Source of the DNA: a virus | Taxonomy: Duplodnaviria; Heunggongvirae; Uroviricota; Caudoviricetes | Strand: one strand, 5' to 3' | DNA length: 64,000 nt | IMG/VR virus record: IMGVR_UViG_3300010885_072628 | Shown here: positions 1 to 64,000 of the stretch, one piece after another | Layout of the letters: each line of letters opens with the position of its first letter | How positions within the stretch are numbered: the first letter of the stretch is position 1 | Notes under the pieces: model-generated | What the model was told of the DNA's origin: nothing | Databases searched by the model: none | What the model saw: only the letters and a program-made list of their open reading frames with translations | Program-made: the position numbers and the translations under genes

Positions 1-22
1 CTCAAGAGATCAAGAACAACAT

Positions 23-694
23 TTGTTCAAACAAATGAATTATTACAAATACAAAGCAAAAAAGCTTCTGAGTGTTTGTAAAATATCAGAAAAAAGACTT
101 GAAAAAGCCGAGTCTTTAATTGAAAAGTCTAAGAAAATAAGAAACAAGATAGCGGAATCTAATTTCAGACTTGTTTCGCAGCTTTTGAGGTGTAATGTTA
201 CATTCTATCAAAAACATAGTTTAATAGACTCGCTTATTTCTGATGGTTATATGGACGTTTTAAAGGCTGTTGATTATTTTGATTGGCGAAGAGGAAATAA
301 ATTCAGTACGTATGCTACATGGGTAATTAAAAAGAACTTCTTCAGAGATTCAAAGATAAAGCAAAAACAAGCTAGTCTATTAACAAGCTTGGACAAGCAC
401 GATGTCGATCTAGTAGCTAAATCAAATGGCGTAAAAGAAGAACAAGAGTACGAAAATCAAAAAGAAATAGTGCAAAATCTTCTTTTGTCTCTGAGAGATA
501 GTAAATCAAGCAATCAAAGATTGGCACAAATTGTTGAGCTTTACTTTGGTTTAAATGGTAGCGAAAAACAAACTTTGGAAAAAATAAGTGCTAAATTATC
601 TATCACCAAAGAAAGAGTCAGACAATTGAAAGAAAAAGCTTTGAATTGGTTGAAAATAGAGGCACAAGAACAGAACTACGATTTTTCAAAGTAA
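23..694 (+). CDS. sigma-70 family RNA polymerase sigma factor (virus-encoded). Frame is open to the window start (TTG at 23, ATG at 35), so it may be 5'-truncated.
   Basis: Region 2 motif DGYMDVLKAVDYFDWRRGNKFSTYATWVIKKNFFR (cf. sigma70 r2.2-2.4). r2.1-like NFRLV. C-terminal region-4 HTH KLSITKERVRQLKEKALNWLK. Confidence 0.7.
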   Translation: MFKQMNYYKYKAKKLLSVCKISEKRLEKAESLIEKSKKIRNKIAESNFRLVSQLLRCNVTFYQKHSLIDSLISDGYMDVLKAVDYFDWRRGNKFSTYATWVIKKNFFRDSKIKQKQASLLTSLDKHDVDLVAKSNGVKEEQEYENQKEIVQNLLLSLRDSKSSNQRLAQIVELYFGLNGSEKQTLEKISAKLSITKERVRQLKEKALNWLKIEAQEQNYDFSK

Positions 695-760
695 CATTGA
701 CTAAAAAGCTGTAGCCATTACAATAACGTCTTTATTCCAACACGGGATTAGGACGAAATC

Positions 761-958
761 ATGAGCAAAAGATACACCGTTAGCAGTGGTGATTACACTT
801 TGGTTACAAAACAAACATCGCCAAAAAAAGCAGCATCTTTAGCAATAAGATTACATATCGAAAGTAAACATCATACAGAATTAGGGATTCTAACAATGGT
901 TGAATCAGATGAGTCTAAGCCTTTTTTCTTTTCTACGGAAAGTTTAATTTCGAATTAG
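761..958 (+). CDS. hypothetical small protein
   Basis: 65-aa ORF directly downstream of the sigma factor. No motif recognised. Confidence 0.3.
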   Translation: MSKRYTVSSGDYTLVTKQTSPKKAASLAIRLHIESKHHTELGILTMVESDESKPFFFSTESLISN

Positions 959-964
959 CGGGCG

Positions 965-1007
965 GTCAAATTTAAATTTTGCTCCTAAAAAAATTGTACC
1001 CTATAAT
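965..1007 (+). promoter_or_regulatory. copy 1 of the conserved AAAAAAATTGTACCCTATAAT motif, with an upstream palindromic AAATTTAAATTT element. Candidate phage-specific promoter.
   Basis: Core 987-1007. One of 6 near-identical copies in the window, all on the + strand and all intergenic or upstream. Confidence 0.5.
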
Positions 1008-1148
1008 GGGGTAAGGGCAGACCGGAGACCAGCTTTACAAGTTGTTTTTTCGTGCTACCCTTACATTAGGGCCGAAAGTTCCTCTTATCCTCACATTGTG
1101 TGGTACGGATTCGATTTTAGGAGCTTTCGACTCACGGAGATTTTTAAA

Positions 1149-2078
1149 ATGGCTCGGACTAAAAAGGTTGATAACAAGGTTGATGCCACGGTAAAGCAAG
1201 CCGCACAGGTGATGCGGACTCTTCCTCGTTCTTCGGATGTGATCGCAAGTCTTACCAAGACTCTTTCCGCACACGGGCTGGAGGTCAAGCCGCAGCCAAA
1301 GGGCAAACCAGAGCGTTGGGAGATGATCCTAGACGCTAGGGCGAAAGTGGCGGCTACACAGTGGATTGAGGCTAAAACGGTCTGTGAGGCGGTTGAGGCC
1401 CGTCTGGATAATGCTAAAGCACTGATCTCTGCTTATGCAGAACACCAGATGATCAGCAAGATTTTTGATCATAAGTGTCGTCCATCTAACCCGCAGATTG
1501 TTTTGCGAGATAGCAAGGGTGAACCAGATCATCAGTTTCTTTTTCAGTTTCAGGATAAGTTTAAGGTTGAGTTTAAGAAGATTCCTGATGGTGTAGATCA
1601 TATCGAATACTTTTGCCAACTCTTTGAGTCAGTGGGACTCACAGCAGAAAATGCAAAGTCGATTGTTGAGAACGAGTTTGATTTTAGTCCTGTGACTGGA
1701 ATTCGCAGTCTTACAGAACTACTTGATGGTCGATATGGCGAAGGTCGTGAGTGGATGGAATCTTCTCCAGAAGAAAAGAGTGCAGGAGCAAAACTTGCCG
1801 CTCTTCTTATGTGGGATGGTTCTAGTGATGTTGAACCACTTACTCCACAAGAAAAGTCCATTGTTGTGAAGCAAGATCCGGGCGTGGTAGTTAAGTCTGG
1901 GTTTTATGATCGTGTGGCAACTTATTGCGAGACTCTTGAACAGTTGGAAGCAATCTTTAGTATTGTGAAGCCTGTTTGTTATCCTTCTCATAGCAAGTTT
2001 GCTATTAACGATACCGAGACATCGAAAACTCAGCGAAAGATCGCTGCTGTGACTGATATTTTGGTCGATAAAGAGTAA
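1149..2078 (+). CDS. hypothetical protein encoded on a GC-rich (about 50% GC) island. Probably horizontally acquired.
   Basis: ATG at 1149 preceded by GGAG (the track ORF begins at GTG 1098). Composition clearly deviates from the 33% GC background. A strong terminator follows. Confidence 0.5.
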   Translation: MARTKKVDNKVDATVKQAAQVMRTLPRSSDVIASLTKTLSAHGLEVKPQPKGKPERWEMILDARAKVAATQWIEAKTVCEAVEARLDNAKALISAYAEHQMISKIFDHKCRPSNPQIVLRDSKGEPDHQFLFQFQDKFKVEFKKIPDGVDHIEYFCQLFESVGLTAENAKSIVENEFDFSPVTGIRSLTELLDGRYGEGREWMESSPEEKSAGAKLAALLMWDGSSDVEPLTPQEKSIVVKQDPGVVVKSGFYDRVATYCETLEQLEAIFSIVKPVCYPSHSKFAINDTETSKTQRKIAAVTDILVDKE

Positions 2079-2088
2079 TTTTACGGTT

Positions 2089-2130
2089 GCACATAGGGTG
2101 GAGGTAAAAACTCCACCCTATGTGCTTTTT
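2089..2130 (+). terminator. Rho-independent terminator
   Basis: Perfect 15-bp stem gcacatagggtggag / ctccaccctatgtgc, loop gtaaaaa, then TTTTT. Confidence 0.8.
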
Positions 2131-2150
2131 ATTACATAATTGGAGAAAAA

Positions 2151-2609
2151 ATGAAATATTTGCTTGCGATTATTGTTGCCTTTTCGATGAGTTTTTCTTT
2201 CGCAGACGAAACAAGCGACAAGATTTACGAGGCTATGCAGAGAAATTTTGACGCTTTTAACAAAGAAGACATAGAAGCCGCCATGGATTCTTGTTCTATA
2301 GAAATGCCCCAAAGAGAGCTGTTCAGGTCAGAATCCTTGAAGTCTTTTTCTCAAAATGACGTTCACTACAGTCTTCTTGCTTGTGATGTATTAGAAGTTA
2401 ATTTTCCTTATGCTCTAGTAAAAATTGTTCAAGATACTATTGTACAAAATAGAGATAGCAGCACCACTAAGTTTAGAAATTCAACTGCTATTGTTCCAAA
2501 AGACGAGTGCGTAGAGTATCTACAGACTCTTAAGTTTGAGGATGGAGTTTGGAAGCTTCACGTAATAGTTAGTGCTATGAAGCCTGTAGCAAGGGCAGAA
2601 GCCAACTGA
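2151..2609 (+). CDS. secreted protein (signal peptide). NTF2/SnoaL-like fold suspected. Paralog of 3896..4459.
   Basis: N-terminal MKYLLAIIVAFSMSFSFA signal. Shares an E..DAFN...D/Cys pattern with 3896..4459. Confidence 0.4.
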   Translation: MKYLLAIIVAFSMSFSFADETSDKIYEAMQRNFDAFNKEDIEAAMDSCSIEMPQRELFRSESLKSFSQNDVHYSLLACDVLEVNFPYALVKIVQDTIVQNRDSSTTKFRNSTAIVPKDECVEYLQTLKFEDGVWKLHVIVSAMKPVARAEAN

Positions 2610-2613
2610 GCAT

Positions 2614-3384
2614 ATGTCGATACCAGTAATCGGAACCGCCGTAGTAAACAACACCAAATGGGTCAAAAGACTGCTAGAAAGCATTGATTACCCAGTTGAT
2701 GAGTTTGTGATTTTCAACAATAATGGTAAAGGAGAACTTGAGAAAGATCTAGAATCTATATCAAGTCAATCTTTTCCTTTTGTGAAAAAGATCAAAGTTT
2801 GCCATCTCCCAGCAAATATAGGTTGTGCTGGGGTGTGGAACATGATCATAAAATGCTACATGCTAAGTCCTTATTGGTTGATCGTTAATGATGATGTTGC
2901 TTTTACACCGAACTTTTTAGAAGCAATGGTCAAAAGTGCTAATAAGTCAAATATAGGAATGGTTCACGGTACGTCTGGGGAATTTGGGTTAGGATATTAC
3001 GATCTTTTTTTGATTAAAGATTGGGTTGTTCAAAAAATAGGTTTGTTTGATGAGAATTTTTATCCTGCTTATGTAGAAGATTGCGATTACATCATGAGGA
3101 TTATTCTCGATCCTTTTGATAAAGAGTTTCTGAATCTTCCTTATTTACATGGAGATTCGCTTGAATACAAGGAAGGTGGTTCTCAAACTATAAAACTTGA
3201 TGCAATGCTAAAAGAGAAAGTCGATCATGCTAGATATATGAATGAAAATTCATATATGAATGAAAAATGGGGAGAATCTTGGCGTTGGTGCGATCCTAGT
3301 AAGACCCCGTTTAATAAAGATTTCCCAATAACCTATACAACTTACGACTTGGATTTCAATAGAAAAAAACACTTAGGTTTTTGA
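2614..3384 (+). CDS. glycosyltransferase, beta-1,4-galactosyltransferase-like (Glyco_transf_7C-like motif). Paralog of 20459..21331.
   Basis: LFDENFYPAYVEDCDYIMRI matches the fDE.F.gwG.ED.D...R motif of GT7/GT2-fold galactosyltransferases. Confidence 0.5.
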   Translation: MSIPVIGTAVVNNTKWVKRLLESIDYPVDEFVIFNNNGKGELEKDLESISSQSFPFVKKIKVCHLPANIGCAGVWNMIIKCYMLSPYWLIVNDDVAFTPNFLEAMVKSANKSNIGMVHGTSGEFGLGYYDLFLIKDWVVQKIGLFDENFYPAYVEDCDYIMRIILDPFDKEFLNLPYLHGDSLEYKEGGSQTIKLDAMLKEKVDHARYMNENSYMNEKWGESWRWCDPSKTPFNKDFPITYTTYDLDFNRKKHLGF

Positions 3385-3385
3385 A

Positions 3386-3889
3386 ATGGAAAATAAATTT
3401 AAGAATCTTACTTTTGATCAAAGTTGCAATGCGTTGTGGGAGCATTATCTTTCAAGAAAAATACCTAACAATGAATACGAGCCCTCATGGATTCATAATC
3501 CTTATGATCTAGTCAGAATGCATCTTGATAAGAAAGAATTATCAAGAAAAGATTATTTTATTATAGAAGAAACTATAAAAAGCCACACGCAAAAAGACGG
3601 CATGGAAGTTCCTGTGCGAAGTGGATTTCCAAACGAAGGCACCAGAATCATGCATGATTGCTGGAAGGCAGGAAGTTTTACATGGATATTTATGGGCAGA
3701 TCTTTTTGTCAAAACATAACAAAACATAAAGATTTTATTGTCATAGAAAGAAAGCTTCCAGATGAAATATATCGCTTAATAAATCAGGAATTGGCCCCAC
3801 AGTCTTTGTATGCTGCCTATAAGTTGGAAGAAGTATCTACCATTGGACCAGCAATTAGTTTAGACCAGTTGTTTTCTGCTATAGGATAA
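3386..3889 (+). CDS. hypothetical protein
   Basis: 167-aa ORF between a GT and a secreted paralog. No motif recognised. Confidence 0.35.
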   Translation: MENKFKNLTFDQSCNALWEHYLSRKIPNNEYEPSWIHNPYDLVRMHLDKKELSRKDYFIIEETIKSHTQKDGMEVPVRSGFPNEGTRIMHDCWKAGSFTWIFMGRSFCQNITKHKDFIVIERKLPDEIYRLINQELAPQSLYAAYKLEEVSTIGPAISLDQLFSAIG

Positions 3890-3895
3890 GATAAA

Positions 3896-4459
3896 ATGAG
3901 ATATTTAATTTGTTTTTTGCTATTGACTTCCGCAGTTTTTGCAGACGATTCAGTCTATAATGAAAACGAAATCAAAAATTGTGTAGAAAATGCACTAGAT
4001 GCTTTTAATCAGCAAAATTGTGGATCTTATTCATCATTTTTCACAAAGAGCTGCCAAGAAAAAGTAAGGCGCGACTCTGGAATGTTCTTTGCATCTAACA
4101 ACGCATCAGCAAAATTTAAAGAATGTCATATTTTGACTATGAGTGAAGATGTAGCTGAAGCCGCTATCGCATATGATTTGTCACCAGGTGGATCAAAAGT
4201 TTCTAGAGTGTTTTTTGAAAAAGAGGATGGAATTTGGCGAATTAGAAAAGAGCTGTTGGTAAAACAGCCAGAAGAACAAGTTGCTAGTAAAGGCAAAACA
4301 ACAACATCAAATCCTTTTGTTGGTTCTAGAGTTCAAAATAATCAGCAACAGCCTTCTCAAAGTCAATCTAAGTGTGCAAATGGAAAGTGTGGAGTGAGGG
4401 TGCCATTTAACATTAGCGAAGCATGTAAAGATTACGGATTTGATCTTCCTAGTAATTAA
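3896..4459 (+). CDS. secreted Cys-containing protein. Paralog of 2151..2609.
   Basis: Signal peptide MRYLICFLLLTSAVFA. Shared ALDAFNQ motif. Confidence 0.4.
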   Translation: MRYLICFLLLTSAVFADDSVYNENEIKNCVENALDAFNQQNCGSYSSFFTKSCQEKVRRDSGMFFASNNASAKFKECHILTMSEDVAEAAIAYDLSPGGSKVSRVFFEKEDGIWRIRKELLVKQPEEQVASKGKTTTSNPFVGSRVQNNQQQPSQSQSKCANGKCGVRVPFNISEACKDYGFDLPSN

Positions 4460-4659
4460 TTGCTAGCGTGTTTTTTGTGCTTCCTATGCTTTTTGTGTTT
4501 CTTTTTAACGCTGTGCCTGCTAGCTTTCACGTATACTTGATCTGATCCTGTTTGATTTGCCAGAGGTGGATACGCTGCAATTCCTCCATAAGCAGGCGGA
4601 TAAAGCCCTACGATTTCTTCTCCAAGCTTATTTTTTAGGAATTCGGTAAATGTAATCAT
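4456..4659 (-). CDS. small basic protein (doubtful)
   Basis: 67-aa ORF with a KKKHKKHRKHKKH tail. Lies between a convergent gene end and a terminator. Confidence 0.2.
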   Translation of the reverse strand: MITFTEFLKNKLGEEIVGLYPPAYGGIAAYPPLANQTGSDQVYVKASRHSVKKKHKKHRKHKKHASN

Positions 4660-4671
4660 ACTTTATATATA

Positions 4672-4709
4672 AACAAAGGCAGGATTTAAATCCTGCCTTT
4701 GTTTTTTTT
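4672..4709. terminator. bidirectional intrinsic terminator (32-nt perfect palindrome plus T-run)
   Basis: aacaaaggcaggattt|aaatcctgcctttgtt followed by TTTTTTTT on the + strand, and by a U/A-rich run on the - strand after the S53 gene. Confidence 0.7.
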
Positions 4710-4711
4710 GA

Positions 4712-5755
4712 TTATCTCACAAGAAGATTAGCTAAAGTTGATTTTGGAGTACCTAATCCAGTACATCCATCCCATCCGTTTTTTGCTGTGAATGTCCCGT
4801 TGTTTCCAGATGTTATGTCGTGGAAATTAGACTGTGCAATACTGTAAAGTTTTGGATTAACAAATCCTAGATTTCTTCCTAGTATTTGATTGCATCTGGC
4901 AATATAAGCCGCCCATATCGGAGATGATGCACTTGTTCCTCCAAAAACATATAATCCGCCATCAACTATCACTCTAATACCAGTTGCTGGATCAGCTACA
5001 GCAGCAACGTCAGGCACACCTCTTTTTGTCCCTGTTGGGATTGCAGTTCTTTGCCAAGTTGGAATATTAAATAAAGAGCTATTCCCGCCTCCGGTTGCTC
5101 CGTAAGAGTTGTGCCAAACAGTTTCGTTTAGCCAAACTGTGTTTTTTACAGATAAGTTTGTTCCTCCACAAGCTAAAACATATGGGCTACTTGCGGGGAA
5201 GTCCACATTGTTTCCACGCAACCCATCAGAGCTTCCAGAGTCACCAGAGGCAGCAGTCACTGTTATTCCTGCTGTTGCAGCATTCTGGAATGCTGCGTTC
5301 ATTCCTGCGATCCCAGCGGAAGACCATTGACTTTCAGGAGCCCCCCAACTTATGCTAATTACGCTCACCCTATCGGTCACTGCTTTATTAATTGCATTAA
5401 TGAATCCTTGTTCCGTATTTGGAGCCATATAAACACTAGGTGTGCAACCATTTGCTATTCCAATTGCTATACAAAGATCCAACATAACCTCCCCATCAGC
5501 AGATGAAGCTATTGTTGGTCGATTTGTAGCTCCATCTACAGATACGAACTGTACAGTTGGAGAATTTAATCCTAAACTTGCGAAATAATAATTCAAATCT
5601 GATTGTCTATATCCTCCACCCAACTCTATAACGGCAATCTTTTGACCAGCTCCTGTGCTGTTTGGAAATCCGTAAATTTGAGCGATTTGATTGGGATAAA
5701 ACGAAGTCCCTACCGCTCTGCTATTTACAAAACGATGCAAATAATTCTTGAACAT
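4712..5755 (-). CDS. S53 (sedolisin/kumamolisin) family serine peptidase, catalytic domain only. No pro-domain or signal peptide.
   Basis: GGTSASSP catalytic-Ser motif, SGDSGS, and an N-terminal PNQIAQIYGF...GAGQKIAVIELGG typical of the mature sedolisin domain. AGGAGG RBS upstream. Confidence 0.7.
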   Translation of the reverse strand: MFKNYLHRFVNSRAVGTSFYPNQIAQIYGFPNSTGAGQKIAVIELGGGYRQSDLNYYFASLGLNSPTVQFVSVDGATNRPTIASSADGEVMLDLCIAIGIANGCTPSVYMAPNTEQGFINAINKAVTDRVSVISISWGAPESQWSSAGIAGMNAAFQNAATAGITVTAASGDSGSSDGLRGNNVDFPASSPYVLACGGTNLSVKNTVWLNETVWHNSYGATGGGNSSLFNIPTWQRTAIPTGTKRGVPDVAAVADPATGIRVIVDGGLYVFGGTSASSPIWAAYIARCNQILGRNLGFVNPKLYSIAQSNFHDITSGNNGTFTAKNGWDGCTGLGTPKSTLANLLVR

Positions 5756-5884
5756 ATTTAACCTCCTTGTTAAATGTTTAGAAATCCTTCTATAATTATA
5801 TATTCATTTTGTTTTACGAAATCTCTATTGATCGATGTAGATTTTTGCTATATATAATAGTTCCATCAAACTTGGAACAAAAAT

Positions 5885-6145
5885 ATGAAAAATCTATTAC
5901 CTGTAGTTCGTCCAGAAGTCGGATCTTCCATAGAGCACGAATTGTTAGGTGCTAAAGATGATGCGTATATAAAGAAACAATTAGAAATTATAAAAGAAGA
6001 AAATCCTGTTATATCTTGTTGGATAGAAGCTTTTTCCAAAAAGACTAAAGATAAAAAAGGAGCCATATTCTGTGCCGTCATGGTTTTTAGACTTTTAAGA
6101 ATTCAAGCAGAATGTGATAGAATGAATTGCGATATAAAACTCTAA
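5885..6145 (+). CDS. hypothetical protein
   Basis: 86-aa ORF. Preferred over the overlapping minus-strand ORF because it leads into + strand genes. Confidence 0.3.
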   Translation: MKNLLPVVRPEVGSSIEHELLGAKDDAYIKKQLEIIKEENPVISCWIEAFSKKTKDKKGAIFCAVMVFRLLRIQAECDRMNCDIKL

Positions 6146-6184
6146 ATATAGGAGTTCGTAGGAATGTTCGCTTCTTGAGGCTTG

Positions 6185-7072
6185 ATGAAATATCAATTAA
6201 CTTTAAATCTAAAATTCAAAACAGAAACTCAAGTTTCAAAAAATGAATTAAAAAGCTTGATAGAAGCAAAAATTGCTCAGTTGATTAAAGAACAACAAGC
6301 TTTTGATGAGTCTTTGAATTTAAACATTGATATTCTTAATGAAAAAGTTCACAGAATAAGAATAGGCGAATTTTCTGTAGATGAGATATTAAAAGATTTA
6401 TCTGAGCCTAAAAAGATATTTGAACATAGCGATAAAAAATACAGTGTGAGAATGAACTCCCACAGGTATTTTATGTTTAAAGAAAATCTATTTTGTGTTT
6501 GCTGTGGTATTAAAGGAACAAAAATGTTTCTAGAATATTATGAAGCAGATATGACGCCTCACTTCAATCTTTATGGTGAATATAAGGGCAATCTAATCCT
6601 TATGACCAAAGATCATATAAAAGCAAGAGCTTTAGGAGGAGAGGATAGGCACTCAAATTATCAAACAATGTGTGCTGTTTGCAACAATTTAAAGGGTCAT
6701 ACATCTCTTACTTTAGAATCTCTTAAAAAGCTTAGAAAATTATATGATACCAATAAAGGTAAAATCGGTAAAAAAAAGCTTAATATTATTTTAGAAAAGT
6801 CTATAATTGAGTTGGAAAAAGTTAAAAAACAAAGTGATAAAGAAGCAGGTTTTAATTTAGTTTATACAAATTGTGATATTAATTGTTACAAAAAGAACGA
6901 TGAGATTTACGGCAAATTTGTGTATAATTTAGATTCTAATCCAAGAATAGGGTGTATAAAAAAAGGATCACAGCTTGTGCCTTTGTTAGAATACAAGAAC
7001 AAAGTTGTTTGCAAGCTCTCAGACAATGAGTCTATTAGTTTGGATAAATCATTAGTTTTTGAAAAAAAATAA
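6185..7072 (+). CDS. HNH endonuclease domain protein (free-standing)
   Basis: CVCCG...HIKARALGGEDRHSNYQTMCAVCNNLKGH (HNH with a zinc-ribbon Cys pair). Confidence 0.6.
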   Translation: MKYQLTLNLKFKTETQVSKNELKSLIEAKIAQLIKEQQAFDESLNLNIDILNEKVHRIRIGEFSVDEILKDLSEPKKIFEHSDKKYSVRMNSHRYFMFKENLFCVCCGIKGTKMFLEYYEADMTPHFNLYGEYKGNLILMTKDHIKARALGGEDRHSNYQTMCAVCNNLKGHTSLTLESLKKLRKLYDTNKGKIGKKKLNIILEKSIIELEKVKKQSDKEAGFNLVYTNCDINCYKKNDEIYGKFVYNLDSNPRIGCIKKGSQLVPLLEYKNKVVCKLSDNESISLDKSLVFEKK

Positions 7073-7107
7073 AATAAAGACTAAATAAGAGTGCTTAAAG
7101 GAGGAAC

Positions 7108-7599
7108 ATGACACTCGAACAATGGGAAATAGAATTAAGGAATCAGCTTTCTAATATACAAGAAAGTAATCAAGCAAAAGTTGATGAAGTAGTAGAAAAA
7201 GAAGTTTCATTAGATTCTAAAGCATCTAATGATTGGCTTTTATATGCTTCTATGTTTGTTTTTCTGATTTTGTCTATTTTGTACATGATTGATTTAAAAA
7301 CAGGATTTATTGACAATGCTTTTAGAAAGCAAGAAATAAAAGAAGAGCTAGATGTTTCTCCATCTGCCTCCTACTCAGCAGATGAATTGGAAAAAATAAA
7401 AGAAAAAGTGCAATCACAAGAAAAGAAGTTGTTTTTGCTAGGTTTAGTTACTAATGAAAATGCATATATTGTAAAGCAAAATAAAAACAAAAAAGACATG
7501 ATGTTCATTGAGAAAAACTGGACTGTAGACAAAGGTCCTACTTATATTCATGTGACAGACAAAGATATTGAGTATCTTGAAAAACTCAAAACCAAATAA
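7108..7599 (+). CDS. membrane protein (one TM helix)
   Basis: Hydrophobic segment WLLYASMFVFLILSILYMI. Confidence 0.35.
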   Translation: MTLEQWEIELRNQLSNIQESNQAKVDEVVEKEVSLDSKASNDWLLYASMFVFLILSILYMIDLKTGFIDNAFRKQEIKEELDVSPSASYSADELEKIKEKVQSQEKKLFLLGLVTNENAYIVKQNKNKKDMMFIEKNWTVDKGPTYIHVTDKDIEYLEKLKTK

Positions 7600-8292
7600 T
7601 CAGTAGGACTTACAGTATATTACTTGTGAAAAGCTTTTTGCTTTTACTGTCTCGTCTATTAGTTCTGCAAGTAAACCAGCAGTATATTTTGCTGCACCAT
7701 TAGTTTTTCTTAGTTCATGGATTATTTCAATCTGCATAGATTGTACATTTCTTTCGTAATACCATTTTCTAAAAAGCTGATTCATATTATTTTTATTCCA
7801 TCCCGACATATATCCTCCAGATGCTCCTTCATATGCGTTTATTCCATTTCTTTCTAACAAGTATATGAAAAGATTTTTTTTCCAATCTTCGCAGCTAAAG
7901 CTATTCGGGTGTCCTGCTCCATATCCTACTACAATATCTAATTTTGGATCATTAGATATTTTTCTATGTTTATTTGACATTCCGTGAATGTAAAAAATAT
8001 TCACCATAGAATGCTTTGCTAGTATTTTGCTTTTATATCTAACAATTGGCTCTAAAAACTCTTCTCTAACAACATCTTCTAAACAGTGAATAACATTGTT
8101 GCAATCCGCTTTATCTTGCATAAAGTCTACTTTATTGCATCTTTCCCATCCTAAATTAATCACTGCAAAGGCGTTTAATTTATTGGCTATTTCTTCGGAT
8201 ATCAAAGCTGTTCTTTCGTCATCTCCTTCGTATCCATGTGGAGCCACAATGATTATAGGAGATTGACCTGATATATTTCTTACTCTTTGCAT
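7600..8292 (-). CDS. putative zinc amidohydrolase of the poly-gamma-glutamate hydrolase / N-formylglutamate amidohydrolase fold
   Basis: IIIVAPHGYEGDDERTALISEEIA resembles the PghP/FGase H.GG.E metal-binding N-terminus. Size of about 230 aa is consistent. Confidence 0.3.
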   Translation of the reverse strand: MQRVRNISGQSPIIIVAPHGYEGDDERTALISEEIANKLNAFAVINLGWERCNKVDFMQDKADCNNVIHCLEDVVREEFLEPIVRYKSKILAKHSMVNIFYIHGMSNKHRKISNDPKLDIVVGYGAGHPNSFSCEDWKKNLFIYLLERNGINAYEGASGGYMSGWNKNNMNQLFRKWYYERNVQSMQIEIIHELRKTNGAAKYTAGLLAELIDETVKAKSFSQVIYCKSY

Positions 8293-8482
8293 AATATATC
8301 ATAGTGTTATTAAAACTAAAGCTTACTGCCATATATAAGAACCTATGGACAAAATTCGCAATCCTGTCATACGAATAGACTTATCAAAAAAAAGCCCCGC
8401 AGAGATTGCCAACTGTCTTTCTTTACTTAGAACCTTGGCTTTTAAGAAAAAAATCAAAGTCAAAGTTAAAAATTAGGCCAAA

Positions 8483-8542
8483 TTCAAATTTAGCTTACAG
8501 GGACGACCCCCTATCGGTTTGAAAAAAATTGTACCCTATAAT
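8483..8542 (+). promoter_or_regulatory. copy 2 of the AAAAAAATTGTACCCTATAAT motif, with an upstream AAATTCAAATTT element
   Basis: Core 8522-8542. A G/C-rich leader with a small hairpin (ccgcc..ggcgg) follows. Confidence 0.5.
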
Positions 8543-8603
8543 GGGTGGACCGCCTTGACAGGGCGGAAATATAGGCTAACATAGAGGCAGAAAGGCTTTT
8601 TTT

Positions 8604-9569
8604 ATGGATATCAAACCACGGGTTTTGACCCCTGAAGAAAAAATTCTTGTAAAAGAAAGATTGCTTCAAGTCTCCCAAATTATCGAAAAGTGGACAAAGG
8701 AATATCCACAATTTTCAACAAAAGAGATAAAGTCGTTTTTTCTCAACAAGACTTTCCCTTTTCCAAAGAACTCAGACCTGCTTATCGACCAAAAAGTGTT
8801 TGAAAACTTCAGAGAAGAAAATCATCCGCATTTTGAAACAACTTTAGAAATGGTTGTTCTAGAGTCTTTTGCTCCAATCTGTTATAATATGTCTAAAAGT
8901 TGGTCCCGCCGAATATCCTCAGAATCTGATATCTCTCCTAGTGCCATTTTTCACGATGTGTTGCAAGATGCATTCATGTCTGTGTTGAATTCCATGTATT
9001 ATTACACAGATTCGAATTATAGTTTTTCGACTATAATTATTGAATCTTTAAAAAGACATATGGATAGAATGTACAGATACAATTATTGCAAAACCTCCCC
9101 TCGTTCTTTGGAAGATCACAAAACAGTTATTCAATACAACATATCGAAGATCAAAGAACCACATGTGACCTTTGATCAGATAGTTAAATCTATGGGTATT
9201 AGCGAAGATCAAACATCGAGACTTTGCGATGTTATTCGTTTTGTTTGTAGAGAGTCTAATGCTGATAGTAATAATTCTTTGAATCTGGGCAACATCATTG
9301 ATACTTCTTCTTCCCAACAAGAAGAGGTTGATTTCGTAGATTGTGTTTCTGTATTCAAGAAGGGACTAAGTTCTGCAGAACTTTCTTTGTTGGAATTGAC
9401 CTCGGAAGAAATTGAAATTTTTAAGATAGGAATTGATTGTGGATTCAGACGAGGATGGCAGTCTGATTGTGCAAAGGACAAATCTCTAAGCAGACAAAGA
9501 ATAGGACAGATCTATATTTCTGCTGTTGCCAAACTCAAGCCCTTGCTTATGAAGACGTTTTATGCCTAA
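8604..9569 (+). CDS. divergent sigma-70-like factor (candidate second phage sigma)
   Basis: YSFSTIIIESLKRHMDR resembles sigma r2.3/2.4 (FSTYA.WWIR). C-terminal LSRQRIGQIYISAVAKLK resembles a region-4 HTH (TRERIRQIE.KAL.KLR). Confidence 0.35.
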   Translation: MDIKPRVLTPEEKILVKERLLQVSQIIEKWTKEYPQFSTKEIKSFFLNKTFPFPKNSDLLIDQKVFENFREENHPHFETTLEMVVLESFAPICYNMSKSWSRRISSESDISPSAIFHDVLQDAFMSVLNSMYYYTDSNYSFSTIIIESLKRHMDRMYRYNYCKTSPRSLEDHKTVIQYNISKIKEPHVTFDQIVKSMGISEDQTSRLCDVIRFVCRESNADSNNSLNLGNIIDTSSSQQEEVDFVDCVSVFKKGLSSAELSLLELTSEEIEIFKIGIDCGFRRGWQSDCAKDKSLSRQRIGQIYISAVAKLKPLLMKTFYA

Positions 9570-9876
9570 AAAAACAACATTAGACTCGTTTGTTCTCAAT
9601 GTTTGTAAAAAAAGTTTATCTTTAAACCATTTTACATGCAATCAGATCGAAAATCTAGCTAAACGACCAGAAGTTGTTGGTGTAGACAGGCACAGCTTTA
9701 TCAACATTTGGCTGAGATACAATACAGATCCACCCAAACCTCCTTATGATTTTCTTTTTGAAACACAGGATGAGGCTGTTTCTTTTGCTAAAAAGGCAAA
9801 AGAAAAATATGATGTAAATTGTGAAATCGATATAGTTGACTTTCGTAAATGGAAATTGAAAAATGGAAAAAAATAA
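9562..9876 (+). CDS. hypothetical protein
   Basis: 104-aa ORF overlapping the previous stop. Confidence 0.3.
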   Translation: MPKKTTLDSFVLNVCKKSLSLNHFTCNQIENLAKRPEVVGVDRHSFINIWLRYNTDPPKPPYDFLFETQDEAVSFAKKAKEKYDVNCEIDIVDFRKWKLKNGKK

Positions 9877-10375
9877 TATTTGGAAAAAAAGAAGAGTGGA
9901 ATTTGCATCCTTGACAAGACAAGGCATGTCTATGACATGTATTGCTAAGATGCATGGAATAACAAAACAGGCTGTTTCTCTCGTGTTAAAAAAAGCTACT
10001 GCTGATGGCGAGATAGTGTTTAAAAACCGGAAAAATAAAAACGATAATCCAAACTATATTGTAAAAGTTTCAAGAAAATATATAACAAAAAAATGTAAAG
10101 AATGTCAGAAAGATTTTTTAGCAACACCTTCTAATAAAAGAAAGACTTGTAGCGAAGATTGTTTGCAAAAAAACAAACATAGAATGTACAACAGGGGAGG
10201 CGAATGGAGCAGGATGCAATTCGTATCTTTGACTTGTTGCGGTTGTGGCAAACCTTTTGAAAGATCGAATTATCTTATGAAAATGGGAGAGCCAAAAAGA
10301 AAAGATAATTCTAGATGTTATTGTTCTAGGGATTGTTATGTTGTTAATAACCTTCGTTTACGTTCAAAGAGTTAA
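9863..10375 (+). CDS. DNA-binding protein: N-terminal HTH plus C-terminal Cys-rich zinc ribbons
   Basis: HTH-like TRQGMSMTCIAKMHGITKQAVSLVLKK. Then CKECQ...CSEDC...CCGCGKPF...CYCSRDCY. Confidence 0.45.
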   Translation: MEKNNIWKKRRVEFASLTRQGMSMTCIAKMHGITKQAVSLVLKKATADGEIVFKNRKNKNDNPNYIVKVSRKYITKKCKECQKDFLATPSNKRKTCSEDCLQKNKHRMYNRGGEWSRMQFVSLTCCGCGKPFERSNYLMKMGEPKRKDNSRCYCSRDCYVVNNLRLRSKS

Positions 10376-10377
10376 AC

Positions 10378-10800
10378 ATGGAAAAAATATTGCATTATTC
10401 TAAAATGGGAATTAGGGCAATAGTTCCATTCAAAAAGAACAACAAATGGGTCTTCAAAAAAGATAATTTTGTATACGATCTTGCCCCAGCAGAAATCACA
10501 GAAGTCATACTGAATCCATTGGTTTCTGGAATAGATAAGATCATTTCTTTTGTTTGTAAAGAAAAAGATATAAAAGAAAATAGCTGTCTTTTATTGTTTT
10601 CAGAAAACTATTTTCCAAATGCTGATGCTAAGTTTGATTTTGTTGAACTTAAATACAACGGTTGGATCTATAATGTAGAAGGATTGAATTTAAAAGGATT
10701 TTTATCAGGACAGCGTGCTTGGTTTTGTTCTTATATGACTTTGTATTTCGATCCTCCTCCAAAAAACATTTATGTGAGGTTAGAAAATTATGAATCTTAA
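10378..10800 (+). CDS. hypothetical protein
   Basis: 140-aa ORF. Confidence 0.35.
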   Translation: MEKILHYSKMGIRAIVPFKKNNKWVFKKDNFVYDLAPAEITEVILNPLVSGIDKIISFVCKEKDIKENSCLLLFSENYFPNADAKFDFVELKYNGWIYNVEGLNLKGFLSGQRAWFCSYMTLYFDPPPKNIYVRLENYES

Positions 10801-11101
10801 ATTCATACATTTTATTTCGTTGTCTTTATTTGTTTTATTTTTAGCTATATTTCTTTTAGTTGTAAATGATTTTCAAGGATTTTTTATTTTTATTACATTC
10901 TTCTTATCATTCGCAATATGTACAGCAGTATCTTATAGAAGAGAAAAAAATGAAAAAAAGAAACAAGAGAAAATAAAACTTTTCAATTCTATATCTATTC
11001 CCAATATCACTACTACAAAAATTGGGAATTCTATGATCACCACATTAAGAGTTCCATCACCAGAGCTTTTCGAAGAGGTTAAAAAGCAAGCTTTTGATTG
11101 A
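10790..11101 (+). CDS. small membrane protein
   Basis: Two hydrophobic helices (FISLSLFVLFLAIFLLVV; FFIFITFFLSFAICTAV). Confidence 0.3.
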   Translation: MNLKFIHFISLSLFVLFLAIFLLVVNDFQGFFIFITFFLSFAICTAVSYRREKNEKKKQEKIKLFNSISIPNITTTKIGNSMITTLRVPSPELFEEVKKQAFD

Positions 11102-11135
11102 ATTTGTAAATTTCATATACAACAATATATATGAT

Positions 11136-11552
11136 ATGTATAAATTCACATTTTTATTGTTTATTTGTTTGCTTCCAATTTTAGGATGTAATCAAAAAAC
11201 AACTGGTTCTTTTGAACAAGAACTTCTACAACTTCACAATCAAGAAAGAGCCAAAAATCCTTTGATTTTAGATGCTCATCTTAGTGAATATGCCCAAAAT
11301 CACGCTGATTGGATGGCAAAAAGAGATAGATTAAGACATTCTAGCATGTCTGATCTTATCGAAGGCTACAGCCTAGTTGCAGAAAATATAGCTTTTGGGC
11401 AAGAAACTCCACAAGATGTAATGAATGCTTGGATGACTTCTAGTGGACATAGATCTAATATATTGAATAAAAACCTTTCCAATGTTGGTTTTGGCGTAAG
11501 CTATGATAGTAATAATGCACCATATTGGTGTGTATGTTTTGGTAAAAAATAA
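11136..11552 (+). CDS. CAP/SCP (PR-1-like) domain lipoprotein
   Basis: Lipobox LLPILGC after a signal peptide. CAP motifs HNQER...HADWMA...GENIAFG...GHRSNIL...YWCVCFG. ATG at 11136 (the track ORF starts at an upstream TTG). Confidence 0.65.
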   Translation: MYKFTFLLFICLLPILGCNQKTTGSFEQELLQLHNQERAKNPLILDAHLSEYAQNHADWMAKRDRLRHSSMSDLIEGYSLVAENIAFGQETPQDVMNAWMTSSGHRSNILNKNLSNVGFGVSYDSNNAPYWCVCFGKK

Positions 11553-11561
11553 TGGAGAAAA

Positions 11562-12626
11562 ATGCCTGATATAAAGATTAGCGAATTAACGCCCGGAGCA
11601 GCTTATGCAAACAGCTATGTTCCTGCTAGTGACGAAGCAGGAACAACAACTAGTAGGGTCAGTCTATTATCTATCGCACAATTAGCTCCATATTTAAAAG
11701 GAATAGGCGATTATAGTATAGTCGGAGGAAATTCTAATACTTCTAGTGGTAATTATTCTTCTATTTTAGGTGGTCAAAATAATAATGACGGCGGGTATAG
11801 CAATGTTTTTATTCTTGGTTCGAATATTACAGCAACATTGGCAAATTACACCTATATTAATAATTTAAAAATTGCATCTGATGGCGTCATTAGATTCGGA
11901 GACGGATCAGTACAAAATACAGCAGGCGGTGGCGGGCCATTCTCTTTTGGATCAGGAATATCCAGTTCAAATCCTAGTTCGAATAATTATGCATCTGGTA
12001 ACTACAGTGCTGTATTGGGTGGTTATGATAATTATGCAAAAAATGATTACTCTGTTGCTAGCGGCAAGCAATCTGTAGCTCGTCTTTATGGAGAACAATC
12101 CCACGCAGCAGGTAGCTTTTCTGTTGTTGGAGATGCACAAAAAAGTTCTTTTGTTTTAAGAGCTGTCACTACTGATGCGGCAACAACACAGCTATCGTTA
12201 AGTGGTGGTTCTGCGTATATCACAATGCCAGAAAACTCTGTCTGGACATTTACCGCTCGTATTAGTGCAATTAGAACTAGTGGTGGCATTCAAGATGCAG
12301 GGGCAGGATTTATTATACAGGGAGCTATAAGAAGCGATAATAGTTCAACGTACATCATAGGAAGCACAATAACAGAAAATTGGTCTGATCCTGAATTGGC
12401 TTCAACAACAGCGATTGTGTCTAATTTTAATAATTTATTTTACGTCACAGTCAAAGGATTAGTTGCCTATGAAATTAGATGGGTTTGCAATTTAGATGTA
12501 TGTCAAGTCAGCTACTTAAACCCAACCCCTACTCCAACCCCTACTCCAACCCCTACTCCAACCCCTACTCCAACCCCTACTCCAACTCCAACCCCAACCC
12601 CTACTCCAACCCCTACTCCAACTTAG
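11562..12626 (+). CDS. tail fibre / collar fibre protein with a C-terminal (TPTP)n linker
   Basis: N-terminal MPDIKISELTP...LLSIAQLAPY typical of phage fibre N-termini. Gly/Ser/Asn-rich beta-helix-like repeats. 50-aa PTPT tract at the C-terminus. Confidence 0.5.
   Translation: MPDIKISELTPGAAYANSYVPASDEAGTTTSRVSLLSIAQLAPYLKGIGDYSIVGGNSNTSSGNYSSILGGQNNNDGGYSNVFILGSNITATLANYTYINNLKIASDGVIRFGDGSVQNTAGGGGPFSFGSGISSSNPSSNNYASGNYSAVLGGYDNYAKNDYSVASGKQSVARLYGEQSHAAGSFSVVGDAQKSSFVLRAVTTDAATTQLSLSGGSAYITMPENSVWTFTARISAIRTSGGIQDAGAGFIIQGAIRSDNSSTYIIGSTITENWSDPELASTTAIVSNFNNLFYVTVKGLVAYEIRWVCNLDVCQVSYLNPTPTPTPTPTPTPTPTPTPTPTPTPTPTPTPTPT
12521..12623 (+). repeat. tandem 12-bp repeat (ccaacccctact)n encoding (PT)n
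   Basis: About 8.5 units read directly. Confidence 0.8.
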
Positions 12627-13258
12627 CTGTAGAGATTGTATTTGAAATGAAATACTCCTATATGGGATATCTCTTTGCTTAGGTTATTGTCACAGACTAT
12701 TTCGTAGTTTTTTGCTCTAGCATTTTGACAAAAATAAATATCCTCTCCTATTTCTAACTTTTTATTTTTATCATAATCTATAATGTAATAAGGGGAGCCA
12801 ACATCTTCGTACACCTTTCTACTAACAAGCAAACAACCATGCCCCATAATATCAACTAATTCTGTTGGCGGACTATCATCATTTAGCTCTACACAAACCC
12901 CCTCATCTATAACGCTTTTTTCTTTACTAGCAGCACGATGAGATGTGAAAATTGGGTTTGGGAATCTTCTTTTTCTATAATTACACCCTATAATAGGAAC
13001 TTTATGTTCTAAAAGTCTAACACAAGCATCAGCGGGAAACTTCATATCAGAATCAACCCACCAAATATATTCATAATCAGTACTTAAAAAGTATTCTACT
13101 AATTCTCGTCTATTTTTTGCTAGATAAGAGCTTATATTAAAAGCTACATTCACAGTATGCTCAGCAGCCACTAAATTAGCGGTAGCCATACTCAAACTTT
13201 GACAAAATTCAGCAGCAACTTGTTCTGTTGATGGGACGCATATTAGGATTTTACTCAT
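12623..13258 (-). CDS. putative glycosyltransferase
   Basis: Nucleotide-sugar transferase-like IWWVDSDMKF DxD-type motif. Confidence 0.35.
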   Translation of the reverse strand: MSKILICVPSTEQVAAEFCQSLSMATANLVAAEHTVNVAFNISSYLAKNRRELVEYFLSTDYEYIWWVDSDMKFPADACVRLLEHKVPIIGCNYRKRRFPNPIFTSHRAASKEKSVIDEGVCVELNDDSPPTELVDIMGHGCLLVSRKVYEDVGSPYYIIDYDKNKKLEIGEDIYFCQNARAKNYEIVCDNNLSKEISHIGVFHFKYNLYS

Positions 13259-13266
13259 ATAATAAA

Positions 13267-13974
13267 TTAGTAATTATTTTTTAATTCAATTACATCAGAA
13301 AAATTATACAAAAATTTACAATTTGTGAATTTTTTATTTGGATTAAATATCTTATTTGATAAGTTTTTATTCATTTTTTGTTTGTTTTTATCATTCATTT
13401 CTTTCCAACTTAGATCTGAATTCATATTTTTTATAGTTTCTTCTTTTGAGTTTAATATAGGAAGTAATTCACAATCTATATGAGAAAATTTATATCCTAA
13501 TAATTCGCATCTTTTCACGAAATCTGTGTCGTGGCATCCAGCAGGTAAAAAGGATTCATCGTAACCTCCAACTTCTTTAAAAACATCTTTTGAACAGCCT
13601 ATTCTTCCGTATACTCCTTTTCTGAATATATTGCACCAAATACCATCGGGATTATATTTTTTTATATTTTCTATAGAATTTGATACGAAGTTGTCAACAT
13701 CTAGATTGAAAAAATAATCTCCAGAACTTAATCTAGCAGCGAAATTTTTAGCTATTGGAATAGAATATTCGTTATAATCCAATGTTTGGTAATAATGTAT
13801 TCTTTCTAATTTAATGTTATTCATCATAAAATCAGACATTCCATCATCTGATCCGCAATCGACAATAATCCATTCGATATTTTTATTTTGATTTATTTGC
13901 AAAAAATTGTGTTCAAATGTTTGTTTGAATTGAAAAAATCTGTTCTTAATTTGAGAGCAATAGGATATTTTCAT
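13267..13974 (-). CDS. glycosyltransferase family 2
   Basis: WIIVDCGSDDGMSDF (GT2 hhhhDDgStD) and FNLDVDNF. Confidence 0.5.
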   Translation of the reverse strand: MKISYCSQIKNRFFQFKQTFEHNFLQINQNKNIEWIIVDCGSDDGMSDFMMNNIKLERIHYYQTLDYNEYSIPIAKNFAARLSSGDYFFNLDVDNFVSNSIENIKKYNPDGIWCNIFRKGVYGRIGCSKDVFKEVGGYDESFLPAGCHDTDFVKRCELLGYKFSHIDCELLPILNSKEETIKNMNSDLSWKEMNDKNKQKMNKNLSNKIFNPNKKFTNCKFLYNFSDVIELKNNY

Positions 13975-13978
13975 TTTT

Positions 13979-14905
13979 TCAAGTGAAGTATAAAACTACT
14001 CCTCCTGGTTTTCCATCGGTTGCCCCTGCGTAAGTTCCTTCCCCCCCACTTCCAGTAGTTGTCTCATCCATAGTACTGCCACTCAAAAATACAGCAGCAT
14101 TTCTGCCTTGAAAATCAACTGTTGCAGCAGGAGTGCCTGTGCAAGAGGCTCCTGTCCAATTAGATTTGTAAAAAGTGCGGTTACAATTGCCATTAAGACC
14201 GATAGATAGCAGGGGAGCGTTTGTGGGATTTTTCCATGATATCCCTGCTCCACCAGTAATTGTAATTCCAGAATATGTAACGCTACTAATCGTTCCATCA
14301 GTGCTATGAGGTGGGGGAAATCGTACTCCCGCAATCCCTTTAGATCCAACAGTATAAGATACAGTGTTTCCGCCGGTAACGGTATACTCTCTTACCGCTT
14401 CGCCTCCATTATTTCCGTTGCCGTATTGACCGCATGACTCGTTTTCTGTACCACCTGCTTCTCCACCTCCACCTCCACCTATGACCCATGCCTTCATCTT
14501 TGTGGCTCCCGTGGGCACAGTATATGTGCTTGTGACTGGAGTTTTGAACACAACTGCAAATGGCGTGTAAGGAGTAGCTGTTGGAGTAGCTGTTGGAGTA
14601 GCTGTTGGAGTAGCTGTTGGTGTAGCTGTTGGTACAGTAGTTGGTGTAGCTGTTGGTACAGGAGTTGGTGTAGCTGTTGGTACAGGAGTTGGTGTAGCTG
14701 TTGGTACAGGAGTTGGTGTAGCTGTTGGAGTAGCTGTTGGAGTAGCTGTTGGAGTAGCTGTTGGAGTAGCTGTTGGAGTAGCTGTTGGAGTAGCTGTTGG
14801 AGTAGCTGTTGGATCGTATAAAGATGAATTTAATATCAAAAAAGAGTCTCCATTATGTACTACTTTAAAATCATTTGATATTTTTGATATTTTAAAATTA
14901 GGCAT
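13979..14905 (-). CDS. structural (fibre-like) protein with an (ATPT/PVPT)n linker and a Gly-rich C-terminal domain
   Basis: About 22 TATP/TPVP repeats, then [26 protein letters not shown]. Confidence 0.45.
14571..14814 (-). repeat. tandem 12-bp repeat (gtagctgttgga)n, antisense of the (TATP)n coding sequence
   Basis: About 20 units with gtacaggagttggt variants. Confidence 0.8.
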
Positions 14906-15020
14906 AATATCGACTCTTTTACAACGAATAGTTTTTAATATCTATAGTTGCGGCATGGATTATTAATAGCAAATTACTAGATATTGTTGTCAAACAATAA
15001 TCTAGATTTAGGAACAGAAA

Positions 15021-18000
15021 ATGTCAAACGAACTTAATGTTGGCGAAAATTCATTAAAATCAAACAATATAGTTGAGTTTACTGGTAATATAGCATCTAC
15101 CAATACAACAACTGGCACTTTAGTGGTCACCGGTGGCGTTGGACTAAGTGGAAACCTCACATCTAATAGCATCGTAGTATCCGGATCTATCAATGCAACA
15201 TCTACTGGCACAGGAGCAATTGTAATATCAAATGGTGGAATAGGAGTTAGTGGTAGCCTTTATGCTGATAAAGGAGTTTTAACAGGAAGCGTAGATTCAA
15301 CATCCACAACAACAGGAACCCTTGTGGTCTCAGGAGGAATTGGAGCAAATAATATTTTTGTCGGTCAGTCTGATTCTGGGAACATCAGAATAACTTCTAA
15401 TACAATCAGCTCTACAAACACAGATGGAGATATAAACTTAACTCCTGATGGTCTAGGCAAAGCAAAAATAAACAATGAAGAAATAGCAGTTAAGTCTTAT
15501 GTGGACTCGGTAGCCATAGGTTTAAATTTTCATCCATCATGTGCAGTTGCAACAACAGATGCTATAGCAGCCGTGTATTACAACGGACCAAGCAACGATG
15601 GTGTTTTGGCCACTTTAACTTTAGGGCCGCCTTTAACAACTCTAGACAATTATTCATTACAAAACAATGACCGTATTATGGTCAAAAACCAAGCAACTTC
15701 AGCACATAATGGGATATACACATGGGCAACAGGCGGAACCGTACTCACTAGATCTTACGATGCAAATACTGTATCTTTTTTGCATGGAGGAGATTATGTT
15801 TTTATTGAAAAAGGAGATTTGTACGGTAAAACTGCTTGGATACAAACTAACAATGTTACTATCATGGGCGTCTCTGATATACTATGGAGACAATTCTCTG
15901 GAGCTGGAACGTATACTGCCTTAAATGGTTTATCTTTAGATGGCAACGCTTTTAGTGCTAATCTCAAATCAAATGGCGGCGTAACAATTGAGTCTGGTAA
16001 ATTAGCTGTTAATTTAAGTGCTTCTAATATCACCGGAACTTTAAATGTTGCTGATGGAGGAACAGGAGCTACATCTTTAACTGGATATGTAAAAGGGCAT
16101 GGAAGCGGAGCATTTACAGCAAGCTCCACAATACCTGCCACAGATATATCAGGAAGCATAAACAACGTAGCAGTAGGTTTTTCAGGGCCTGATACTGGTA
16201 GTTTCACAACACTTTCGGCTAATTCCAATGTGATTTTTAGTGCAAATCTAGCATCCGTTGGCACTCAAAGTGGCACCTTAGTGGTGACAGGCGGTGTAGG
16301 AGTTAGCGGAACAATCAACGCTGCAACGGCCACATTCAACAACCCTCTGGGTGTTTCTAGCGGCGGCACAGGAGCTTCATCTTTAACGGGTTATATCATT
16401 GGCAACGGAACTGGTGCAATGACCGCTACTGCATCGCTAATAGGCGGATATATAACTGGAAATATAGACAATGTGCCAATAGGAGTTAACGTTAGAGCGG
16501 CTGGTAATTTTACAAGAATATCTGCTAATGCAAATGTTTTGTCTACAAACACATCCACTGGCACATTGATTGTAACAGGAGACATAAGAAACAACGGGAC
16601 AATATACGCCACCAGTGCAATTTTATCAAATGCTTTAGGTGCTACCAGTGGAGGCACTGGAGTAAGCTCTTATGCAATAGGCGATATTTTATATTCTTCT
16701 TCACTTAACACATTATCTAAACTTTCTGGGAACACTACAAGCACTAAAAAGTTTCTAACACAGACAGGAACAGGTTCTGCTAGTGCTGCTCCAAGTTGGG
16801 CAACAATATCGGCATCAGATATCAGCGGATTAGCTGGAGCGATTGACTCTGGTATTCCCGAATTCTCTCCTGGCAATGGTATATCTTTAAATTATACTAC
16901 ATCTACAAATATATTGTTAATTACAAATACAATAGGGGCTCCAAATAGTGTGGCGATCACAGGCGGATCAATAAATGGAACCACTATAGGTGCATCCACT
17001 AGATCAACAGGTGCTTTCACAACCATAACAGCAAATGCGGGTACCTCTTCAACAAGCACTGGGACCGGAACTTTGGTTGTAACAGGAGGTGTGGGAATTA
17101 GTGGAGCATTGTATGCCAATAGTGGTAACTTTAGCAACCCAGTTACTGTTTCTAATGGTGGAACAGGGGCTTCGACCTTGACAGGATATGTCAAAGGAAG
17201 TGGAACCAGTGTTATGACAGCTAGTCCTACAGTCCCTGTGGCCGATATAACAGGGTTCGGCACCAGCTTAACAAATGGAAGCGGAATTATATTTTCTTAC
17301 AATACAGGAACAGACACCCTTTCTATATTAAATGATTTAGGGCCTAAAAGTGCCGTGACAATCACGGGCGGATCTATAACTGGAACAACTATTTCTGGAT
17401 CTACAGGTTCTTTTACTACTTTGGCTGCTAGTGGAGTAGTAACATTAACATCTACTGCAACTTCAACTAACACTACAACAGGAGCATTAGTTGTAACTGG
17501 TGGCGTTGGAATTGCAGGAGCCGTGAATATAGGTGGAGTCACAACATTAACATCTACTGCAACTTCCACTAACACTACAACAGGATCTATAGTTGTTAGT
17601 GGTGGCGTCGGAATTGCAGGAGCCGCAAATATAGGCGGAATAACAAAGGTAACATCTACTGCAACTTCAACCAACACTACAACGGGAGCATTAGTTGTAA
17701 CTGGTGGCGTTGGAATTGGCGAAAACTTAAATGTTAGTGGAATAACGAAAATAACATCCACAGCGACTTCGACTAGCACCGCAACAGGAGCTATAGTTGT
17801 TAGTGGTGGATTGGGAGTAGGAGGAGCAATATATGCAGGCTCTATCAATACAAGTTCTATAACTAGTTCTGTAACTATGAGTGCTGGAATAACCTCAACC
17901 AGCACTGCAACTGGCACTTTGATTGTAACAGGCGGCGTGGGAGTCAGTGGTTCTATTTATACATCTTCAATTAAGCTGAGTGGAGCAACAAGCGGAACAA

Positions 18001-18878
18001 TCAGTTTGGCAGCACCAAGCACGGTTAGTTCTGTGAATTACACGCTCCCAGCAGATGGAACTTCTGGTCAATATTTAAAGACAAATGGAAGTGGTGTTTT
18101 ATCTTGGGGGACTGTGTCGTCTGGTTATGACGGATCTAATGTAGCAATTTCTGGCGGTTCTATAAACGGAACAACCATAGGCTCTTCGACAAGAGCAACG
18201 GGAAGTTTCACCACTTTAAGTGCAAATGGCCAAGCAACTTTTAGTTCTGGTGCGAGTTCTACATCCACCACAACAGGAGCGTTAGTTGTTAGTGGTGGAG
18301 TAGGAATTAGTGGAAAATTATATGTAGGAGATGTCTCCTCTTCTATATCGACTACAACAGGAGCATTAATTGTTAGTGGTGGTATTGGAGTAGGAGGAAA
18401 CATACACGGTACAACTGCTACATTAGCATCCAATACAGTTTCCACATCAACAACAACAGGAGCTTTAATAGTAGGAGGCGGAGTTGGAGTTGTTGGTGAT
18501 ATGAATATAGGAGGAGCAGTAAAAGTAGGTGGGTATCCCGCTTTTATGTGCAGAGCTTGGATCAATTTTAACAGTAAGAGCTCTCAGATTTTCGCAAGTG
18601 CGAATATAAGCAGTATTACAAAAAATGGAACAGGAGATTTCACGATTAATTTTACAAACGCTATGCCTGATATATATTATTGTATGTCTGGAAATGGCGG
18701 TGGCGGCATTGGACCCTTCGATAGCCCAGTTATTGGACAGGCCATATTGCCTACAACCACTAGTACAAGGATTTATATATCTAGTCCAAGTTCCAATATC
18801 GCTGCTTATTATGTCGGTGGTTCGGGGTTTAATTCTGGAACTGATTATGGAATTATAAGCTTGGCATTTTTTAGATAG
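15021..18878 (+). CDS. giant tail-fibre protein (1285 aa) with many iterated TTGTLVVTGGVG(I/V)SG and SNGGTGASTLTGYVKGSG repeats
   Basis: Highly repetitive Gly/Thr/Ser-rich beta-structure repeats. Distinct C-terminal domain, a possible receptor-binding region. Confidence 0.6.
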   Translation: MSNELNVGENSLKSNNIVEFTGNIASTNTTTGTLVVTGGVGLSGNLTSNSIVVSGSINATSTGTGAIVISNGGIGVSGSLYADKGVLTGSVDSTSTTTGTLVVSGGIGANNIFVGQSDSGNIRITSNTISSTNTDGDINLTPDGLGKAKINNEEIAVKSYVDSVAIGLNFHPSCAVATTDAIAAVYYNGPSNDGVLATLTLGPPLTTLDNYSLQNNDRIMVKNQATSAHNGIYTWATGGTVLTRSYDANTVSFLHGGDYVFIEKGDLYGKTAWIQTNNVTIMGVSDILWRQFSGAGTYTALNGLSLDGNAFSANLKSNGGVTIESGKLAVNLSASNITGTLNVADGGTGATSLTGYVKGHGSGAFTASSTIPATDISGSINNVAVGFSGPDTGSFTTLSANSNVIFSANLASVGTQSGTLVVTGGVGVSGTINAATATFNNPLGVSSGGTGASSLTGYIIGNGTGAMTATASLIGGYITGNIDNVPIGVNVRAAGNFTRISANANVLSTNTSTGTLIVTGDIRNNGTIYATSAILSNALGATSGGTGVSSYAIGDILYSSSLNTLSKLSGNTTSTKKFLTQTGTGSASAAPSWATISASDISGLAGAIDSGIPEFSPGNGISLNYTTSTNILLITNTIGAPNSVAITGGSINGTTIGASTRSTGAFTTITANAGTSSTSTGTGTLVVTGGVGISGALYANSGNFSNPVTVSNGGTGASTLTGYVKGSGTSVMTASPTVPVADITGFGTSLTNGSGIIFSYNTGTDTLSILNDLGPKSAVTITGGSITGTTISGSTGSFTTLAASGVVTLTSTATSTNTTTGALVVTGGVGIAGAVNIGGVTTLTSTATSTNTTTGSIVVSGGVGIAGAANIGGITKVTSTATSTNTTTGALVVTGGVGIGENLNVSGITKITSTATSTSTATGAIVVSGGLGVGGAIYAGSINTSSITSSVTMSAGITSTSTATGTLIVTGGVGVSGSIYTSSIKLSGATSGTISLAAPSTVSSVNYTLPADGTSGQYLKTNGSGVLSWGTVSSGYDGSNVAISGGSINGTTIGSSTRATGSFTTLSANGQATFSSGASSTSTTTGALVVSGGVGISGKLYVGDVSSSISTTTGALIVSGGIGVGGNIHGTTATLASNTVSTSTTTGALIVGGGVGVVGDMNIGGAVKVGGYPAFMCRAWINFNSKSSQIFASANISSITKNGTGDFTINFTNAMPDIYYCMSGNGGGGIGPFDSPVIGQAILPTTTSTRIYISSPSSNIAAYYVGGSGFNSGTDYGIISLAFFR

Positions 18879-18882
18879 AAAG

Positions 18883-19137
18883 GTGAAAATGAGAATAATT
18901 TATCTAAATGGCGAGGGCGTTTCTTTAATTACGCCTTCTTTAAATTGTGGTTTAAACATAAGAAATATAGCGGAAAAAGACACACCAGTAGGTCTGCCAT
19001 ATTTTTTCGTTGATGAAAAAGATATTCCAACAGACAAACATGTTAAATCTGCTTGGCGTGTAGATTTTGCTCGTCCTGATGGATTTGGAATCGGTGCAGA
19101 TGCTTGGCTTGAAAAACAAAAACAAAAGATCAAGTGA
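18883..19137 (+). CDS. hypothetical protein (possible fibre chaperone/assembly partner)
   Basis: 84-aa ORF immediately after the fibre gene with a 4-nt gap. Confidence 0.3.
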   Translation: MKMRIIYLNGEGVSLITPSLNCGLNIRNIAEKDTPVGLPYFFVDEKDIPTDKHVKSAWRVDFARPDGFGIGADAWLEKQKQKIK

Positions 19138-19304
19138 AATATCTAGTCTTTTTTTGATTCTTCCCAAGATTCTAATTTGCGTTTAGTGAAAAATGATGCA
19201 CATGCATAAATTACTCCACCGATAGCAGATTGAATTATCCATGCAAACAAAGAAATTGATACCAATGTGGTTACAATAAAATTTTTTTTCATAACATATA
19301 TATC

Positions 19305-19658
19305 TTGATGAACTTCAAAAAATGGATATTAGAGCAACCCAACACTTCTCATATAGGAGAAGTTGCTGTTTTTTATGTTCCTTCAGAAAAATTAACAAAA
19401 ACTATTAGAAGTAAAATGCATAATTTTTTTGTACAAAATTATGACGCTTATACTCACGAAACAAGTAAAATACAAGGTTATTGGACAAAAAACAATAAAA
19501 TACTTAAAGATAAGCACGAAAGATATGAGGTTTCTTTTAGTGGAGAAGACAATTTAAAGAAATTTATAAGTTTTTTGTCTAATATTTGTGAAGATGTAAA
19601 AGAAGATTGTATATATTTGTCTGTTGGAAATGATTCATATTTGATCAACCCTAAATGA
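19305..19658 (+). CDS. hypothetical protein
   Basis: 117-aa ORF. Confidence 0.3.
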   Translation: MMNFKKWILEQPNTSHIGEVAVFYVPSEKLTKTIRSKMHNFFVQNYDAYTHETSKIQGYWTKNNKILKDKHERYEVSFSGEDNLKKFISFLSNICEDVKEDCIYLSVGNDSYLINPK

Positions 19659-19683
19659 TTCTCACTTCGAGATAAGTAGAAAT

Positions 19684-20523
19684 TCAATTAAGAACTTTTG
19701 TTTTTTGTAAAGGCACAGGCTTTGCTTTTTTAATTATTTCATCAAAGCTTTCTTCTACTTGTTTTAATGTCCTGTCGTATTGTGTGCCATATCCATTTGC
19801 ACGATTAAACTCTGTTTGTTTTTCTTGTCTCATTTTGTGACGGGCTAAACAAAACTTCTTTGATAGATTTCTATAGTGTAATAGTTTTAATAGATTGTTT
19901 TTAGAAAACAAAGCTGGCCCAGTCGGTTCGCACCAGTGACACCCCGCAGTAAAATTTATTTCTACTTCGCTAGATTTAAAGATACATGGCTTAGATACTG
20001 CTTTGCTTGGAATTCCAAGATTGTTTTGCATGTATATCTGCCCCAGTTTTATATTAGGCAGCTTAGTAGAAACCATTTCATAACCATTAGGAACGAGAAT
20101 TGTTGCGTCTTGTCTTTCTGCATTTGTTATTAATAGCTTTAGATTTGGATGATAAACAAATTCATCCATATCTACAACTATAGACCAGTCATCACCTTGG
20201 CTTTTCCAACAATTGTTTTTCAAGTTTGTGAATATATCATCTCTTATCCCATCAGAATTATACTCTCTTAATATAGCTCCGCTTTTTTCGATTATTTCTC
20301 GAGAATTGTCTGTTGAATTGTTATCGTAAATTACAATTCTATTTGTTATTGTGCTATAATGCTTAATGAAAAATGGTAATAAAATTTCTTCATTATAACA
20401 AAAAGAATAAACAGATATATTCAAAATAGTTTCCTTTCTTAATTCAATTGAGTAGCTAATGATTAATTTACTTGGAAAGATGACAAGAACATTAGATAAA
20501 AAGTCTGATTTGTTAATTGGCAT
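19684..20523 (-). CDS. glycosyltransferase (GT2-like/GT92-like)
   Basis: ISVYSFCYNEEILLPFFIKHY...IVIYDNNSTDNS. The 5' end overlaps the divergent 20459 gene, so the true start is uncertain. Confidence 0.5.
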   Translation of the reverse strand: MPINKSDFLSNVLVIFPSKLIISYSIELRKETILNISVYSFCYNEEILLPFFIKHYSTITNRIVIYDNNSTDNSREIIEKSGAILREYNSDGIRDDIFTNLKNNCWKSQGDDWSIVVDMDEFVYHPNLKLLITNAERQDATILVPNGYEMVSTKLPNIKLGQIYMQNNLGIPSKAVSKPCIFKSSEVEINFTAGCHWCEPTGPALFSKNNLLKLLHYRNLSKKFCLARHKMRQEKQTEFNRANGYGTQYDRTLKQVEESFDEIIKKAKPVPLQKTKVLN

Positions 20524-21331
20524 ACCTTATTTCAATAGGTATGATTTGTTGGAGAAAAACATTTCTTCTTTAAAAAACAAAGGCGACATAATGATCATAA
20601 ACAACTCAATTAACAATCAATCGAATTATGATGCTTTAAGATTTTTGTCGAATATTGCCATCGTTGATCAGACTATGAATATTGGTGTTTCGGCTTCTTG
20701 GAATCTAATATTGAAGTATGCCATAAAGTACAAATACAAGCATGTTCTCATCACCTCTACAGATGTAGAGCATAAAGAGGGAAATATAGAGCTTGCTCTA
20801 GAAGATTTTGAACGCAGTAAAGATTGTTTTTTGGGGCATATCGAAGATTATAATTCTTTTTATATTGATCCAAAAATTGTCGATATAGTTGGATGGTTTG
20901 ATGAAAACTATTACCCAGCATATTGTGAAGACACAGACTACACTTATAGAATCTACTTGGCGGGCCTTTATAAAAAACCTCTTATTGTCGGGGAAAACCC
21001 ACCTATACATTTAAGGTCTCAAACCGTTTTAAGTGATAAGAGCCTTTTTCCTAAATTTCAATATACATACGATTACAATAAAATTTATTTCAAAAAGAAA
21101 TGGGGCGTTTGGGACTTTAATATGATTGAGTCTTGCGGTAATTCATTGCACCTTTTGTTCAAGGAAAAAATAAAAGATTTTGGTGCTTATATTCATCCTT
21201 TTAATGATTTAGGAAAAGATCATAAATACTGGAGCGAACCCGAAGATTTGCATTTAAGGGATTGGGACAAAATCGAGGTAATCAAAAATATCGAATCAAT
21301 ATCGTATAAAGTTTTTTCTAAGCATATATAG
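20459..21331 (+). CDS. beta-1,4-galactosyltransferase-like glycosyltransferase. Paralog of 2614..3384.
   Basis: WFDENYYPAYCEDTDYTYRIY motif. Confidence 0.45.
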   Translation: MINLLGKMTRTLDKKSDLLIGIPYFNRYDLLEKNISSLKNKGDIMIINNSINNQSNYDALRFLSNIAIVDQTMNIGVSASWNLILKYAIKYKYKHVLITSTDVEHKEGNIELALEDFERSKDCFLGHIEDYNSFYIDPKIVDIVGWFDENYYPAYCEDTDYTYRIYLAGLYKKPLIVGENPPIHLRSQTVLSDKSLFPKFQYTYDYNKIYFKKKWGVWDFNMIESCGNSLHLLFKEKIKDFGAYIHPFNDLGKDHKYWSEPEDLHLRDWDKIEVIKNIESISYKVFSKHI

Positions 21332-21345
21332 TTGAAAGGAAAAAA

Positions 21346-21597
21346 ATGAAAACATTTATAGAATTCTGCAAAGACAGTAAAAAAGAGTTGCCAATACTAG
21401 AAAAGACAACTCGCTCGGGAATCATGAATTGGGCATATCCAGATGGATATATACGAAGCCATTATTCCGCTGGTTATTTTATGCCAATCGCTGCCGACGC
21501 TCTACAGAAGATGGGTGTGAAAGCTGACGAAGATGAGGTAGATCACGGCCAAATGACATACAAACATCATGAAAGAATCATCAAACAAGAAAAATAA
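21346..21597 (+). CDS. hypothetical protein
   Basis: 83-aa ORF with AAGGAAAAAAATG RBS context. Confidence 0.3.
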   Translation: MKTFIEFCKDSKKELPILEKTTRSGIMNWAYPDGYIRSHYSAGYFMPIAADALQKMGVKADEDEVDHGQMTYKHHERIIKQEK

Positions 21598-22312
21598 AAT
21601 AGCTTTAGTTTGCATAGCTAAAAACGAAGATAATTATATTAAAGAATGGATTGATTATCATAAAAAAATAGGGTTTGATGATATTTATGTTTATCAAAAT
21701 GACTGGCGATGCAGAATTGATGATTCTAATTTATTTAAAATAGAATTTGATGGTAAAGGTAAGCAAATTGAAAGTTATAATCATTTTTTAAAAAATCACG
21801 GTAAAAAATACGACTGGGCGGGATTTTTCGACATTGATGAGTTTTTAGTTTTAAAAAAACACAACGACGTTAAAGAATTTGTATCTGATTATGCAAAATA
21901 TAACGGAGTTGGAATTAATTGGGTTTTATTTGGAGATAATAACCAAAACCCCCCAGAAAAAGATTTTAGTCTTTTAAAGAGATTCACCATGAGGCAAACA
22001 AAGCCTAATCTATGGGTAAAATCTATAATCAAAATAACAAAAAACGTTTCTATGCTTGTGCATCATCCGAATTTGCCTATAGTCAACACAAATGGGAATG
22101 AATGTATTGGCAACTATAATGAAGAGCTATTGGACGATATAGCACAAATAAATCATTATTTTTGTAAAACCAAAGAAGAGTTTTTAGAGAAATGCTCAAG
22201 AGGAAGAGCAGATTCAATCACTCTTAAAAGAAAAACAAATGAATTTCCAAAACACAACTTCAACGAAATCGAAGATTTCACAGCTTTAAATTTTTTTCAC
22301 CACTCTATATAA
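21569..22312 (+). CDS. glycosyltransferase family 92-like
   Basis: KIALVCIAKNEDNYIKEWIDYHKKIGFDDIYVYQND matches the GT92 A.KNE..Y..EW.EYH...G...hYhYDN signature. Confidence 0.5.
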   Translation: MKESSNKKNKIALVCIAKNEDNYIKEWIDYHKKIGFDDIYVYQNDWRCRIDDSNLFKIEFDGKGKQIESYNHFLKNHGKKYDWAGFFDIDEFLVLKKHNDVKEFVSDYAKYNGVGINWVLFGDNNQNPPEKDFSLLKRFTMRQTKPNLWVKSIIKITKNVSMLVHHPNLPIVNTNGNECIGNYNEELLDDIAQINHYFCKTKEEFLEKCSRGRADSITLKRKTNEFPKHNFNEIEDFTALNFFHHSI

Positions 22313-22334
22313 CCTGTCACACAAGGATAATTTT

Positions 22335-22724
22335 ATGATTTCATTGCAAGAATACAAGGGCTCAAAAAGCGTTAAAAACTTAGTTCAAAAAATGTTTGAA
22401 GCTAGACAGGTAGCTCACAATGTTCATTTTCAAACAAAGAGTTACAGCCTCCATAAAGCTTTAAATTCTTTTTATGATGATATTTTAGATCTAGCTGATA
22501 CATTTGTAGAAACACATCAAGGACAATATGGCATTTTGTCTGGTCACGAGAAAATAGATGTGTCAGCTATTACAGACAGTGAAATAGAATCTTATCTGAA
22601 AGATTGTGCAGAGATATTTTCTTTAGGTAGAGATTCGTTAAAAGACTCTCATCTAAAAAACATAATGGATGAGGTAGTGGCTCTAACCTATAGAACTTTG
22701 TACAAAGTTAGATTTTTGAAGTGA
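22335..22724 (+). CDS. hypothetical protein
   Basis: 129-aa ORF. Confidence 0.35.
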   Translation: MISLQEYKGSKSVKNLVQKMFEARQVAHNVHFQTKSYSLHKALNSFYDDILDLADTFVETHQGQYGILSGHEKIDVSAITDSEIESYLKDCAEIFSLGRDSLKDSHLKNIMDEVVALTYRTLYKVRFLK

Positions 22725-22727
22725 AAA

Positions 22728-22910
22728 CTATTTCTTGCTTTTTACATAATCAAAAATAGTTTTTATAGTGTTGTTCAAATTTTCTATAGCACTTATTTTT
22801 TCTTTGTTATCTTCTTCGAACCAATAAAATCCTTCTTTAGTGGCTTTAATCTTTATGTTGAATTTTTTCGCCCAAGACCGAATATGACCGATTTTATATG
22901 TTTGCATCAA
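22728..22910 (-). CDS. hypothetical small protein
   Basis: 60-aa ORF. Confidence 0.25.
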   Translation of the reverse strand: MMQTYKIGHIRSWAKKFNIKIKATKEGFYWFEEDNKEKISAIENLNNTIKTIFDYVKSKK

Positions 22911-22962
22911 ATCACCTTTTGGCTAATTTTTCTTTACCATCTAAGTATATCAGATTTTGTTT

Positions 22963-23145
22963 TTAACGCAATGGCGAGTTGAACTTCATCGTTTTTACTT
23001 TAGATTTTCGAGGTTTACATCCCAAATTACTTAAAGATCCCCATATTTGAAAATCAGGGTTATTTCTGTCTTTGCAAGAAACGATAGCTCCTGTTCCTGC
23101 CATTTCATTGAACCATTTTTTAAAGCTTATTTTTTGCGAAGACAT
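22963..23145 (-). CDS. hypothetical small protein
   Basis: 60-aa ORF. Confidence 0.25.
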   Translation of the reverse strand: MSSQKISFKKWFNEMAGTGAIVSCKDRNNPDFQIWGSLSNLGCKPRKSKVKTMKFNSPLR

Positions 23146-23206
23146 AAATTTTGAACCTTCTTAATTAATACCATATATATCTATGAGTTATTAACAAGGA
23201 GTTGAA

Positions 23207-23410
23207 ATGGATATTTTTACAAATATTTGGTTGTGGGCTATAGTATTCGTCCTATCAGGCGGGTATATTCTATATATGAGGAAAAAATCACAAGAAACAG
23301 TACAAGCACAATTTCTTGTTACTGGTTTGTTGTTGATTATTTTTTATGTTGTCTGTTTTTTTTCTGGAGTTTGCACTATATTGAGTTTTATCAAAAACTG
23401 GTTTTTCTAA
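23207..23410 (+). CDS. small membrane protein (2 TM)
   Basis: AAGGAG RBS. Hydrophobic helices. Confidence 0.35.
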   Translation: MDIFTNIWLWAIVFVLSGGYILYMRKKSQETVQAQFLVTGLLLIIFYVVCFFSGVCTILSFIKNWFF

Positions 23411-23413
23411 AAA

Positions 23414-24499
23414 ATGTATGATTATCTAATAGTAGGTGCCGGAATATACGGAAGTGTCTTTGCAGAAAGAATGAAAAGCAAAGGCAAATCTGTGCTAATA
23501 ATAGACAAAAGACCGCATGTAGCAGGTAACTGCTACACAGAGGAAGTCGATGGAATTCAAGTACATCGATACGGTTGTCATATATTTAATACCGGCAAAA
23601 AAAATGTTTGGGAATATGTCAACAAGTTCGCTTCGTTCAATAATTACCGACATACAGGAAAAGTGAATTTCGAAGGAAAGGTTTATAGCTTCCCTATAAA
23701 CTTATTGACTCTTCATCAAATCTGGGGCGTAAGTACACCAGAAGAGGCAGAAAACAAATTAAAAGAAGTTAGGATTGATATCAAAAATCCTAAAAACATG
23801 GAAGATTGGTGCTTGTCTCAGATAGGCGAGCAATTATACGAAACCTTCATAAAAGGTTATTCAACAAAACAATGGGGAACTACGCCTGATAATCTGCCAG
23901 CATCTATTGTTCAGCGAATTCCTATTCGACTAACGTATAATGATGATTATTACGAAAACGCCACTTATCAAGGAATTCCATTAGGTGGTTATACCAAAAT
24001 GATTTCCAACATTTTAGATGGAATAAAAGTAGATCTTAGTGTTGATTTTTTTGATATAAAAGAAAAATGGAAACAGTATGCGAAAAAATTGGTTTATTGC
24101 GGTCCAATAGATCGATTTTTTGATTATGAGTTTGGCGAACTAGAATACAGAAGTCTTAAATGGGAAAATAAAGTTTTAACAGGAGATTATCAAGGATGTA
24201 GTGTTGTAAATTATACCGATATGGACAATAAGTTCACAAGAGTTATAGAACACAAGCACTTTGAATTTAAAAATCAAGAAAAAACAGTAGTGAGCTGGGA
24301 GTACTCTGTGCCATGGAAAGAGACTCAAGATCCATATTATCCAATAACTAATGAAAAAAATAAAGAAAGATGCCTAAAGTACAAAAAAATAGCAGAACAA
24401 CAAAAGGATGTTCTTATTTCTGGACGTTTAGGCAAATTTCTTTACCTCGATATGGACGACACAATTGCTTTAGCTCTTAAAGAGTCAAATGAGTTTTAG
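23414..24499 (+). CDS. glf: UDP-galactopyranose mutase
   Basis: Near full-length collinearity with Glf: MYDYLIVGAGIYGSVFAE...VLIIDKRPHVAGNCYTE...IPLGGYTKMI...YRSLKWE...RVIEHKHFEF. Confidence 0.85.
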   Translation: MYDYLIVGAGIYGSVFAERMKSKGKSVLIIDKRPHVAGNCYTEEVDGIQVHRYGCHIFNTGKKNVWEYVNKFASFNNYRHTGKVNFEGKVYSFPINLLTLHQIWGVSTPEEAENKLKEVRIDIKNPKNMEDWCLSQIGEQLYETFIKGYSTKQWGTTPDNLPASIVQRIPIRLTYNDDYYENATYQGIPLGGYTKMISNILDGIKVDLSVDFFDIKEKWKQYAKKLVYCGPIDRFFDYEFGELEYRSLKWENKVLTGDYQGCSVVNYTDMDNKFTRVIEHKHFEFKNQEKTVVSWEYSVPWKETQDPYYPITNEKNKERCLKYKKIAEQQKDVLISGRLGKFLYLDMDDTIALALKESNEF

Positions 24500-24909
24500 A
24501 ATGGAAGTTCATTTGACAAAAGCTCTTTGTAAAAACTATCCGCTGTCTCGATATCAGCGACATCAGTATCTACAATCTGTGCAGAGTCAGAAGTAGACTT
24601 TGTTCCTCGCAAATCTAAAGTGTGTACGGCAACAAACACGCTAGATCGAGAGCCGCCAGTTTCCTTATCTTTCCAATTACTCTGCATAAGCCTGCCAGTA
24701 ATTGCTACTTTCTTGCCTTTTAGTAGATATTCTACTGCTCCATTTGGATTCCACCACTCACAATCTATAAAGGTTGTATCCTTATCTCCATTTTGTGAAG
24801 CTATTCGAAATTTAGCCAAATTTTTTTCTTTGATATTTTTGACTTCAACATCTTTGACTAGATTTCCTTCAACAACAATTACATTTGTGTCTTTATGCTT
24901 TGAACTCAT
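24496..24909 (-). CDS. ssb: single-stranded DNA-binding protein
   Basis: OB-fold SSB pattern (NVIVVEGNLVKDVEV...FRIAS...W), Gly/Ser-rich linker, acidic C-terminal tail ending ELPF. Confidence 0.7.
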   Translation of the reverse strand: MSSKHKDTNVIVVEGNLVKDVEVKNIKEKNLAKFRIASQNGDKDTTFIDCEWWNPNGAVEYLLKGKKVAITGRLMQSNWKDKETGGSRSSVFVAVHTLDLRGTKSTSDSAQIVDTDVADIETADSFYKELLSNELPF

Positions 24910-24987
24910 ATAATTAAACTCCTATAGTTTTTTGGAACCTTGTTTAATTATATGAGTTTTCAATTTCTAATCAAGTCTTGTTTCAAT

Positions 24988-25572
24988 TTTGTGAAGGATA
25001 AAAACTCTGGCCGCAAGTTGTCAACAAGACAAAATGCGGCCAGAACCCCTAACAAAGTTTTCTGATATTTTGTGAACAGGAAAAATTTTACACATAATTT
25101 AGATTTGTGAGTAAAAATAACTTTTCTCTGGATAACTCCTTGTTGGAGTCGAGAAAAAGCTTGCTCTTTAAGACTTTCGACTGCTTTATATATGCTCAAA
25201 TTTTAAATTTGTGAAGCCGTTTTTAAAATTTGCACTGTAGAATTTGTGCAGCATGTGATTTTTTACAATCGGGCTTTTTTGTGCTATAATCAGTATGGGC
25301 CGCTATTCAAGCGGGGCAAAAGCCAAAAAGCGGAAGTGTGCAATTATTTGTGGAAGGTAAAAAATGAAGTTTTTTAGAAAAAATGAGCTTTGCGATATAT
25401 TGGAAAAAGACATAGATTTGTGTTATGAATTTCTTAGAATAGACGATGATATGGAGCAAGAAGAAAGAGAAGCACAGATTAAAAAACAAAAGCCTATTAA
25501 GAAGGCAAAAACACCTAGCAAAAGCAATGTGTTAGAAAGTGATCTCGAAAAATTCATCAAATATTATTTGTG
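24988..25572 (+). repeat. array of at least 8 direct TTTGTG(A/C)A(G) repeats with about 35-bp phasing. Iteron-like; candidate origin or regulatory region.
   Basis: Copies at 24988, 25069, 25104, 25208, 25243, 25278, 25347, 25567. Spacings 35/35/35/69/104 bp. Includes an extended -10-like TGCTATAAT at 25281-25290. Confidence 0.5.
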
Positions 25573-25573
25573 A
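25364..25573 (+). CDS. hypothetical protein (first gene of the long rightward operon)
   Basis: 69-aa ORF. Confidence 0.3.
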   Translation: MKFFRKNELCDILEKDIDLCYEFLRIDDDMEQEEREAQIKKQKPIKKAKTPSKSNVLESDLEKFIKYYL

Positions 25574-26312
25574 AGGGAGATATATAATTCGTAAAGAAAA
25601 TGGTGCTTCTGCTGTGCCATTGAAAGGAATAATGAATTTTAAAGAGTTTTACGAATTTGAATCAGAATGTGAGTTGTTTCGTGAGTGTGACGCTATAGAT
25701 GAAAATTGGCTAACATCTCCTTTAAAATTTGCAGCAGGAACGGTAGGTAATTTAGCGACTCAAGCTGTGAAAGGTGTGGGAAATGTCGCTGGTGGATTAG
25801 GTCGAATGGGATTGGGTGCTGCACAAACTGGATTGGGAGCGTTGCAAGTAGCAGGCGGAGGTGCTAAAACAGGATCTGAAAATATTCGTGGCGGAATAAG
25901 TCGAGTTGCCGGTGGTGTAGGGCAAGGATTAAAAGGTGCAACGCAATTTGTTGCTTCTCCTGCAACGGCATTGCTTCGTGGAGCACAAGCATCAGCAGAA
26001 GATTTTACTACTCCTATGTCACAAAATCGCAACTGGATGCAAAAAACTCTAGGATTGAACAGATGGAGTCCAGATCCAGAATCTCCTGTGCAATCTCCTG
26101 TGCAACCTGCTTCTAAACCTTCTGTGCAAAGTGCTTCTGGTAAACAATGGCAAGATCTTGTGAAGGCTTATAATAATACACAAAATCCCGATGAAAGAGC
26201 TGGTATACAGCGTGAGTTGAAGAAAATGGATCCTGCTAGATATGCCCAAGCTAAAGAAAAAGCAAATCAAATGAAGCTGGCACAGAGACAAGGCCAACTA
26301 CAAAGTGTGTAA
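25539..26312 (+). CDS. Gly-rich protein with a Q/P-rich C-terminus
   Basis: GNLATQAVKGVGNVAGGLGRMGLGAAQTGLGALQVAGGGAKTG. Confidence 0.4.
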   Translation: MISKNSSNIICEGRYIIRKENGASAVPLKGIMNFKEFYEFESECELFRECDAIDENWLTSPLKFAAGTVGNLATQAVKGVGNVAGGLGRMGLGAAQTGLGALQVAGGGAKTGSENIRGGISRVAGGVGQGLKGATQFVASPATALLRGAQASAEDFTTPMSQNRNWMQKTLGLNRWSPDPESPVQSPVQPASKPSVQSASGKQWQDLVKAYNNTQNPDERAGIQRELKKMDPARYAQAKEKANQMKLAQRQGQLQSV

Positions 26313-26453
26313 ATTCAAAATTTGAATTTAAAAATCTTGTGTGTGGAGGCTCGACAGTGCTTGACAAGCCTGCGAAGGGGGCTAAAATAAGATTGGTGGC
26401 ACTGCCGCCCCTCTATACATGGACGGGGACTTTTTCGATTTTAAGGGCAAACA

Positions 26454-26930
26454 ATGGACTATTTTTTAGACACTGAGTTTAATAGCTTTGGTGGTGAACT
26501 TATATCTTTAGCGTTGGTAAGAGAAGATGATAAAAGCATCTATCTAATTTATCCCGAACTTGAGTCTTATGACCCTTGGGTAGCGGACAATATAATTCCT
26601 ATCTTGCGTAATGTTCCATCAACAATTACTTATCTGGAAACAAAGCAACAAGCTGCATATTTGCTGCAAGAATTTCTTCTAGGCGATGACCGCCCAAAAA
26701 TCATCACAGATTGGCCAGACGACATACGATATTTCTGTGCTGAGTTGATAACGAAACCTGGACAAATGATTAATGTTCCAAATATTAATTTCTCTATGCT
26801 AAGAGTTAATGCTTATCCGACATTAGTTCAAGGAGCGATCCAGCACAATGCTTGGTGGGACGCAGTGGCACTTAAAGAGCTTGTGAACCAGCACCGTCAA
26901 GCTGAAGGTGGGCTGCGAAATCGGGGCTAA
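26454..26930 (+). CDS. DEDD-type 3'-5' exonuclease-like protein
   Basis: N-terminal FLDTEF (Exo I-like) and C-terminal H.AWWDAVALKEL (Exo III-like H....DA). Confidence 0.4.
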   Translation: MDYFLDTEFNSFGGELISLALVREDDKSIYLIYPELESYDPWVADNIIPILRNVPSTITYLETKQQAAYLLQEFLLGDDRPKIITDWPDDIRYFCAELITKPGQMINVPNINFSMLRVNAYPTLVQGAIQHNAWWDAVALKELVNQHRQAEGGLRNRG

Positions 26931-26969
26931 TTTAAAATTTGCCCGCTAAAAAAATTGTACCCTAATAAT
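26929..26969 (+). promoter_or_regulatory. copy 3 of the AAAAAAATTGTACCCTAATAAT motif, with an upstream AATTTAAAATTT
   Basis: Core 26948-26969. Part of a 113-bp segment duplicated at 51596-51701. Confidence 0.5.
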
Positions 26970-26983
26970 TGGAATCCGCACCT

Positions 26984-28096
26984 ATGAGAAATAAAATGAA
27001 CCCACAATGCGAATTAGTTTTTTTTGGCCCCGGCCATGTTCAAAATTTGCCCAAGCCTAGTCGAGAGGAACGCCTCAGAGCAGTAGACAAATCCAACCCC
27101 GACAGTCCCTTCAGCAAGTTTATTGGTAATGACCAAGCAATAAAGAAGATGCAAGCCGCAGTGTACAGTGCTTTGGGCAAGCCAAATCACCTTCAGAAAG
27201 AACTTTCTTTTGCAATTTTTGGCCCTGCTTCTTCTGGTAAGACCACTCTCGCCAGAATCTATGCTGAATCTGTGCAGCTTCCTTTTGTAGAGATTAGTCC
27301 TAAGAGTGTAAGGAAAGTAGAAGATGTTTTTAGTCTTATACGGTCAGAGCTAAATAACTTCAAAATCCCAATTTCTCTCGTTGAATTCAATGACACATAC
27401 ATTCTGCCTCCTGTTGTCGTTTTTATTGACGAAGTTCATGCTTTGTCGAAATCGCTTGTGGACGGCTTGCTAAAAGCAACTGAATATAAAGACGGCGTGA
27501 TGGTTACTGAGAGCGGCACAACTGTTTATTGTGAGAATGTTACATGGATGATAGCCACCACAGATGAGGGCAAACTTTTCGACGCCTTCAGAACTAGATT
27601 TAGTCCTATCATGCTTAAGTATCTTAACAAGTCAGATATCGCCAAGATTGTAAAGCTAGACAACCCAGATTTGTCTGATGATGTGTGTTCGCTTATCAGC
27701 TTCTATAACAGCAGAATTCCCCGCAAAGCGTTGGAGTTCGCAAGATATATGCGAATTGTTAAAGACATGAATCCTGCTAGTAGTTGGGAAGAGGTTACTA
27801 AGCAAGTCGCTCACGACGAGGGAATCGATGAGTTTGGTATGCATGAGCTTCATCTTAAGGTGCTGAAGTCTCTTGTGAATGGTCCTGTTGCTCGTAATAG
27901 AATGAGTTCAATTGTTGGTCGAAAAGAGGAAGAGGTAGAAAGAAACATTCTTCCGTGGCTGCTGACAGAAACAGAAGATCAACTAGCTATGGTTGGTGTG
28001 TCCAGCAAAGGGTACATTATCACTGACGCAGGTATTAAGGAATTGGTGCGTCGTAATTTCCCTTTTGATTTTAAAAACAAGAATAGAGCAGCTTAA
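26984..28096 (+). CDS. RuvB-like AAA+ ATPase (Holliday-junction branch-migration helicase homolog)
   Basis: FGPASSGKTTLARIYAE (Walker A), VVFIDEVHAL (Walker B), MIATTDEG...FRTRF (sensor region), C-terminal winged-helix collinear with RuvB. ATG at 26984 (the track's TTG start lies inside the promoter motif). Confidence 0.7.
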   Translation: MRNKMNPQCELVFFGPGHVQNLPKPSREERLRAVDKSNPDSPFSKFIGNDQAIKKMQAAVYSALGKPNHLQKELSFAIFGPASSGKTTLARIYAESVQLPFVEISPKSVRKVEDVFSLIRSELNNFKIPISLVEFNDTYILPPVVVFIDEVHALSKSLVDGLLKATEYKDGVMVTESGTTVYCENVTWMIATTDEGKLFDAFRTRFSPIMLKYLNKSDIAKIVKLDNPDLSDDVCSLISFYNSRIPRKALEFARYMRIVKDMNPASSWEEVTKQVAHDEGIDEFGMHELHLKVLKSLVNGPVARNRMSSIVGRKEEEVERNILPWLLTETEDQLAMVGVSSKGYIITDAGIKELVRRNFPFDFKNKNRAA

Positions 28097-28098
28097 AA

Positions 28099-28689
28099 AT
28101 GAGCGAAGATGAAAACGATGCTCTTATCGCATACAAAGAAGCTGTTAAGTTAGGAAAGGAATATCCACAGGGTGAATCACAGATTGCAAAGTCTGCTTAT
28201 TATTCTCTAGAATATGCTTTTCTCATCAAGAAGAGATTTAAACTAGGAGAAAAAGCAATATCTAAGTCTCCTCAAGCATCTGTTTTGTATGCTAAGTATT
28301 TTCTACAGGGCAGATTTAAAGCAGGAGAAAAATACATTGCAGAATATCCATATTATACTTGTGCGTATATCGCAGAAGTTTTGAAAGGAAAACAAGAATT
28401 ATCAGCAGATATGCATAGAATAATGTTGAAGAACGGTGTATCAGAAAATGATATTTATTGGGTGAAAGAATATTTTAAATATTGCGAGTATTTGCAAGGA
28501 TTACAGGGTGCTCCATATTGGATAAACTCAAGTGTTGTTTGGGATTATGGAAAAGTTTTCTCTTTTCAAAATTCTACCGTTTGGCCCCACCCAAAAAAAT
28601 TGTACCCTACATCTGTGACGGGGTTTTCCCGTGACGCTCTGCCGGTGCCTTCCAGCTTGCGGTTTTTAAACATGAAACAGGAAAAATAA
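28099..28689 (+). CDS. GRWPEAE-family helical repeat protein (divergent member). C-terminal about 55 aa reads through a promoter-motif copy.
   Basis: Repeats YA..FL.GRF..GEK.I. Family-type end ...IMLKNGVSENDIYWVKEYFKY. Confidence 0.4.
   Translation: MSEDENDALIAYKEAVKLGKEYPQGESQIAKSAYYSLEYAFLIKKRFKLGEKAISKSPQASVLYAKYFLQGRFKAGEKYIAEYPYYTCAYIAEVLKGKQELSADMHRIMLKNGVSENDIYWVKEYFKYCEYLQGLQGAPYWINSSVVWDYGKVFSFQNSTVWPHPKKLYPTSVTGFSRDALPVPSSLRFLNMKQEK
28593..28612 (+). promoter_or_regulatory. copy 4 of the motif (AAAAAAATTGTACCCTACAT)
   Basis: Embedded in the 3' end of ORF 28099..28689, about 80 nt upstream of 28691. Confidence 0.4.
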
Positions 28690-28690
28690 A

Positions 28691-29485
28691 ATGAGTCTCG
28701 CTCCACATTGGGAAGCTCTTCTTTCGCACATGGTATCTACCCCCAGAAGAATTACAGACTTTGGCGATACTCCAGCTAGAGTTCCAGAATTTGAAAGTTA
28801 CATCATTCAAAGTGCTGAACATGCAACTTCTTATGCTGAATCTGTGATTAGAGGTCCGTGGCCAGAAGCTGAAGATATTATTCTTAGCGATATCCAATCA
28901 AGTTTCAAGTATGCTAAAAGCGTTATCAGAGGCCGATGGGAAAAATGCGAAAGTCTCATCGCAACAGATCCTAGTTTAGCTTATGAATACGCCAAATTTG
29001 TTCTGAAAGGTCGCTTTCCTCTTGGCGAAGCTGCTATTGCTACCGATAGCACACAAGCATACAGGTATGCTACGCAAATTCTGAAGAGTCGTTTCATTGA
29101 AGGAGAAGCTGTAATTGCGAGTACAGAAACAGTGAATAGAAATACATTCACTGTGAAGGAGTATAAAGAGATATTTGTCGGTATTCCTAAGTCAAGTGGT
29201 TATGTAGGATGGGCAGGATGGACAGAAGAACAACTTATGCGTTCTCCTTGTTGGATGTATCTATATGCAAAAGAGTGTATGGATGGACGGCTTCCCGACA
29301 CACTTCATAATTCTATGATAGTTTTTGGCATGACAATTCCAGAAAACTATTATGTTAAGAGATACATGAAAGCAAAAAAGTACCACAAAAGAATTAAGCG
29401 TCGTAAGGCAATTGAACTTCCAGAAGTTTTGCAAATTAAAGACGATCCGGTAGATCAGCCAATAGATCGAGAGGAAGCAGTATGA
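28691..29485 (+). CDS. GRWPEAE-family helical repeat protein
   Basis: Tandem about 38-aa repeats (AESVIRGPWPEAEDIILSD; AKSVIRGRWEKCESLIATDP; AKFVLKGRFPLGEAAIATD; ATQILKSRFIEGEAVIAS) and a C-terminal DGRLPDTLHNSMIVFGM. Confidence 0.5.
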   Translation: MSLAPHWEALLSHMVSTPRRITDFGDTPARVPEFESYIIQSAEHATSYAESVIRGPWPEAEDIILSDIQSSFKYAKSVIRGRWEKCESLIATDPSLAYEYAKFVLKGRFPLGEAAIATDSTQAYRYATQILKSRFIEGEAVIASTETVNRNTFTVKEYKEIFVGIPKSSGYVGWAGWTEEQLMRSPCWMYLYAKECMDGRLPDTLHNSMIVFGMTIPENYYVKRYMKAKKYHKRIKRRKAIELPEVLQIKDDPVDQPIDREEAV

Positions 29486-30714
29486 ATCATCCAGAATTTA
29501 ATTCTTACATCGCACAGTATAAAGGCCCGCCAGCCTCTACACCCGCAATGCCGGTAGAGATACAAGATAAAATTATCAATGGAATTTTATCTCCATCTGC
29601 ACCTATTGGATATAGAGAGTTATATCAATTTTGCACACAAATGATTGCAAAAAAAAGATGGATTAGATTTGAGGAAGCTGCTCTTAAAAGCATTAGCGAA
29701 ACGTCTTTTCAAGTTGTCAACAAACACAACACGCTCATTTCGTATGCTAGCAACATTATGCAGAACAGATGGAAAGAAATCGAACAATATATTGAAGATC
29801 CTAATGGGGTGTACGACTACGCTTCCCTTATTTTGAAGGCTAGATGGAGAGAAAAAGAACATATTGTGCTAAAAGGCACAAAAGGCACTTTGAATAAAGA
29901 TTGGTCAGTAGCCACTCGATATGCACATTCATTGTGTGCTGGAAGATGGCTAGAATATGAAAGTGTTCTTATCAACGATAATCCTGATCCTGCTGCTCTT
30001 GCGAACTATGCAAGAAACATTGTAAGAGAAAGATGGCCAGCAGCAGAACCTTTTATTTTGAAAGACATAGATGCATCGTATTTTTATGCCAGAGATGTTA
30101 TCGGAGGCAGGTGGCCAGAAGCAGAACCTATTATTGCACAAGATCCTGTTTTTGCTAAGAGATATGCCGAGCATGTAATACATGGTGCGTTCAAACAAGC
30201 CGAGCCTATTTTGCTAGAAAGTGAGCACTATTTTGATTACTTTTCATTTGCCACACGTTCTAATCGAGATTTGGCCACTAAGTTAGCCACGCAATTTGAT
30301 GAGTCGATGACCGTCAAGCAGGTGCTTGAAATTATTCAAGACGGTAGAAATAAGAGCTTTGAAAACAAACTTCTTAATAGCACTCACGCACACCGAAAAG
30401 CAATTTGGTATGCAAAAGAAGTGCTAAAGGCCAGATGGCCAGAAGCAGAGATTTTTCTTTGTAAAAGTGCTAAATACGGGGTAGAATACGCAAGAGATGT
30501 TATCAAAGGCAGGTGGGAACAAGCTGAGAAAGAGATAGCTAAAAAACCAAATTATCTTTTTCAATATGCTGCACAAGTCATTAAAGGTAGACTTCCAGAA
30601 GTTTTACACAACAGAATGATAGCTCACAGCTTTGTAGACGCTAAATACACCAAAAGATATTTTCAAATGCTGGAAAAAACAGATGAGAGACAGCTATCAG
30701 ATACTGGGGCTTGA
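29482..30714 (+). CDS. GRWPEAE-family helical repeat protein (about 9 repeats)
   Basis: ARDVIGGRWPEAEPIIAQDP, AKEVLKARWPEAEIFLCKS, ARDVIKGRWEQAEKEIAKKP, C-terminal KGRLPEVLHNRMIAHSF. Confidence 0.5.
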   Translation: MNHPEFNSYIAQYKGPPASTPAMPVEIQDKIINGILSPSAPIGYRELYQFCTQMIAKKRWIRFEEAALKSISETSFQVVNKHNTLISYASNIMQNRWKEIEQYIEDPNGVYDYASLILKARWREKEHIVLKGTKGTLNKDWSVATRYAHSLCAGRWLEYESVLINDNPDPAALANYARNIVRERWPAAEPFILKDIDASYFYARDVIGGRWPEAEPIIAQDPVFAKRYAEHVIHGAFKQAEPILLESEHYFDYFSFATRSNRDLATKLATQFDESMTVKQVLEIIQDGRNKSFENKLLNSTHAHRKAIWYAKEVLKARWPEAEIFLCKSAKYGVEYARDVIKGRWEQAEKEIAKKPNYLFQYAAQVIKGRLPEVLHNRMIAHSFVDAKYTKRYFQMLEKTDERQLSDTGA

Positions 30715-31189
30715 AAAAAATGCCACAATAGAAGAAATTAAAAAGGCATATCGTCTAAAAGCTCTAAAATTACATCCTGACGTCAATAAGAGTTTAGATG
30801 CACACAAACTATTCATTGAGCTAAATAACGCCTATAGAACGCTCACAGACCCTAATTATAATAATCAGAAGCCTTCTACTCCTAAATCTTCGAAAACTTA
30901 TACTCCTCCACCACCCAAAAGAGATATCTGGGGCGATCCTATAAGAGAAGATCCGTTGTGGGTGGATAGTATGAAGAGTCATTACGAGAACCCTTCTTTA
31001 CAAATCTTTAAAAAATACAAACGAGAAGAAAAAGAAAAAGAAATAGATTTGTGGCAAAAAATGCCAAAAGATCCCATTTCTTTGTATTGGAAAGAATATG
31101 ATAGGCTAAAAAAAGAAACCGCATACGAAGATCCCGAGGTATTCTGGCAAAAACTAGATGAATTCTGGCAAAAAATAAAAAAGAATTGA
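30683..31189 (+). CDS. J-domain (DnaJ-like) protein
   Basis: YQILGLEKNATIEEIKKAYRLKALKLHPDVN with the HPD motif. Confidence 0.7.
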   Translation: MRDSYQILGLEKNATIEEIKKAYRLKALKLHPDVNKSLDAHKLFIELNNAYRTLTDPNYNNQKPSTPKSSKTYTPPPPKRDIWGDPIREDPLWVDSMKSHYENPSLQIFKKYKREEKEKEIDLWQKMPKDPISLYWKEYDRLKKETAYEDPEVFWQKLDEFWQKIKKN

Positions 31190-31378
31190 CCAGAAAGCCG
31201 ATTTCCGATATGATGCCGTCATGGAATTAGATTGCAATTTTATCGTGAGGTTTTTGCTGTGCATCAAAGAAAAGCGTAAAACTCTATCTTTAGAAGATTC
31301 TTTTAAAGAAATCTCTAAAGATTTCGATATCAGTCCAGAAGAAGCAGAAAAAAAGTATGTTGAAATTAAAGATCTCTT

Positions 31379-32635
31379 ATGGTAAAAGGAAATAACATGA
31401 AATTGAAAATTTTATTGGCTTTGTCTTTAGTAGTGTCGTATGCACTAGTATCTTCTATTGTTTTGAATAATGCTTCTTTCGATACAACCGAACAATCTAT
31501 GAAACAGCTTAATGATGATTCGGGAAATATTACACAAGAACTGAAAAATGAACATATGATCAGAAACAACCTTTACTCTTTAGGATGGATTGGCATTATC
31601 ATGACAGTTATCGCAATTTTCTACAAAGATGTTAAAAAGTATTTTGCATTATCTTCAATGGTTGCATTGCTGTTTTGCACAGGTTGTTGGAAACCTTTCG
31701 AACCTGTAAAGCTAGAGGTAATATCAGCAAATGAGGAGGCTTTTCTTTTGCCTTATCTGGGCGATACAAAAAAGCAGACAAGCAGCGATAATGAGAAATA
31801 TCTGAGCGAGAATCTTGTTTACACAAAGCAGGTCAAGCTACCACAACAGTGGGTTCAAAAAGGATACGACTATATTTGGCCAAATGGAGCTTGGCAAGAT
31901 GCTGCCGTGTTAATCAAGGTGGACAAATCCCCAATAACACGGGAATGGACTGCTGATCCTAATAGCGGAACCAGCAACAGAAATGAGGCCATATGGGTTA
32001 TGACCAGCGACCAAGTTGAGTTTAGCACAGGTTGGACTATTACAGCACGAATTAGCAGTCGAGATGATGCTGTTAGATTTTTGCATAATTATCCTAATGG
32101 GAGTCTTGAGAAAGTATTGGATACAGAAGTCCGTTCAAAGATTCAAACAACATTCGGACTTGAAGTTACAGATTTGCCGATGGAGACATTAAGAAAGAGT
32201 GCAACTCCTCATATTGAAAAAACTGTTAAATCTGTAATTGACTTTTTCAAGGATCGAGGAATCACAATCACTAATCTAGGTATTAGTGGTGGATTTGTGT
32301 ATAAAGATCCAACTATTATGACAACATTGGTGGCTGTGTTTAATGCCGAGCAGCAAAAATCTATAACTGCTGCAAAGAATATGGCTCAAGAAGAAACCAA
32401 CAAGATGAATTTATCGATTCAAAAGACAGAAGCAGATGGCATCAAAATGGTCGCAGATGCTAAATTATATGAGATGGAAAAAGCTGCCGAAAGATTGCCT
32501 GCTTATATCAGTCTCAAGAAAATTGAACTTCAAAAAGAATTGATTGAGAGTTGGGACGGCACTTATCCTAAGACTTTTATGTCTAGTGGGAATCAAGGTC
32601 CAGATATGCTTTTGCAACTTCCCATGGTGGAGTAA
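31379..32635 (+). CDS. SPFH/Band-7 (stomatin/prohibitin/HflC-like) membrane protein
   Basis: N-terminal TM/signal. Band-7 core region. C-terminal coiled coil (AEQQKSITAAKNMAQEETNKM...). Confidence 0.55.
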   Translation: MVKGNNMKLKILLALSLVVSYALVSSIVLNNASFDTTEQSMKQLNDDSGNITQELKNEHMIRNNLYSLGWIGIIMTVIAIFYKDVKKYFALSSMVALLFCTGCWKPFEPVKLEVISANEEAFLLPYLGDTKKQTSSDNEKYLSENLVYTKQVKLPQQWVQKGYDYIWPNGAWQDAAVLIKVDKSPITREWTADPNSGTSNRNEAIWVMTSDQVEFSTGWTITARISSRDDAVRFLHNYPNGSLEKVLDTEVRSKIQTTFGLEVTDLPMETLRKSATPHIEKTVKSVIDFFKDRGITITNLGISGGFVYKDPTIMTTLVAVFNAEQQKSITAAKNMAQEETNKMNLSIQKTEADGIKMVADAKLYEMEKAAERLPAYISLKKIELQKELIESWDGTYPKTFMSSGNQGPDMLLQLPMVE

Positions 32636-32642
32636 GAATCAC

Positions 32643-32861
32643 ATGGACTTTCTATTAACTTTGTTTAAATGCTCCCTAGCATCGTTTCTATCATTCGTCT
32701 TGTTTGTTGGTTTCATAGGTCCATTCTTTGCCAATACTTTTAATTGGCATGGAGATGATCCCACTGCGTTATTCGGTCCAGAGTGGATCTGGAACTATGC
32801 TTTTTTCTGGTCAATAATTTGTTTCTTTGTTTCAGCAATTTTTTTTGGAAGTAAGAGATAA
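32643..32861 (+). CDS. small membrane protein
   Basis: ATG at 32643 just after the upstream stop. Two hydrophobic helices. Confidence 0.3.
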   Translation: MDFLLTLFKCSLASFLSFVLFVGFIGPFFANTFNWHGDDPTALFGPEWIWNYAFFWSIICFFVSAIFFGSKR

Positions 32862-32863
32862 GC

Positions 32864-33265
32864 GTGGCCGAAGATGATTTGAAACTTCGAATAGATAAGA
32901 TTTTTGAAGACGCAATTATCGTATCACGGGTACAATTGGCCGCATTAGATGCTGCCGTCTGCAACCATTATACAAAGGAAGTGAAAATGATAGGCGATTT
33001 GAGTGAATTTGATGACGATACTCTTAAAAAAGAGTTGGCAAAAAGAAAAAAGAAAAAAGAAGAAGAAACAATTCCAAAAGTTTTAAATGATATAGATTGG
33101 ACTAATGTAATACGTCTTGCGGTGAGTGTTAAAGACCAACTGATCGATCAAGGTATGTATGACGAAGATTATGATAATTATATTTTTGAAGAAGTAATGA
33201 AATCTGTTTTTGGTCGAAGATATTTTGATTGGCACCATAAATTTATTCACTTAAAAGGAAATTGA
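32864..33265 (+). CDS. hypothetical protein
   Basis: 133-aa ORF (GTG start per track). Confidence 0.3.
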   Translation: MAEDDLKLRIDKIFEDAIIVSRVQLAALDAAVCNHYTKEVKMIGDLSEFDDDTLKKELAKRKKKKEEETIPKVLNDIDWTNVIRLAVSVKDQLIDQGMYDEDYDNYIFEEVMKSVFGRRYFDWHHKFIHLKGN

Positions 33266-33266
33266 A

Positions 33267-34091
33267 ATGATTGAAGTATATTCGGAACTAACAAAAGAAA
33301 AACTGCCCGTGGAATTTATGAACTTTCCAGATAATGAGAGTTTTGTTAAATTTGACTATAACGGGGGACCTTTAAACATTGTTTGGAAATATGAAAATGA
33401 TAGCGAATTAATTAGTTTGGCATTGTTGTATGATGTTATTAGTCAGAATCGTTGTTCGATAGTTAATCTCTTTATTCCTTATTTTCCACACGCACGACAA
33501 GATAGAGAAGAAGTTAAAAGTCAACCTTTCTCTTTAAGAGTTGTATCTGAATTTGTGAACGAGTTCTTAATAGGTGATTTGTGCGTCTGCTTAGATGTTC
33601 ATTCCGATGTTCTGGAGACAACAATGGTCATGGAGTTTGAGAACATCCCAAGTTCAAATTATTCTGACAGCATCGATACAAAGTATGATTATATTATTTG
33701 TCCAGATAAAGGGGCTATGAATAGGTGTGAATCTTGGGGCGAAAAAAGAAATACGCCAGTTCTATATTGCCAAAAAAATCGTGATCCTTCAACGGGCAAA
33801 CTGAGCGATCCTATTATTCCAGATATTGATTTATCTAATAAAAGAGTTTTATTGGTAGATGATATTGGAACAGGGTTTGGTACTCATGTTATGCTGGCAA
33901 ATGTGTTCCATGGAAAGCATCAAAATCTTGTTATGGATTTATGGGTTACTCACGCATCTTTCGTCAGAGGCAAGGAAATGGTATTACGTGTTTTCAATCA
34001 TGTTTATACCACAGATAGCTTGAAGGGTGCCACCCAACAAAACTCTGACAAAATTACAGTTTTTGATTGCACGAAATACTTTTTTAACTAA
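33267..34091 (+). CDS. ribose-phosphate pyrophosphokinase (Prs) homolog. Candidate ADP-ribose pyrophosphokinase (Adps) of a NARP1-type NAD+ reconstitution pathway.
   Basis: IPYFPHARQDR (Prs IPYFGYARQDR), CLDVHSD (DLHA), VLLVDDIGTGFGT (PRPP-binding loop, divergent from DDMIDTGGT), VTHASF. Confidence 0.7.
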   Translation: MIEVYSELTKEKLPVEFMNFPDNESFVKFDYNGGPLNIVWKYENDSELISLALLYDVISQNRCSIVNLFIPYFPHARQDREEVKSQPFSLRVVSEFVNEFLIGDLCVCLDVHSDVLETTMVMEFENIPSSNYSDSIDTKYDYIICPDKGAMNRCESWGEKRNTPVLYCQKNRDPSTGKLSDPIIPDIDLSNKRVLLVDDIGTGFGTHVMLANVFHGKHQNLVMDLWVTHASFVRGKEMVLRVFNHVYTTDSLKGATQQNSDKITVFDCTKYFFN

Positions 34092-34102
34092 GGAATAACA
34101 AA

Positions 34103-35569
34103 ATGGAAGTTCTCCCAATTTTGCTTTCGGACAGCTACAAACAATTTCACTGGATGATGTATCCAAATGGTATTACACGCCTTTATAGCAATTTCACTCC
34201 TCGTAGTTTCAAACACTTAGGATGTGACAAGGCTGTATTTTTTGGTCTACAATACTATATCAAGGAGTATATTCTGGGTCAGTGGCAAAGAAACTTCTTT
34301 GATAAGCCACTAAATGAAGTAGCACAAGAATACCAAAGATTTCATAAACATTTTAGTTTTTATGATATGCCAGTAGAGCATATTACTAAGCTTCACAATC
34401 TTGGTTATCTACCAATAAAAATTAAAGCACTTCCAGAAGGTTGTCTTGTTAATGAAAAGATTCCATTTTTTACAATCACAAACACCCATGATGATTTTGC
34501 ATGGTTAGTTAATTTTCTTGAAACTCAAATTAGCACAAGCATTTGGGACTGTTGTGTTGTTGCTACTATTGCAAGACAATATCGAACTCTATTAAATAAT
34601 CATGCCAATAAGACTTGTGATAATAAAGATTTTGTTCAATGGCAGGGACATGATTTTAGTCAACGAGGAAGAAGTAGTACAGAAAGCACTTTTAATCAAG
34701 CGGGTCATTTGCTAAGTTTTACCGGCACGGATACTATTCCTAGTGTTTTTATGCTAGAGAAATATTATAATGCTGATATTACCAAAGAATTAGTAGGAAG
34801 CAGCGTTCCAGCGAGCGAACACAGTATTCAAACAAGTTATGGTAAAGAAAATGAAATTGATGGATTTATAAGAATTCTGGACAGATTCCCAAGCGGTATT
34901 GTCAGTATTGTTAGTGACAGTTTTGATCTCTGGGAAGTCTGTACAACTTTTGTAACCAAACTTAAAGATAAAATTTTATCTAGAGATGGAAAGCTAGTCA
35001 TTAGGCCAGATAGTGGTAATCCTGTTGACATTGTTTGTGGTGCTATAGAACAAGAATGGCAAAACGAACAAGCAACACTTCCACAAGAAAAAGGTGTTGT
35101 TGAACTTCTTTGGGATGTTTTTGGAGGAACAATTAACGAGAAAGGATATAAAGTTCTTGATCCTCATATTGGAGTAATCTACGGAGATAGTATTTCTCTT
35201 GAAAGAGCAGACGCTATTTGCAAAAGACTAGAGCGAAAAGGATTTGCTAGCAGCAATATTGTGTTTGGTATTGGCAGCTACACCTATAACCACAATACCA
35301 GAGATAGTTTGGGAATTGCTGTTAAAAGTACATACTGTGAGGTTGATGGAGAAAAGAGAAATATTTTTAAAGATCCCGTAACGGATGATGGAGTTAAGAA
35401 GTCTGCACGGGGGTTATTGAAAGTAGTTAAAGAAAATAATGAATATGTTTTGTATGATCAGGTTAGTGATCTCGAAGAAACTCAGGGTGAATTAACAACA
35501 GTTTTTGAAAATGGAAAACTTTTGGTAGATCATAAATTGAGCGATATTAGAGAAAGGTTGTGGAAATAA
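34103..35569 (+). CDS. nadV: nicotinamide phosphoribosyltransferase family protein (NadV/NAMPT; Namat-like)
   Basis: 488 aa, collinear with NAMPT: FFGLQYYIKEY, LPIKIKALPEG, GHDFSQRG, FTGTDT, SVPASEHS, IVSDSFD, IRPDSGNP, IYGDSI, NIFKDPV. Confidence 0.85.
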   Translation: MEVLPILLSDSYKQFHWMMYPNGITRLYSNFTPRSFKHLGCDKAVFFGLQYYIKEYILGQWQRNFFDKPLNEVAQEYQRFHKHFSFYDMPVEHITKLHNLGYLPIKIKALPEGCLVNEKIPFFTITNTHDDFAWLVNFLETQISTSIWDCCVVATIARQYRTLLNNHANKTCDNKDFVQWQGHDFSQRGRSSTESTFNQAGHLLSFTGTDTIPSVFMLEKYYNADITKELVGSSVPASEHSIQTSYGKENEIDGFIRILDRFPSGIVSIVSDSFDLWEVCTTFVTKLKDKILSRDGKLVIRPDSGNPVDIVCGAIEQEWQNEQATLPQEKGVVELLWDVFGGTINEKGYKVLDPHIGVIYGDSISLERADAICKRLERKGFASSNIVFGIGSYTYNHNTRDSLGIAVKSTYCEVDGEKRNIFKDPVTDDGVKKSARGLLKVVKENNEYVLYDQVSDLEETQGELTTVFENGKLLVDHKLSDIRERLWK

Positions 35570-35570
35570 T

Positions 35571-35900
35571 ATGTTTAGTCACCTGTATGAATGGTATCTT
35601 GATTCCCGCTTAATGACTAAATTTAGAATATGCAAGTTTGTTGACGGCAACGGAAAAGAGTGGTATCAAATCCAGCAAAAAGGTTGGATATTTTGGTACA
35701 ACATTTATTCTTATGATTGGTTAGGGGCTACGGGATGGCCACACAAATTAGACAGCGTAGATGAAGCAAAATCTTGTATTGAAAAAATGCAAAAAAAGAT
35801 AAACAGTGATGTTGTAAAAAAAATAGAATGTTTATCTTATTGTTGTAATTGTGGCGAAATCTACTCAAAATTTACCCATATACGATGCAATCATGAATGA
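35571..35900 (+). CDS. hypothetical Cys-containing protein
   Basis: 109-aa ORF. Confidence 0.3.
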   Translation: MFSHLYEWYLDSRLMTKFRICKFVDGNGKEWYQIQQKGWIFWYNIYSYDWLGATGWPHKLDSVDEAKSCIEKMQKKINSDVVKKIECLSYCCNCGEIYSKFTHIRCNHE

Positions 35901-36126
35901 CGATATTTTTGGAAGATCTATTCAAATTGATAAAGATCGCAGAAACAAGATGGAAGAACTCATGGAGGAATACGACCGCACAGTATATTTTCCAGCTTTA
36001 GAGCAATTGAGAAAAGACTGCGAAAAAAAAGGTCATGAAGAAGGGGAATGGAAAAATAATGGCATATCGTACGGTTGGCGTAATTGCACAATATGTGGAG
36101 TCGAACTTGATAGAGAAGAATATTAA
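35893..36126 (+). CDS. hypothetical protein
   Basis: ATGA-coupled start at 35893. Confidence 0.3.
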   Translation: MNDDIFGRSIQIDKDRRNKMEELMEEYDRTVYFPALEQLRKDCEKKGHEEGEWKNNGISYGWRNCTICGVELDREEY

Positions 36127-36323
36127 TGAAAACTACTTATACTCTTGACGAAAACGATGAAAACAACTACAAATACTATGAAGCTAGTATAAAATGCTTG
36201 CATGATAGTTGCTCTAAGTGCAACGGAAGAGGCATTGAAAAGAACACCGGAAAAATTTGTATACACATGATTAGTTGTCCTTGTGTAAAATGTAACCCTC
36301 ATTTCATGAAAAATGAAAAATGA
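36126..36323 (+). CDS. small Cys-rich protein (zinc-ribbon-like)
   Basis: CLHDSCSKCNGRG...CIHMISCPCVKC. Start ATGAAAACTAC. Confidence 0.3.
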   Translation: MKTTYTLDENDENNYKYYEASIKCLHDSCSKCNGRGIEKNTGKICIHMISCPCVKCNPHFMKNEK

Positions 36324-36517
36324 AAAATAAAAATACTGAGAATATGATTCAAAGTGTAATTTTAACTTTTGATGATGGGCAAGAGGCGATATTTGTTGGT
36401 AAGGCTGTTTGTTTTCAAGGGGAAACAAGAAAAATAAGAGATATTGCATTTTCTCCTCCAAGCGATATGCCAGAAGATTGTAGTTGGGGAGATCTTTCCA
36501 ATACTCGGAAAACATAA
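36320..36517 (+). CDS. hypothetical small protein
   Basis: 65-aa ORF. Confidence 0.3.
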   Translation: MKNKNTENMIQSVILTFDDGQEAIFVGKAVCFQGETRKIRDIAFSPPSDMPEDCSWGDLSNTRKT

Positions 36518-36524
36518 AAATAAA

Positions 36525-37016
36525 ATGAAAACTACAAACAAATACGTATTCTTCTGGAATGGAATTTACTCTCAATGGCATAAAGCAAATATGACTATTG
36601 ACGGTATCACTTACAATTCATGCGAACAATATATGATGCACCAAAAAGCCTTAACTTTTGGTGATACGGAAACTGCTAAAATTATCATGGCAGAAACTAA
36701 TCCAAGTGAGCAAAAGAAATACGGCCGTATGATCAGAAACTTTGACAAAAGTGTTTGGGATAAAGTTTGTTTAAGCATTGTAATTAAAGGAAACTACTTT
36801 AAGTTTTCTCAAAATGAAAATCTTAAAACTTCTTTATTACTTACAGGTAATAGAATCTTGGTTGAGGCATCACCACTTGATAACATTTGGGGTATTGGAA
36901 TGGCTGAAGACGACGTTAACATTGAACACCCTATGCGTTGGAAAGGTCTTAATCTTTTAGGCCAAGCAATTACAATCGTTAAACAAGAACTTATACGAGA
37001 AATTACAAATACATAA
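36525..37016 (+). CDS. NADAR (YbiA/DUF1768) domain protein. Candidate reverser of guanine ADP-ribosylation (anti-DarT1-type).
   Basis: VFFWNGIYSQWH...IDGITYNSCEQYMMHQKALTFGD...YGRMIRNF...VWD...LLLTGNRILVEASPLDNIWGIG matches the NADAR signature. Start at ATG 36525 within the 36-bp repeat. Confidence 0.8.
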   Translation: MKTTNKYVFFWNGIYSQWHKANMTIDGITYNSCEQYMMHQKALTFGDTETAKIIMAETNPSEQKKYGRMIRNFDKSVWDKVCLSIVIKGNYFKFSQNENLKTSLLLTGNRILVEASPLDNIWGIGMAEDDVNIEHPMRWKGLNLLGQAITIVKQELIREITNT

Positions 37017-37062
37017 GCACGATGGTAATACTACCATATACTCGGAAAAACATAAAAATAAA

Positions 37063-37251
37063 ATGAAAACTACTTACTCTGAAGTTGTCAGACGCTATGC
37101 GGTTGTTTGTATTCATCCAGATAATCCTAATGATGTACAAGTTATTGAATATTTCAGCGATATTGATGAAGCAAATGTGTTAGTGTCACAATTAAACAGT
37201 AAAAAAATTGCTGATGGAGAGTTTTGTGTAATGCAGTACGACCTAGGATGA
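37063..37251 (+). CDS. hypothetical small protein
   Basis: Starts within the second copy of the 36-bp repeat (MKTTYSE). Confidence 0.3.
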   Translation: MKTTYSEVVRRYAVVCIHPDNPNDVQVIEYFSDIDEANVLVSQLNSKKIADGEFCVMQYDLG

Positions 37252-37294
37252 TTCCAAACACTATGGAACAAACTGTAATTCTGACGAAACTCTT

Positions 37295-37804
37295 TTGAGA
37301 AAGACTGCGAAAATGAAAACAAAAATTACTAAAGAACTTGTAGAATCACTTTCCAGTGATACTATCGCTAAAAAAGAATACGATAAAATTATTAAAAGTA
37401 TTGAAAAGAAAGTCGAAGAAATATGGCTTTTTATTTGCAAAGAAGCTTGGATGGACTGCGAATGGTATGCATTCAGGAATGACCTTGAACTGGGTCATGG
37501 CGATGGATCGACTGGCGGCTGTTTCGATCCAAGAGCAGATAAACAATTTATTGAAATTTTAGGCGAAAAGAAAGACGTAGATTATTGCCCATACAACGAA
37601 GGATTTCCCACCAAGCTGCTCTGGACAGAAAACTGGAAGGAAATAGTTATCAAAGAAATAGAAAAAGCAGAGAAAAAACAAATAATTGAGATAGAAAAAG
37701 CAGAGAAAAAACAAACAACCGATAGTTCTAAAAAAGAAATCATCCAAAAAAAAATTAAATCCAAACTAACAAAGGAAGAATTGAAACACATTCAATTTAA
37801 ATGA
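37295..37804 (+). CDS. hypothetical protein
   Basis: 169-aa ORF. The minus-strand ORFs here were rejected. Confidence 0.35.
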   Translation: MRKTAKMKTKITKELVESLSSDTIAKKEYDKIIKSIEKKVEEIWLFICKEAWMDCEWYAFRNDLELGHGDGSTGGCFDPRADKQFIEILGEKKDVDYCPYNEGFPTKLLWTENWKEIVIKEIEKAEKKQIIEIEKAEKKQTTDSSKKEIIQKKIKSKLTKEELKHIQFK

Positions 37805-38136
37805 AAACTCTATCTACAACATTTGTAAAAAAAATCAAAAAAGTCTTGAAGGACGAAAACATCAATGATATAGAGACCGATGTTCTTGTAGCAAAAGATG
37901 TAAATCACTTCAAGTATCTTTATTTGCATTTCAAGTCTAGGGAATTCTCAGTTCAAGATGACAATGTTTATGTTTCTGCAATTTTGTTGCTAAATAAAAA
38001 CAAAATCAAATATCACATATGTTTAGAAAGTGATGATAAATGCTTGGTGTTTGTTCCTTACAATCAAACAATTGGGTGTTTAGTGGAAGAAGAACCGATT
38101 TGGGTAGATTATCAAGGTGGAAATCATGAAAATTGA
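37801..38136 (+). CDS. hypothetical protein
   Basis: 111-aa ORF. Confidence 0.3.
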   Translation: MKTLSTTFVKKIKKVLKDENINDIETDVLVAKDVNHFKYLYLHFKSREFSVQDDNVYVSAILLLNKNKIKYHICLESDDKCLVFVPYNQTIGCLVEEEPIWVDYQGGNHEN

Positions 38137-38758
38137 ATATGCGGAAAACCCTTTAGCATCTAAAATTTATTTAGATGATAGTGAAAAGAAACTATTGTTC
38201 TGGAAGTATAAATGGGATCTATTAGGCGATGAAATATACGGTTTCTATTACTGGATGAAAGAACCAGAAAAACAAAAAGCCGGATTTAAAGAACACAATA
38301 ACGTTCAAGGCTTAGAAGCTTATGAAAAACTAGAACAAAGTATGCTTTCTGATCCTTTGAATACTGTCTATGAAAAATTAGATAAAATTTCAGAAAATAT
38401 GTCTGACATGCAATATGATGAGTCTGCTATAAAAGACTTCATAGAAGCTTTGCAAGAAAGTCATCATGGAGATTGTATCAGCCAGTGTTGCTCATGTTTA
38501 AAATGTTATGTAGAAGATCAATTGGACATGGATTACGATGTGCCAAATTTTCGTGAACAATCTGGACACACAATTAATGGAGCCTTTTTCAAGCCAGATC
38601 AAACAATCGAACAAGCTATTGATTATCTAAAAAACAAAGATTTTAATACTGCTGAAATTTTGGCATATCAAAAAGAAGTCGTCGATAGATGGAAACAAGA
38701 AAATTCATCAGCTATTGAGTATTTGGAATATTACAAAAAAGAAATTTTAAAAAGGTGA
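38117..38758 (+). CDS. hypothetical protein
   Basis: 213-aa ORF. CISQCCSCLKC cluster. Confidence 0.35.
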   Translation: MEIMKIEYAENPLASKIYLDDSEKKLLFWKYKWDLLGDEIYGFYYWMKEPEKQKAGFKEHNNVQGLEAYEKLEQSMLSDPLNTVYEKLDKISENMSDMQYDESAIKDFIEALQESHHGDCISQCCSCLKCYVEDQLDMDYDVPNFREQSGHTINGAFFKPDQTIEQAIDYLKNKDFNTAEILAYQKEVVDRWKQENSSAIEYLEYYKKEILKR

Positions 38759-38762
38759 ACCT

Positions 38763-39176
38763 ATGTGCCAAATATGCGAATGTGAACCAGAATATTTTGG
38801 AGAAATTCTTGAAGACTGGTTTCTTTATCGAGCCACGAAAGAGAGCAATGAATGTGGTGTTTATCGTATTGAGGTTGGAGAATGGTTCTTAGCCAGACTT
38901 AATAGTGGGCAATCTTATTGTAGCTGGACCGAAGAGAGAGAACGAGAATGCATCAAAGATTTTATTGGCAATGAAACATACGCCGATGATCTTATGTGGT
39001 GCAATCCTCAAGTTGGATACTGGATCACCTCGGCGGCTATAAAAAGGGGATATGATCCCGAAGAAAACAATTTCAACAATTGGTTTTTGGCTCTTTTAAT
39101 CGAACACAGAAAAACTCATCAAACTGCCATAGAAAAGAAAAATCATATACGCCTCAAACTGTTGCATCATGGGTAA
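38763..39176 (+). CDS. hypothetical protein
   Basis: 137-aa ORF. Confidence 0.35.
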   Translation: MCQICECEPEYFGEILEDWFLYRATKESNECGVYRIEVGEWFLARLNSGQSYCSWTEERERECIKDFIGNETYADDLMWCNPQVGYWITSAAIKRGYDPEENNFNNWFLALLIEHRKTHQTAIEKKNHIRLKLLHHG

Positions 39177-39240
39177 AAACCCCATACACAAAACATTACA
39201 CATTCTCAAAAACGGAACTATCAAAAAACAGGATTAGTTT

Positions 39241-39720
39241 ATGTTGATACACACAAAAGGTAATATCATCGATCTAGCAGAGCAAGGTCTTTTTGATGTT
39301 ATAGTTCATGGTTGTAATTGTCAAAACACTATGGGTTCTGGAATTGCCAAGGAAATTAGAGAAAGATACCCACAGGCTTACGAATCAGACACTCAGATAT
39401 CTAAATCTAAAAACGCAAATCAAAAATTAGGCACATACTCTGAGGCGAATGTAGGCAAATTTGTTATCATTAATGCTTATACACAACTAAATTATTTACC
39501 TCGTGGTCAAGACCATTTTGATTATGAAGGCTTTGATAAAATTTTAAACATTTTGCTAAATCAATATGGTAACGCTTCTATTGGTTTTCCTTATATAGGA
39601 ATGGGATTAGCGGGTGGAGATTCAAACAAGATAATTGAATCTCTTGAGTCTTTTGCTAAAAAAGTTTCTAAGGTAGGCGGCAAGGTTACACTAGTAGAAT
39701 TTGACAAAGGAACTCGCTAA
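39241..39720 (+). CDS. macro domain protein, TARG1/DarG-like subfamily. Candidate ADP-ribose removal from DNA or protein.
   Basis: HTKGNIIDL...DVIVHGCNCQNTMGSGIAKEI...PYIGMGLAGGD parallels TARG1 YVKGDLF...HCISEDCRMGAGIA...PRIGCGLD. Confidence 0.6.
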   Translation: MLIHTKGNIIDLAEQGLFDVIVHGCNCQNTMGSGIAKEIRERYPQAYESDTQISKSKNANQKLGTYSEANVGKFVIINAYTQLNYLPRGQDHFDYEGFDKILNILLNQYGNASIGFPYIGMGLAGGDSNKIIESLESFAKKVSKVGGKVTLVEFDKGTR

Positions 39721-40133
39721 TGGAACAGCTTCTGATTCATCTTTTCGGGGACTACTGGCTTCAGAGTGACTGGATGGCTCTTAATAAAACCAAGCAGACG
39801 CTTCCATGCTCTGTGCATTGTTTTATTTACACTTTGCCTTTTTTGCTTTTTACCGACAACATATTGGCATTATTTTTGATCTTTGCAACTCATTTTGTCG
39901 AGGATCGCTGGTCTCTCGTAAAATATTTTATCTGGTTTAAGAATCATGCCAATCCAACGTTGACATATCCATCATTTGACAAATGTAGCGTCACTGGATA
40001 TTATGACACATGGAACCCAGACAATAAAGACGGTCGCCCAAACTGGATAACAACTTGGCTGTACATAATCACCGACAATTCATACCACTTGCTGTGTAAT
40101 TTCCTAATCCTTAACTATTTTGAAAGAATCTAA
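39720..40133 (+). CDS. hypothetical protein (DUF3307-like?)
   Basis: HLFGDYWLQSDWMA motif. Confidence 0.3.
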   Translation: MEQLLIHLFGDYWLQSDWMALNKTKQTLPCSVHCFIYTLPFLLFTDNILALFLIFATHFVEDRWSLVKYFIWFKNHANPTLTYPSFDKCSVTGYYDTWNPDNKDGRPNWITTWLYIITDNSYHLLCNFLILNYFERI

Positions 40134-40923
40134 AATGACTCAAGAACAAATGAAATTGCTCAAACAAATAATTGTCGGTGAGATTAAACTTGCACTGTCA
40201 GCTCATAACCACTGGCTCCACCAGCTCGGCCCGTCTGCCTCTGAGCCAAACGATTGGTCAAACTATGTGTTACAGGAATTCGTCAAGTTTGGCTTTGATT
40301 CACACGATCCCAAAAATGGCTTGAAAAATCATCGTCCTATAAAACTCGGTGCAATGCAAAAAGAGCTATGGGATAGTCTCTTCTGCCAATTTCCCGTTAG
40401 CGAGCAGAAGGCAACTAAAGAACAAGAAGTTCCTTCCAAAGATTCCAAAGATTCTAAAGAAGTGGATGTAAAAAAAGAACTAAATGATTTCAGTGAAGCT
40501 TCCAACGCACATTCAAAATTGATTGAAAAGTGGAAAAAACGATTGGAAACGTTCCAAGAGAACCCCCATATTGCCGATGGGATGAATCCCATAACTTCGA
40601 TGGGAGTGCAGCAAGGTCGAACAAAATGCTTGGCAGACTGCATCAAGGAGCTTGAGGACGCAATGAAAGAACAAGAAGTTCCCTCCAAAGAAGTGGATGT
40701 AAAAAAAGAATTATCAACTTTGGATCGAAATGACTTCGGCCAAGTTTGCAGTCTTGTCGATAGAATTTTTGAAGATATAACGGAAGTTTTGAAAGTGGCC
40801 GCAAGTTCGAACATCATTAGTCAATCGGATGCTCTTGAAGGCGTGCTGAAAGATTACATGATCGACCTCATCAATCCCGATCTTCTAGATTTTAATTCAT
40901 TGAAAGCCACACGAGTTGAATAA
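40120..40923 (+). CDS. hypothetical protein with an internal KEQEVPSK-DVKKEL duplication
   Basis: 267-aa ORF. Minus-strand overlap rejected. Confidence 0.35.
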   Translation: MKESKMTQEQMKLLKQIIVGEIKLALSAHNHWLHQLGPSASEPNDWSNYVLQEFVKFGFDSHDPKNGLKNHRPIKLGAMQKELWDSLFCQFPVSEQKATKEQEVPSKDSKDSKEVDVKKELNDFSEASNAHSKLIEKWKKRLETFQENPHIADGMNPITSMGVQQGRTKCLADCIKELEDAMKEQEVPSKEVDVKKELSTLDRNDFGQVCSLVDRIFEDITEVLKVAASSNIISQSDALEGVLKDYMIDLINPDLLDFNSLKATRVE

Positions 40924-41273
40924 TGAATACTTCGAATAAACAAAAACCAATAGCTTGGGCAGTGATGGACTCCAGTGGAAATGTGGTCGAGCTTGCAAAA
41001 ACCAGATTATCTCTTGAGCACGATCACATTAGATCAGATGATAAAATAGTGGCGTTATATTTGTCCACTAACGAGGAGCTTAGTCAAAATGCTCAAAAAT
41101 GCTTTGATGGTTGGAAACAATTAGCAGACATGGATGATGAGGCTCTTGAAAGCGAAGAGGCGGAAAAAATTCGTGACGAACTAGATGTTCACTGGGACAA
41201 GCTCACAGAAGAAGATAGGGCACAACTTGATCAGAAAATAATTGATTACACAAGTACGAAAAATGATAAATAA
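40923..41273 (+). CDS. hypothetical protein
   Basis: 116-aa ORF. Confidence 0.3.
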   Translation: MNTSNKQKPIAWAVMDSSGNVVELAKTRLSLEHDHIRSDDKIVALYLSTNEELSQNAQKCFDGWKQLADMDDEALESEEAEKIRDELDVHWDKLTEEDRAQLDQKIIDYTSTKNDK

Positions 41274-41544
41274 ATTTGGATATGGACATGATTTGGCAAA
41301 AAATCCTGAAGATTTTTTTCAAAAAGTAATTTCTTGGAAAAATGATATTAAGCCATCGGATATTGCGGTCAAAACAGCCAAAAAACTTGTAGAGATGATG
41401 CAAGAGAAGCCAAGATCTCTGTGTATTTTTGAAGATTTAATCATTATTGACTATGATCACAGCACCATTGAAATAAAAGATAATATTGGAGAATTTTCGT
41501 TTACAGAATTTTCGTTTACACATCTAGAGAAAAATCGTGAATAA
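41242..41544 (+). CDS. hypothetical protein
   Basis: 100-aa ORF. Confidence 0.3.
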   Translation: MITQVRKMINKFGYGHDLAKNPEDFFQKVISWKNDIKPSDIAVKTAKKLVEMMQEKPRSLCIFEDLIIIDYDHSTIEIKDNIGEFSFTEFSFTHLEKNRE

Positions 41545-42025
41545 AAACGCCCCAGATTATGATTCCTCAAAAGACACTCTTCTTCACATAAAAAGAGTTT
41601 CTGAACTACTCCACAGTGTGATTTCAGACTTTACTGAAAGAGCATCAAATCATGACAACTCTAAGTTGGACAGTCCAGAAAAAGAACTTTTTGATCAATA
41701 CACTCCTTTGTTGAAATCAACCACATACGGTAGCGAAGAATATAATAACTATCTTTCTCAACTTAAAGTTGGTTTGGATCATCATTACAAAAACAACTCT
41801 CACCATCCAGAGCATTATGATCTCGGAATTCAAGGAATGAATTTATTCGATCTTTTAGAAATGTTAGTTGATTGGAAAGCGGCAACCGAACGACATGCCG
41901 ATGGAAGTATCGAAAAATCTCTCGAAATCAATAAGACTAGATTCAACATATCATCAGAGTTATCAGCGATATTAAAAAACACAGTTGCTTATATGAGCAA
42001 AAAGAAAGAGTGGAGCAAAAAGTGA
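41537..42025 (+). CDS. putative HD-domain-like metal-dependent hydrolase
   Basis: HIKRV...ASNHDNSK...DHHYKNNSHHPEHY His/Asp-rich motifs. Confidence 0.3.
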   Translation: MNKNAPDYDSSKDTLLHIKRVSELLHSVISDFTERASNHDNSKLDSPEKELFDQYTPLLKSTTYGSEEYNNYLSQLKVGLDHHYKNNSHHPEHYDLGIQGMNLFDLLEMLVDWKAATERHADGSIEKSLEINKTRFNISSELSAILKNTVAYMSKKKEWSKK

Positions 42026-42441
42026 AAAAATCAATTAGTATAAAAGACTTTGTAACAACCATTAATTACTGTGTTGGTGAAGGAGAAAAACATAATTGGG
42101 AATGTTTCGGGCCATCAGCAAGATTTTTAGATTGGTCTGATCCCGACCTTTCATCTTCTGCTAGTATGGTGTATGATTCCTCTAGTTATTTTGTTTACGA
42201 AGTGACAGTATGGGACAATTTGAAAGACAAAGTTTATCGATGGATAACCCCTAAAAATTTAAAAAAATACAAAAACGAATCAAAGAAAAGATGCGTTAGT
42301 TTCACTTACGCTTATGATAGAGTTAAATATGAAGATGTCACTCCTACTAGAATACTAGGAATTTTAAAAAGACTTGTAGCTGCTGTTGGTTCTGTAAAAA
42401 AACAAAAGAAAAAGAAAAGAGATCTTTGGATCTGTCAATGA
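42010..42441 (+). CDS. hypothetical protein
   Basis: 143-aa ORF. Confidence 0.3.
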   Translation: MEQKVKKSISIKDFVTTINYCVGEGEKHNWECFGPSARFLDWSDPDLSSSASMVYDSSSYFVYEVTVWDNLKDKVYRWITPKNLKKYKNESKKRCVSFTYAYDRVKYEDVTPTRILGILKRLVAAVGSVKKQKKKKRDLWICQ

Positions 42442-42454
42442 AAGTTAACTCATA

Positions 42455-42742
42455 ATGGAAGAAAACTCTAAAGCCAGCACAATATTCAATCACCCCGCAG
42501 AATGGTTGAAAAAGCCTTTATTGGACCGCTTAGAAGAAATCCGAAAATTAAATTGCACTGGACCATGTGGTCAAAGCTCAAGCGTGATTAGCAAAAGAAC
42601 TTGTGAAAACCAAACCTTATTAGAGGCTATCACTTTAATCAAAAATGACACCACGCTCTTAGGAAAAGAAAAAACAAATCTTGAACGCCTTAATGTGCTC
42701 GATGAATTGTCCGCTCTTGATCAAGAACTTGGATTTTATTAA
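42455..42742 (+). CDS. hypothetical protein
   Basis: 95-aa ORF. Confidence 0.3.
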   Translation: MEENSKASTIFNHPAEWLKKPLLDRLEEIRKLNCTGPCGQSSSVISKRTCENQTLLEAITLIKNDTTLLGKEKTNLERLNVLDELSALDQELGFY

Positions 42743-42772
42743 CAACTTACGACAACAAAAAGGAAGAAAACA

Positions 42773-43429
42773 ATGTTTAGAAGAGATTTTTTGAAGGTCG
42801 CATCCTCTTTCAGTCTGTTTGGCTGTTTCAATAGCCAAAATCATTATAACAGCGAATATCAAAGCTTGTTGTCTCGTGCTGAGAAAAGCAGTCGAATAGA
42901 TCCTGTTTTGGGGGTTGTTCCGCTCAAGCTTTACAACTACCAAAAAAATATGTTGAGGCAAATCTGCGAAAATGACAAGGTCATATTCGTGAACGCTAGA
43001 CAAACTGGCAAGAGCACTTTGTTGAATTTATACAAGGATCACTTTATGGAGGGTTACAAACCTGGGAAAAATTGGCAATGCACTAGAGGCCGGTATTACT
43101 CTTTGGAGGCTAATGAAAACACAATAGTTGGCGATGAAGTTAATCGTTGGGATCAAAACCCCATGGTTACATTCAAAAATATCATCAAAAACCATTCCAA
43201 TAAAGAGAAAATAATCTTGGCTGGTAGTGTAGATCGTCACGGCAATATGAAATGGGCTGTGGAAAATGCCAAAAAATACGGTTTCAAGGTCTTTACATAC
43301 ACTATTTATGATTGCTGGGACGAATGGCCAATCGATGCTGCAGGAGTGTCGGTAGCGGAGAGATTTAAAAATATAAGAGAAAGCCATGGCAGAGAATGTT
43401 GGGCCAAAGAAATGGAGTGTGTTTTGTGA
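42773..43429 (+). CDS. P-loop NTPase (terminase-ATPase-like Walker A) with a Tat-signal/lipobox-like N-terminus
   Basis: MFRRDFLKVASSFSLFGC (RRxFLK plus LFGC). Walker A NARQTGKST. Walker B IVGDEV. Confidence 0.35.
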   Translation: MFRRDFLKVASSFSLFGCFNSQNHYNSEYQSLLSRAEKSSRIDPVLGVVPLKLYNYQKNMLRQICENDKVIFVNARQTGKSTLLNLYKDHFMEGYKPGKNWQCTRGRYYSLEANENTIVGDEVNRWDQNPMVTFKNIIKNHSNKEKIILAGSVDRHGNMKWAVENAKKYGFKVFTYTIYDCWDEWPIDAAGVSVAERFKNIRESHGRECWAKEMECVL

Positions 43430-43749
43430 ACAATATTCATCGTTTCAAGAACGAAATTCTAGCAGAGATTGATGCCATAATCCCCGCCCCCTCCACATAT
43501 ATCCAAGAGGGAAAAGTCGCACAAAGGAGGCTATTCAGTTTGATTGATGCCTATTTGTGTGACGAGTTTTCTAGTCGAGAATTTTTAATCGATTTGAAAA
43601 AATGTCTTGGCGTTTCGGACAATTCGAGAGCCGATTATGCCAAGGAAGTCAAAGTACGTGGCAAAGAGGTGATCATAAAGTTCGACACGGCTCAAGATGC
43701 CAGAATTTTTGGTGATGACATTATAAATTTAGTGTGGACAAATGATTGA
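43396..43749 (+). CDS. hypothetical protein
   Basis: 117-aa ORF. Confidence 0.3.
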   Translation: MLGQRNGVCFVNNIHRFKNEILAEIDAIIPAPSTYIQEGKVAQRRLFSLIDAYLCDEFSSREFLIDLKKCLGVSDNSRADYAKEVKVRGKEVIIKFDTAQDARIFGDDIINLVWTND

Positions 43750-44275
43750 AAAGGAGATAAAATTGAACAAGCCAATAGTTTATATTGCCTCGCCATACAC
43801 AAAAGGCGACGTAAGCATTAACGTGCATTTTCAGTGTAAGATTTTTGACGAACTGATGGATGACGGAATAGTGGTGCCTGTGGTTCCTCTGTGGAGCCAC
43901 TTTCAGCACACAATATTTCCTCGACAATACAAAGATTGGATAGCATACGATTTGGCTCTTCTATGCCGATATGATGCTTGTCTGAGGCTAGATGTCATCA
44001 ATGAAAAACTAAACTACCATCAACATGATAGCTCTGGTGCAGATGGCGAGGTTGAAGAATTCAAGAGGTTAGGCAAGCCTGTCTTTTTCAGCAAGGCAGA
44101 ATTGTATGAATGGGTCAAGGCACCGGCAGAAGAAGAGGATAACTCACCGGCAGAAGAAGAGGATTGGTTGGGGCATTTGCATGGTCCTGTTGGACCGACA
44201 AGCGGAAAACGAATCCGCAGCAAGAAGTTTAAAAATCAAGGCAGTACTACCACTAAAAAAGCAACCATAGAATGA
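43742..44275 (+). CDS. nucleoside 2-deoxyribosyltransferase-fold (DUF1937-like) protein
   Basis: PIVYIASPYTKGD N-terminal motif typical of the NDT-like fold. Confidence 0.3.
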   Translation: MIEKEIKLNKPIVYIASPYTKGDVSINVHFQCKIFDELMDDGIVVPVVPLWSHFQHTIFPRQYKDWIAYDLALLCRYDACLRLDVINEKLNYHQHDSSGADGEVEEFKRLGKPVFFSKAELYEWVKAPAEEEDNSPAEEEDWLGHLHGPVGPTSGKRIRSKKFKNQGSTTTKKATIE

Positions 44276-44517
44276 AACTATATTTATTATTGGCTGGTCA
44301 TTTTTATTATCCCCTCGACGGCACTGGTGATTGGATCAAATGCTTCGATACTTCGAAAGAAGCTGAAGATTATGTTAAAGTGAAAGAACATCACGAATAT
44401 TTTTCTAAAGGTAAAAATAAAGGGCAAATAAAAAGTACATCCACTTCTTATTTGATCGATGGCAGTGAATACGAATGGATTGATATTGTGGATTTAAAAA
44501 ATTGGACCTTCAAATGA
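44272..44517 (+). CDS. hypothetical protein
   Basis: 81-aa ORF, ATGA-coupled. Confidence 0.3.
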   Translation: MKLYLLLAGHFYYPLDGTGDWIKCFDTSKEAEDYVKVKEHHEYFSKGKNKGQIKSTSTSYLIDGSEYEWIDIVDLKNWTFK

Positions 44518-45104
44518 AAAACCTCCCAGACGATTTTCCTGATTCATCATCAAGCCTTAATCCTTCAACCCTAACCCAGTTAAGGTGGAGCAGAGTGTTG
44601 GCCGCAATTAAGGCGATGAACAACCTCACGGATGATTGGGATGGAGACGGAGCAGTTGCTCCGACCTTATTGATACTTAAGAATGCGGAGCGGATTGCAG
44701 AAATCCTAGCAAGCAATGAAGCTCCAACCCGAGTCATTACCTCAGTAAACGGCACTGTTGTTTTTGAATGGAACTCAGGATTATATTTAGAACTAGAGGT
44801 CGAAGATGGATTCTCTGCGACTTTTCGACAAGTTGTTGCGGAATCAGTTTCCACTGGCCTCGATAAACTTGACAATACTATTGAAAATCGTATTCTTGAG
44901 CTTGAAAAGCATGTGAAAAATCCTCCGGGAACTTCTTTAACTAGAGTTCTCTTTCACCCGGTTGGGCGAGGTTGGGCATTCTCCCTTGGACAAATGTCAA
45001 CTCCTCCTCATCTTTTTACTGGGGACACTATAGAAAGTGTTGTGTCTCAGGCAGAAGAACATTTAAAGAAATATAATCAATTCCAATCTCATTCAATTAC
45101 ATGA
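44502..45104 (+). CDS. hypothetical protein
   Basis: 200-aa ORF. Confidence 0.35.
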   Translation: MDLQMKNLPDDFPDSSSSLNPSTLTQLRWSRVLAAIKAMNNLTDDWDGDGAVAPTLLILKNAERIAEILASNEAPTRVITSVNGTVVFEWNSGLYLELEVEDGFSATFRQVVAESVSTGLDKLDNTIENRILELEKHVKNPPGTSLTRVLFHPVGRGWAFSLGQMSTPPHLFTGDTIESVVSQAEEHLKKYNQFQSHSIT

Positions 45105-45111
45105 GGAAACC

Positions 45112-45624
45112 ATGAACGAACAAAAACTAGTAGAACTAGCAAGAGAAATTGAAGATACCGCAAATTCTTATTATAATGAATCAAATCCAGATGTTCCAAG
45201 AATACTGGATGAGATAGTAATGAGTTCTCGTGCAATGATTGATATGCTGCAAGAAAAACTTCATTTTAGTTTGCGGGACGCTACCGGTAGGCTGACGCAA
45301 AAAGAAGCAGAAGAATTTGAAAAAATTATTTCTACTACGAAACCTTACGAATTTCCTAAAGATTATGTAGCACCAAAAGAAATTTCTTCCAAAGAGTTCC
45401 TTGAACGAATAAAAGAAGAGCTACCAACAATGGGTAACTTCACACCTTATTCTTATTACAACGAATCCATGGATGAAATACAGGTTTATTTTAAAGATGA
45501 AAGCTGTTACACCAAGCCCGTAAATGATAAATTAGAATTATATTTATCATATGATAATGATGTGATTGGAGTGAAGGTTCTTGGGGTTAAAAAATTAATT
45601 CAAGATAAAGGAAAATTCAAATGA
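45112..45624 (+). CDS. hypothetical protein
   Basis: 170-aa ORF. Confidence 0.35.
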   Translation: MNEQKLVELAREIEDTANSYYNESNPDVPRILDEIVMSSRAMIDMLQEKLHFSLRDATGRLTQKEAEEFEKIISTTKPYEFPKDYVAPKEISSKEFLERIKEELPTMGNFTPYSYYNESMDEIQVYFKDESCYTKPVNDKLELYLSYDNDVIGVKVLGVKKLIQDKGKFK

Positions 45625-46013
45625 CAACGCTCGTAAATTTCACAAAAAAGTATATTACACAAAAAATTAGTTCAATTAGTTTAGATCATTTTGATGGACA
45701 AAGTTTCGAGAGTATTATTTCTCAACTAAATGAAAAATCTAAGAAGGCAGAGTCTGAATTCCCTTCGATGAAGCCACCGACAATGAAACATATTTATTTA
45801 GAGAAAATATATGATAGGCATAATGAAACTTATTATTTCGATGTAATGATTGAAAGACTAGAAAACGATAAAGAGTATGATAATAGAATTAAAGAAGAAA
45901 AAAAAGAACAAGAAAGAAAAGCAAAAATGGCGGCTAGACAAGAAACAAAAAAAGAAAAGTTTGAAGAAAAAGAGTACCGAAGACTAAAAAAGAAATACGA
46001 GAAAAAAGCATGA
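45621..46013 (+). CDS. cassette-family protein (type A N-domain) with a conserved K/E-rich C-terminal tail ...RLKKKYEKKA
   Basis: ERLENDKEYDNRIKEEKK...EYRRLKKKYEKKA. 3' junction ctaaaaaagaaatacgagaaaaaagcATGA. Confidence 0.4.
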   Translation: MTTLVNFTKKYITQKISSISLDHFDGQSFESIISQLNEKSKKAESEFPSMKPPTMKHIYLEKIYDRHNETYYFDVMIERLENDKEYDNRIKEEKKEQERKAKMAARQETKKEKFEEKEYRRLKKKYEKKA

Positions 46014-46425
46014 TATGCAACAAATGCAATAAGGGAGAAATTCAAACATCAACAGCAGGTGATATTGATTTTTTTGGTTGCAACAAATGCGATAATGGCT
46101 GGATCGTGGAAAATGGAAAGAAATATATTAGACAAGGGCTTGATGCTTTTTCTTTTAATGAGTCATCTGATTTAGGCACATTTACTTTAGATGATGCAAT
46201 TAATTATCTGGAAAAAATAAAATCTCTTCACCCAGAAGCGAATCAATTTTATTTAAGAGTAGAAAAAAATCATTATGACGATCTGAATTGTTTTGTTGTA
46301 GAGATGGAAAGGTTAGAAACAGACAAAGAGTACAGTAAGAGAATCAAATTGGAAGAAAAAAACAAGAAGCTATTGAAAGAAAAGAACTCGCAAGATTGAA
46401 AAAGAAATACGAGAAAAAATCATGA
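46010..46425 (+). CDS. cassette-family protein (zinc-ribbon N-domain, type A tail). Needs a -1 frameshift at A_AAA_AAC (46357-46363) to reach the conserved tail. Zero-frame product ends at 46399.
   Basis: Frame 0: ...ETDKEYSKRIKLEEKNKKLLKEKNSQD*. Frame -1 continues ...KKQEAIERKELARLKKKYEKKS*, ending in the same ATGA junction (46422-46425) as its paralogs. Confidence 0.4.
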
Positions 46426-46652
46426 CAAATAAAGAGTTTGATTTATATACCTCCCATATTTGGAATACACATTTTTTTTATGAAGAATTTGATTATCCTT
46501 GCTATTCGGGATTAAATGATAAGTTCCAAGGTTCTTCTGAAGCATGTGATGCTATGCAAAGAATCTGGGGCGTTACATATAAAACCAAAGAACAGTTTCA
46601 GAATGCTTACAAAACTCAACTTAAAATATTAGGAGAAGATATAAATTCATGA
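46422..46652 (+). CDS. hypothetical protein
   Basis: 76-aa ORF. Confidence 0.3.
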   Translation: MTNKEFDLYTSHIWNTHFFYEEFDYPCYSGLNDKFQGSSEACDAMQRIWGVTYKTKEQFQNAYKTQLKILGEDINS

Positions 46653-46846
46653 AAGACTTATTCAAAACAAAATATCGCTTAGTTGAAAGAAAATATCCTC
46701 TTGGATATGTTGAATATTTTATTCAATACAAATTTTGCTGTATCTTGTGGCTTGATATTAGCTGCTATGGTAACTTATCCGCAGCACAAGGTTCATTCAA
46801 AAATTTAACAAATCCAACCGTTGAAACAATATTGGAAACAACATGA
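46649..46846 (+). CDS. hypothetical small protein
   Basis: 65-aa ORF. Confidence 0.25.
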   Translation: MKDLFKTKYRLVERKYPLGYVEYFIQYKFCCILWLDISCYGNLSAAQGSFKNLTNPTVETILETT

Positions 46847-47376
46847 AACAAATCAAGTATAACAATTATGAATTTAGAGCTAAAGTTAGTGGGAAATATA
46901 TAGTTCCCGGTGGAAAAGGAGGGCACTACTATAGGCATTATTACAAAGAAAAAGATATCCCGAACATCATCAAAGAAATAGAAGCTGAATATCCGAGATA
47001 TAAAGGAAAAATAAAACCTTTTCGTCTTCTTATTGAAGAAGTTCAACTTCCTAGCAATATAATTAAAAAATCACTAAAAGCTATTAAAGCAATAGAGAGG
47101 GAAATAGCTCATTACGGAATACGCAAAGATATTGCGGAAGCTATGAGAGAATTGGGGAGCCAAGGATTTGAGTTTTGTGGTCATGGCTACGGATTAAGTG
47201 GTGGCTACGAAGACTTTAGTTTGTTTAACAAGCATGTGCATGTAAACTTTTGTGATAAACACAAAAAGTGCGAGGTAACGATAAGCGATGATAATGAATT
47301 AGTATTTAATGGCACTATTGTTAAGGCAATGAATTACTTGTCCAAGAACAAATTAACAAGAAAACAAAAGGTTTAA
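46843..47376 (+). CDS. hypothetical protein
   Basis: 177-aa ORF. Confidence 0.35.
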   Translation: MKQIKYNNYEFRAKVSGKYIVPGGKGGHYYRHYYKEKDIPNIIKEIEAEYPRYKGKIKPFRLLIEEVQLPSNIIKKSLKAIKAIEREIAHYGIRKDIAEAMRELGSQGFEFCGHGYGLSGGYEDFSLFNKHVHVNFCDKHKKCEVTISDDNELVFNGTIVKAMNYLSKNKLTRKQKV

Positions 47377-47377
47377 A

Positions 47378-47860
47378 ATGATAATCAAGCCCCCACAAAA
47401 CATAGCCCTCAGAGACAGCGAATATTCAATTTTTTTGGCTGGTTCAATCGAAATGGGTTCAGCAATTGATTGGCAAAAAGATCTTGGAGAACATCTATCC
47501 GGCAAAGGCTATACAGTGTACAATCCAAGACGAGATGATTGGGATAGCACTTGGGAGCAAAAATTTGAAAGCCCTCAATTTTACCAACAAGTGAATTGGG
47601 AATTAAACGCTCTGGATCAAGCGAATTACATCGTGATGTATTTTGATCCTAAAACTAAAAGCCCAATAAGTCTTTTGGAATTAGGACTTTATGCAAATAC
47701 TAACAAATTATATGTGATTTGTCCCGAAGGCTTTTGGCGAAAAGGAAATGTGGATATTGTTTGCAACAAATATGATATCCCACTTTTCCCCGACATTGAA
47801 GAATTCAAGAACAAATGGGAAAACTTTGCCATTAAAAAGAGAATGTGGGGAACAAGATGA
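47378..47860 (+). CDS. nucleoside 2-deoxyribosyltransferase-like protein
   Basis: SIFLAGSIEMG...W (N-terminal Rossmann-like motif). SPISLLELGLYANTNKLYVICPEG with the conserved Glu, as in NDT/DNPH1 enzymes. Confidence 0.5.
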   Translation: MIIKPPQNIALRDSEYSIFLAGSIEMGSAIDWQKDLGEHLSGKGYTVYNPRRDDWDSTWEQKFESPQFYQQVNWELNALDQANYIVMYFDPKTKSPISLLELGLYANTNKLYVICPEGFWRKGNVDIVCNKYDIPLFPDIEEFKNKWENFAIKKRMWGTR

Positions 47861-48039
47861 AAGTTAAAAGCTTTAAAGTTTTAAGCCTCAACGAAACATT
47901 GTCTAGAGAAGAATTAGACAAACTGTGGAAGGAAGAATTGTGGGTTGCAAACAGACCAAGAACATGGTATGAATGGTTCTGCTGGACTTTTGACGGTAAA
48001 TATAATATTTTTAATTGCAGCGGAGAAAATCATGGCTAA
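47845..48039 (+). CDS. hypothetical small protein
   Basis: 64-aa ORF. Confidence 0.25.
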   Translation: MGNKMKVKSFKVLSLNETLSREELDKLWKEELWVANRPRTWYEWFCWTFDGKYNIFNCSGENHG

Positions 48040-48391
48040 AAAAGCAAAAGCAAAAGAGACGAAACTTCCCAAAAATAGACAATACATAATTTTGAAACAT
48101 GATGGCTACGGTGTTTTAGAACCTTTTACTTCTCTAGGCATTTCTGGAGCTTGTATTTATGATGGAAAGGACATCACATCTATAGAGGACGCCATTTGTG
48201 GGGCGTATGAGGAAATCGGCGGAGAAATTGAAGAACTTGAAGAATGGGATGGATCCGACATCGTAATTTTATCTGTGGAAAACGAACTCGAATATATCAA
48301 GTCTACTATTAAAAAATATCATTCAGATGTCGAGACAAAAGAAAAAAGAGAGTTGGCACGACTAAAAAAGAAATATGAAGGTAAATCATGA
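48032..48391 (+). CDS. cassette-family protein (type B N-domain, MAKKAKAKETKLPK...) with the ELARLKKKYEGKS tail
   Basis: ATG at 48032 after GGAG. Tandem paralog of 48388..48753. Confidence 0.4.
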   Translation: MAKKAKAKETKLPKNRQYIILKHDGYGVLEPFTSLGISGACIYDGKDITSIEDAICGAYEEIGGEIEELEEWDGSDIVILSVENELEYIKSTIKKYHSDVETKEKRELARLKKKYEGKS

Positions 48392-48753
48392 ATAAAAAAG
48401 CAAAAGCAAAAGAGACGAAACTTCCTAAAGATGGAAGATACATAGTCCTAAGAGATGACGGGGGTGGTTTGAGCCTTTTCGATTATTCGTCAGGGGCAAT
48501 TTACATCTATGATGGAACGGAAGAATTAGAGGACGCAATTTGTGGTGCTTACGAGGAAATCTATGGGGAAATGAGTGAAGAATTTGATGATGACGATATA
48601 TACAGCGAGAATTACCTAGATCAAATCTGCATTTTTTCTTTGGAAGATAAACCCGAATACATCAAGTCTACTCTTAAAAAATATCATTCAGATATCGAGA
48701 CAAAAGAAAAAACAGAGTTGGCACGACTAAAAAAGAAATATGAGAAAAATTAA
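48388..48753 (+). CDS. cassette-family protein (type B). Tandem duplicate of 48032..48391.
   Basis: MNKKAKAKETKLPKDGRY...ICGAYEEIYGE...YIKSTLKKYHSDIETKEKTELARLKKKYEKN. Confidence 0.4.
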   Translation: MNKKAKAKETKLPKDGRYIVLRDDGGGLSLFDYSSGAIYIYDGTEELEDAICGAYEEIYGEMSEEFDDDDIYSENYLDQICIFSLEDKPEYIKSTLKKYHSDIETKEKTELARLKKKYEKN

Positions 48754-49123
48754 AATGAATGAAGATGCCGATTATCGCTCAGTCGCTTTCGCTTGGCTCG
48801 GCGGCGGACTTGGAATTTTATTCTGGTTTACCTGCGTTTTCATCTTGCCAACGCTCATTGTCTTGGGCATCATCTTCACTCTTGGTCTTGGCGACAAGCA
48901 AAAAAATAAACCAGAAGCTATTTACACATACAGAGACAGCATAACTTTCATGGATAAAGATACTGACGAAAGAGTCATTCAGTTAAAGAATGTAGAGTTT
49001 AGAGTTTTAGGCAAAGGCTCTTTCATGTATCAAGTCCAAGATGGAGAAAAAGAAGTTTTGGTTTGTGATGAAATTCCGCTCAATACATATCCAATGATTC
49101 GAAAAATAGAAATAAATGAGTAG
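48740..49123 (+). CDS. membrane protein
   Basis: Two TM helices (GGGLGILFWFTCVFILPTLIVLGIIFTLGL). Confidence 0.35.
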   Translation: MRKIKMNEDADYRSVAFAWLGGGLGILFWFTCVFILPTLIVLGIIFTLGLGDKQKNKPEAIYTYRDSITFMDKDTDERVIQLKNVEFRVLGKGSFMYQVQDGEKEVLVCDEIPLNTYPMIRKIEINE

Positions 49124-49185
49124 ATTCAGAGCTTCATGTTCCAAGAGTAGAAGATATTGTTTTAAATGCTGCTAGGATTATTAGT

Positions 49186-49578
49186 ATGACAAAGAAATAT
49201 ATCACAGAGAATATTAGAACTATTGATTTAGATGATATGATTCACACCGACATAGATTCCTTTATTACTATGTTTGCTGAAATCAAGAAAGAGTATCCCA
49301 ATGATAAGATAGCTGTTTCTTTCAACAAACATGAAAAGCTGGATTATAATGATTACGATACTTGCTATGTTTGTGAATGTACCCACACCCTTGACTTTAC
49401 TCTTAATAGGATAGAAACCGATAAAGAATATGACAATAGAATAAATAGATATAAGAACCAAAAAAAGGCAAGACAAAAAGCTAAAGAAGAAAAAATAGAG
49501 AAAAAGAGACTAGAAAAAGAAGCTAATGATAAAAAAGAATATCTTAGATTAAAAAAAATATATGAGGGAAAACCATGA
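49186..49578 (+). CDS. cassette-family protein (type A) with the EYLRLKKIYEGKP tail
   Basis: NRIETDKEYDNRINRYKNQKK... Confidence 0.4.
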   Translation: MTKKYITENIRTIDLDDMIHTDIDSFITMFAEIKKEYPNDKIAVSFNKHEKLDYNDYDTCYVCECTHTLDFTLNRIETDKEYDNRINRYKNQKKARQKAKEEKIEKKRLEKEANDKKEYLRLKKIYEGKP

Positions 49579-49772
49579 GTACATTTGAAGTTTACTACGT
49601 TATCCGAAAAGAAGACAAAAAACAGGTCGATAAGATTGTGGCTGGTCCTTATTACGAATTACTTGAAGCTTTTGATGCCATAAAAAAATTAGAGAATGAT
49701 CACAGAGAATATTCTTTTGAAGTTATGACCCATGTGCTCAAACTCATAGATGGCGTCATAGATGGCGATTGA
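49575..49772 (+). CDS. hypothetical small protein
   Basis: 65-aa ORF. Confidence 0.25.
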   Translation: MSTFEVYYVIRKEDKKQVDKIVAGPYYELLEAFDAIKKLENDHREYSFEVMTHVLKLIDGVIDGD

Positions 49773-49778
49773 AAACAC

Positions 49779-49976
49779 ATGACAATATACAAAAACTCTT
49801 ACGATAACCGACTGTATTTGGTTTACAAAGTCAGTCCTCCTAAAATGACAGGAAGTTACTTTGTTTGCGAAGATTATTACACAAAAGAAACTTACAATAT
49901 GACGGATGGCGGAAGATATAGCTTTAAAACTTTGAAGCAAATAGCGACCACAACAACAGAAAGCCCACTAAAGTGA
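49779..49976 (+). CDS. hypothetical small protein
   Basis: 65-aa ORF. Confidence 0.25.
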   Translation: MTIYKNSYDNRLYLVYKVSPPKMTGSYFVCEDYYTKETYNMTDGGRYSFKTLKQIATTTTESPLK

Positions 49977-50179
49977 CAAAATCTGAAAAACTTCAATCTC
50001 TAAAAGATTTGACTAACGAAAATTTACTTAGTATTTATTCTAATTACGTTAGGTATGATCATTATAGCGAAAGTGAGCAGCCATTCCCTTTTGATATAGA
50101 GTTGCTTCAATTGAAAATAGAAGTAAAAGATATCGAGGAATTGGTCTTGTCAAGAATGAGATGGGAAACAGGAATTTAG
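49973..50179 (+). CDS. hypothetical small protein
   Basis: 68-aa ORF. Confidence 0.25.
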   Translation: MTKSEKLQSLKDLTNENLLSIYSNYVRYDHYSESEQPFPFDIELLQLKIEVKDIEELVLSRMRWETGI

Positions 50180-50557
50180 ATGATTATGGTAAACAAAATT
50201 AAAAAACCTACTATATTAAAAGAAGTGGTTAAAGGCTTGTGGGTGGGTGTTCATGAACCAAAAGAGCCGGAAACCGTTCAAGAAAAGATTGAAAGAAGAT
50301 TTCAAAAAAGAGAAATTTTCAGCAAACCATTAATTCCCAAAAAGGCAAGAAACATGGATTTTTCAAGAGAAGATTTGTATGAACTAGAAAAAAGATTGAA
50401 ATCAAAAGGTGAAGACATATCTGCCGAAGAAATAGCAGGCATTTTCCAAGAAATCATCCCAGATTTGAAAATTACTGACGAGCCGGGATTGGTTAGTTTT
50501 TTAAATCGCAAACCCCGACTAGCCGTCCAAGAGTTTTCGCAAAAAGTAGAAAAATGA
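50180..50557 (+). CDS. hypothetical protein
   Basis: 125-aa ORF. Confidence 0.3.
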   Translation: MIMVNKIKKPTILKEVVKGLWVGVHEPKEPETVQEKIERRFQKREIFSKPLIPKKARNMDFSREDLYELEKRLKSKGEDISAEEIAGIFQEIIPDLKITDEPGLVSFLNRKPRLAVQEFSQKVEK

Positions 50558-50877
50558 AAATAAAAGTAATTAAGACAACACGCCCGTCAGTTCTTATCAA
50601 AGAAATCAGTTGTGACGAAGGTTTTAAACTTGATTCAAGTTTTAAATTCTGGACCTCAATTGAGTTTTCTACTGATGTCCCCATAGAAGAAATTGCCAAG
50701 AATCACGATGAAGCTCATATAATCTGCGACTATGACAACGGCATCAGAGAAACGTGGAGTTTGTTGGATGCTCGTATAATGCCACTTAGTGATTGGGACG
50801 AAGTCCGTAGTTTCAATGTTTACACAGCAACGTATTCAAATTGCAATTTTTTTCAAGAGAAGATTTACCTGAACTAG
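50554..50877 (+). CDS. hypothetical protein
   Basis: 107-aa ORF. Confidence 0.3.
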   Translation: MKIKVIKTTRPSVLIKEISCDEGFKLDSSFKFWTSIEFSTDVPIEEIAKNHDEAHIICDYDNGIRETWSLLDARIMPLSDWDEVRSFNVYTATYSNCNFFQEKIYLN

Positions 50878-50910
50878 AGATCAAGCCAGATTTAACAAAA
50901 GGATACAAAA

Positions 50911-51564
50911 ATGACAATTAACAAAAAATTCCGCTGGACTTTTCATCTTGATACCAAAGAAGATGAAGTTCAACTAGGCGACTCGTCTGTTTTTGTAAAA
51001 TCAGTAGAACTCCCAGTGGTTTCAAGCAATCTCGTCCTGGGCCCACCGCACAAGAAATTTACTTCATTAAAAGTTGTATATTACGACGCCAAAGATAATC
51101 GAGATTTCAAAAAATTGATTGTATCAAAACTCGGATACGTTAAATTCAAGGGAACTTTGGTTTATTACGATAGATCAGGAGACGAGACAGATAAAATAAT
51201 TTTTGATTTAGGAAGTGCAACCATTAAGTTCTCAGATCTTAATTATCTCGATAGCGAAGAATGTACAATCTCTATTGAGTTTGAAGTAAAAGGAATGAAT
51301 TTTGATGAAATCAAATCAAAAGAACTTTCTAAAGACATTAAAAATGATGTTGATTACATTAAATACCAGAAGTCTTCGCCCAAAAGTTATTCGTCTAAAA
51401 TAGAGCCATATCAACCAAAAGAGTTCCCAGCATCACAATGGCAGCCACATACAGACGGAACAACGAGAGGATTCTACGGAGAAGTTGTACCAGCTGTTGG
51501 TCTGATGGCATCGCACGATTTTTTCCGCCAATGGCATGGTGCTCCAACAAGTAAATCCTCGTAG
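50911..51564 (+). CDS. hypothetical protein
   Basis: 217-aa ORF. Confidence 0.35.
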   Translation: MTINKKFRWTFHLDTKEDEVQLGDSSVFVKSVELPVVSSNLVLGPPHKKFTSLKVVYYDAKDNRDFKKLIVSKLGYVKFKGTLVYYDRSGDETDKIIFDLGSATIKFSDLNYLDSEECTISIEFEVKGMNFDEIKSKELSKDIKNDVDYIKYQKSSPKSYSSKIEPYQPKEFPASQWQPHTDGTTRGFYGEVVPAVGLMASHDFFRQWHGAPTSKSS

Positions 51565-51654
51565 ATTGAAATATAATATCTACTAGGAGCTTGTCGGGAC
51601 GCAGTGGCACTCAAAGAGCTTGTGAACCGTCAAGCTGAAGTGGGCTGCGAAATC

Positions 51655-51701
51655 GGGGCTAATTTAAAATTTGCCCGCTAAAAAAATTGTACCCTAATAA
51701 T
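51655..51701 (+). promoter_or_regulatory. copy 5 of the AAAAAAATTGTACCCTAATAAT motif, with an upstream AATTTAAAATTT. Drives the tRNA-Gln.
   Basis: Core 51680-51701. Lies in the duplicated segment 51596-51701 (the copy at 26857-26969). Confidence 0.5.
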
Positions 51702-51802
51702 AGACATGGCAGAGCGTCACATTTGTAATGTGAATGTTGTCCGTTCAACTCGGACTAGTAGCTCTTGATTTTCGTTTTAAAATTTGTTAAAAATGAAACT
51801 AC

Positions 51803-51875
51803 TGTCCGGTAGCTTAATTGGTTGAGCAAGGGATTTTGGTTCCCTAGGTTGCAAGTTCGAGTCTTGCCCGGACAT
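51803..51875 (+). tRNA. tRNA-Gln (anticodon UUG)
   Basis: Manual fold: acceptor TGTCCGG/CCGGACA (7 bp), U8A9, D-arm GCT/AGC, anticodon stem AGGGA/TCCCT with loop TTTTGGT (UUG), variable loop AGGTT, T-arm GCAAG-TTCGAGT-CTTGC, discriminator T. No encoded CCA. Confidence 0.8.
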
Positions 51876-51879
51876 CTAC

Positions 51880-52113
51880 GTGAAAGAAAATAAAATGAAA
51901 ATTGAATCGAAAGGTAAATTGGAGTGGTTTGATCCTTCATTACAAAACTCTATAATATTAAATCAAAACATAAATGATTCTAGTGAGTGGAAGTGTAGGT
52001 TGTTTGGAATAGATAGCTTCCTTTTTATCCCACAAAAAGGAAGAGAGCCAAACATATTCTGGAGAACTATGCAATATTTTTTATTGGGTAATAAGTGGAG
52101 CAGAGATGGATGA
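51880..52113 (+). CDS. hypothetical small protein
   Basis: 77-aa ORF immediately after the tRNA. Confidence 0.25.
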   Translation: MKENKMKIESKGKLEWFDPSLQNSIILNQNINDSSEWKCRLFGIDSFLFIPQKGREPNIFWRTMQYFLLGNKWSRDG

Positions 52114-52333
52114 AGTGAGTAATCACACGAACCTCCAAGACATTGCCTCTGAATTGATAGAACACCTTCAGAAAACCACCAAATTGCCACTAGGATGCGA
52201 TTTAAGCGACTTAGGCAATGAAATTGGGATTTCTATTGGCAAATACATAAACGAGGCTAGAATGGGCTATGAGCTTGATTCCTTTGTATCAGGGATCAAG
52301 CACGGCGTCAGCTTGATTGACGGAACTCATTAA
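52106..52333 (+). CDS. hypothetical small protein
   Basis: 75-aa ORF. Confidence 0.25.
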   Translation: MDEVSNHTNLQDIASELIEHLQKTTKLPLGCDLSDLGNEIGISIGKYINEARMGYELDSFVSGIKHGVSLIDGTH

Positions 52334-52351
52334 TTCGCAGAAAGCTATTTT

Positions 52352-52738
52352 ATGGAATTAATTTCTGTAGAAGATGACGAAGACAAAGGTTTGATTTTTA
52401 GAAAAGAATCAAAGAGTGGCTTTATTGAGATTGGGGTTTTTCGTGTGATGTTTGGTTGGAGAGTCAGGGCTGGCTTTGTCAATAGTTTTGGGGGTTGTGA
52501 ATTAGATTGGTGTGCAGGCGGCAATTGGAATGATGTAGAGCGTCTTTACTCTCTGTGCCTTGCCATTCTTTCAAAAAGAGATGAAAATTATGAATGTTTC
52601 AAGGGTATACCGCTTTATTCGCAAATAAAGCCTTTTTATATGGATAGAAGCTTTTTGGAAATAGTTTCTAAAGAGGCTGGTGATTTTGAGCTTTTTAAGT
52701 TAGAAAAAAATCTTTGTGCAGAAAAGGAGAATGTATGA
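52352..52738 (+). CDS. hypothetical protein
   Basis: 128-aa ORF. Confidence 0.3.
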   Translation: MELISVEDDEDKGLIFRKESKSGFIEIGVFRVMFGWRVRAGFVNSFGGCELDWCAGGNWNDVERLYSLCLAILSKRDENYECFKGIPLYSQIKPFYMDRSFLEIVSKEAGDFELFKLEKNLCAEKENV

Positions 52739-53043
52739 GCGGGGGATATTTTGAATACAAACAATACGATTTAAATGCTATTGCTGATAGCATTGAACAA
52801 GTGATCAGAGATTGGGAAAATAAAAAATTATCAGAGTATGAAAATCTTCTTAAATGGGATTTTAAAGACCCTCAAACGATCTTAGAACTACACAATGCTC
52901 TGGATATTTTAAAGAAGGCAATCGTTTGCACTCAAAGAGTCGATTGTCTTTTGTCTAGCGATGATAGTGAGGAAAGTTTTCACGCCAGACTTAAAGAAGA
53001 CCTTGAAAGTATAAAGACAGATGGAAACACTAAACCTAATTGA
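52714..53043 (+). CDS. hypothetical protein
   Basis: 109-aa ORF. Confidence 0.3.
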   Translation: MCRKGECMSGGYFEYKQYDLNAIADSIEQVIRDWENKKLSEYENLLKWDFKDPQTILELHNALDILKKAIVCTQRVDCLLSSDDSEESFHARLKEDLESIKTDGNTKPN

Positions 53044-53524
53044 TATTGACAACCGAAGTCAATGCTTAGAGCTTTATGAGTTTATACTAGCAAACTGCTC
53101 GGAGGCTAAAGGTTCTAGTCATAACCACCAAAATTGGATTGGTGGTTATTTTGATCATATTGAAGAAGTTTGTAACTATGCACAAAAGCTATATGAATTA
53201 TTAAGCCAAGATAGAAAGCTAGATTTTAGTCTTTCTGATGCCTTGTTGGTTCTTTTTTTGCATGATTTAGAAAAGCCTATTTACTACTCTGATTTTGGTA
53301 AAAATATAATCAAGACAGAAACAGAATGTAAACAGTGGTTTTTTGATAAATTTAAATTAAAACTAAAAGAAGAACATTTGTTGGCTATCAAATATATTCA
53401 TGGCGAGGGCGACGATTACAGAAATGACAAGAGAATAATGAGTCCCTTGTGTGCATTTTGCCATTGCTGTGATATAATCAGTAGCAGAATATTTTTTAAC
53501 TTTCCATTGAAGGGAAATGAATGA
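53021..53524 (+). CDS. HD-domain phosphohydrolase
   Basis: SSHNHQNW...HIEEV...LLVLFLHDLEKP (H...H...HD..K pattern). Confidence 0.45.
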   Translation: METLNLIDIDNRSQCLELYEFILANCSEAKGSSHNHQNWIGGYFDHIEEVCNYAQKLYELLSQDRKLDFSLSDALLVLFLHDLEKPIYYSDFGKNIIKTETECKQWFFDKFKLKLKEEHLLAIKYIHGEGDDYRNDKRIMSPLCAFCHCCDIISSRIFFNFPLKGNE

Positions 53525-53799
53525 GAATACCAAGATTCTGCTGGTATAAGTCATCCGTTGTAGCTATTGTTTGCATTCCTCTAACTGCGGGGGTGGGAGT
53601 CGGCCTGCTTGGTGGTAGTCCGAATCCATGGGAGGATGATCGAGAGGATCGAATTCTAGCCGCCGAGAAAGATGCGACTACACCAGAGAACAAATTAATT
53701 AGTGAATTGAGAGGATTGAGAATTGCTGCCGAGAGGATTGCTGCCGCACTAGAAGATCAAAATAAAGGGAAAAGATTCAATCTTTTTGAAAGTCCTTAA
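53521..53799 (+). CDS. hypothetical protein
   Basis: 92-aa ORF in a locally GC-richer stretch. Confidence 0.3.
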   Translation: MRIPRFCWYKSSVVAIVCIPLTAGVGVGLLGGSPNPWEDDREDRILAAEKDATTPENKLISELRGLRIAAERIAAALEDQNKGKRFNLFESP

Positions 53800-53801
53800 A
53801 T

Positions 53802-54347
53802 ATGCATAAGTTTCAAGATTTGCTTAGAACGGACATGGATCCTGTGACGGAACAGCGAGAGGCGATTCAGCGGCTTGCTCAAATCGTTAGGCAAAGTCGT
53901 TTGCTTTGGTGGCCAGACTGTGACCTCGTCCCAGAACAATTCGGGTTGTTGGTTGTCGCTTATTATTCAATCTATGATCTCATGTTGCTTGATTTGCTTG
54001 ATGAATCTAAAGATTTGGTCACGCCGATATTTGTCGCTAATCTTGATGATTACAGCACTGTCGAAGAGCTACGGAATGATATTCCTGGAGTTAAGGAAGT
54101 ATTACAGACTCCCGTTTTTGCATCCTATAAATGTGGTTGGCAAGGGGATGTAAAGAGCGGCAAGAGTGCAAGAGAGGCGGTTGGCGAATTTGCCGGGATT
54201 AGTGCTAAGAATATGTCTCAACGTTTTGAAGAGTTTTTCAAGGAATACGCCCACGCCCTGCTCAAGATGAGGAGCCTCATCGCCAGCAAAGAGTTCAACA
54301 CTGCCGCAGCACTAGAAGATGGAAGCAGAAAAGGAATAAAAAAATGA
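53802..54347 (+). CDS. hypothetical protein
   Basis: 181-aa ORF. Confidence 0.35.
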   Translation: MHKFQDLLRTDMDPVTEQREAIQRLAQIVRQSRLLWWPDCDLVPEQFGLLVVAYYSIYDLMLLDLLDESKDLVTPIFVANLDDYSTVEELRNDIPGVKEVLQTPVFASYKCGWQGDVKSGKSAREAVGEFAGISAKNMSQRFEEFFKEYAHALLKMRSLIASKEFNTAAALEDGSRKGIKK

Positions 54348-54619
54348 GAGAATTAAAAGAAGTAGAATTCAAAAAAATCCGTGAAAACGCTGTTTATAAG
54401 GAAGATGAAGTAATCATAAGAGTGCAACCACAACATGGAGATACATTAAAAAAGTTTAAAGATGCCATAGAAACTATTGAGGTTCTTAAAAATATTGCTA
54501 TAAAAGCTTACAAAAAAGAAAATCTTTATAGTCCTGAAGAATCAGATTTCTGTTCACTTGATTACAAGATAAAAAAGGGTGTCGTTACTATTACAATAAA
54601 GAATGGTATGGTTGGGTAG
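54344..54619 (+). CDS. hypothetical protein
   Basis: 91-aa ORF. Confidence 0.3.
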   Translation: MRELKEVEFKKIRENAVYKEDEVIIRVQPQHGDTLKKFKDAIETIEVLKNIAIKAYKKENLYSPEESDFCSLDYKIKKGVVTITIKNGMVG

Positions 54620-54757
54620 AAAAATAATTATCCATACTCTATTGTTTTTAGTTGCAGTTAGCTTAACATTAAAAATCTTCCCCAAAACGGAGGCGATGTA
54701 GGTGAAAATCCTACACTGCAACTATTAAAAATAACAAGGAATAAAAAAGGAATAAAA

Positions 54758-55234
54758 ATGAAAAATTTAGAAGAATTGTTGGGTCGATGGGAACAAACAC
54801 GGCTTTTAGAGGAAATTTCTGATCATGACCGAAAAGTGGCTGTTGCGAGTTGTCTTGAAACTCAGAGAGTTGTAAACGAAAGCACTTCTAGTCCAACAGA
54901 ACATATTATGTTGTGGAAAAGACTTTCTATTCCTATTACACTAAGAGTTTTTTCTTCAACAAACAATTTATTTTATGGAGAAAATTATGATAATTTAGCC
55001 GAGCACAGATCAAATTTTCAAATATTGAAAGTTAAGTATGATTTTGCTGATGAGAATAGAATGGATAGTCTCTATAGTTCTCAAGAGTTGGCTAAACAAA
55101 CAGAAGAAGTTGCTAGATTTTCTGCCGCCGTCACTTTAGAATTAAACGAAATGTTTGGAGATGTTTCTCGAAACAATAAGATTAGTTTTAACGGATTCAT
55201 GCCTACTGAAGTGGGGTTCTTAGTGTATGTTTGA
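54758..55234 (+). CDS. hypothetical protein
   Basis: 158-aa ORF. Confidence 0.35.
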   Translation: MKNLEELLGRWEQTRLLEEISDHDRKVAVASCLETQRVVNESTSSPTEHIMLWKRLSIPITLRVFSSTNNLFYGENYDNLAEHRSNFQILKVKYDFADENRMDSLYSSQELAKQTEEVARFSAAVTLELNEMFGDVSRNNKISFNGFMPTEVGFLVYV

Positions 55235-55691
55235 GAAGTATAGAGATTTGATTGTCGTGATTTTATTGCTTTTATCGCTTTTATTAGTTTATTTTTTACC
55301 AAATTATAGTTTGTATGATTATTTAAAATCAAAGAGAATAGATTATTTGAAATCAAAGAGACTAGAAAATCTAAAAAATAAAGAAGAAAAAAAATACGTT
55401 TTAGTTGTTTGTGAAACATGTAATGGAACTGGAGAAACCGAGCAAGACATAAATTTGCTCATGCTTCAAGCGTCATTCTCCGTGTGGTACAACATCCACA
55501 TCACATCAGATAAGTGTGAAAAATGCTCTAAAGACAAATTTTGCGAAACGGCTAAAAAAAGATATGATGAAATAATGGATCGGTACAAAAATCTTGAGCC
55601 AAGAAAAGAAGCGGCAAACTGTCCCGACTGCATGGGAATGGGGAGCTATAAGCAACACGAAGGATTTAGAACTGGAACAGAAAAGTTATGA
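55227..55691 (+). CDS. membrane-anchored protein with DnaJ-type CxxCxGxG zinc-finger motifs
   Basis: N-terminal TM. CETCNGTGE and CPDCMGMGS. Confidence 0.35.
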   Translation: MFEKYRDLIVVILLLLSLLLVYFLPNYSLYDYLKSKRIDYLKSKRLENLKNKEEKKYVLVVCETCNGTGETEQDINLLMLQASFSVWYNIHITSDKCEKCSKDKFCETAKKRYDEIMDRYKNLEPRKEAANCPDCMGMGSYKQHEGFRTGTEKL

Positions 55692-55860
55692 ACTCTTTAG
55701 AAAAAATTAACGATCATCATTACAGAAGTCCAGATGGGTATTTTTTGTTTAGACCTGACACTCGTGCTAATTGTTGGGTCTTTATTCCTTTTGAAAAAGA
55801 ATTTGATAGCGACAAGCTATTGAGCATATTTAATACGTTGAAACAACTGGAGAGCGAGAA

Positions 55861-56568
55861 GTGAGTTACACATTAAGAACAATACCGCTGGGTCTCAGAT
55901 TTTTATATCAAAAAGGCTCAGAAATACATGTTGGATACGTGCAGGAACGATCTCCTTCAGGCGATTGGGTGTGGGTTTGGCGGGAGTCTGGTGATAGTGC
56001 TTGGTATTTCTGCGGATGTATGAGTTACTGGGGAATCCGCCGAGACGACAATCTTCCTTGCATAGATTTATTAGAGGTGTTAGATGATGAAGATGAAGAT
56101 TATGAAGATCGTCGTGAAGTAGAATATCAAGAAAAGCAGGAACATTTAAAAGATATAAAATCTATATTAGAAGAACAAAGCCCAAGTAAAATTCAAAAAG
56201 AATTACTTCGAGGAATAGATTTTCATCAAAAAGCACTTAAATTTGCAAAAAAGTATAGAGAGGATACTACCGATACGATCTTGTATTTTCCAACACAAGG
56301 TGTGATGCAGCCAAATATTTTTCAAGTCGTAGATAATTTGTCATATTTTTCTACAGATGAAATTCACTTATTAATTTCTTCTGAAAATTATGTAGAAAGA
56401 ACATCTTGTGGTGAGCCTATAATAACCAGAGAAGAAGACGGAACTTTAACATCTATCATCGATGTAGCAGCGAGTCAGCTATCATTATTGATTTCTGGTG
56501 AGTGGGAGCTTCCAGATGGATGGGATATTAAAAAATACAAAATTTTGTATAAAAAGAACGTAGAGTAA
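55861..56568 (+). CDS. hypothetical protein
   Basis: 235-aa ORF (GTG start per track). Confidence 0.3.
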   Translation: MSYTLRTIPLGLRFLYQKGSEIHVGYVQERSPSGDWVWVWRESGDSAWYFCGCMSYWGIRRDDNLPCIDLLEVLDDEDEDYEDRREVEYQEKQEHLKDIKSILEEQSPSKIQKELLRGIDFHQKALKFAKKYREDTTDTILYFPTQGVMQPNIFQVVDNLSYFSTDEIHLLISSENYVERTSCGEPIITREEDGTLTSIIDVAASQLSLLISGEWELPDGWDIKKYKILYKKNVE

Positions 56569-56588
56569 GCTACAAAGAAAGTGGGTGT

Positions 56589-56774
56589 ATGCTATTGCCT
56601 TTTATTTTTTATTTTTCACAATCTTTAGAAATCCCTGAGTATATTCCTAAAAATAAATATGCTCAACATGTCCCGTACGAATTTCTAGGAAGTGTGCAAG
56701 AAAAAAATAAAGGCATAATGGAATACAATCCGATAGAGAAGTTGATTGAAAAGCAGAACGAAAAAATAAAATGA
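56589..56774 (+). CDS. hypothetical small protein (doubtful)
   Basis: 61-aa ORF. Confidence 0.2.
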   Translation: MLLPFIFYFSQSLEIPEYIPKNKYAQHVPYEFLGSVQEKNKGIMEYNPIEKLIEKQNEKIK

Positions 56775-57559
56775 CTAGAATAATTGATTGTTTTATTTTC
56801 TACAACGAATTAGACTTGCTAAAATATAGACTTGATTTGTTAAATGATGTTGTAGATTATTTTGTAATTGTTGAATCTACGCATACTTTTGTTGGAAAAG
56901 AAAAAAGGCTATTTTTCAACGAAAACAAACATCTATTTGATAGTGAAAAAATAATCCATATTATTGTGGATGATTTTCCATATAAACATCCTAACAATGT
57001 GGATGTTTGGCAAAATGAATATTTTCAAAGGAATGCTATTCAAAGAGGAATAGATCTAGTAAAAGATATATCCGATGAAGATGTAATAATACTATCAGAT
57101 GCAGATGAAATTCCTGATCCACACACTTTGATCAAAATCAAAAAAGGCGATATATTAGTTGATCTTCATACGCTTCAAATGGATTTGTACTATTATAATT
57201 TAAATACAATATTTCAAAGTAAATGGACTTTATGTAAAATTGTATCGTATAAAAAATACAAGGAATTAAATATCAGTTGCAACGATATTAGAAATAAAAA
57301 GTGTGATGAAGAAATCTTAAATGGTGGATGGCATTTATCTTATTTTGGCGACAAGCACTTTATTCAAAATAAGATTCAAAATTTCTCACATCAGGAACTC
57401 AATAACTCAGAGTATACGGAGTTAGATAAAATTGAAGAAAGAATGAATAATTCTAAAGATTTATATGATAGAAATTACTTAGATATGAGTTATATAAAAA
57501 TAGAAGATAACAAGTATTTGCCTAAAGATTATCAAAAGCTAGTTGGATTTTATATATGA
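56771..57559 (+). CDS. glycosyltransferase family 17-like (GnT-III-like)
   Basis: IIDCFIFYNELDLLKYRLDLLNDVVDYFVIVESTHTFVGKEKRLFF matches the GT17 F.NELDLLE.RL..L...VD.FVIVES..TF.G..K.L signature. Confidence 0.6.
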   Translation: MTRIIDCFIFYNELDLLKYRLDLLNDVVDYFVIVESTHTFVGKEKRLFFNENKHLFDSEKIIHIIVDDFPYKHPNNVDVWQNEYFQRNAIQRGIDLVKDISDEDVIILSDADEIPDPHTLIKIKKGDILVDLHTLQMDLYYYNLNTIFQSKWTLCKIVSYKKYKELNISCNDIRNKKCDEEILNGGWHLSYFGDKHFIQNKIQNFSHQELNNSEYTELDKIEERMNNSKDLYDRNYLDMSYIKIEDNKYLPKDYQKLVGFYI

Positions 57560-57789
57560 ACATTTGTGCAACTACTGGCAAGACCATATATTCTGACGAG
57601 AAGCAAGCTGCTAAAGGTCTAGACAGAATGGTTGAACGAGTTCCAGATTATGATGGCGAGCCTTATTATTGTTTGTATTGTGCCAACTATCATTTCGGAA
57701 GAAGAAAAGATAGAGTCAAAAAAAAAAAGAAAAAGAACTTAGATGTTTGGGTTCTTAGAAAAACAAATTTCTCCTTCTTCATCTACTGA
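57556..57789 (+). CDS. hypothetical small protein
   Basis: 77-aa ORF. Contains a homopolymer run (A10GA5). Confidence 0.25.
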   Translation: MNICATTGKTIYSDEKQAAKGLDRMVERVPDYDGEPYYCLYCANYHFGRRKDRVKKKKKKNLDVWVLRKTNFSFFIY

Positions 57790-58044
57790 AATTAAAACTT
57801 TGTTTTCTAGAAAGTTTTTCAATAGTATTGTTCCAACTCTTGCACATGTAGCCCATTGAACAACTTTCATTGCCTCTGATACTGCATCGCCGTGATTTTT
57901 GTTGTTAATAATGAAGTTTTGTAAAACCTGCTTAACTTCTTCCTCAGAAAGAGCAATATATTTGTTTTCTTCTTCGCACCAATATAGATCATCTGCTGCG
58001 ATTATGTTGTTCAGTGTTGCTAGATATTTTTCGTAATTTTCCAT
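57739..58044 (-). CDS. hypothetical protein
   Basis: 101-aa ORF, convergent with the long operon. Confidence 0.35.
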   Translation of the reverse strand: MENYEKYLATLNNIIAADDLYWCEEENKYIALSEEEVKQVLQNFIINNKNHGDAVSEAMKVVQWATCARVGTILLKNFLENKVLISVDEEGEICFSKNPNI

Positions 58045-58237
58045 TGTTTTCTCCTATAACTATTCTAGTTATATCTGGAGAAAATACAATTGGAAAAAAT
58101 AAAAATATTATTATTATTGTCGCTTTTGTTTCTTTGTTTTGTTTTTGCTTATAGCGAGTCTTTATTTCATATGATTTTGTCGATATGTATAATGGATTTT
58201 TTTATTTTTTGTTTAGCTAGATTTTTTGAAGAATACG

Positions 58238-58822
58238 TTAAATCCAAAGACTGAGTGGGCACCATATTTTATTGCTTATTCCTATCTTCCTTAATCCTAG
58301 ATTCACCCAATTATTACATGTGTTAATACAATTGTATTTTAAGTTTGATTTGAAATATGTGCCATTTTGGTAATCGGTTTTCTTTTTTTCTATTGGTTGC
58401 AGGTCTGAGATAGAGGAATCTACATACTTTTTAAGTATATTTAATTGGTTTTCATTTATTTTATATTTTTTAATTTTCTTTTTTGGCGTTTCATTTATGT
58501 GTTCTATTCTTACAACTGTTTGGTTGAGACCGAAGAATGCTTTGATGAAATCTATAGCTTTTAATTCGTTCCATGATTGTATTTCCAAGAATATTCTCTT
58601 ATCTCCCCAGCCAAACATTGTGTATTGCATGTCTGTTGAGATGTTTAAATGTTTTGATTCAATCATAAAATCAGAATGGATTGCATCTTTGATTACAAAT
58701 AGATCTATATTTCCATTTGTTGATTTTAATGTAAATGGATATCTGAGAAAAAAAGATATTAGGCACAAAACTCCGTACAATACAAACAGAGGGCTTAAAA
58801 TGAGTAGAAGTATTTTATCCAT
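58238..58822 (-). CDS. membrane protein (N-terminal TM)
   Basis: MDKILLLILSPLFVLYGVLCLISFFL. Preferred over the overlapping + strand ORF 58497..58838. Confidence 0.4.
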   Translation of the reverse strand: MDKILLLILSPLFVLYGVLCLISFFLRYPFTLKSTNGNIDLFVIKDAIHSDFMIESKHLNISTDMQYTMFGWGDKRIFLEIQSWNELKAIDFIKAFFGLNQTVVRIEHINETPKKKIKKYKINENQLNILKKYVDSSISDLQPIEKKKTDYQNGTYFKSNLKYNCINTCNNWVNLGLRKIGISNKIWCPLSLWI

Positions 58823-58910
58823 TCTGTTATTTAGATAGGCAATTTCAAAATTTGATTTTTATGCCCTATCAGGGGTTTGCCTTGTCGTCTGCAAATAAGC
58901 GGCGGCGGCT

Positions 58911-58956
58911 AATTTCAAAATTTGATTTTGCTCGAAAAAAATTGTACCCTATAAGC
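58911..58956 (+). promoter_or_regulatory. copy 6 of the motif (AAAAAAATTGTACCCTATAAGC), with an upstream AATTTCAAAATTTGATTTTG. A second copy of that upstream element lies at 58838-58858.
   Basis: Core 58935-58956. Heads the second GRWPEAE-family cluster. Confidence 0.45.
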
Positions 58957-59001
58957 GGAGGAGCACACTGGTTTGTTTCGCCTTATTCATTGTAGAGGAA
59001 A

Positions 59002-59391
59002 ATGATGGATGATTGCCTAAAGGTCTCGGACCCATTAGGAATTTTGTGTAGATCAAAAAGAGGTTATGGCCAAGAGCCATGGTACGAAACTATAAGGATT
59101 TTGAATCAAATGACGCCAACAGAAGCGTATTATTACTTCATGGTCGAGATAACTGATCCTCTGACTCAGTGGGCAAGAATTAGTGATAAAAAAGCTACAG
59201 AGATTGAGGACATCATAATGACTGATTCGTATGAGATCTGGAGATATGCCAGAGATTTTAAAAAGGGTAGACTACCAGACAAGATGCACAATATGATGTT
59301 GTTACATGCTATAGAGAATCCAGATAGATCATGTGTAAGAAACTATTTTAATTTGATCAATGATAAAAACAAAATAACGCCACACGGCTGA
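59002..59391 (+). CDS. GRWPEAE-family small protein (one repeat plus an RLPDKMHNMM C-terminal module)
   Basis: QMTPTEAYYYF...IEDIIMTDSYEIWRYARDFKKGRLPDKMHNMMLLHAIENPDRSCVRNYF. Confidence 0.45.
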   Translation: MMDDCLKVSDPLGILCRSKRGYGQEPWYETIRILNQMTPTEAYYYFMVEITDPLTQWARISDKKATEIEDIIMTDSYEIWRYARDFKKGRLPDKMHNMMLLHAIENPDRSCVRNYFNLINDKNKITPHG

Positions 59392-59558
59392 GTCTCCTGC
59401 GAAAAGCGCTGGGAGGAGAGTATTTAATGACACCACAAAAAATGTTAGATGTTCCAGCATGTAGAGCATTTCACGAAACGTGCAGATATGCCAGAAGTTA
59501 CTGGTCTGGTTTTAAACTTTTTTAACTATATGTAAAAAAATTATTTTGAGTTTATCAA

Positions 59559-60014
59559 ATGACACTAACATGCACATGCGAGATTTGTAAGCGTCTCGAA
59601 GAGATCTTGCCGGCGAGTTTTCTCTCCCGACTTTCACGTACTCGTACAATTAACCACGAGGATGAAGCTAATCGAGTACACGATACACGTGTGACGCTTG
59701 TATTGGACTCCTTCAATACAGCATTAGCTGATGGTTTTTCAATTGGTAAAAGATCACCAGAACTTGAAGACATTATTGCGACTATTCCGTGTACTGCTAC
59801 CGAGTATGCTATAAAAATAATTAATGGCAGATGGGAGAAAGCAGAAGATGTCATTATGACTGATTCAGCCAACAGCAACTCTTACTCCAGATATGCCATT
59901 AAAGACAAACTACCGGACAAGATGCACAAGATGATGTTGTTACATGCAATCAAAAATCCAAAAGATGACCATGTAATAGATTATTTTCAGAGATGCTATA
60001 CGAAATCCAAATGA
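59559..60014 (+). CDS. GRWPEAE-family small protein
   Basis: RSPELEDIIATIP...AIKIINGRWEKAEDVIMTDS...IKDKLPDKMHKMMLLHAIKNPKDDHVIDYF. Confidence 0.45.
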   Translation: MTLTCTCEICKRLEEILPASFLSRLSRTRTINHEDEANRVHDTRVTLVLDSFNTALADGFSIGKRSPELEDIIATIPCTATEYAIKIINGRWEKAEDVIMTDSANSNSYSRYAIKDKLPDKMHKMMLLHAIKNPKDDHVIDYFQRCYTKSK

Positions 60015-60047
60015 TGATTATGTAAAAGACTATTTCGAGTTTATCAA

Positions 60048-60347
60048 ATGACACCAGAAGAAGCATACTTAAAAGCTTGGCGTGCTGGTAAAAGATTGCC
60101 AGAACTTGAAAGTATTGTGCTAACCAGTCCAGAGAATTCCTGCTGTTATGCTATCGGCATTATCAAAAGCAGATGGGTTGAAGCCGAAGATCTCATAATA
60201 ACTGATTCGAATTTATCTCTAGTCTACGCTAGATACGCAATCAAAGACAAACTCCCAGAAAAGATGCACAATATGATGATACTATACGCTATACGAAATC
60301 CAAATGATGATTGTGTAAAAGACTATTTCGAGTGGGTGAATACATGA
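60048..60347 (+). CDS. GRWPEAE-family small protein
   Basis: MTPEEAY...RLPELESIVLTSP...IIKSRWVEAEDLIITDS...KLPEKMHNMMILYAIRNPNDDCVKDYF. Confidence 0.45.
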   Translation: MTPEEAYLKAWRAGKRLPELESIVLTSPENSCCYAIGIIKSRWVEAEDLIITDSNLSLVYARYAIKDKLPEKMHNMMILYAIRNPNDDCVKDYFEWVNT

Positions 60348-60538
60348 TGATTGGTGAAGTTAAAAAGTGGGCAAAAGCAAAGGGTTACGAGGTTAAGAAT
60401 TCCAATGGTGGTTATTCTTGGCGAAAAGACTCAGAAGCTGAAACGAAGTGGTCTTGTGATGTCGATAATTTGGTAAAAGACATATTCAACCACGCTACAG
60501 ACAACAAGTGGTTAGAGTATCAGAAAAAAAATCAATGA
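60311..60538 (+). CDS. hypothetical small protein
   Basis: 75-aa ORF between family members. Confidence 0.3.
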   Translation: MCKRLFRVGEYMMIGEVKKWAKAKGYEVKNSNGGYSWRKDSEAETKWSCDVDNLVKDIFNHATDNKWLEYQKKNQ

Positions 60539-60891
60539 CACCAATACAAGCATACGAAACAGCAAAATTACTAGGAGAACGATTGCCAGAACTTGAAAGT
60601 TGTATACTGACAAGTTCTCATTATAGTTATTTCTATGCCCTAGATATAATTAAAGGTAGATGGCCTGAAGCAGAAGATGTTATAATGGAAAGTCAAAAAA
60701 TGTCTCTGCTTTATGCGGTATTCTTAATCAAAGGTAGACTGCCAGAGAAAATGCACAACATGATGATTTTATATGTTGTGCAAGACAGTAAAGACTGGGC
60801 GGCGGAATACTTTAGATTCCTAGAAGGCACTTCGCATCGCCGGCCGCATTCTGCGATTCCTTGCCAGCCTGCGTGGGTACTACTTCCATAA
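60535..60891 (+). CDS. GRWPEAE-family small protein
   Basis: MTPIQAY...RLPELESCILTSS...IIKGRWPEAEDVIMESQ...GRLPEKMHNMMILYVV. ATG at 60535. Confidence 0.45.
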   Translation: MTPIQAYETAKLLGERLPELESCILTSSHYSYFYALDIIKGRWPEAEDVIMESQKMSLLYAVFLIKGRLPEKMHNMMILYVVQDSKDWAAEYFRFLEGTSHRRPHSAIPCQPAWVLLP

Positions 60892-60894
60892 GTT

Positions 60895-61158
60895 TTGCTA
60901 TTGTTTTTCTGCTTTAATTTAGCTACAATTACAAAGGAAAAGAAAATGATTTTTGATAAAATTTCTAAATTGTTTAAGACAAAAACTCCTCAAGAAAAAC
61001 TTTTGGAAGCACAGACCAAAATTGAAAAAATGAGAGATGATTTCGTTGGCAAACTAAAAGTAGTTGAAGATTTGTATAAAGATACATACCACACTACAGT
61101 TACAACTACAACATACAAATCCAAGTTTAAAAAGCGAGATCCATCTAGAAGGTGGTAA
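60895..61158 (+). CDS. hypothetical small protein
   Basis: 87-aa ORF (likely ATG at 60946). Confidence 0.3.
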   Translation: MLLFFCFNLATITKEKKMIFDKISKLFKTKTPQEKLLEAQTKIEKMRDDFVGKLKVVEDLYKDTYHTTVTTTTYKSKFKKRDPSRRW

Positions 61159-61161
61159 AAG

Positions 61162-62049
61162 ATGATATTAGATAAACTTAATAAAAAGAATCTGATAACG
61201 GCTCCTAATTTTGTTGTGTCAAACACACACTATATGGTGCTAATGGGAAGCGTTGCCTATGGAGTAAGCACAGATACAAGCGACCAAGACATCTATGGCT
61301 TTTGTATTCCCTCTAAAGACATTGTTTTTCCACATCTTACTGGAGAAATACAAGGATTTGGTAAACAAAAATCAAGATTTGAGCAATGGCAACAAGCTCA
61401 TATAAAAGATGGAATAGAAGAATATGATTTTACGATTTATTCTATAGTGAAATACTTTAATTTGTGCATGGAAAACAACCCTAATATGGTTGATTCTCTT
61501 TTTGTGCCGCAAAATTATATTTTACATTCAACATATGTTGGAAATCTTGTAAGAGAAAATAGAAAGAAATTCTTGCATAAAGGTATGTGGCACAAATTTA
61601 AGGGCTACGCCTACAGTATGTTGAAAAAAGCAAAAGAAAAAAATCCTGATTCTGGAACTAAACGAAGAGAGTTGGTAGAAAAGTATGGATTTGATACAAA
61701 GTATTGCTACCATTTAGTTAGGCTTTTGTCTCAAGCTGAACAGATGTTGGTCGAAGGAGATTTAGATTTGCAAGAGGTTGGTAGAAGAGAACACATGAAG
61801 GCTATTCGAAGAGGTGATGTGTCGCTAGAAGATATCGAGAGATGGGCGGCAGACAAAGAAAAAGATTTAGAGAAATTGTATCATTCTTCATCTTTACCGT
61901 GGGGTCCAGACGAGGAATATATCAAACAACTACTAATAAATTGCTTAGAACACCACTATGGTTCTATAGATAATTGTGTGACAATACAGAACAAAGAAGA
62001 ATTAGCCCTGAAAGAAATTAAAGATATTATAGGTAAATATAAAATATGA
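61162..62049 (+). CDS. predicted nucleotidyltransferase (RlaP/pfam10127-like)
   Basis: VLMGSVAYGVSTDTSDQDIYGF (GS.AYG..T..SD.D) nucleotidyltransferase signature. Confidence 0.5.
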   Translation: MILDKLNKKNLITAPNFVVSNTHYMVLMGSVAYGVSTDTSDQDIYGFCIPSKDIVFPHLTGEIQGFGKQKSRFEQWQQAHIKDGIEEYDFTIYSIVKYFNLCMENNPNMVDSLFVPQNYILHSTYVGNLVRENRKKFLHKGMWHKFKGYAYSMLKKAKEKNPDSGTKRRELVEKYGFDTKYCYHLVRLLSQAEQMLVEGDLDLQEVGRREHMKAIRRGDVSLEDIERWAADKEKDLEKLYHSSSLPWGPDEEYIKQLLINCLEHHYGSIDNCVTIQNKEELALKEIKDIIGKYKI

Positions 62050-62197
62050 ATACTAAAAAAGACATAAAATCTATTTCGAATCCGTTAGAACATATTCTCG
62101 AAGTAGCAGACAGCTACTTTAAAGATAAGTTTCTAATTCTAAATGCTAGAGACGAGTTAAAAAGATTGAAGCTCATGCTGAAGAATTGCAAAGAAAA

Positions 62198-62914
62198 ATG
62201 AGAATAATAGATTCTGTTATTCCTTTTTGTTCTTATAGCAGCAAATTCGTCAATAGAACTATAGACGGTGTTAGACCTATATCTAAATCCATATATGTAG
62301 TCTACAGCGACAAACTAGCTAGTGGTGAAAAAGACGATGAAAATGCTATTGAATTAGTCAAAAAAGAAAATCCTGATTGTAATTTTGTGAAAATAGATTA
62401 CTTTAAGAGCATGTACGCAGTCCATCAAAGATATATCGGTTACTCATTGTCTACTGCTGATTATTTGCTTTTTGTAGACGCAGACGAGGTTTTTGAAAAA
62501 GATAGATTATCTGATTGGGTTAATAATAAATCTGAATTTTTAGATGTTACATCTTTTGCAAATTATTGGTATTTTAGATCTGAAGATTATCAAGCAACAA
62601 AATATGAAGATAGTCCTGTGATGGTCAAAAGAAGTTCTATCACGCAGAGTATGCTATTTCATTCTTCGGAGCGAGGAATATACAAATATTCAGGCTTAGA
62701 ATGCGAACTAGGAGCGAAAGGATTTGATGGCAAGCCCATGTGTCATCATTATAGTTGGGCGTTAAATAAAGAAGAAATGCTTGTCAAAGTTAAAAATTGG
62801 AGCCATAAAAACGACAGAAATTGGCAACAATTAATAGAAGATGAGTTTTCAAGAGATTTTAGCGGAACAGATTTTGTGCATGGTTATTCATATTTGGAGC
62901 TAAAAAATGTATGA
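62198..62914 (+). CDS. putative glycosyltransferase
   Basis: LLFVDADEVF DxD-type motif. ATG at 62198. Confidence 0.4.
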   Translation: MRIIDSVIPFCSYSSKFVNRTIDGVRPISKSIYVVYSDKLASGEKDDENAIELVKKENPDCNFVKIDYFKSMYAVHQRYIGYSLSTADYLLFVDADEVFEKDRLSDWVNNKSEFLDVTSFANYWYFRSEDYQATKYEDSPVMVKRSSITQSMLFHSSERGIYKYSGLECELGAKGFDGKPMCHHYSWALNKEEMLVKVKNWSHKNDRNWQQLIEDEFSRDFSGTDFVHGYSYLELKNV

Positions 62915-63155
62915 AATTGTTTTGACATTCGGAACTAACTTTTCTTTGTGCTTTAAAAGTTTTAATACGCCTGAATTAGCAAGAGATTTTTTGCTAAATT
63001 TCAGTAGATATAACGAAACATATGTCAGGTCGCAACTTCACAACATAGAAACAGACGAGTGGTTTGATTTCGATAAGTATGGTAACATAGAACCTCAAAC
63101 CCACATGAAATTGCCCATGTTCGCCTTTTTTAATTCTTTTTTCAAAAAATCATGA
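62907..63155 (+). CDS. hypothetical small protein
   Basis: 82-aa ORF. Confidence 0.3.
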   Translation: MYEIVLTFGTNFSLCFKSFNTPELARDFLLNFSRYNETYVRSQLHNIETDEWFDFDKYGNIEPQTHMKLPMFAFFNSFFKKS

Positions 63156-63757
63156 AAAACGTAACACTGATTGGAGATCTGCACGGAAAATATAAGAGAT
63201 ATCACGAAATAATTCGTGAGAAAGATCGTCATCCACACACAATTCAGCTAGGCGATTTTGGATTTGATTACCGTACTTTAGATAATGTTGATCCAAAAAA
63301 TCATGTTTTTGTAGGCGGCAATCACGATAATTACGATAAAATAAATAGTGTTCCAAATTACCTTGGAGACTACGGCTACACAGTTGATTTTCACGGAATA
63401 GATTTCTTTTTTTATCGGGGAGCGTACAGTGTAGACCGACAAGATAGAACTATTGGAATTGACTGGTGGGAGCAGGAGCAACTTAAAATCGAAGACTTTA
63501 TGAAGGCTAGAGAACTCTACAGAGATATTAAACCAGATATCATGCTAACCCATGATTGTCCAGAAAGTCTTTATAGTTATATTCTTCCCGCAGGCTCCCA
63601 TCCTTATCATAATATCACTAGTTGGGCTTTGCAGGAGTTATTTAATATTCATCAGCCGAAGATTTGGAGATTTGGACATTTCCATCATAGTTGGCAAATG
63701 ACTATAAACGGAACAGATTTCAGGTGTTTAGACGAACTGGAGACAGAAAAAATATGA
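63152..63757 (+). CDS. metallophosphoesterase (calcineurin-like phosphoesterase)
   Basis: LIGDLHGKY (GDxHG), QLGDFG (GDxxD), GGNHDN (GNH[DE]) motifs. Confidence 0.65.
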   Translation: MKNVTLIGDLHGKYKRYHEIIREKDRHPHTIQLGDFGFDYRTLDNVDPKNHVFVGGNHDNYDKINSVPNYLGDYGYTVDFHGIDFFFYRGAYSVDRQDRTIGIDWWEQEQLKIEDFMKARELYRDIKPDIMLTHDCPESLYSYILPAGSHPYHNITSWALQELFNIHQPKIWRFGHFHHSWQMTINGTDFRCLDELETEKI

Positions 63758-64000
63758 GAATTTTTGAAAAAGATGGTAAGCATAATTTTGTTGACGAAAA
63801 CAACGTATATGTTGGTTATGATAGCTATCAAAGCTGTTGTGAAAATGCTAACTGGTTTATCGCTAGCAGCATTTTAGAAAAAATTCCCGATGCCTTTTTT
63901 GATGGCAACGTCGATGAAAATTCTTGCAAAAAAATTTCATCTTTGAAAAATGAAATGGTTGCCGCTTGGCAACAAATTTTCAAGCCAACCGATCTTGATG
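63754..64000 (+). CDS. hypothetical protein, 3'-partial at the window end
   Basis: ATGA-coupled ATG at 63754. Open to the window end. Confidence 0.3.
   Translation, partial: MRIFEKDGKHNFVDENNVYVGYDSYQSCCENANWFIASSILEKIPDAFFDGNVDENSCKKISSLKNEMVAAWQQIFKPTDLD

Follow-up and report, generated by a model that had tools for sequence, protein, structure and literature searches.

Among the closest described counterparts of the element reported here are the late promoters of phage T4, which gp55 reads together with gp33 and the sliding clamp: as in the present case, they consist of a single near-invariant block in the -10 region and have no -35 element. Their reader is host core polymerase with a phage protein of the sigma family, and a reader of the same kind is proposed below; the phage studied here also resembles T4 in its replication genes, among them one of RNase H-like type (PHROG 2259) and one for a clamp-loader/RuvB-like AAA+ protein. 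The two sequences are nevertheless unrelated (TATAAATA in T4 late promoters, AATTGTACCCTA here), the block is 12 nt long instead of 8 and apparently lies about 2 nt further upstream of the start, and the motif precedes replication, transcription and small early-type genes, while T4 late promoters precede structural genes. No homologue of gp55 or gp33 was identified in this phage.

The PeSL (promoter-early stem-loop) cassettes of T4-like phages offer a second parallel, since they too are short regulatory repeats before small ORFs in variable regions, with recombination at or around the repeat moving sequence (PMC2839356, PMC4122927). A PeSL pairs a terminator stem-loop with an early promoter of the sigma70 type (PMC2839356, PMC4122927), whereas the motif described here has no -35 element and upstream hairpins are not enriched (26% vs 23% in the control; terminator-like, 3% vs 1.6%). 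Bioinformatic work on polymerase-encoding jumbo phages has picked out their early promoters by conserved motifs, about 10 nt long, whose centre lies near -10 (PMC7598289). Those of phiKZ and AR9, used by the virion RNA polymerase, are likewise phage-specific, conserved and lineage-specific in sequence (PMC7598289), but they are AT-rich and occur in phages with multisubunit polymerases and no sigma factor, whereas an invariant CCC and sigma-family proteins are found here. Sigma-encoding jumbo phages with T4-like replication genes generally have no RNA polymerase of their own and are thought to redirect the host core; in a survey of 224 jumbo phages, the sigma-encoding groups had no polymerase and the polymerase-encoding group 1 had no sigma factor (PMC7824862).

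The window, by which we mean the whole 64,000-nt stretch of phage DNA analysed, contains six exact copies of the 17-mer AAAAAAATTGTACCCTA, all on the + strand. Allowing up to 3 mismatches, the 21-mer form gave 6 matches vs 0.03 expected, and 0 of 100 shuffles reached 6. The first-pass annotation had listed six + strand copies and the units that follow them, and both lists proved correct; the units begin at ATG 1149, ATG 8604, ATG 26984, ATG 28691, tRNA-Gln (51803-51876) and ATG 59002. The copies and neighbouring promoter-like sites are the following:

987-1003, + strand: motif copy 1, exact 17-mer, A7 followed by TTGTACCCTA, core at 992-1003; upstream of ATG 1149
1043-1070, + strand: canonical promoter P2, TTTACA-N16-TGcTACCCT; downstream of copy 1
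8522-8538, + strand: motif copy 2, exact 17-mer; divergent intergenic region between the minus-strand gene 7600-8292 and ATG 8604
8555-8582, + strand: sigma70-like site TTGACA-N16-TAACAT, a consensus match only; between copy 2 and ATG 8604
26948-26964, + strand: motif copy 3, exact 17-mer; 19 nt upstream of ATG 26984
28593-28609, + strand: motif copy 4, exact 17-mer; inside the 3' end of ORF 28099-28689
51680-51696, + strand: motif copy 5, exact 17-mer; 107 nt upstream of the tRNA-Gln gene
58935-58951, + strand: motif copy 6, exact 17-mer; divergent intergenic region between the minus-strand gene 58238-58822 and ATG 59002

The gene at ATG 26984 encodes a RuvB/clamp-loader-like AAA+ protein, and copy 4 lies 81 nt upstream of ATG 28691, the first GRWPEAE-repeat gene. 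The minus-strand ORF 58238-58822 has a plausible membrane-protein sequence, while the overlapping + strand ORF is unlike a real protein. Neither TTGTACCCTA at 1 mismatch nor the 12-mer core at 2 mismatches revealed a further credible copy in the window or in the 9.2 kb preceding it. The bases after CCCTA are, in order, TAAT, TAAT, ATAA, CATC, ATAA and TAAG. The perfect TATAAT once regarded as part of the motif is therefore present at 987 and 8522 only, and across relatives TA alone is fixed within it, the T-7 position being mostly G or A. A G/C-richer leader had been ascribed to the copies; measured against the window mean of 0.355, this held for four of the six (GC 0.45-0.65 over 40 nt) and failed for the other two (0.35 and 0.38).

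The phages that bear the motif are a few related, uncultured giant freshwater phages. Comparison among them redefined the element, whose core is the invariant 12-mer AATTGTACCCTA, of which five or six related jumbo-phage genomes together have at least 80 distinct copies; 79 of 80 are co-oriented within their contig. The next start codon follows at a median of 35 nt downstream and lies within 60 nt in 52 of 70 sites, compared with 31% of random positions. Over 69 sites the sequence profile is flat from -45 to -8, so that no -35 element is present, in agreement with the first-pass annotation, which had noted the lack of a correctly spaced one. Positions -6 to -1 read T, A, A, A, A, W, followed by the invariant 12-mer and then by N A A R n n; 7-8 nt past CCCTA there is a pyrimidine (54 of 69 sites) followed by a purine (64 of 69). 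Some Shine-Dalgarno sequences start merely 8-9 nt past CCCTA, which leaves no space for a further promoter downstream.

In the relatives, dozens of small genes each have the plain form TAAAAT-AATTGTACCCTA in front of them, and many copies share a downstream leader, GTTGTTCGATCC..CCCCAACGGAG; the window copies have a longer A-tract than the family at large. Orthologous copies precede orthologous genes at a protein identity of about 57-67%. Copies 987 and 28593 are kept at orthologous positions in a 381-kb relative, where the counterpart of copy 4 is intergenic (AAATGAATTGTACCCTA, L018:3563-3579), and the orthologue of copy 1 precedes the gene-1149 orthologue in L025/L060/L196 and L061. The same 12-mer is fixed in genomes of differing GC (0.36 vs 0.40-0.46) with proteins about 60% identical, which favours functional constraint.

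The co-oriented core copies, their coupling to start codons and the missing -35 element sustain the original proposal of a virus-specific promoter family distinct from standard -35/-10 host promoters. The element is very probably a promoter of some class, and most likely an ordinary kind of element, a phage-specific promoter, with a sequence not described before. TACCCT offers T, A and T at the three key -10 positions, a TAnnnT fit found in all 80 copies, and may serve as a -10-like element where the sigma2 domains of sigma70-family factors read; TTG stands directly upstream, preceded by an A-rich block. Such a promoter would work without a -35 element, and transcription would start at the purine 8 nt past CCCTA. 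We consider it probable, with moderate confidence, that the family is lineage-specific and that a phage-specified factor redirects the host core RNA polymerase to it; this factor might be a sigma, a sigma-like protein or one that modifies the holoenzyme. In favour of this model, copies 8522 and 58935 stand in divergent intergenic regions without a + strand sigma70-like site upstream: none was found between 8296 and 8521, nor in 58823-59001 around copy 6. The site at 8555-8582 and copy 2 may possibly form a tandem promoter. Several observations count against the model. With a start at the presumed purine, TACCCT would occupy -14 to -9, two bases further from the start than the canonical -12 to -7; TG adjoins TA directly, where an extended -10 element has a spacer base; and twelve invariant bases exceed the usual conservation of sigma-dependent -10 elements.

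Unaided host sigma-A is an unlikely reader, although several features would suit it. The holoenzyme would recognise TACCCT, or TAAAAT just upstream, as a -10 element independent of any -35, its alpha subunits would use the A-tract and A/T dyad as UP elements, and the sites would be early promoters. TACCCT matches TAnnnT throughout the family and is also the -10 of the canonical P2; positions -6 to -1 are often TAAAAT, from which the T-A at core positions 5/6 would give the canonical 7-nt start distance; the dyad resembles A/T-rich UP subsites; and the arrays of small genes behind the motif in relatives are a typical early-gene layout, for which host polymerase is needed. However, 12 invariant bases including CCC are unlike the behaviour of a host -10, at what would be T-7 of TAAAAT only 29 of 69 sites have a T while all six window copies have an A, and neither a -35 nor TGn spacing is present. 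Related lineages, moreover, show what the host-type consensus looks like before the same gene: every lineage examined, motif-less ones included, has cTTTACA-N16/17-TAnnnT before its member of the gene-1149 family. Distant lineages have only the canonical TTTACA-17-TAnnnT there, and two promoter classes thus coexist in the motif-bearing lineage.

The motif might instead act in RNA and be no promoter, recognised by a phage endoribonuclease or RNA-binding protein that would process or activate each downstream cistron of a polycistronic transcript. It is strictly strand-specific, lies between same-strand genes mostly without an upstream terminator, and stands at a short fixed distance from the Shine-Dalgarno sequence, with the shared leader in many relatives' copies. 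We regard this as highly improbable, as two window copies occupy divergent intergenic regions with no detectable upstream + strand promoter, one copy precedes a tRNA and not a cistron, the pyrimidine-purine step, upstream A-tract and dyad are features of DNA promoters, and no complementary segment or covariation suggests a structured RNA.

T7-family single-subunit polymerases use promoters such as that of T3, AATTAACCCTCACTAAAG, which like the present motif are contiguous, near-invariant over about 18 bp, AT-rich in the 5' part and C-rich in an internal block, with a purine soon after. A phage-encoded polymerase, either of this type or multisubunit and packaged in the virion, would read the motif as such a duplex element and start a few bases past CCCTA. 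The layout (AT-rich 5' part, specificity block, AT-rich stretch, purine), the contiguous and near-invariant block, the purine at the fourth base past CCCTA in 58 of 69 sites and the single motif per small gene, comparable to early promoters of polymerase-encoding jumbo phages, would all fit. Yet T, G and A follow the block about equally often here, against G in the T7 family, the best pyrimidine-purine signal lies 8 nt past the block, unlike in that family, and the motifs of known virion polymerases are AT-rich where this one has CCC. No polymerase gene was found among the subset of ORFs scanned in the roughly 73 kb available and in related loci. The lineage encodes sigma factors, and the groups that did so in the survey of jumbo phages had no polymerase of their own (PMC7824862). 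A phage polymerase is accordingly a distinctly unlikely reader.

Two proteins come into question as the phage-specified factor:

23-694, + strand: 3' part of an RpoD-like sigma gene, Pfam Sigma70_r2 and r4; candidate reader of phage promoters
8604-9569, + strand: orphan 321-aa protein with a marginal sigma-like signal; gene downstream of copy 2

The complete RpoD-like sigma has 287 aa, its gene starting upstream of the window (L185:9071-9934), and its best PDB matches are SigA/RpoD. Aligned to SigA, it keeps the FSTYATW segment of the -10 pocket and differs at W434V, Q437K and T440F (E. coli sigma70 numbering). About 10 lineages, with an overall identity of 39-57%, share exactly its DNA-contact helices; in most of them the surroundings of the sigma gene lack the motif, and the IMG/VR contigs contain no copy of the 15/16-mer. 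Because these helices are invariant in a wider clade without sign of the motif, the protein is unlikely to be the sole reader, and the earlier assignment of the motif to it is weakened. For the 8604 protein, the description as sigma-like finds some support in PHROG 351 (E=1.4e-7) and little in Pfam Sigma70_r2 (E=0.22) or in hhalign against a sigma alignment (0.4% probability), so the signal is marginal. The only homologues found form a single 99%-identical cluster, and the AF2 model was unusable (pLDDT 40).

One window copy lies in a duplicated segment:

51593-51701, + strand: non-coding duplicate of 26857-26969, comprising the 3' end of the RNase H-like gene, the dyad and the motif

The two segments are identical except for 1 substitution, a 6-nt indel and a 1-nt indel, and the duplication stops 5 nt past CCCTA, at the promoter edge. 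Copy 51680 arose by duplication of about 110 nt from 26857-26969. Movement of the module by recombination, as first proposed from the copy embedded in ORF 28099-28689, is thus supported by the duplication and not by that copy: since the 381-kb relative has an orthologous intergenic copy (L018:3568) and the window ORF simply reads through the motif, copy 4 was rejected as a recently moved module. Cassette duplication and gene conversion may account for part of the uniformity of the 12-mer. That the repeat is chiefly a mobility sequence, a cassette boundary of PeSL-type shuffling kept uniform by copying and not by selection on transcription, seems barely credible. The duplication does end at the motif, the small-ORF arrays of relatives are each flanked by it, and beyond the two orthologous positions the copies of the window and the 381-kb genome precede genes without a detected orthologue at the other genome's site. 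Against this stand the orthologous copies that were kept and the fixation of the 12-mer across the GC and protein divergence given above; mobility and promoter function are, besides, not exclusive, as PeSLs are promoters (PMC2839356, PMC4122927).

An A/T palindrome had been reported upstream of four copies. A related dyad in fact precedes five of the six, while the 12-mer AAATTTAAATTT by itself is not above chance in the window (6 matches vs 3.8 expected). In the family, a dyad lies within 130 nt upstream in 9 of 69 sites, against about 1.2 expected (roughly 7-fold enrichment), at distances that cluster at two values about 20 bp apart and only with the A-rich variant. Dyads of the window include:

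968-979, + strand: A/T dyad AAATTTAAATTT of copy 1, centre 18 nt upstream of the core start
8480-8491, + strand: A/T dyad AAATTCAAATTT of copy 2, centre 41 nt upstream of the core start
26929-26940, + strand: A/T dyad AATTTAAAATTT of copy 3, centre 18 nt upstream of the core start
58911-58922, + strand: proximal A/T dyad AATTTCAAAATT of copy 6, centre 23 nt upstream of the core start

The window copies, with A7 and a dyad some 18 or 40 nt ahead of the core, may represent a separately regulated subclass placed before conserved replication and transcription genes and one tRNA, in which the dyad could be a UP-like alpha-CTD site or a site for a phage regulator. The dyad at 26929-26940 shares bases with the stop codon of the RNase H-like ORF 26454-26930, and that of copy 6, AATTTCAAAATT, occurs a second time at 58841-58852.

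The 17-mer AAAAAAATTGTACCCTA was found exactly at six positions of the window, each time on the + strand, and a search with the 21-mer allowing up to three mismatches returned six matches against 0.03 expected, a number reached in 0 of 100 shuffles. The six-copy + strand repeat described in the first-pass annotation is therefore real; the window and the 9.2 kb preceding it yielded no additional credible copy. Judged from its sequence, distribution and position, the motif is very probably a -35-independent, lineage-specific promoter. The leading model as a whole, a promoter served by a phage-specified reader acting on the host core polymerase, appears reasonably probable.

Motif copies and neighbouring promoter-like sites in the window
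987, + strand, motif copy
1043-1070, + strand, canonical promoter-like site (P2) after copy 987, TTTACA-16-TACCCT
8522, + strand, motif copy in a divergent region, between the minus-strand gene 7600-8292 and ATG 8604
8555-8582, + strand, canonical promoter-like site after copy 8522, TTGACA-16-TAACAT
26948, + strand, motif copy
28593, + strand, motif copy
51680, + strand, motif copy preceding a tRNA
58935, + strand, motif copy in a divergent region, between the minus-strand gene 58238-58822 and ATG 59002

The motif was followed into related phages. Scanning viral contigs with AAAAATTGTACCCTA gave about 45 single matches, evidently due to chance, and 8 and 6 matches in two near-identical UViGs of 381 and 146 kb. 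In an alignment, the relative carries AAATGAATTGTACCCTA at the position orthologous to copy 28593, so the invariant part is the 12-mer AATTGTACCCTA. At least 80 separate sites, spread over five or six genomes, carry this 12-mer, and for 79 of the 80 the orientation is uniform within the contig; the motif-bearing contigs of the metagenome scan are those among the matches listed, hence the lower bound. These genomes range in GC content from 0.36 to 0.46, and the orthologous proteins of the relatives are about 57-67% identical to those of the window.

Sites of the 12-mer by genome or contig
Window phage: 6
381-kb UViG, IMGVR_UViG_3300032334_002567: 44
146-kb twin UViG: 44, 38 of them common to the 381-kb UViG
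Ga0304729_1000127, a contig of the window's own sample: 18 within 8 kb
Ga0304729_1042340: 2
Ga0114964: 3
GROS21 contig: 1

Dense groups occur in the related loci L081 (18 copies in 8 kb) and L024 (12 in 4 kb), where each copy stands before a small ORF. In L003, L024 and L081 many small genes behind the 12-mer share a longer leader, gaaaGTTGTTCGATCC..CCCCAACGGAGa..ATG, so an entire promoter-leader-RBS cassette of about 55 nt is repeated there, beyond the promoter alone. An inverted variant, TAGGGTACAAAT(AAA), lies about 20 nt upstream of the forward 12-mer at L024:1493, 2899 and 4012 and at L003:6221 in the 381-kb relative; three of these four copies stand directly behind a terminator-like hairpin carrying a T-run. 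Such a near-palindromic pair, for which the window has no counterpart, may represent a dimeric binding site or else a divergent promoter in antisense orientation. A literature search with TTGTACCCTA gave only unrelated primers; the sequence thus appears undescribed so far, while the kind of element is well known.

The motif sits close to genes. The next start codon (ORFs of at least 40 aa) follows the core at a median of 35 nt, and at 52 of 70 sites a start codon lies within 60 nt of it, compared to 31% of random positions. In the divergent regions of copies 8522 and 58935 no + strand sigma70-like site was found upstream of the motif. The G/C-richer leader that had been ascribed to every copy was recovered for four of the six, measured against the window mean, and not for the other two.

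A position frequency matrix was built from 69 sites. From -45 to -8 it is flat, so there is no -35, in agreement with the earlier observation that a correctly spaced one is missing; a TTGACA-like element 16-18 bp upstream of the -10, as in canonical sigma70 promoters, is absent from the matrix, and the window hexamers at this spacing read AAATTT, CCCTAT, AAATTT, TTTGGC, AAATTT and TTGATT. Immediately upstream of the core we observed T at -6 (42/69), A at -5 (62/69), A from -4 to -2 and A or T at -1, and after the invariant 12-mer the pattern N A A R n n. The seventh base after CCCTA is a pyrimidine at 54 of the 69 sites (T 40, C 14) and the eighth a purine at 64 (G 40, A 24); this pyrimidine-purine step is the top candidate for the transcription start.

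Unaided reading by host sigma-A ranks first among four alternatives to the leading model. In every copy the TACCCT of the core fits TAnnnT, with T, A and T at the three defining positions of the sigma70-family -10 hexamer. It lies 8 nt from the best pyrimidine-purine signal, not 6, which with the inferred start places it two bases upstream of the canonical register. A register shift in TTGTACCCT yields the hexamer ACCCTA, which is without A-11, and the extended -10 (TGnTATAAT) is absent because TG adjoins TA in TTGTACCCT with no spacer base. The 'TA' and four further bases that had been taken for TATAAT end in G or A, not T, in most copies, and so do not form a -10 hexamer; as the bases after CCCTA vary, the perfect TATAAT is limited to two of the six copies, and it is not conserved in relatives.

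The architecture can be compared with known phage systems. T4 middle promoters combine an activator box near -30 with a separate -10 located 11-13 bp downstream, an arrangement absent from this motif: no conserved TAnnnT follows the 12-mer, and a Shine-Dalgarno sequence begins as near as 8-9 nt after CCCTA, so in those cases a further promoter cannot fit downstream. T4 late (gp55-type) promoters have a single invariant -10-region block without -35 and are read by a minimal phage sigma; the motif has this architecture, and the sigma-family proteins seen are one RpoD-like protein and one marginal orphan. The PeSL cassettes of T4-like phages (PMC2839356, PMC4122927) resemble the present repeats in preceding small ORFs of variable regions and in their association with recombination, here the duplication of 26857-26969 to 51593-51701. 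They differ in their upstream stem-loop or terminator, which is not enriched at this motif: hairpins of at least 6 bp precede 18 of 69 sites (26%) vs 23% of random windows, and terminator-like hairpins 2 of 69 vs 1.6%. A processing signal at the RNA level ranks third among the alternatives. As an explanation, the terminator-like match on the minus strand at 1013-997 was rejected, the hairpin being confined to copies 987 and 8522.

P2 belongs to another class of site. Upstream of the gene-1149 family it is conserved as cTTTACA-N16/17-(TGn)TAnnnT in every lineage examined (loci L025, L061, L063, L065, L189 and L191-L196; lineages down to 36% protein identity), including those without the 12-mer. 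Since the canonical class persists even where the 12-mer is absent, the motif-bearing subclade is predicted to have two promoter classes, sometimes in tandem. Two promoter classes are the usual basis of temporal control in phages. In several lineages P2 lies directly downstream of the sigma gene (L061/L062, L065/L066, L191-L195); a small ORF stands between the two in the window and in the 381-kb relative.

The gene-1149 family itself forms 75 protein clusters, has no Pfam domain and is found on jumbo-phage contigs of up to 462 kb. Its 5' leader of about 80-100 nt (window 1071-1148; L025:894-976; L063, L065, L189, L193) has a small conserved hairpin, which reads CCTCACATTGTGTGGTACGG in the window and CCGGCCTCGCAATGAGCGGTAAGGTCCGG in L063; RNAalifold gave 8 pairs for it, 5 with compensatory changes, among 7 sequences. 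This hairpin may act as an operator for translation or bind a protein.

Which protein reads the motif was addressed from the gene content. The RpoD-like sigma, whose 3' part lies at 23..694, retains FSTYATW, differs from SigA at three places in region 2.3/2.4 and has a nearly canonical region 4.2. About 10 lineages (39-57% overall identity) have exactly the same DNA-contact helices, FSTYATWV.KKNFFRD and TKERVRQLKEK, in this sigma; in most of these the motif is absent within 10 kb of the sigma gene, and neither the 15-mer nor the 16-mer occurs in the IMG/VR contigs of those lineages (59-340 kb). The proposal that this sigma reads the motif is thus weakened: on the helix comparison it would be insufficient to explain a subclade-specific 12-mer, and it more likely reads the clade-wide canonical class. 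P2 may be the cognate promoter of this invariant-helix sigma. In lineages without the 12-mer (L063, L065, L187-L198), a k-mer search of about 20 kb per lineage revealed no alternative repeated motif.

The gene at 8604 had also been called sigma-like. Its product is an orphan with a marginal sigma-like signal, homologues were not found outside one near-identical cluster, and the single-sequence AF2 model was unusable (pLDDT 40).

A phage-encoded polymerase is the second-ranked alternative. Jumbo phages that encode a polymerase have no sigma, and their early motifs are AT-rich, about 10 nt long and located near -10 (PMC7598289), while sigma-encoding jumbo phages with T4-like replication genes are generally without their own polymerase and are thought to redirect the host core (PMC7824862), which argues against this promoter class here. 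Together the two patterns favour host core with a phage-specified factor. No RNA polymerase, gp55, gp33, MotA or AsiA was found by PHROG (50 ORFs) or Pfam (10 of these) over about 73 kb and the relatives' fragments. It seems unlikely, taken as a whole, that the 12-mer is read by an initiation factor new to sigma-encoding jumbo phages. In this reading the factor, either an unannotated polymerase or a sigma-like protein of high divergence, for instance the orphan 8604, would recognise about 18 bp of contiguous duplex, in a manner likened to single-subunit polymerase promoters, and the phased A/T dyad would serve a phage regulator as operator for timing a promoter subclass.

Almost nothing is known of the transcription programmes of uncultured giant phages, and here a signal of 12 exactly conserved bases flags transcription units in five genomes or more. 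It can serve as a handle for operon annotation and for separating the motif class from the canonical TTTACA/TAnnnT class. It also opens the biochemistry of which phage factor redirects the host polymerase, with synthetic DNA and expressed proteins only, and the motif could act as an orthogonal promoter if its reader were found. That phages have a promoter consensus of their own was already established, and this principle is unchanged.

The six window copies, all A-rich at -6 to -1 ([T/G/C]AAAAA), appear to be a subclass of the motif family. The first-pass annotation had placed a palindrome upstream of four copies; a related A/T dyad (a short palindrome) precedes five of the six, but the palindromic 12-mer AAATTTAAATTT alone is not above chance. 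Across the family the dyad occurs within 130 nt upstream at 9 of 69 sites vs about 1.2 expected, only with the A-rich variant, at 16-23 nt (six sites) or 36-41 nt (three sites) from the core start; copy 58940 has an additional, distal dyad 93 nt upstream. The two preferred distances differ by about two helical turns, and this phasing suggests a putative protein-binding site acting on the polymerase, which could be a UP-like site for the alpha subunit or a phage-regulator site. The orthologous copy in front of the gene-1149 family keeps the subclass identity. In L063, a lineage without the 12-mer, two copies of a 48-nt tandem direct repeat (tatgccaaattcaccaaataggtcgaaccaaatgccaagattgctctc, L063:9741-9850) precede the canonical promoter that the gene-1149 orthologue has there, paralleling the repeated A/T elements upstream of 987 and 58935 and three TAAATTAGCCAGTT-like repeats in L025.

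The idea that recombination moves the motif had been based on the copy inside ORF 28099-28689. In the relative the motif occupies the same intergenic position and the ORF stops before it, so this copy is ancestral and not a recently moved module. Movement of motif-linked sequence is documented elsewhere in the window: 26857-26969, comprising the 3' end of the RNase H-like gene, dyad and motif, is duplicated at 51593-51701 in front of tRNA-Gln, with one substitution and two indels. The right boundary of the duplicated piece lies 5 nt after CCCTA. Fourth among the alternatives ranks a passive recombination boundary.

Further repeated sequences were noted in the window:
28691-30714 and 59559-60891, paralogous families (also in L084, L095, L018 and L032) with a 'GRWPEAE' peptide repeat from TATGC...GG.AG(A/G)TGGCCAGAAGCAGA
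15021-18878, 1285-aa ORF with many internal repeats of 102 nt (34 aa) and weak tail-fibre/structural PHROG matches
14523-14870, tandem array of 12-nt period with about 20 or more units, in the minus-strand ORF 13979-14905
12510-12641, tandem array of 12-nt period, CCAACCCCTACT (Pro-Thr), at the 3' end of ORF 11562-12626
45900-49600, + strand, cluster of small paralogous genes with conserved 3' ends ...AAAAAGAAATACGAGAAAAAA.CATGA and overlapping stop/start codons

The 'GRWPEAE' families have no Pfam or PHROG match, and their homologues in related phages are likewise preceded by the 12-mer. The 45900-49600 cluster looks like local gene duplication within a variable region.

The window derives from a freshwater metagenome (sample 3300028392). 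Megablast with its first 20 kb gave no near match among GenBank phages, and close cultured relatives were absent from tblastn searches with the sigma, the UDP-galactopyranose mutase and the AAA+ gene; the top match, LR756511.1, is an unannotated 595-kb uncultured phage (45% identity), in which 50 kb around the match contained neither the motif nor a repeated 10-mer. Related-locus searches with the gene-1149 protein alone and with the 8604 protein gave no result. With the 381-kb contig as closest IMG/VR relative and gene-1149 homologues on contigs of up to 462 kb, the window phage is assigned, on these homologies, to an uncultured jumbo-phage clade. It encodes the RpoD-like sigma (287 aa, truncated by the window start), an RNase H-like gene, a RuvB/clamp-loader-like AAA+ gene, NAD-salvage and sugar-modification genes, one tRNA-Gln and long arrays of small + strand ORFs. 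The auxiliary metabolic genes (33267-35569, 23414-24499, 2614-3384 and 20459-21331, listed as one group) comprise two for NAD salvage, nicotinamide phosphoribosyltransferase and a ribose-phosphate pyrophosphokinase-like gene, together with UDP-galactopyranose mutase and two glycosyltransferases. In a related phage, L065:12173-13249 codes for a protein that combines an N-terminal methylation motif with SBP_bac_10 (DUF1559). Planctomycetes have a great expansion of this family, which may hint at the hosts available to the wider clade.

Follow-up and report, generated by a model that had tools for sequence, protein, structure and literature searches.

Among giant viruses, the capsid glycans of chlorovirus PBCV-1 and the fibril glycosylation gene clusters of Mimivirus exemplify glycosylation systems in which GT-A glycosyltransferases (GTs) of eukaryote-like families (GT92-like and GT17-like), together with nucleotide-sugar enzymes, decorate virion surface fibrils. 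Bacterial serine-rich-repeat adhesin and flagellin loci encode GtfA/B plus accessory GT-A enzymes, and GmaR; there, cytoplasmic GTs modify the clustered S/T-rich adhesin or filament before export or assembly. For tailed phages, virion glycosylation is described for mycobacteriophages Che8, Corndog, and Myrna by Freeman et al. (2023, Cell Host Microbe), as cited in PMC12619734 and PMC11256854. Cyanomyovirus S-SCSM2R encodes 13 GTs (PMC12801897), and "moraphages" share four core GT orthogroups (PMC12619734). The only published functional role linked to a phage UDP-galactopyranose mutase gene (glf) is DNA hypermodification, giving galactosyl-5-hydroxycytosine (PMC13326640).

We examined a 64,000-nucleotide stretch of viral DNA (the window), best read as belonging to an uncultured, AT-rich, large freshwater tailed phage in which positions 11,562 to 24,499 form a plastic host-recognition island. 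The island holds three fiber-type genes, five soluble GT-A glycosyltransferases, and glf, an arrangement that suggests, rather than proves, that the phage glycosylates its own fibers. GT-rich islands of large aquatic phages were previously known; new here are a tight operon joining a fiber-type gene to two GT genes (13979, 13267, and 12623; genes are named by their first coordinate) and a recurrent pairing of the GT2 gene with a gene for a glycine-rich protein. An earlier sequence-only reading had proposed a phage-made, galactofuranose-containing glycan on the fibers. Its observation is largely real, with open reading frames (ORFs) lying where it had placed them, but overstated; within its interpretation, fiber decoration gains indirect support and galactofuranose no specific support. 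Its view that such decoration is unknown beyond giant viruses and actinobacteriophages is too strong for gene content, as aquatic phages with 4–13 GTs have been published (PMC12619734 and PMC12801897). The window also encodes a bacterial-type SSB, sigma-like factors, a T4-type RNase H, a clamp loader, and a tRNA, unlike the giant viruses. The genes considered below are as follows:

2614..3384, + strand: GT2-family GT outside the island, above the Pfam cutoff; paralogue of 20459
11562..12626, + strand: fiber/adhesin-like protein (354 aa) with YadA-head-like G/S/N repeats, a conserved C-terminal domain, and a (PT)17 tail
12623..13258, - strand: operon gene 3, Mnn9/Anp1 (GT62)-like, STIV A197-like GT-A enzyme (phrog_1574, 5e-20; family profile)
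13267..13974, - strand: operon gene 2, GT2-family GT-A enzyme (Pfam PF10111, Glyco_tranf_2_2, and PF00535, above cutoff)
13979..14905, - strand: operon gene 1, small fiber-type protein with a TATP/TPVP linker and a C-terminal Gly_rich_2 domain
15021..18878, + strand: long tail-fiber-like protein (1285 aa; phrog_11355 "tail fiber protein," 8e-9)
19684..20523, - strand: GT2-family GT (Glyco_tranf_2_4; Pfam PF13704, 2e-12; phrog_13126)
20459..21331, + strand: GT2-family GT (Pfam PF00535; phrog_29879 "galactosyl transferase," 2e-20)
21569..22312, + strand: GT92-like GT (PF01697, 1.9e-12; PF13704, Glyco_tranf_2_4, 3e-14)
23414..24499, + strand: glf, UDP-galactopyranose mutase (PF03275, 1e-71; TIGR00031 equivalog, 363.8 bits, cutoff 303.75)
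56771..57559, + strand: GT17-like GT outside the island (PF04724, 4.8e-34)
62186..62914, + strand: possible GT2-like protein (PF00535, 21.4 bits versus a cutoff of 23.3; DAD motif present)

The operon runs on the minus strand, with 13267 beginning 4 nt past 13979 and ending 8 nt ahead of 12623, and is divergent from the long fiber gene 15021 across a 115-nt intergenic region. Its first product comprises a 31-aa N-terminal peptide, an 81-aa linker (aa 32–112, 37 Thr), and a glycine-rich domain. The protein scores 22.6 bits against PF21722 (cutoff, 24.3), and its AF2 model (pLDDT 62.7) matches glycine-rich and mycobacteriophage minor tail proteins in BFVD and the cyanophage Pam3 fiber and Bxb1 tail tip in the PDB. 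From the Pam3, Bxb1, and minor tail protein matches, the glycine-rich domain is predicted to be a virion fiber domain, and the fiber identity of 13979 appears reasonably supported by its modeled Gly_rich_2 fold. The second product, 13267, yields a confident model (pLDDT 93.7) whose Foldseek matches are generic GT-A, and D92xD94 is invariant in its family. Polysaccharide, teichoic-acid, and peptide GTs are matched equally well (TM 0.55–0.65), so the acceptor is not readable from the fold. The third gene, 12623, is convergent with 11562, with a 4-nt overlap. It scores 18.4 bits against Pfam Anp1, below cutoff; its family has 5120 representatives, and a 62-sequence profile matches PDB entries 2c0n (STIV A197, 2.6e-7) and 3zf8 (Mnn9, 7e-6). 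Anp1 is matched by 44 of these 62 members, and D69xD71, E172-D173, and H199 are invariant throughout. The family match to STIV A197 ties 12623 to a GT from a virus, one in which a capsid protein is glycosylated.

Across the window, we counted eight GT-like genes, six above Pfam cutoffs, 12623 recognized through profile analysis, and 62186 still weak, fewer than the nine or more originally proposed; a search of 20 further ORFs added none. Family assignment by HMM, which the sequence-only reading had put forward as a check, gave approximately four families (GT2, GT92, GT17, and Mnn9/A197-like). The GT2 calls for 13267 and 19684 held above the Pfam cutoff, the GT92-like and GT17-like assignments of 21569 and 56771 were likewise confirmed by Pfam, and the call of 12623 as a GT was borne out, but only through profile work. 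All are small soluble GT-A proteins, and none contains a TM-like segment. Genes 20459 and 2614 are paralogues as proposed (30% identity, E 1e-14). Their supposed beta4GalT-like character traces to a PHROG label; the lone Glyco_transf_7C match is subthreshold and falls on 13267. As called, the start of 19684 overlaps that of 20459 by 65 nt. The sole PDB sequence match of 19684 is the flagellin O-GlcNAc transferase GmaR (6e-4), which the 13267 family profile also matches weakly. The 32 homologues of 21569 (37–64% identity) lie on IMG/VR contigs of up to 310 kb that share no synteny. No PHROG, PDB, or NCBIfam support was found for 62186.

The pairing of the GT2 gene with a glycine-rich protein recurs in other contigs. 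Eleven of 12 informative freshwater phage loci with 13267 orthologues (56–63% identity) encode a Gly_rich_2 protein within 10 kb; of about 30 loci that carry a more distant GT2 relative, none does. In the reverse query, the GT2 gene was present at six of nine close Gly-rich loci and absent at three. Compared with the 3–25 kb part of the window, the paired loci have only these two to three genes in common, and a 12623-type GT also occurs at loci L049, L050, L052, and L053. The pairing loci are only partly independent: 3–15 ORFs are common among them, and at least one comes from the broad lineage that includes the window. T/P linker length varies from 0 to about 30 aa in 13979 homologues, and the pairing persists without any TP linker in L054, L057, P0003, and P0004, which indicates that the association does not depend on the linker. 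Most relatives have the GT2 gene translationally coupled (stop/start overlap) to an alginate-lyase-like gene, an arrangement that points to polysaccharide biology. As a control, TP-linker fiber proteins in 14 other viral contigs had no GT among 69 neighboring ORFs.

Of the remaining fiber-type genes, 15021 has the firmer assignment: residues 135–385 are 33–38% identical to annotated tail fibers of Limnohabitans, Pelagibacter, and Methylophilales phages, so that its fiber identity appears reasonably supported. The evidence for 11562 is weaker; its putative fiber role derives from homologues with Mtd_N or YadA-head Pfam domains, it weakly matches phrog_5449 ("virion structural protein"), and a search against cultured phages gave no match. 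The (PT)17 tract spans aa 321–354 and ends the ORF. Homologues P0006 and P0007 (36–47% identity) stop at "...QVSYGAP/GTP," without the tract, which thus looks like an appended C-terminal tail. Thr/Pro linkers had been ascribed to all three fibers; Thr/Pro tracts are indeed present in 11562 (as the tail) and in 13979 (as a linker), and 15021 instead has S/T/G-rich 34-aa repeats (30% S+T, 1.9% Pro; a 102-nt tandem repeat, x3.6) and no such linker.

The glf gene encodes a bona fide UDP-galactopyranose mutase, as proposed, by its Pfam and TIGR00031 matches and its approximately 50% full-length identity to two mutases of known structure, 1i8t and 4mo2; identity to phage homologues does not exceed 52%. 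A 67-aa ORF (23207–23410) that contains two hydrophobic stretches precedes glf, which is convergent with the SSB gene, with RNase H and clamp loader genes adjoining. Beyond glf, the window has no nucleotide-sugar activation pathway, and galactofuranose on the fibers is the weakest part of the reading.

Beside the gene identities, operon structure, conserved pairing, and GT solubility established here, the acceptor, sugars, timing, and biological benefit are what we infer. The best reading, which we hold tentatively, is cytoplasmic O-glycosylation of the phage's own fibers. Late in infection, GTs whose soluble sequences would place them in the cytoplasm may use UDP/NDP-sugars to O-glycosylate fiber proteins before assembly. 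The favored acceptors would be Thr residues of the (PT)17 tail of 11562 and of the TATP linker of 13979, which may connect an N-terminal anchor peptide to the glycine-rich distal domain. The outcome would be a mucin-like coat that may both stiffen and shield the linkers, or else mask or adjust receptor binding. Glycan lengthening may fall to 19684, 20459, and 21569, and Glf may provide UDP-galactofuranose to one neighboring GT, the least supported step. Indirect support comes from the fiber-GT-GT operon and the pairing across divergent freshwater contigs. The apparent restriction of the (PT)17 tail to 11562 among its homologues, the GT-free control contigs, and the weak GmaR matches of 19684 and the 13267 family would point the same way, as would the solubility of the GTs, the fiber-type glycine-rich domain of 13979, and the A197 match of 12623. 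Against the reading stand the generic GT-A fold of 13267, the linker-less pairings, the alginate-lyase coupling, the interdependence of the loci, and the three Gly-rich loci without GT2; moreover, 19684, 20459, 21569, and glf have no conserved link to fibers.

It is somewhat unlikely that the GTs and Glf act at the cytoplasmic face on precursors of the host's surface polysaccharides (O-antigen, capsule, or EPS intermediates), altering the surface during infection, e.g., to block superinfection or prevent progeny adsorption to debris, with fiber adjacency reflecting merely a common receptor-related variable region. Galactofuranose is a frequent constituent of bacterial surface glycans, and close 13267 orthologues lie next to the alginate-lyase-like gene and among RgpF, WbsX, sugar epimerase/dehydratase, GlmS, and sulfotransferase genes. 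Among the best matches of 13267 by structure and by profile are TarS, K4CP, heparosan synthase, and the prophage-encoded TarP, which modifies wall teichoic acid, and the 13 GTs of S-SCSM2R have been read as host-surface modifiers (PMC12801897). However, the window encodes no flippase, polymerase, GtrA/GtrB-like membrane protein, or GT-C enzyme, its GTs lack a TM segment, and no integrase or lysogeny gene was found among the ORFs scanned. Source names along the lines of "involved in cell wall biosynthesis" were assigned automatically, and the tight operon and recurrent pairing would go unexplained. These same two features would be hard to obtain by chance in otherwise dissimilar genomes, some with an A1-type GT as well, if the island were a recombination hotspot collecting fiber genes and GT "morons" independently, with Thr/Pro tracts as flexible, protease-resistant spacers. 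We regard that alternative as unlikely; the (PT)17 tail connects nothing and is thus not a spacer. Yet homologues of the GT92-like, GT17-like, and glf genes are scattered over many unrelated viral contigs without shared synteny, the island concentrates five minus-strand genes out of roughly eight in the window, TP linkers are frequent in phage fiber proteins without a nearby GT, linker length varies freely in 13979 homologues, and GT-rich variable regions are already known in large aquatic phages (PMC12619734 and PMC12801897).

Quite improbable is a role in DNA hypermodification, in which Glf and adjacent GT-As (19684, 20459, 21569, and possibly others) would glycosylate a modified base, e.g., galactosyl-5-hydroxy(methyl)cytosine, against restriction, with the fiber genes as unrelated neighbors. 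Galactose is the base-proximal sugar on 5-hydroxycytosine in Rhizobium phage RL38J1 and further Pootjesviridae, where a phage mutase is the proposed UDP-Galf maker (PMC13326640); the same group appears among the window glf matches. Phage DNA GTs of GT-A fold are known, with TarP, also matched by 13267, and JGT as structural neighbors (bioRxiv 10.1101/2023.12.21.572611). The window glf adjoins replication genes, and marine contig L101 places GT2, glf, and a 2OG oxygenase between ribonucleotide reductase and DNA polymerase B. A Pfam scan of ORFs of at least 200 aa in the 64-kb window (23-694 by PHROG only) nonetheless found no ThyA-like hydroxymethylase, 5hodCMP synthase, TET/5mYOX, C5-methyltransferase, dCTPase, or dNMP kinase; DNA-modification pathways are usually clustered (bioRxiv 10.1101/2023.12.21.572611). 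No window GT matches Pfam TAGT, the window GTs are all GT-A whereas the DNA GTs of Pootjesviridae and of RB69 type are GT-B, and the fiber-GT-GT operon would be unaccounted for.

Set against described systems, the window shares with RL38J1 a phage mutase and several GTs but lacks its ThyA-like 5hodCMP synthase, nucleotide kinase, and GT-B GTs (PMC13326640). Like the adhesin and flagellin loci, it clusters S/T-rich adhesin-like genes with several cytoplasmic GTs and shows weak GmaR matches; those loci are cellular rather than viral, and the window has no GtfA/B (GT-B) homologue. With giant viruses it shares GT92-like and GT17-like GT-A genes, and collagen-repeat fibril proteins of mimivirids have a Gly-rich fold in common with 13979; unlike them, it derives from a tailed phage without a sugar-activating pathway beyond glf. 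S-SCSM2R and the moraphages resemble it in carrying many small multi-family GT genes in one genome, along with NAD-salvage and other auxiliary genes, and the Gly-rich fold of 13979 is also present in the S-SCSM1 "outer capsid protein." In the sections of those reports considered here, the GTs are interpreted as host cell-wall or DNA modifiers (PMC12801897 and PMC12619734), and neither a fiber-GT operon nor a conserved GT2/Gly-rich pairing is described, unlike in the window. The mycobacteriophages differ in that their reported acceptors are capsid and tail-tube subunits, their hosts are Actinobacteria, and their glycans were seen by mass spectrometry; in the window, the candidate acceptors are fiber proteins of an AT-rich freshwater phage. 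Mycobacteriophage minor tail proteins share the Gly-rich distal domain of 13979, and the glycosylated, low-complexity C-terminal extensions of capsid and tail-tube proteins, as described in PMC12619734 after Freeman et al. (2023), resemble the (PT)17 tail of 11562. Phage-encoded soluble GTs and, as reported for the mycobacteriophages and as would hold for the window, cytoplasmic modification before assembly are common to both.

Genes 13979, 13267 and 12623 (named, like the others here, by start coordinate), found to lie 4 and 8 nt apart on the minus strand when both strands are read, form an operon; transcription thus couples a Thr-rich fibre-type protein to two glycosyltransferases (GTs). The operon diverges from the long fibre gene 15021, with 115 nt between them, and converges on the fibre gene 11562, the stop codons overlapping by 4 nt.

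The ORFs proposed in the sequence-only reading were all recovered at their coordinates. Its tally of at least nine GTs is revised to eight, in approximately four families; seven are credible, 62186 is doubtful as a GT, and 20 further ORFs contained none. Six of the genes exceed Pfam gathering scores.

Glycosyltransferase genes scoring above Pfam gathering scores
13267, minus strand, GT2-type: PF10111 (37.7 bits) and PF00535 (26.5 bits)
19684, minus strand, GT2-type: Pfam match above gathering score
20459, plus strand, GT2-type: PF00535
2614, plus strand, GT2-type: PF00535
21569, plus strand, GT92 and Glyco_tranf_2_4: PF01697 (47.8 bits; gathering score, 23)
56771, plus strand, GT17: PF04724 (118.4 bits; gathering score, 26)

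Of the two operon enzymes, 13267 combines a Pfam score above the cut-off with the GT-A Rossmann-like fold (AlphaFold2 pLDDT, 93.7; Foldseek probability, 1.00 to many GT-A structures) and a DXD motif whose D92 and D94 do not vary across 43 sequences, as expected of a GT2-type GT-A protein. Gene 12623 itself reaches 18.4 bits on PF03452 (Anp1; cut-off, 28.8), but it belongs to a family of more than 5,000 cluster representatives in which 44 of 62 members match Anp1 (best, 6e-11). The family profile retrieves the STIV A197 viral glycosyltransferase (2c0n) and yeast Mnn9 (3zf8) from the PDB, and the GT-A signature DXD...ED...H is retained (D71, E172, D173, and H199 invariant; D69 at least 90% conserved). 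On these sequence features, we accept 12623 as a putative GT-A enzyme. The description of 20459 and 2614 as beta4GalT-like did not hold up. Both match only the generic GT2 model PF00535 and neither Glyco_transf_7N nor 7C, the single 7C match being 13267 (21.6 bits, below 23); "galactosyl transferase" is a PHROG label for the pair, that is, a name only. Their paralogy is genuine.

Such matches do not single out an acceptor for these enzymes. The 13267 model is a generic GT-A fold to which polysaccharide synthases, the teichoic-acid GTs TarS and TarP, and peptide GalNAc-transferases score alike. The flagellin O-GlcNAc transferase GmaR was matched weakly by the 13267 profile and by 19684, and fold comparison, single-sequence PDB searches, and NCBIfam returned no acceptor-specific or equivalog-level GT assignment. 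None of the eight GTs carries a transmembrane-like segment (no hydrophobic 19-mer above a KD of 1.6). Elsewhere among the GT genes, the divergently oriented 19684 (minus) and 20459 (plus) overlap at their 5' ends by 65 nt (20459-20523) when starts are assigned mechanically; one or both starts therefore probably lie further downstream (e.g., Met8 of 20459), and the intergenic region is very short or nonexistent. A subtilase (S8) gene (4712-5755, minus strand) lies near 2614, and a Peptidase_S8 gene (15144-16751) was also seen 5 kb from a 13267 homologue in locus L056.

Long Thr/Pro linkers had been ascribed to three fibre genes. They are present in 11562 and 13979, where 12-nt tandem repeats encode both tracts, and absent from 15021 (1.9% Pro), which is built instead of S/T/G-rich 34-aa repeats. 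Within 15021, a 102-nt (34-aa) tandem repeat at 17444-17809 extends over 3.6 copies with 80% identity between copies, and the motif T[ST]TG..VV.GG.G occurs seven times along the protein. In the 308-aa product of 13979, the TATP/TPVP linker spans 81 aa, 37 of them Thr; 11562 ends in (PT)17. Homologues of 11562 stop straight after the conserved C-terminal domain ("...QVSYGAP"), which makes (PT)17 an appended tail; given that it joins nothing, a spacer role cannot explain it. Directly upstream of 11562 is a CAP/SCP-domain protein gene (11094-11552), whose product may be a secreted lipoprotein, as its N-terminal hydrophobic stretch ends in a lipobox-like "LPILGC."

The identification of these genes as fibres is fair for 15021, which resembles annotated tail fibres over aa 135-385, and for 13979, through a moderate-confidence model; it is weaker for 11562, which has distant homologues with Mtd_N or YadA-head repeats. 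The C-terminal domain of 13979 scores 22.6 bits against the glycine-rich family Gly_rich_2 (PF21722; cut-off, 24.3). The 13979 model (pLDDT, 62.7) matches the cyanophage Pam3 fiber (Foldseek E, 8e-4), the Bxb1 tail tip (5e-3), and minor tail and glycine-rich proteins in BFVD (1e-6 to 1e-8), with TM-scores of 0.35-0.6 across its structural matches. Homologues of this Gly-rich protein place the Thr/Pro linker in an identical position but at highly variable length: missing in two related loci (L054 and L057) and two homologous proteins (P0003 and P0004), ~15-30 aa in others (L061, L064, L065, and P0005), and 81 aa in 13979. As a control, 69 ORFs within 6 kb of Thr/Pro-linker proteins on 14 other viral contigs yielded no GT family among the 25 families listed. 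Thr/Pro linkers alone are thus no evidence of glycosylation, nor are such linkers generally accompanied by the GT density seen in the window.

Many freshwater viral and metagenomic contigs carry an orthologue of 13267 (56-63% identity). A Gly-rich-domain protein is encoded within 10 kb of the orthologue in 11 of the 12 loci with enough flanking sequence and in 0 of ~30 loci whose GT2 is a more distant relative (≤50% identity). Queried in reverse from the Gly-rich domain, six of nine close IMG/VR loci contained the GT2, and a 12623-type GT is present at several of the same GT2/Gly-rich loci. Between 3 and 25 kb of the window, these loci have only the GT2 and the Gly-rich gene in common with it (joined once by the long fibre); the pair has thus survived extensive rearrangement as a unit. 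The loci are partly interrelated, with 3-15 ORFs in common, and at least one (L064, L109, and L120 all derive from this 187,644-bp contig) shares its broad lineage with the window; the pairing counts are therefore not independent events. Because linker-free homologues keep the pairing, the association is independent of the linker, which weakens the claim of the linker as the acceptor. The usual layout in relatives runs from the GT2 to an alginate-lyase-like gene and then to a convergent Gly-rich gene. At five loci (L049, L050, L052, L053, and L054; e.g., L052 10001-11823), the stop of the 13267 orthologue overlaps the start of the alginate-lyase-domain (PF05426) gene, which converges on the Gly-rich fibre gene. 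This GT2-lyase coupling recurs in relatives and is absent from the window.

The window (64 kb; GC, 30-43%) is densely coding, with nearly all genes on the plus strand. Its tailed-phage features comprise two paralogous sigma-factor-like genes, one with a faint "late sigma factor" match, along with genes for an SSB of bacterial type, an RNase H of T4 type, a clamp-loader AAA+ protein, an HNH endonuclease, and tRNA-Gln. A PRPP-synthetase-like/NAMPT/NADAR set is also present.

Sigma-factor-like genes and NAD+ salvage set of the window
23-694: sigma-like factor (phrog_351)
8604-9569: sigma-like factor (phrog_351)
33267-34091: PRPP-synthetase-like protein
34103-35569: nicotinamide phosphoribosyltransferase
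36444-37016: NADAR-domain protein

The salvage set (33267-37016) looks like a phage NAD-reconstitution/anti-defence module. No close cultured relative was retrieved by megablast and blastn against 50,697 phage records, and no close IMG/VR relative when the clamp loader and the fibre N-terminus served as queries; single window genes have homologues at 58-89% identity (58-83% for the right-edge gene) in 135-202-kb freshwater contigs in a metagenome scan, the source contig not being among them. Look-ups by exact sequence of Glf and of the 100%-identical protein P0019 matched no record. The window therefore most likely belongs to an uncultured large freshwater phage. A genome scan with Glf matched only Gordonibacter (48%), which is uninformative as to host. 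A giant-virus origin, considered for the GT92 and GT17 families and the Gly-rich matches, was rejected owing to the bacterial-type SSB, sigma-like factors, T4-type RNase H, and clamp loader, along with dense gene packing and TTG/GTG starts. Sigma-70 and terminator scans of the window gave chance-level results, the T4 late-promoter motif TATAAATA occurred once against 6.5 expected, k-mer enrichment across 42 upstream regions found no motif, and an Rfam search returned the tRNA alone. Upstream of the RNase H gene, 141 nt of G+C-rich intergenic sequence (26313-26453; no Rfam match) contain a near-consensus TTGACA...TAAAAT promoter-like site and possible hairpins.

The assignment of glf (23414-24499, plus strand) as a UDP-galactopyranose mutase is upheld and, as a sequence-based prediction, unambiguous. 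Glf scores 363.8 bits against the equivalog TIGR00031 (cut-off, 303.75), contains PF03275 (GLF; 1e-71) and PF13450 (N-terminal FAD/NAD Rossmann), aligns over residues 1-357 with the solved mutases 1i8t and 4mo2 (E, 1e-112), and keeps the GAGIYG, RIPxR, YQGIPxGGYT, EHKHF, and PYYP motifs. Its predicted activity is interconversion of UDP-Galp and UDP-Galf. The window GTs match no known galactofuranosyltransferase model, and galactofuranose may be part of another pathway. A DUF5856/phrog_858 "starvation-inducible transcriptional regulator"-like gene (22335-22724) lies between the GT92-like gene and glf. A 67-aa ORF (23207-23410) with two hydrophobic stretches and no family match ends 3 nt before glf and could be a small membrane partner or spurious.

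We tentatively favor, at somewhat under an even chance, a reading in which at least the two operon GTs O-glycosylate the phage's own fibre proteins in the cytoplasm. Lacking transmembrane-like segments, the enzymes would act from nucleotide sugars in the cytoplasm, where virions assemble; past gene identity and linkage, we infer every step. Remodelling of the host envelope by the GTs and Glf is an unlikely reading that draws on the polysaccharide-type genes found near the GT2 of relatives (alginate-lyase-like, RgpF, WbsX, epimerases, GlmS, and sulfotransferases); the fibre operon and the absence of a membrane component argue against it, with no Pfam match to a GtrA flippase or GT-C enzyme among the window ORFs scanned and hence no gtrABC-type O-antigen system. 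There is a small chance that the genes are merely co-located in a plastic island, as the GT92-like, GT17-like, and glf homologues lack shared synteny, but the operon and its recurrence do not fit such an origin.

DNA hypermodification, mainly by glf and its three neighboring GTs, seems improbable. In a 2026 study (PMC13326640), galactosylated 5-hydroxycytosine in the virion DNA of Rhizobium phage RL38J1 and other Pootjesviridae was tied to their Glf; GT-A-fold DNA GTs exist, and replication genes border the window glf. On a marine 181-kb viral contig (L101), genes for ribonucleotide reductase and family-B DNA polymerase enclose a group (8911-11640) in which a GT2 overlaps the start of glf and a 2OG-Fe(II) oxygenase is also encoded; it could be a DNA-modification or other auxiliary module. 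Against the DNA reading, a search within the window, covering the ORFs of at least 200 aa scanned with Pfam (all but 23-694) and 20 smaller ones, found no ThyA-like gene (hydroxymethylase/5hodCMP synthase), TET/5mYOX, methyltransferase (C5-MT included), dCTPase, or kinase, and no GT matches TAGT.

Fibre self-glycosylation can be extended into a broader proposal that we consider doubtful: a mobile cassette among large freshwater phages of Gram-negative hosts, in which a small Gly-rich distal fibre protein, a dedicated GT2, and a Mnn9/A197-like GT would decorate the Thr/Pro tracts of receptor-binding fibres with a mucin-like O-glycan that may contain galactofuranose. If true, it would be the first time that phage-encoded virion glycosylation is seen outside actinobacteriophages, and the first time on the host-recognition apparatus itself. 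Were phage enzymes to glycosylate the fibres, a glycan layer invisible to sequence-based receptor-binding prediction would shape host range and adsorption kinetics, resistance to proteases, and how grazers or immune systems recognise phages. The locus is a clean, testable candidate whose functions we infer, and the operon offers a minimal system of a 308-aa substrate and two small GTs. It also urges caution, given that phage GT-plus-glf clusters have been assigned by context alone to DNA hypermodification, host-surface remodelling, or virion glycosylation, and this locus shows features of all three.

Possession of many GTs by one large aquatic phage is already known: cyanomyovirus S-SCSM2R has 13 (PMC12801897), and moraphages have four core GT orthogroups (PMC12619734). 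Some 90 phage records (~90) have an annotated glf. In the literature retrieved, we found no description, for such phages, of an operon joining a fibre gene to two GTs or of a conserved pairing between a GT2 and a glycine-rich fibre. Virion glycosylation by phage GTs is established in mycobacteriophages, and the window has the genomic features of that type in its eight GT-like genes and appended C-terminal tract. Capsid and tail-tube proteins of mycobacteriophages have glycosylated extensions at their C termini, to which the (PT)17 tail of 11562 is a parallel (Freeman 2023, summarised in PMC12619734).

What the first reader, a model, noticed from the sequence alone, without database searches (positions are those of the whole stretch)
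24988..25577. Phased array of at least 8 direct TTTGTGAAG repeats next to the SSB gene: iteron-like origin or regulatory region
In the 450-bp intergenic region between the leftward SSB gene and the start of the long rightward operon, (A)TTTGTG(A/C)A(G) recurs at 24988, 25069, 25104, 25208, 25243, 25278, 25347 and 25567. All copies are in the same orientation, and spacings are multiples of about 35 bp (35, 35, 35, 69, 104). One copy overlaps an extended -10-like TGCTATAAT (25281-25290). Phased direct repeats next to a replication gene are typical of iteron-containing origins. Alternatively they are tandem operator sites for a regulator controlling the operon promoter.
Basis: seen in the sequence. 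Interest (0 to 1): 0.6.

Follow-up and report, generated by a model that had tools for sequence, protein, structure and literature searches.

The report
Conserved TTTGTGAAG binding-site array in phage
The repeats are real and belong to a short DNA motif that a whole group of uncultured large freshwater phages keeps in arrays upstream of a RuvB-like motor gene; they are most likely docking sites for an unidentified DNA-binding protein, possibly marking a replication origin, but that function is not shown.

Summary
Observation confirmed. TTTGTG occurs 9 times on the + strand and never on the - strand in 24988-25575. It occurs 46 times forward in all 64 kb (Poisson P about 1e-9). Seven copies (25069-25417) sit on a 35-bp lattice (p about 0.006).

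It is not a local oddity. The extended site (A/T)TTTGTGAAGG recurs as arrays of 5-25 copies in non-coding DNA 0.2-3.5 kb upstream of a RuvB-like AAA+ gene. This holds in 11 of 41 non-redundant related metagenomic phage lineages upstream and 0 of 46 downstream. Spacing varies: 12, 14, 22, 23 or 35 bp. A weight matrix built only from relatives re-finds the window's array.

SSB adjacency is not conserved; the RuvB-like gene is the only conserved neighbour. In the window, copies overlap the extended -10 of a near-consensus sigma-70 promoter, the first gene's ribosome-binding site, and an SSB promoter candidate.

Classical origin marks are absent here: no GC-skew switch, no easily melted stretch, no DnaA boxes, no initiator-type gene. 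Two relatives do show opposed arrays around about 700 bp of AT-rich DNA.

Verdict: a conserved multi-site protein-binding array. An iteron-like origin with coupled promoter control is the leading reading (about 0.4). A pure operator array or a centromere/motor-loading site remain open.

The parts
24988..24996 (+). Site 1, TTTGTGAAG (off the 35-bp lattice by about 10 bp). It abuts the -10 and start region of the leftward promoter candidate TTGACA-18-TATCCT.
   Evidence: core intact in the near-identical strain L089 while its flanks differ
25069..25077 (+). Site 2, TTTGTGAAC (lattice position 0)
25104..25112 (+). Site 3, TTTGTGAGT (lattice position 1)
25208..25216 (+). Site 4, TTTGTGAAG (lattice position 4)
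25243..25251 (+). Site 5, TTTGTGCAG (lattice position 5), just upstream of the -35 of the rightward promoter
25278..25286 (+). Site 6, TTTGTGCTA (lattice position 6). It overlaps the TG of the extended -10 and the first bases of TATAAT.
25347..25355 (+). Site 7, TTTGTGGAA (lattice position 8). It overlaps the GGAAGG ribosome-binding site of ORF 25364.
25417..25425 (+).
25567..25575 (+). Site 9, TTTGTGAAG(GG), the best match to the lineage consensus. It contains the TGA stop of the 69-aa ORF and is off the lattice.
   Evidence: top PWM hit in the window
24792..24800 (+). Possible outlying copy, TTTGTGAAG, inside the SSB gene on the antisense strand (a further bare TTTGTG lies at 24884). Membership is uncertain.
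25262..25290 (+). Rightward sigma-70-type promoter TTTACA-17-TGcTATAAT (11 of 12 matches, extended -10), which heads the operon. This is a consensus prediction only.
24947..24974 (-). Leftward promoter candidate for SSB, TTGATT-16-TATAAT. A second candidate, TTGACA-18-TATCCT, lies at 25024-24995.
25006..25044 (.). GC-rich hairpin inside the array region. On the - strand it is followed by a U-run, making it a terminator-like insulator upstream of the SSB promoter.
   Evidence: -26 and -30 kcal/mol; z = -8.6 and -6.8
24496..24909 (-). SSB gene, the left flank. Its adjacency to the array is not conserved in relatives.
25364..25573 (+). 69-aa ORF, first gene of the rightward operon. It has no family match and no homolog next to arrays elsewhere.
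26996..28096 (+). RuvB-like AAA+ gene with a C-terminal winged helix, the only gene conserved next to the arrays across the lineage. Its start at ATG 26996 follows the homologs.
26948..26969 (+). Lineage-specific promoter-like motif aaaaaaatTGTACCCTaataa, directly upstream of the RuvB-like gene. In relatives, tandem copies of it separate the array from the gene.

Best explanation
The region is the window's copy of a lineage-wide cis-element. That element is an array of an asymmetric 9-10 bp site, consensus (A/T)TTTGTGAAGG, in the main non-coding control region upstream of the operon carrying a RuvB-like AAA+ gene. The lineage is a clade of uncultured large and jumbo freshwater phages.

Shown:
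- The sites are non-random and strand-specific.
- Their core and flanks are conserved across relatives whose RuvB-like proteins are only 46-71% identical to the window's.
- They are confined to the upstream side of that gene.
- They are re-arrayed at different spacings in different phages.

Inferred:
- Each site binds one subunit of a phage-encoded sequence-specific DNA-binding protein, not yet identified.
- Many subunits bind cooperatively, head to tail, to build a nucleoprotein complex.

Most likely function (inferred): this complex works like plasmid or phage iterons. It marks and organises a replication origin. Because copies lie over the extended -10 of the rightward promoter, over the first ribosome-binding site and beside the SSB promoter, the same complex also shuts down or meters the two divergent transcription units as the protein accumulates.
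For: Real and local:
- 9 forward and 0 reverse copies in about 600 bp, against 46 forward copies in 64 kb; P about 1e-9.
- 35-bp lattice, p about 0.006.
- Only one such cluster exists in the 64 kb.

Conserved:
- TTGTGAA/TGTGAAG is the top over-repeated 7-mer upstream of the RuvB-like gene in the window and in L021, L024, L025, L030, L034, L041, L042 and L046.
- Motif density is 0.4-0.9 per kb upstream, against about 0.02-0.2 per kb downstream.
- 11 of 41 non-redundant lineages have an upstream cluster and 0 of 46 a downstream one; Fisher p = 1e-4.
- With a PWM trained on relatives only, 7 of its top 30 window hits fall in the array. Flank-only scores give p = 1.8e-5.
- Cores are intact in strain L089.

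Iteron-like behaviour:
- Same core with spacings of 12, 14, 22, 23 and 35 bp, and copy numbers of 5-25.
- The arrays lie in unusually long non-coding gaps of 0.4-1.8 kb.
- L042 and L046 have opposed arrays flanking about 700 bp of AT-rich DNA with palindromes.
- Some sublineages carry arrays of a different unit at the same place.
- In the unrelated contig L226, the identical 9-mer forms direct and inverted repeats starting at the 3' end of a P4-alpha/D5-type primase-helicase gene.

Promoter coupling: copies lie over the extended -10, the RBS and an SSB promoter candidate.

Not a known RNA.
Against: - No binder is identified, and no initiator-type gene lies nearby.
- The only conserved neighbour folds as RuvB, not as Orc1/Cdc6, DnaA or Rep.
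- In the window there is no GC-skew sign change at the array, no helix-stability minimum, no DnaA-box cluster, and GC content equals the genome average.
- The site is shorter (9-10 bp) than classical 17-22 bp iterons. The spacings of 12, 14 and 35 bp are not whole helical turns.
- In the one complete but distant genome (LR756511.1), the RuvB-like gene is far from the skew extrema and there is no array.
- About three quarters of related lineages show no such array within 3.5 kb.
- All relatives were found through the RuvB-like gene, so arrays elsewhere in their genomes cannot be excluded. A motif-first scan of IMG/VR found no member of this lineage.
Confidence: 0.4

Rival explanations
1. The array is purely transcriptional. 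The sites are operators, or upstream activating sites, for a phage regulator. That regulator switches the host-sigma-70 promoter of the rightward operon and the divergent SSB promoter. In relatives it switches the tandem TGTAC-type promoters of the RuvB-like operon. It has no role in replication.
For: - Copies overlap the extended -10 (25278), lie just upstream of the -35 (25243), cover the first RBS (25347) and abut a leftward promoter candidate (24988).
- In relatives the arrays end 40-110 bp upstream of 2-3 tandem TGTAC promoter-like motifs that precede the RuvB-like gene.
- Single copies overlap sigma-70-like promoters in L030, L042 and the SSB promoters of L090-92.
- All window copies point the same way as the operon.
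- No origin hallmarks are present in the window.
Against: - 9-25 sites spread over 0.5-1.8 kb far exceeds usual operator sets.
- Blocks of 7-13 tandem 12-bp units sit hundreds of bp from any predicted promoter.
- The motif occurs at only one locus in 64 kb, whereas regulators usually have several targets.
- No regulator gene is conserved beside the arrays.
Confidence: 0.25
2. The array is a centromere-like site or a motor-loading site. It is the cis-site of a DNA-positioning or DNA-pumping module encoded by the adjacent operon, comparable to parC/tubC arrays upstream of their NTPase operons or to oriented KOPS/SRS sites for FtsK/SpoIIIE. The RuvB-like hexameric translocase would be recruited or oriented there.
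For: - The RuvB-like gene is the only gene that stays linked to the arrays while all other neighbours change.
- Arrays lie upstream of that gene only.
- 12-bp tandem units occur as in tubC/parC, and opposed polarity is seen in L042 and L046.
- The protein is a RuvB-fold dsDNA motor with a C-terminal winged helix whose helix 311-323 is invariant across the aligned lineage, matching the conservation of the DNA motif.
Against: - No ParA, ParM, TubZ or adaptor gene was found.
- RuvB winged helices are not known to read sequence.
- L001-type phages keep a 70%-identical RuvB-like protein, including the invariant helix, but have no TTGTGAAGG array within 6-7 kb.
- The linkage is partly an ascertainment effect, because all loci were anchored on this gene.
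- Unrelated viruses have the same 9-mer arrays without any RuvB-like gene.
Confidence: 0.15
3. The motif acts in RNA or as a promoter element: an SD-like UGUGAAGG leader motif, a -35 or extended -10 variant, or the decayed remains of a tandemly duplicated 35-bp promoter unit.
For: - TGTG resembles the TRTG extended -10 motif (recalled from memory, not tested here).
- Three units carry TTTACA/TTTGCA about 20 bp after the core, so one period could equal one promoter length.
- Two copies coincide with purine-rich RBS-like sequence (25347, 25567).
- Promoter-like hits are mildly enriched: 10 against 4.5 +- 2.3.
Against: - Only one copy is followed by a usable -10.
- Spacings of 12-14 bp in relatives are incompatible with promoters.
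- Arrays occur on either strand relative to the downstream gene (L025; left arrays of L042, L046 and L030) and mostly upstream of the promoters that would transcribe them.
- No Rfam family matches.
- TRF finds no unit similarity beyond the core.
Confidence: 0.07
4. The repeats are a chance product of an AT-rich intergenic region and have no function.
For: The genome is AT-rich (about 35% GC). The 9-mer patterns are only marginally enriched window-wide.
Against: - Local enrichment has P about 1e-9, with complete strand bias.
- Other intergenic regions of similar GC lack the motif.
- Conservation of core, flanks and position is seen in many relatives.
Confidence: 0.02

Closest known systems
Iteron-containing replication origins (lambda ori, P1 oriR, plasmids R6K, RK2, F; from established knowledge)
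   Same: - Multiple same-orientation copies of one site in a non-coding region.
- Copy number and spacing change between relatives while the core is kept.
- Copies overlap a promoter, which is the usual autoregulation layout.
- Some relatives have an AT-rich stretch between arrays.
   Different: - The site is 9-10 bp rather than 17-22 bp.
- Spacings of 12, 14 and 35 bp are not whole helical turns.
- There is no Rep, O or pi-type initiator gene next to it.
- The window copy has no AT-rich unwinding element, no DnaA boxes and no skew switch.
Phage P4 ori/crr and the alpha primase-helicase (winged-helix origin-binding domain, PDB 1ka8, as cited in PMC2777425; octamer 'type I iterons' TGTTCACC recalled from memory)
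   Same: - Very short iterons in variable spacing and both orientations, in more than one block.
- They are read by a winged helix at the C-terminus of a hexameric NTPase.
- The reverse complement here (CCTTCACAA) shares the TTCAC core.
- L226 shows the identical 9-mer beside a P4-alpha/D5-like primase-helicase gene.
   Different: - No primase-helicase is encoded in the window or the related loci.
- The linked NTPase is RuvB-like, not SF3.
- L226 showed no detectable 1ka8-type domain by sequence.
- The resemblance of the DNA cores may be coincidental.
Partition centromeres made of short direct repeats upstream of their operon (R1 parC/ParR, pBtoxis tubC/TubR; from established knowledge)
   Same: - Blocks of 11-12 bp tandem direct repeats flanking or preceding the promoter of an NTPase operon.
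- Relatives L042, L046 and L030 have 12-bp units.
   Different: - No actin-, tubulin- or Walker-type partition NTPase and no small adaptor gene were found.
- The window array has 35-bp spacing.
- The lifestyle (lytic or plasmid-like) is unknown.
FtsK-KOPS and SpoIIIE-SRS oriented loading sites (from established knowledge)
   Same: - An asymmetric purine-rich 8-9-mer whose orientation matters. GTGAAGGG differs from the B. subtilis SRS GAGAAGGG, as I recall it, at one base.
- The linked gene encodes a hexameric dsDNA translocase with a C-terminal winged helix.
   Different: - KOPS/SRS are dispersed genome-wide, not arrayed at one locus.
- The motor is RuvB-fold, not FtsK-fold.
- Nothing here was tested biochemically.
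Arrayed asymmetric operator sites (omega heptads of pSM19035; 13-bp 'stoperators' of cluster A mycobacteriophages; from established knowledge)
   Same: - Short asymmetric sites used in multiple copies.
- Orientation is tied to the direction of transcription.
- Copies lie over promoter elements and inside the transcribed leader.
   Different: - Omega heptads are contiguous (7-bp spacing).
- Stoperators are scattered through the genome rather than clustered.
- No RHH or repressor gene is identified here.

Membership tests
Iteron-type replication origin | Several direct repeats of one protein-binding site clustered in non-coding DNA | tested here: met
   9 same-strand copies in about 600 bp, P about 1e-9; conserved in relatives
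Iteron-type replication origin | Adjacent easily melted AT-rich unwinding element | tested here: not met
   In the window, the least stable 100-bp stretch of the region ranks only at the 7.5th percentile, and GC is 33.5%, the genome average. L042 and L046 do have about 700 bp of AT-rich DNA between arrays.
Iteron-type replication origin | Cognate initiator gene (Rep, O, alpha or DnaA/Orc-like) next to the repeats | tested here: not met
   Flanking genes are SSB, a 69-aa ORF, an unknown protein, an RNase H-like protein and a RuvB-like protein. The RuvB-like protein matches only RuvB in the top 43 PDB fold hits. No other family is shared next to the arrays.
Iteron-type replication origin | Compositional skew switches sign at the site | tested here: not met
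   GC skew is positive in every 2-kb bin from 14 to 64 kb. This is a weak test, since skew here follows gene orientation.
Iteron-type replication origin | The site supports initiation (marker frequency, autonomous replication) | not testable with these tools
   Needs replicating DNA or a plasmid assay.
Operator array at a promoter | Sites overlap core promoter or translation-start elements | tested here: met
   25278 lies over TGcTATAAT, 25243 next to the -35, 25347 over the RBS and 24988 at a leftward promoter candidate. The promoters are consensus predictions only.
Operator array at a promoter | A regulator gene that co-occurs with the sites | tested here: not met
   No conserved small DNA-binding gene lies beside the arrays. 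9863..10375 is HTH-HNH-like. A regulator encoded elsewhere cannot be excluded.
Partition centromere (parC/tubC type) | Short tandem direct repeats upstream of an operon encoding a partition NTPase and an adaptor | tested here: inconclusive
   The repeat layout fits in L042, L046 and L030. However, the operon's NTPase is RuvB-like, and no ParA, ParM, TubZ or adaptor was detected.
CRP/FNR-type site (TGTGA-N6-TCACA) | Inverted half-sites 6 bp apart | tested here: not met
   There is no TCACA anywhere in 24910-25600 and no palindromic partner.
DnaA-box cluster | Several TTATCCACA-like 9-mers | tested here: not met
   The region has one 1-mismatch box (25127) and one relaxed box (25086), which is background density.
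Bacteroidetes -7 promoter box (TAnnTTTG) | TA exactly two bases before TTTG | tested here: not met
   Only 3 of 9 copies fit. The genes use strong Shine-Dalgarno sites and sigma-70-type promoters.
CRISPR array or simple tandem repeat | Repeated units of 20-40 bp with high identity | tested here: not met
   TRF found no array. Only a sub-threshold CRISPR-DR2 hit, E = 0.04. Only the 9-10 bp core is shared.

The most novel reading that the evidence does not exclude
Its invariant C-terminal winged helix recognises the oriented TTTGTGAAGG sites, so that hexameric dsDNA pumps are loaded with defined polarity at one place in the genome. In L042 and L046 this would be on both sides of an AT-rich core. 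This would be a new kind of phage origin-opening or DNA-pumping module, combining a RuvB-fold motor with KOPS-like or P4-like short polar sites and needing no RuvA.
Probability: 0.12. Interest if true: 0.8.

Novelty: new variant of a known kind. Interest (0 to 1): 0.5.

Why it matters
Origins, centromeres and master control regions are essentially unmapped in uncultured large and jumbo phages. This work gives three things that make the question testable:
- a concrete 9-10 bp site;
- a set of natural arrays with different spacings;
- one consistently linked gene (RuvB-like).

The binder can be fished out with the DNA, and the array can be tested for replication or silencing activity. If the array turns out to be an ordinary operator or iteron set, it is still a useful landmark for annotating this phage clade.

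Tried and rejected
- Nucleotide search of the region against GenBank phages: no match.
- IMG/VR search with the single RuvB-like protein: nothing.
- 'AAA+ initiator next to its iterons': the protein is RuvB by sequence and by fold, not Orc1/Cdc6 or DnaA.
- SSB as the anchor: four homologs were found. The near-identical one only repeats the window; the others have short upstream regions with no array.
- Whole-genome skew test in the only complete relative, LR756511.1 (595 kb, fetched in 12 pieces). The skew maximum is near 25 kb and the minimum near 590 kb, the RuvB-like gene at 151 kb is at neither, and there is no real array. The apparent motif clusters at 156-162 kb are sparse hits inside coding sequence, so I do not count them.
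- GTDB genome scan: one relative on a probably mis-binned contig, with no array.
- IMG/VR scan for TTTGTG x3 at 35-bp spacing: 23 hits, all unrelated tandem repeats or bare triplets.
- IMG/VR scan for paired TTGTGAAGG: 120 loci, none with a RuvB-like gene. Of the nine densest clusters, four are coding repeats and five are non-coding direct/inverted repeat structures in unrelated viruses. These are useful only as analogies.
- Gene-family co-occurrence search for a binder: only the RuvB-like gene is shared.
- Rfam: nothing.
- Literature searches for the motif, for RuvB-like genes with iterons, and for huge-phage origins: nothing relevant. The P4 octamer sequence could not be verified in the held library.
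- Alternative site models (CRP palindrome, DnaA box, Bacteroidetes -7 box, MotA-like -30 box, TTGTGA as a -35): rejected by inspection and counts.
Full report
1. WHAT IS IN THE SEQUENCE

The window is phage-like and AT-rich (about 35% GC). A leftward SSB gene (24496-24909; Pfam SSB 2e-13, PHROG 44) faces a rightward operon. That operon begins with a 69-aa ORF (25364-25573), followed by an unknown protein, an RNase H-like protein (26454-26930) and a RuvB-like AAA+ protein (26996-28096).

In and just beyond the 454-bp gap, TTTGTG starts at 24988, 25069, 25104, 25208, 25243, 25278, 25347, 25417 and 25567, always on the + strand. There is no copy on the - strand. Two further + strand copies lie inside the SSB gene (24792, 24884).

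The whole 64 kb holds 46 forward and 31 reverse copies. Nine copies in 600 bp has Poisson P about 1e-9, and no other part of the window comes close.

Seven sites (25069-25417) occupy positions 0, 1, 4, 5, 6, 8 and 10 of a 35-bp lattice within +-1 bp. A lattice this good, at any period of 25-60 bp, arises in 28 of 5000 random placements.

The units share only the 9-10 bp core. Tandem Repeats Finder sees nothing, and the repeat finder reports only short families.

2. LOCAL ANATOMY

The best sigma-70-type match in the region is TTTACA (25262)-17 bp-TGcTATAAT (25290), 11 of 12 with an extended -10. Relative to it:
- site 25278 supplies the TG and overlaps the -10;
- site 25243 lies just upstream of the -35;
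- site 25347 overlaps the GGAAGG ribosome-binding site of the first ORF;
- site 25567 contains that ORF's stop codon.

Leftward promoter candidates for SSB are TTGATT-16-TATAAT (24974-24947) and TTGACA-18-TATCCT (25024-24995). Site 24988 abuts the latter.

A very stable GC-rich hairpin (25006-25044; -26 and -30 kcal/mol; z = -8.6 and -6.8) sits among the sites. On the - strand it is followed by a U-run. All promoters are consensus predictions, not evidence of activity.

3. RELATIVES

There is no nucleotide match in GenBank phages. The RuvB-like protein has hundreds of metagenomic homologs on contigs up to 424 kb, mostly from lakes. I collected 87 loci around them.

TTTGTG/TTGTGA clusters recur in these loci:
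- L046: 10 copies in 400 bp just upstream of the gene.
- L021: 22-bp spacing, TTTGTGAAGAGGTG.
- L025: seven CTTCACAAA copies on the other strand.
- L057-59: 14-bp tandem CCTTCACAAACCAA.
- L042 and L030: 12-bp tandem blocks plus scattered copies.
- L034, L041, L024, L037 and L035/49: further clusters.

De novo, TTGTGAA/TGTGAAG is the most over-repeated 7-mer in the 3.5 kb upstream of the gene in nine loci including the window. Variants are TGTGCAA and TTGTGGAGATAGCTGG. Some sublineages carry unrelated repeat units at the same place.

Position relative to the gene is consistent:
- Motif density is 0.4-0.9 per kb upstream, against about 0.02-0.2 per kb downstream.
- Among non-redundant lineages, 11 of 41 have at least 4 copies per 500 bp upstream and 0 of 46 downstream; Fisher p = 1e-4.

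A weight matrix trained only on relatives puts 7 of its top 30 window hits into the array. The flanks alone, outside the seeded core, score far higher for array sites than for other TTGTG occurrences (p = 1.8e-5).

A near-identical strain (L089) differs at five intergenic positions, none in a core.

The arrays lie in unusually long non-coding gaps of 0.4-1.8 kb. They are usually followed by 2-3 tandem copies of a TGTAC-type promoter-like motif and then the RuvB-like gene.

L042 and L046 share a striking layout: a left array on the - strand, about 700 bp of AT-rich DNA with palindromes, then a right array on the + strand.

4. WHO BINDS?

No gene family other than the RuvB-like one is shared beside the arrays. 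SSB adjacency is specific to the window; SSB homologs elsewhere have 80-125 bp upstream and no array.

The AAA+ protein is a true RuvB homolog:
- Sequence: 1in4, E = 1e-14, all three domains.
- Fold: model pLDDT 84; the top 43 PDB hits are all RuvB, TM about 0.75.

It is not an Orc1/Cdc6- or DnaA-type initiator. Its winged-helix helix 311-323 is invariant across the aligned lineage. That fits the conservation of the DNA motif. However, it is equally invariant in L001-type phages, which lack the array. The binder therefore remains unidentified.

5. ORIGIN TESTS

In the window:
- GC skew is positive on both sides of the array.
- The region is not a helix-stability minimum.
- It has no DnaA-box cluster, and its GC content is average.

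The only complete relative (LR756511.1, 595 kb, 45% identity) has its skew extrema near 25 and 590 kb, far from its RuvB-like gene at 151 kb. It has no genuine array, so it does not inform the question.

In favour of an iteron-like role:
- The array occurs at a single locus.
- Spacing and copy number turn over rapidly around a fixed core.
- The non-coding setting is long and includes several other repeat families.
- Opposed arrays flank AT-rich DNA in two relatives.
- By analogy, contig L226 carries the identical 9-mer as direct and inverted repeats starting at the 3' end of a P4-alpha/D5-type primase-helicase gene.

P4 alpha is documented to carry a winged-helix origin-binding domain after its helicase (PMC2777425). 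Its octamer iteron TGTTCACC is from my memory and shares TTCAC with the reverse complement here.

6. OTHER READINGS

- A pure operator array is well supported by the overlaps with promoter and RBS elements. It is strained by the number and spread of sites and by 12-bp tandem blocks far from promoters.
- A centromere or motor-loading site is suggested by the exclusive linkage to a dsDNA-motor gene. It lacks any partition gene and is partly an ascertainment effect.
- RNA-level or promoter-element readings fail on spacing, strand and position.
- Chance is excluded.

7. VERDICT

This is a real, conserved, lineage-specific array of protein-binding sites. I have found no published description in the held library.

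I rate the layered claim 'iteron-like origin organiser that also occludes the overlapping promoters' at 0.4, pure operator at 0.25, centromere/motor-loading at 0.15, and the rest small. The general claim that it is a multi-copy binding platform for one DNA-binding protein I hold at about 0.85.

In kind it is a new variant of a known class (arrayed short direct repeats). Interest is moderate (0.5): not surprising in principle, but a well-defined handle on replication and control in an uncultured jumbo-phage clade.

Noticed in passing
window 995, 8530, 26956, 28601, 51688, 58943 (+ strand); L006 (21 copies in 13 kb); L001-3, L004, L021, L025, L030, L042, L046: A ~20-nt motif, aaaaaaatTGTACCCTataat(ggg), precedes six + strand genes or RNAs in the window, including the RuvB-like gene, a sigma-like gene and tRNA-Gln. 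In L006, gagtaaTGTACCCTaatgggtgtga sits about 45 nt before nearly every gene start. This looks like a lineage-specific promoter. The window encodes a sigma-factor-like protein (8604-9569, phrog_351, E = 1e-7) that could read it.
   Followed up: partly
window 24903-24919 / 24942-24958: A perfect 17-bp inverted repeat spans the SSB start codon, with the SD in its 22-nt loop. It also covers the -10 of one SSB promoter candidate. As RNA on the - strand it folds at -19.8 kcal/mol (z = -4.8). It may be a translational or operator control of SSB (sub-threshold RNA-OUT hit).
   Followed up: partly
window 25006-25044: A GC-rich 10+5-bp hairpin inside the otherwise AT-rich array (-26 and -30 kcal/mol). 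On the - strand it is followed by GAGUUUUUAU, so it could terminate leftward transcription just before the SSB promoter.
   Followed up: partly
L001 5700-5970 (also L002, L003, L008, L009): Phages with a 70%-identical RuvB-like protein have no TTGTGAAGG array. Instead they carry a dense array of different units (AGAATGGCT, GAATAACGCT, many TAGAAT/TATAAT-like) in the same place, bracketed by two copies of aatttaatTGTACCTTatt.
   Followed up: no
L042 ~4212; L057 2238, 2266; L030 5657-5724; L021 455, 479; L041 4, 55: A second element, a palindrome of the type GTAGAGTACTCTAC / GGAATACTCCAC, recurs right beside the TTGTGAAGG arrays in several relatives. It was not seen next to the window's array.
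   Followed up: partly
L198, L155 (virophage contigs, Sputnik-type capsid), L199, L238, L226: Unrelated viral contigs carry (TTGTGAAGG)n, a spacer of about 60-80 bp, then inverted (CCTTCACAA)n in non-coding DNA. In L226 the repeats start at the 3' end of a P4-alpha/D5-type primase-helicase gene. Whether this is shared ancestry or coincidence is unknown.
   Followed up: partly
L021, L024, L034, L041, L046, L025, L089: Many metagenomic contigs end at or inside the arrays. This probably reflects assembly breaks at repeats or strain-variable DNA, but real DNA ends were not excluded.
   Followed up: no
window 33267-35569: Adjacent ribose-phosphate pyrophosphokinase-like (phrog_619, 7e-56) and nicotinamide phosphoribosyltransferase (Pfam NAPRTase 5e-43; phrog_448 3e-188) genes form an NAD-salvage pair, as seen in other large phages.
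   Followed up: no
window 2614-3384, 13267-13974, 19684-20523, 20459-21331: The left third of the window carries several glycosyltransferase-like genes.
   Followed up: no
It is more likely a homing endonuclease than a regulator.
   Followed up: partly
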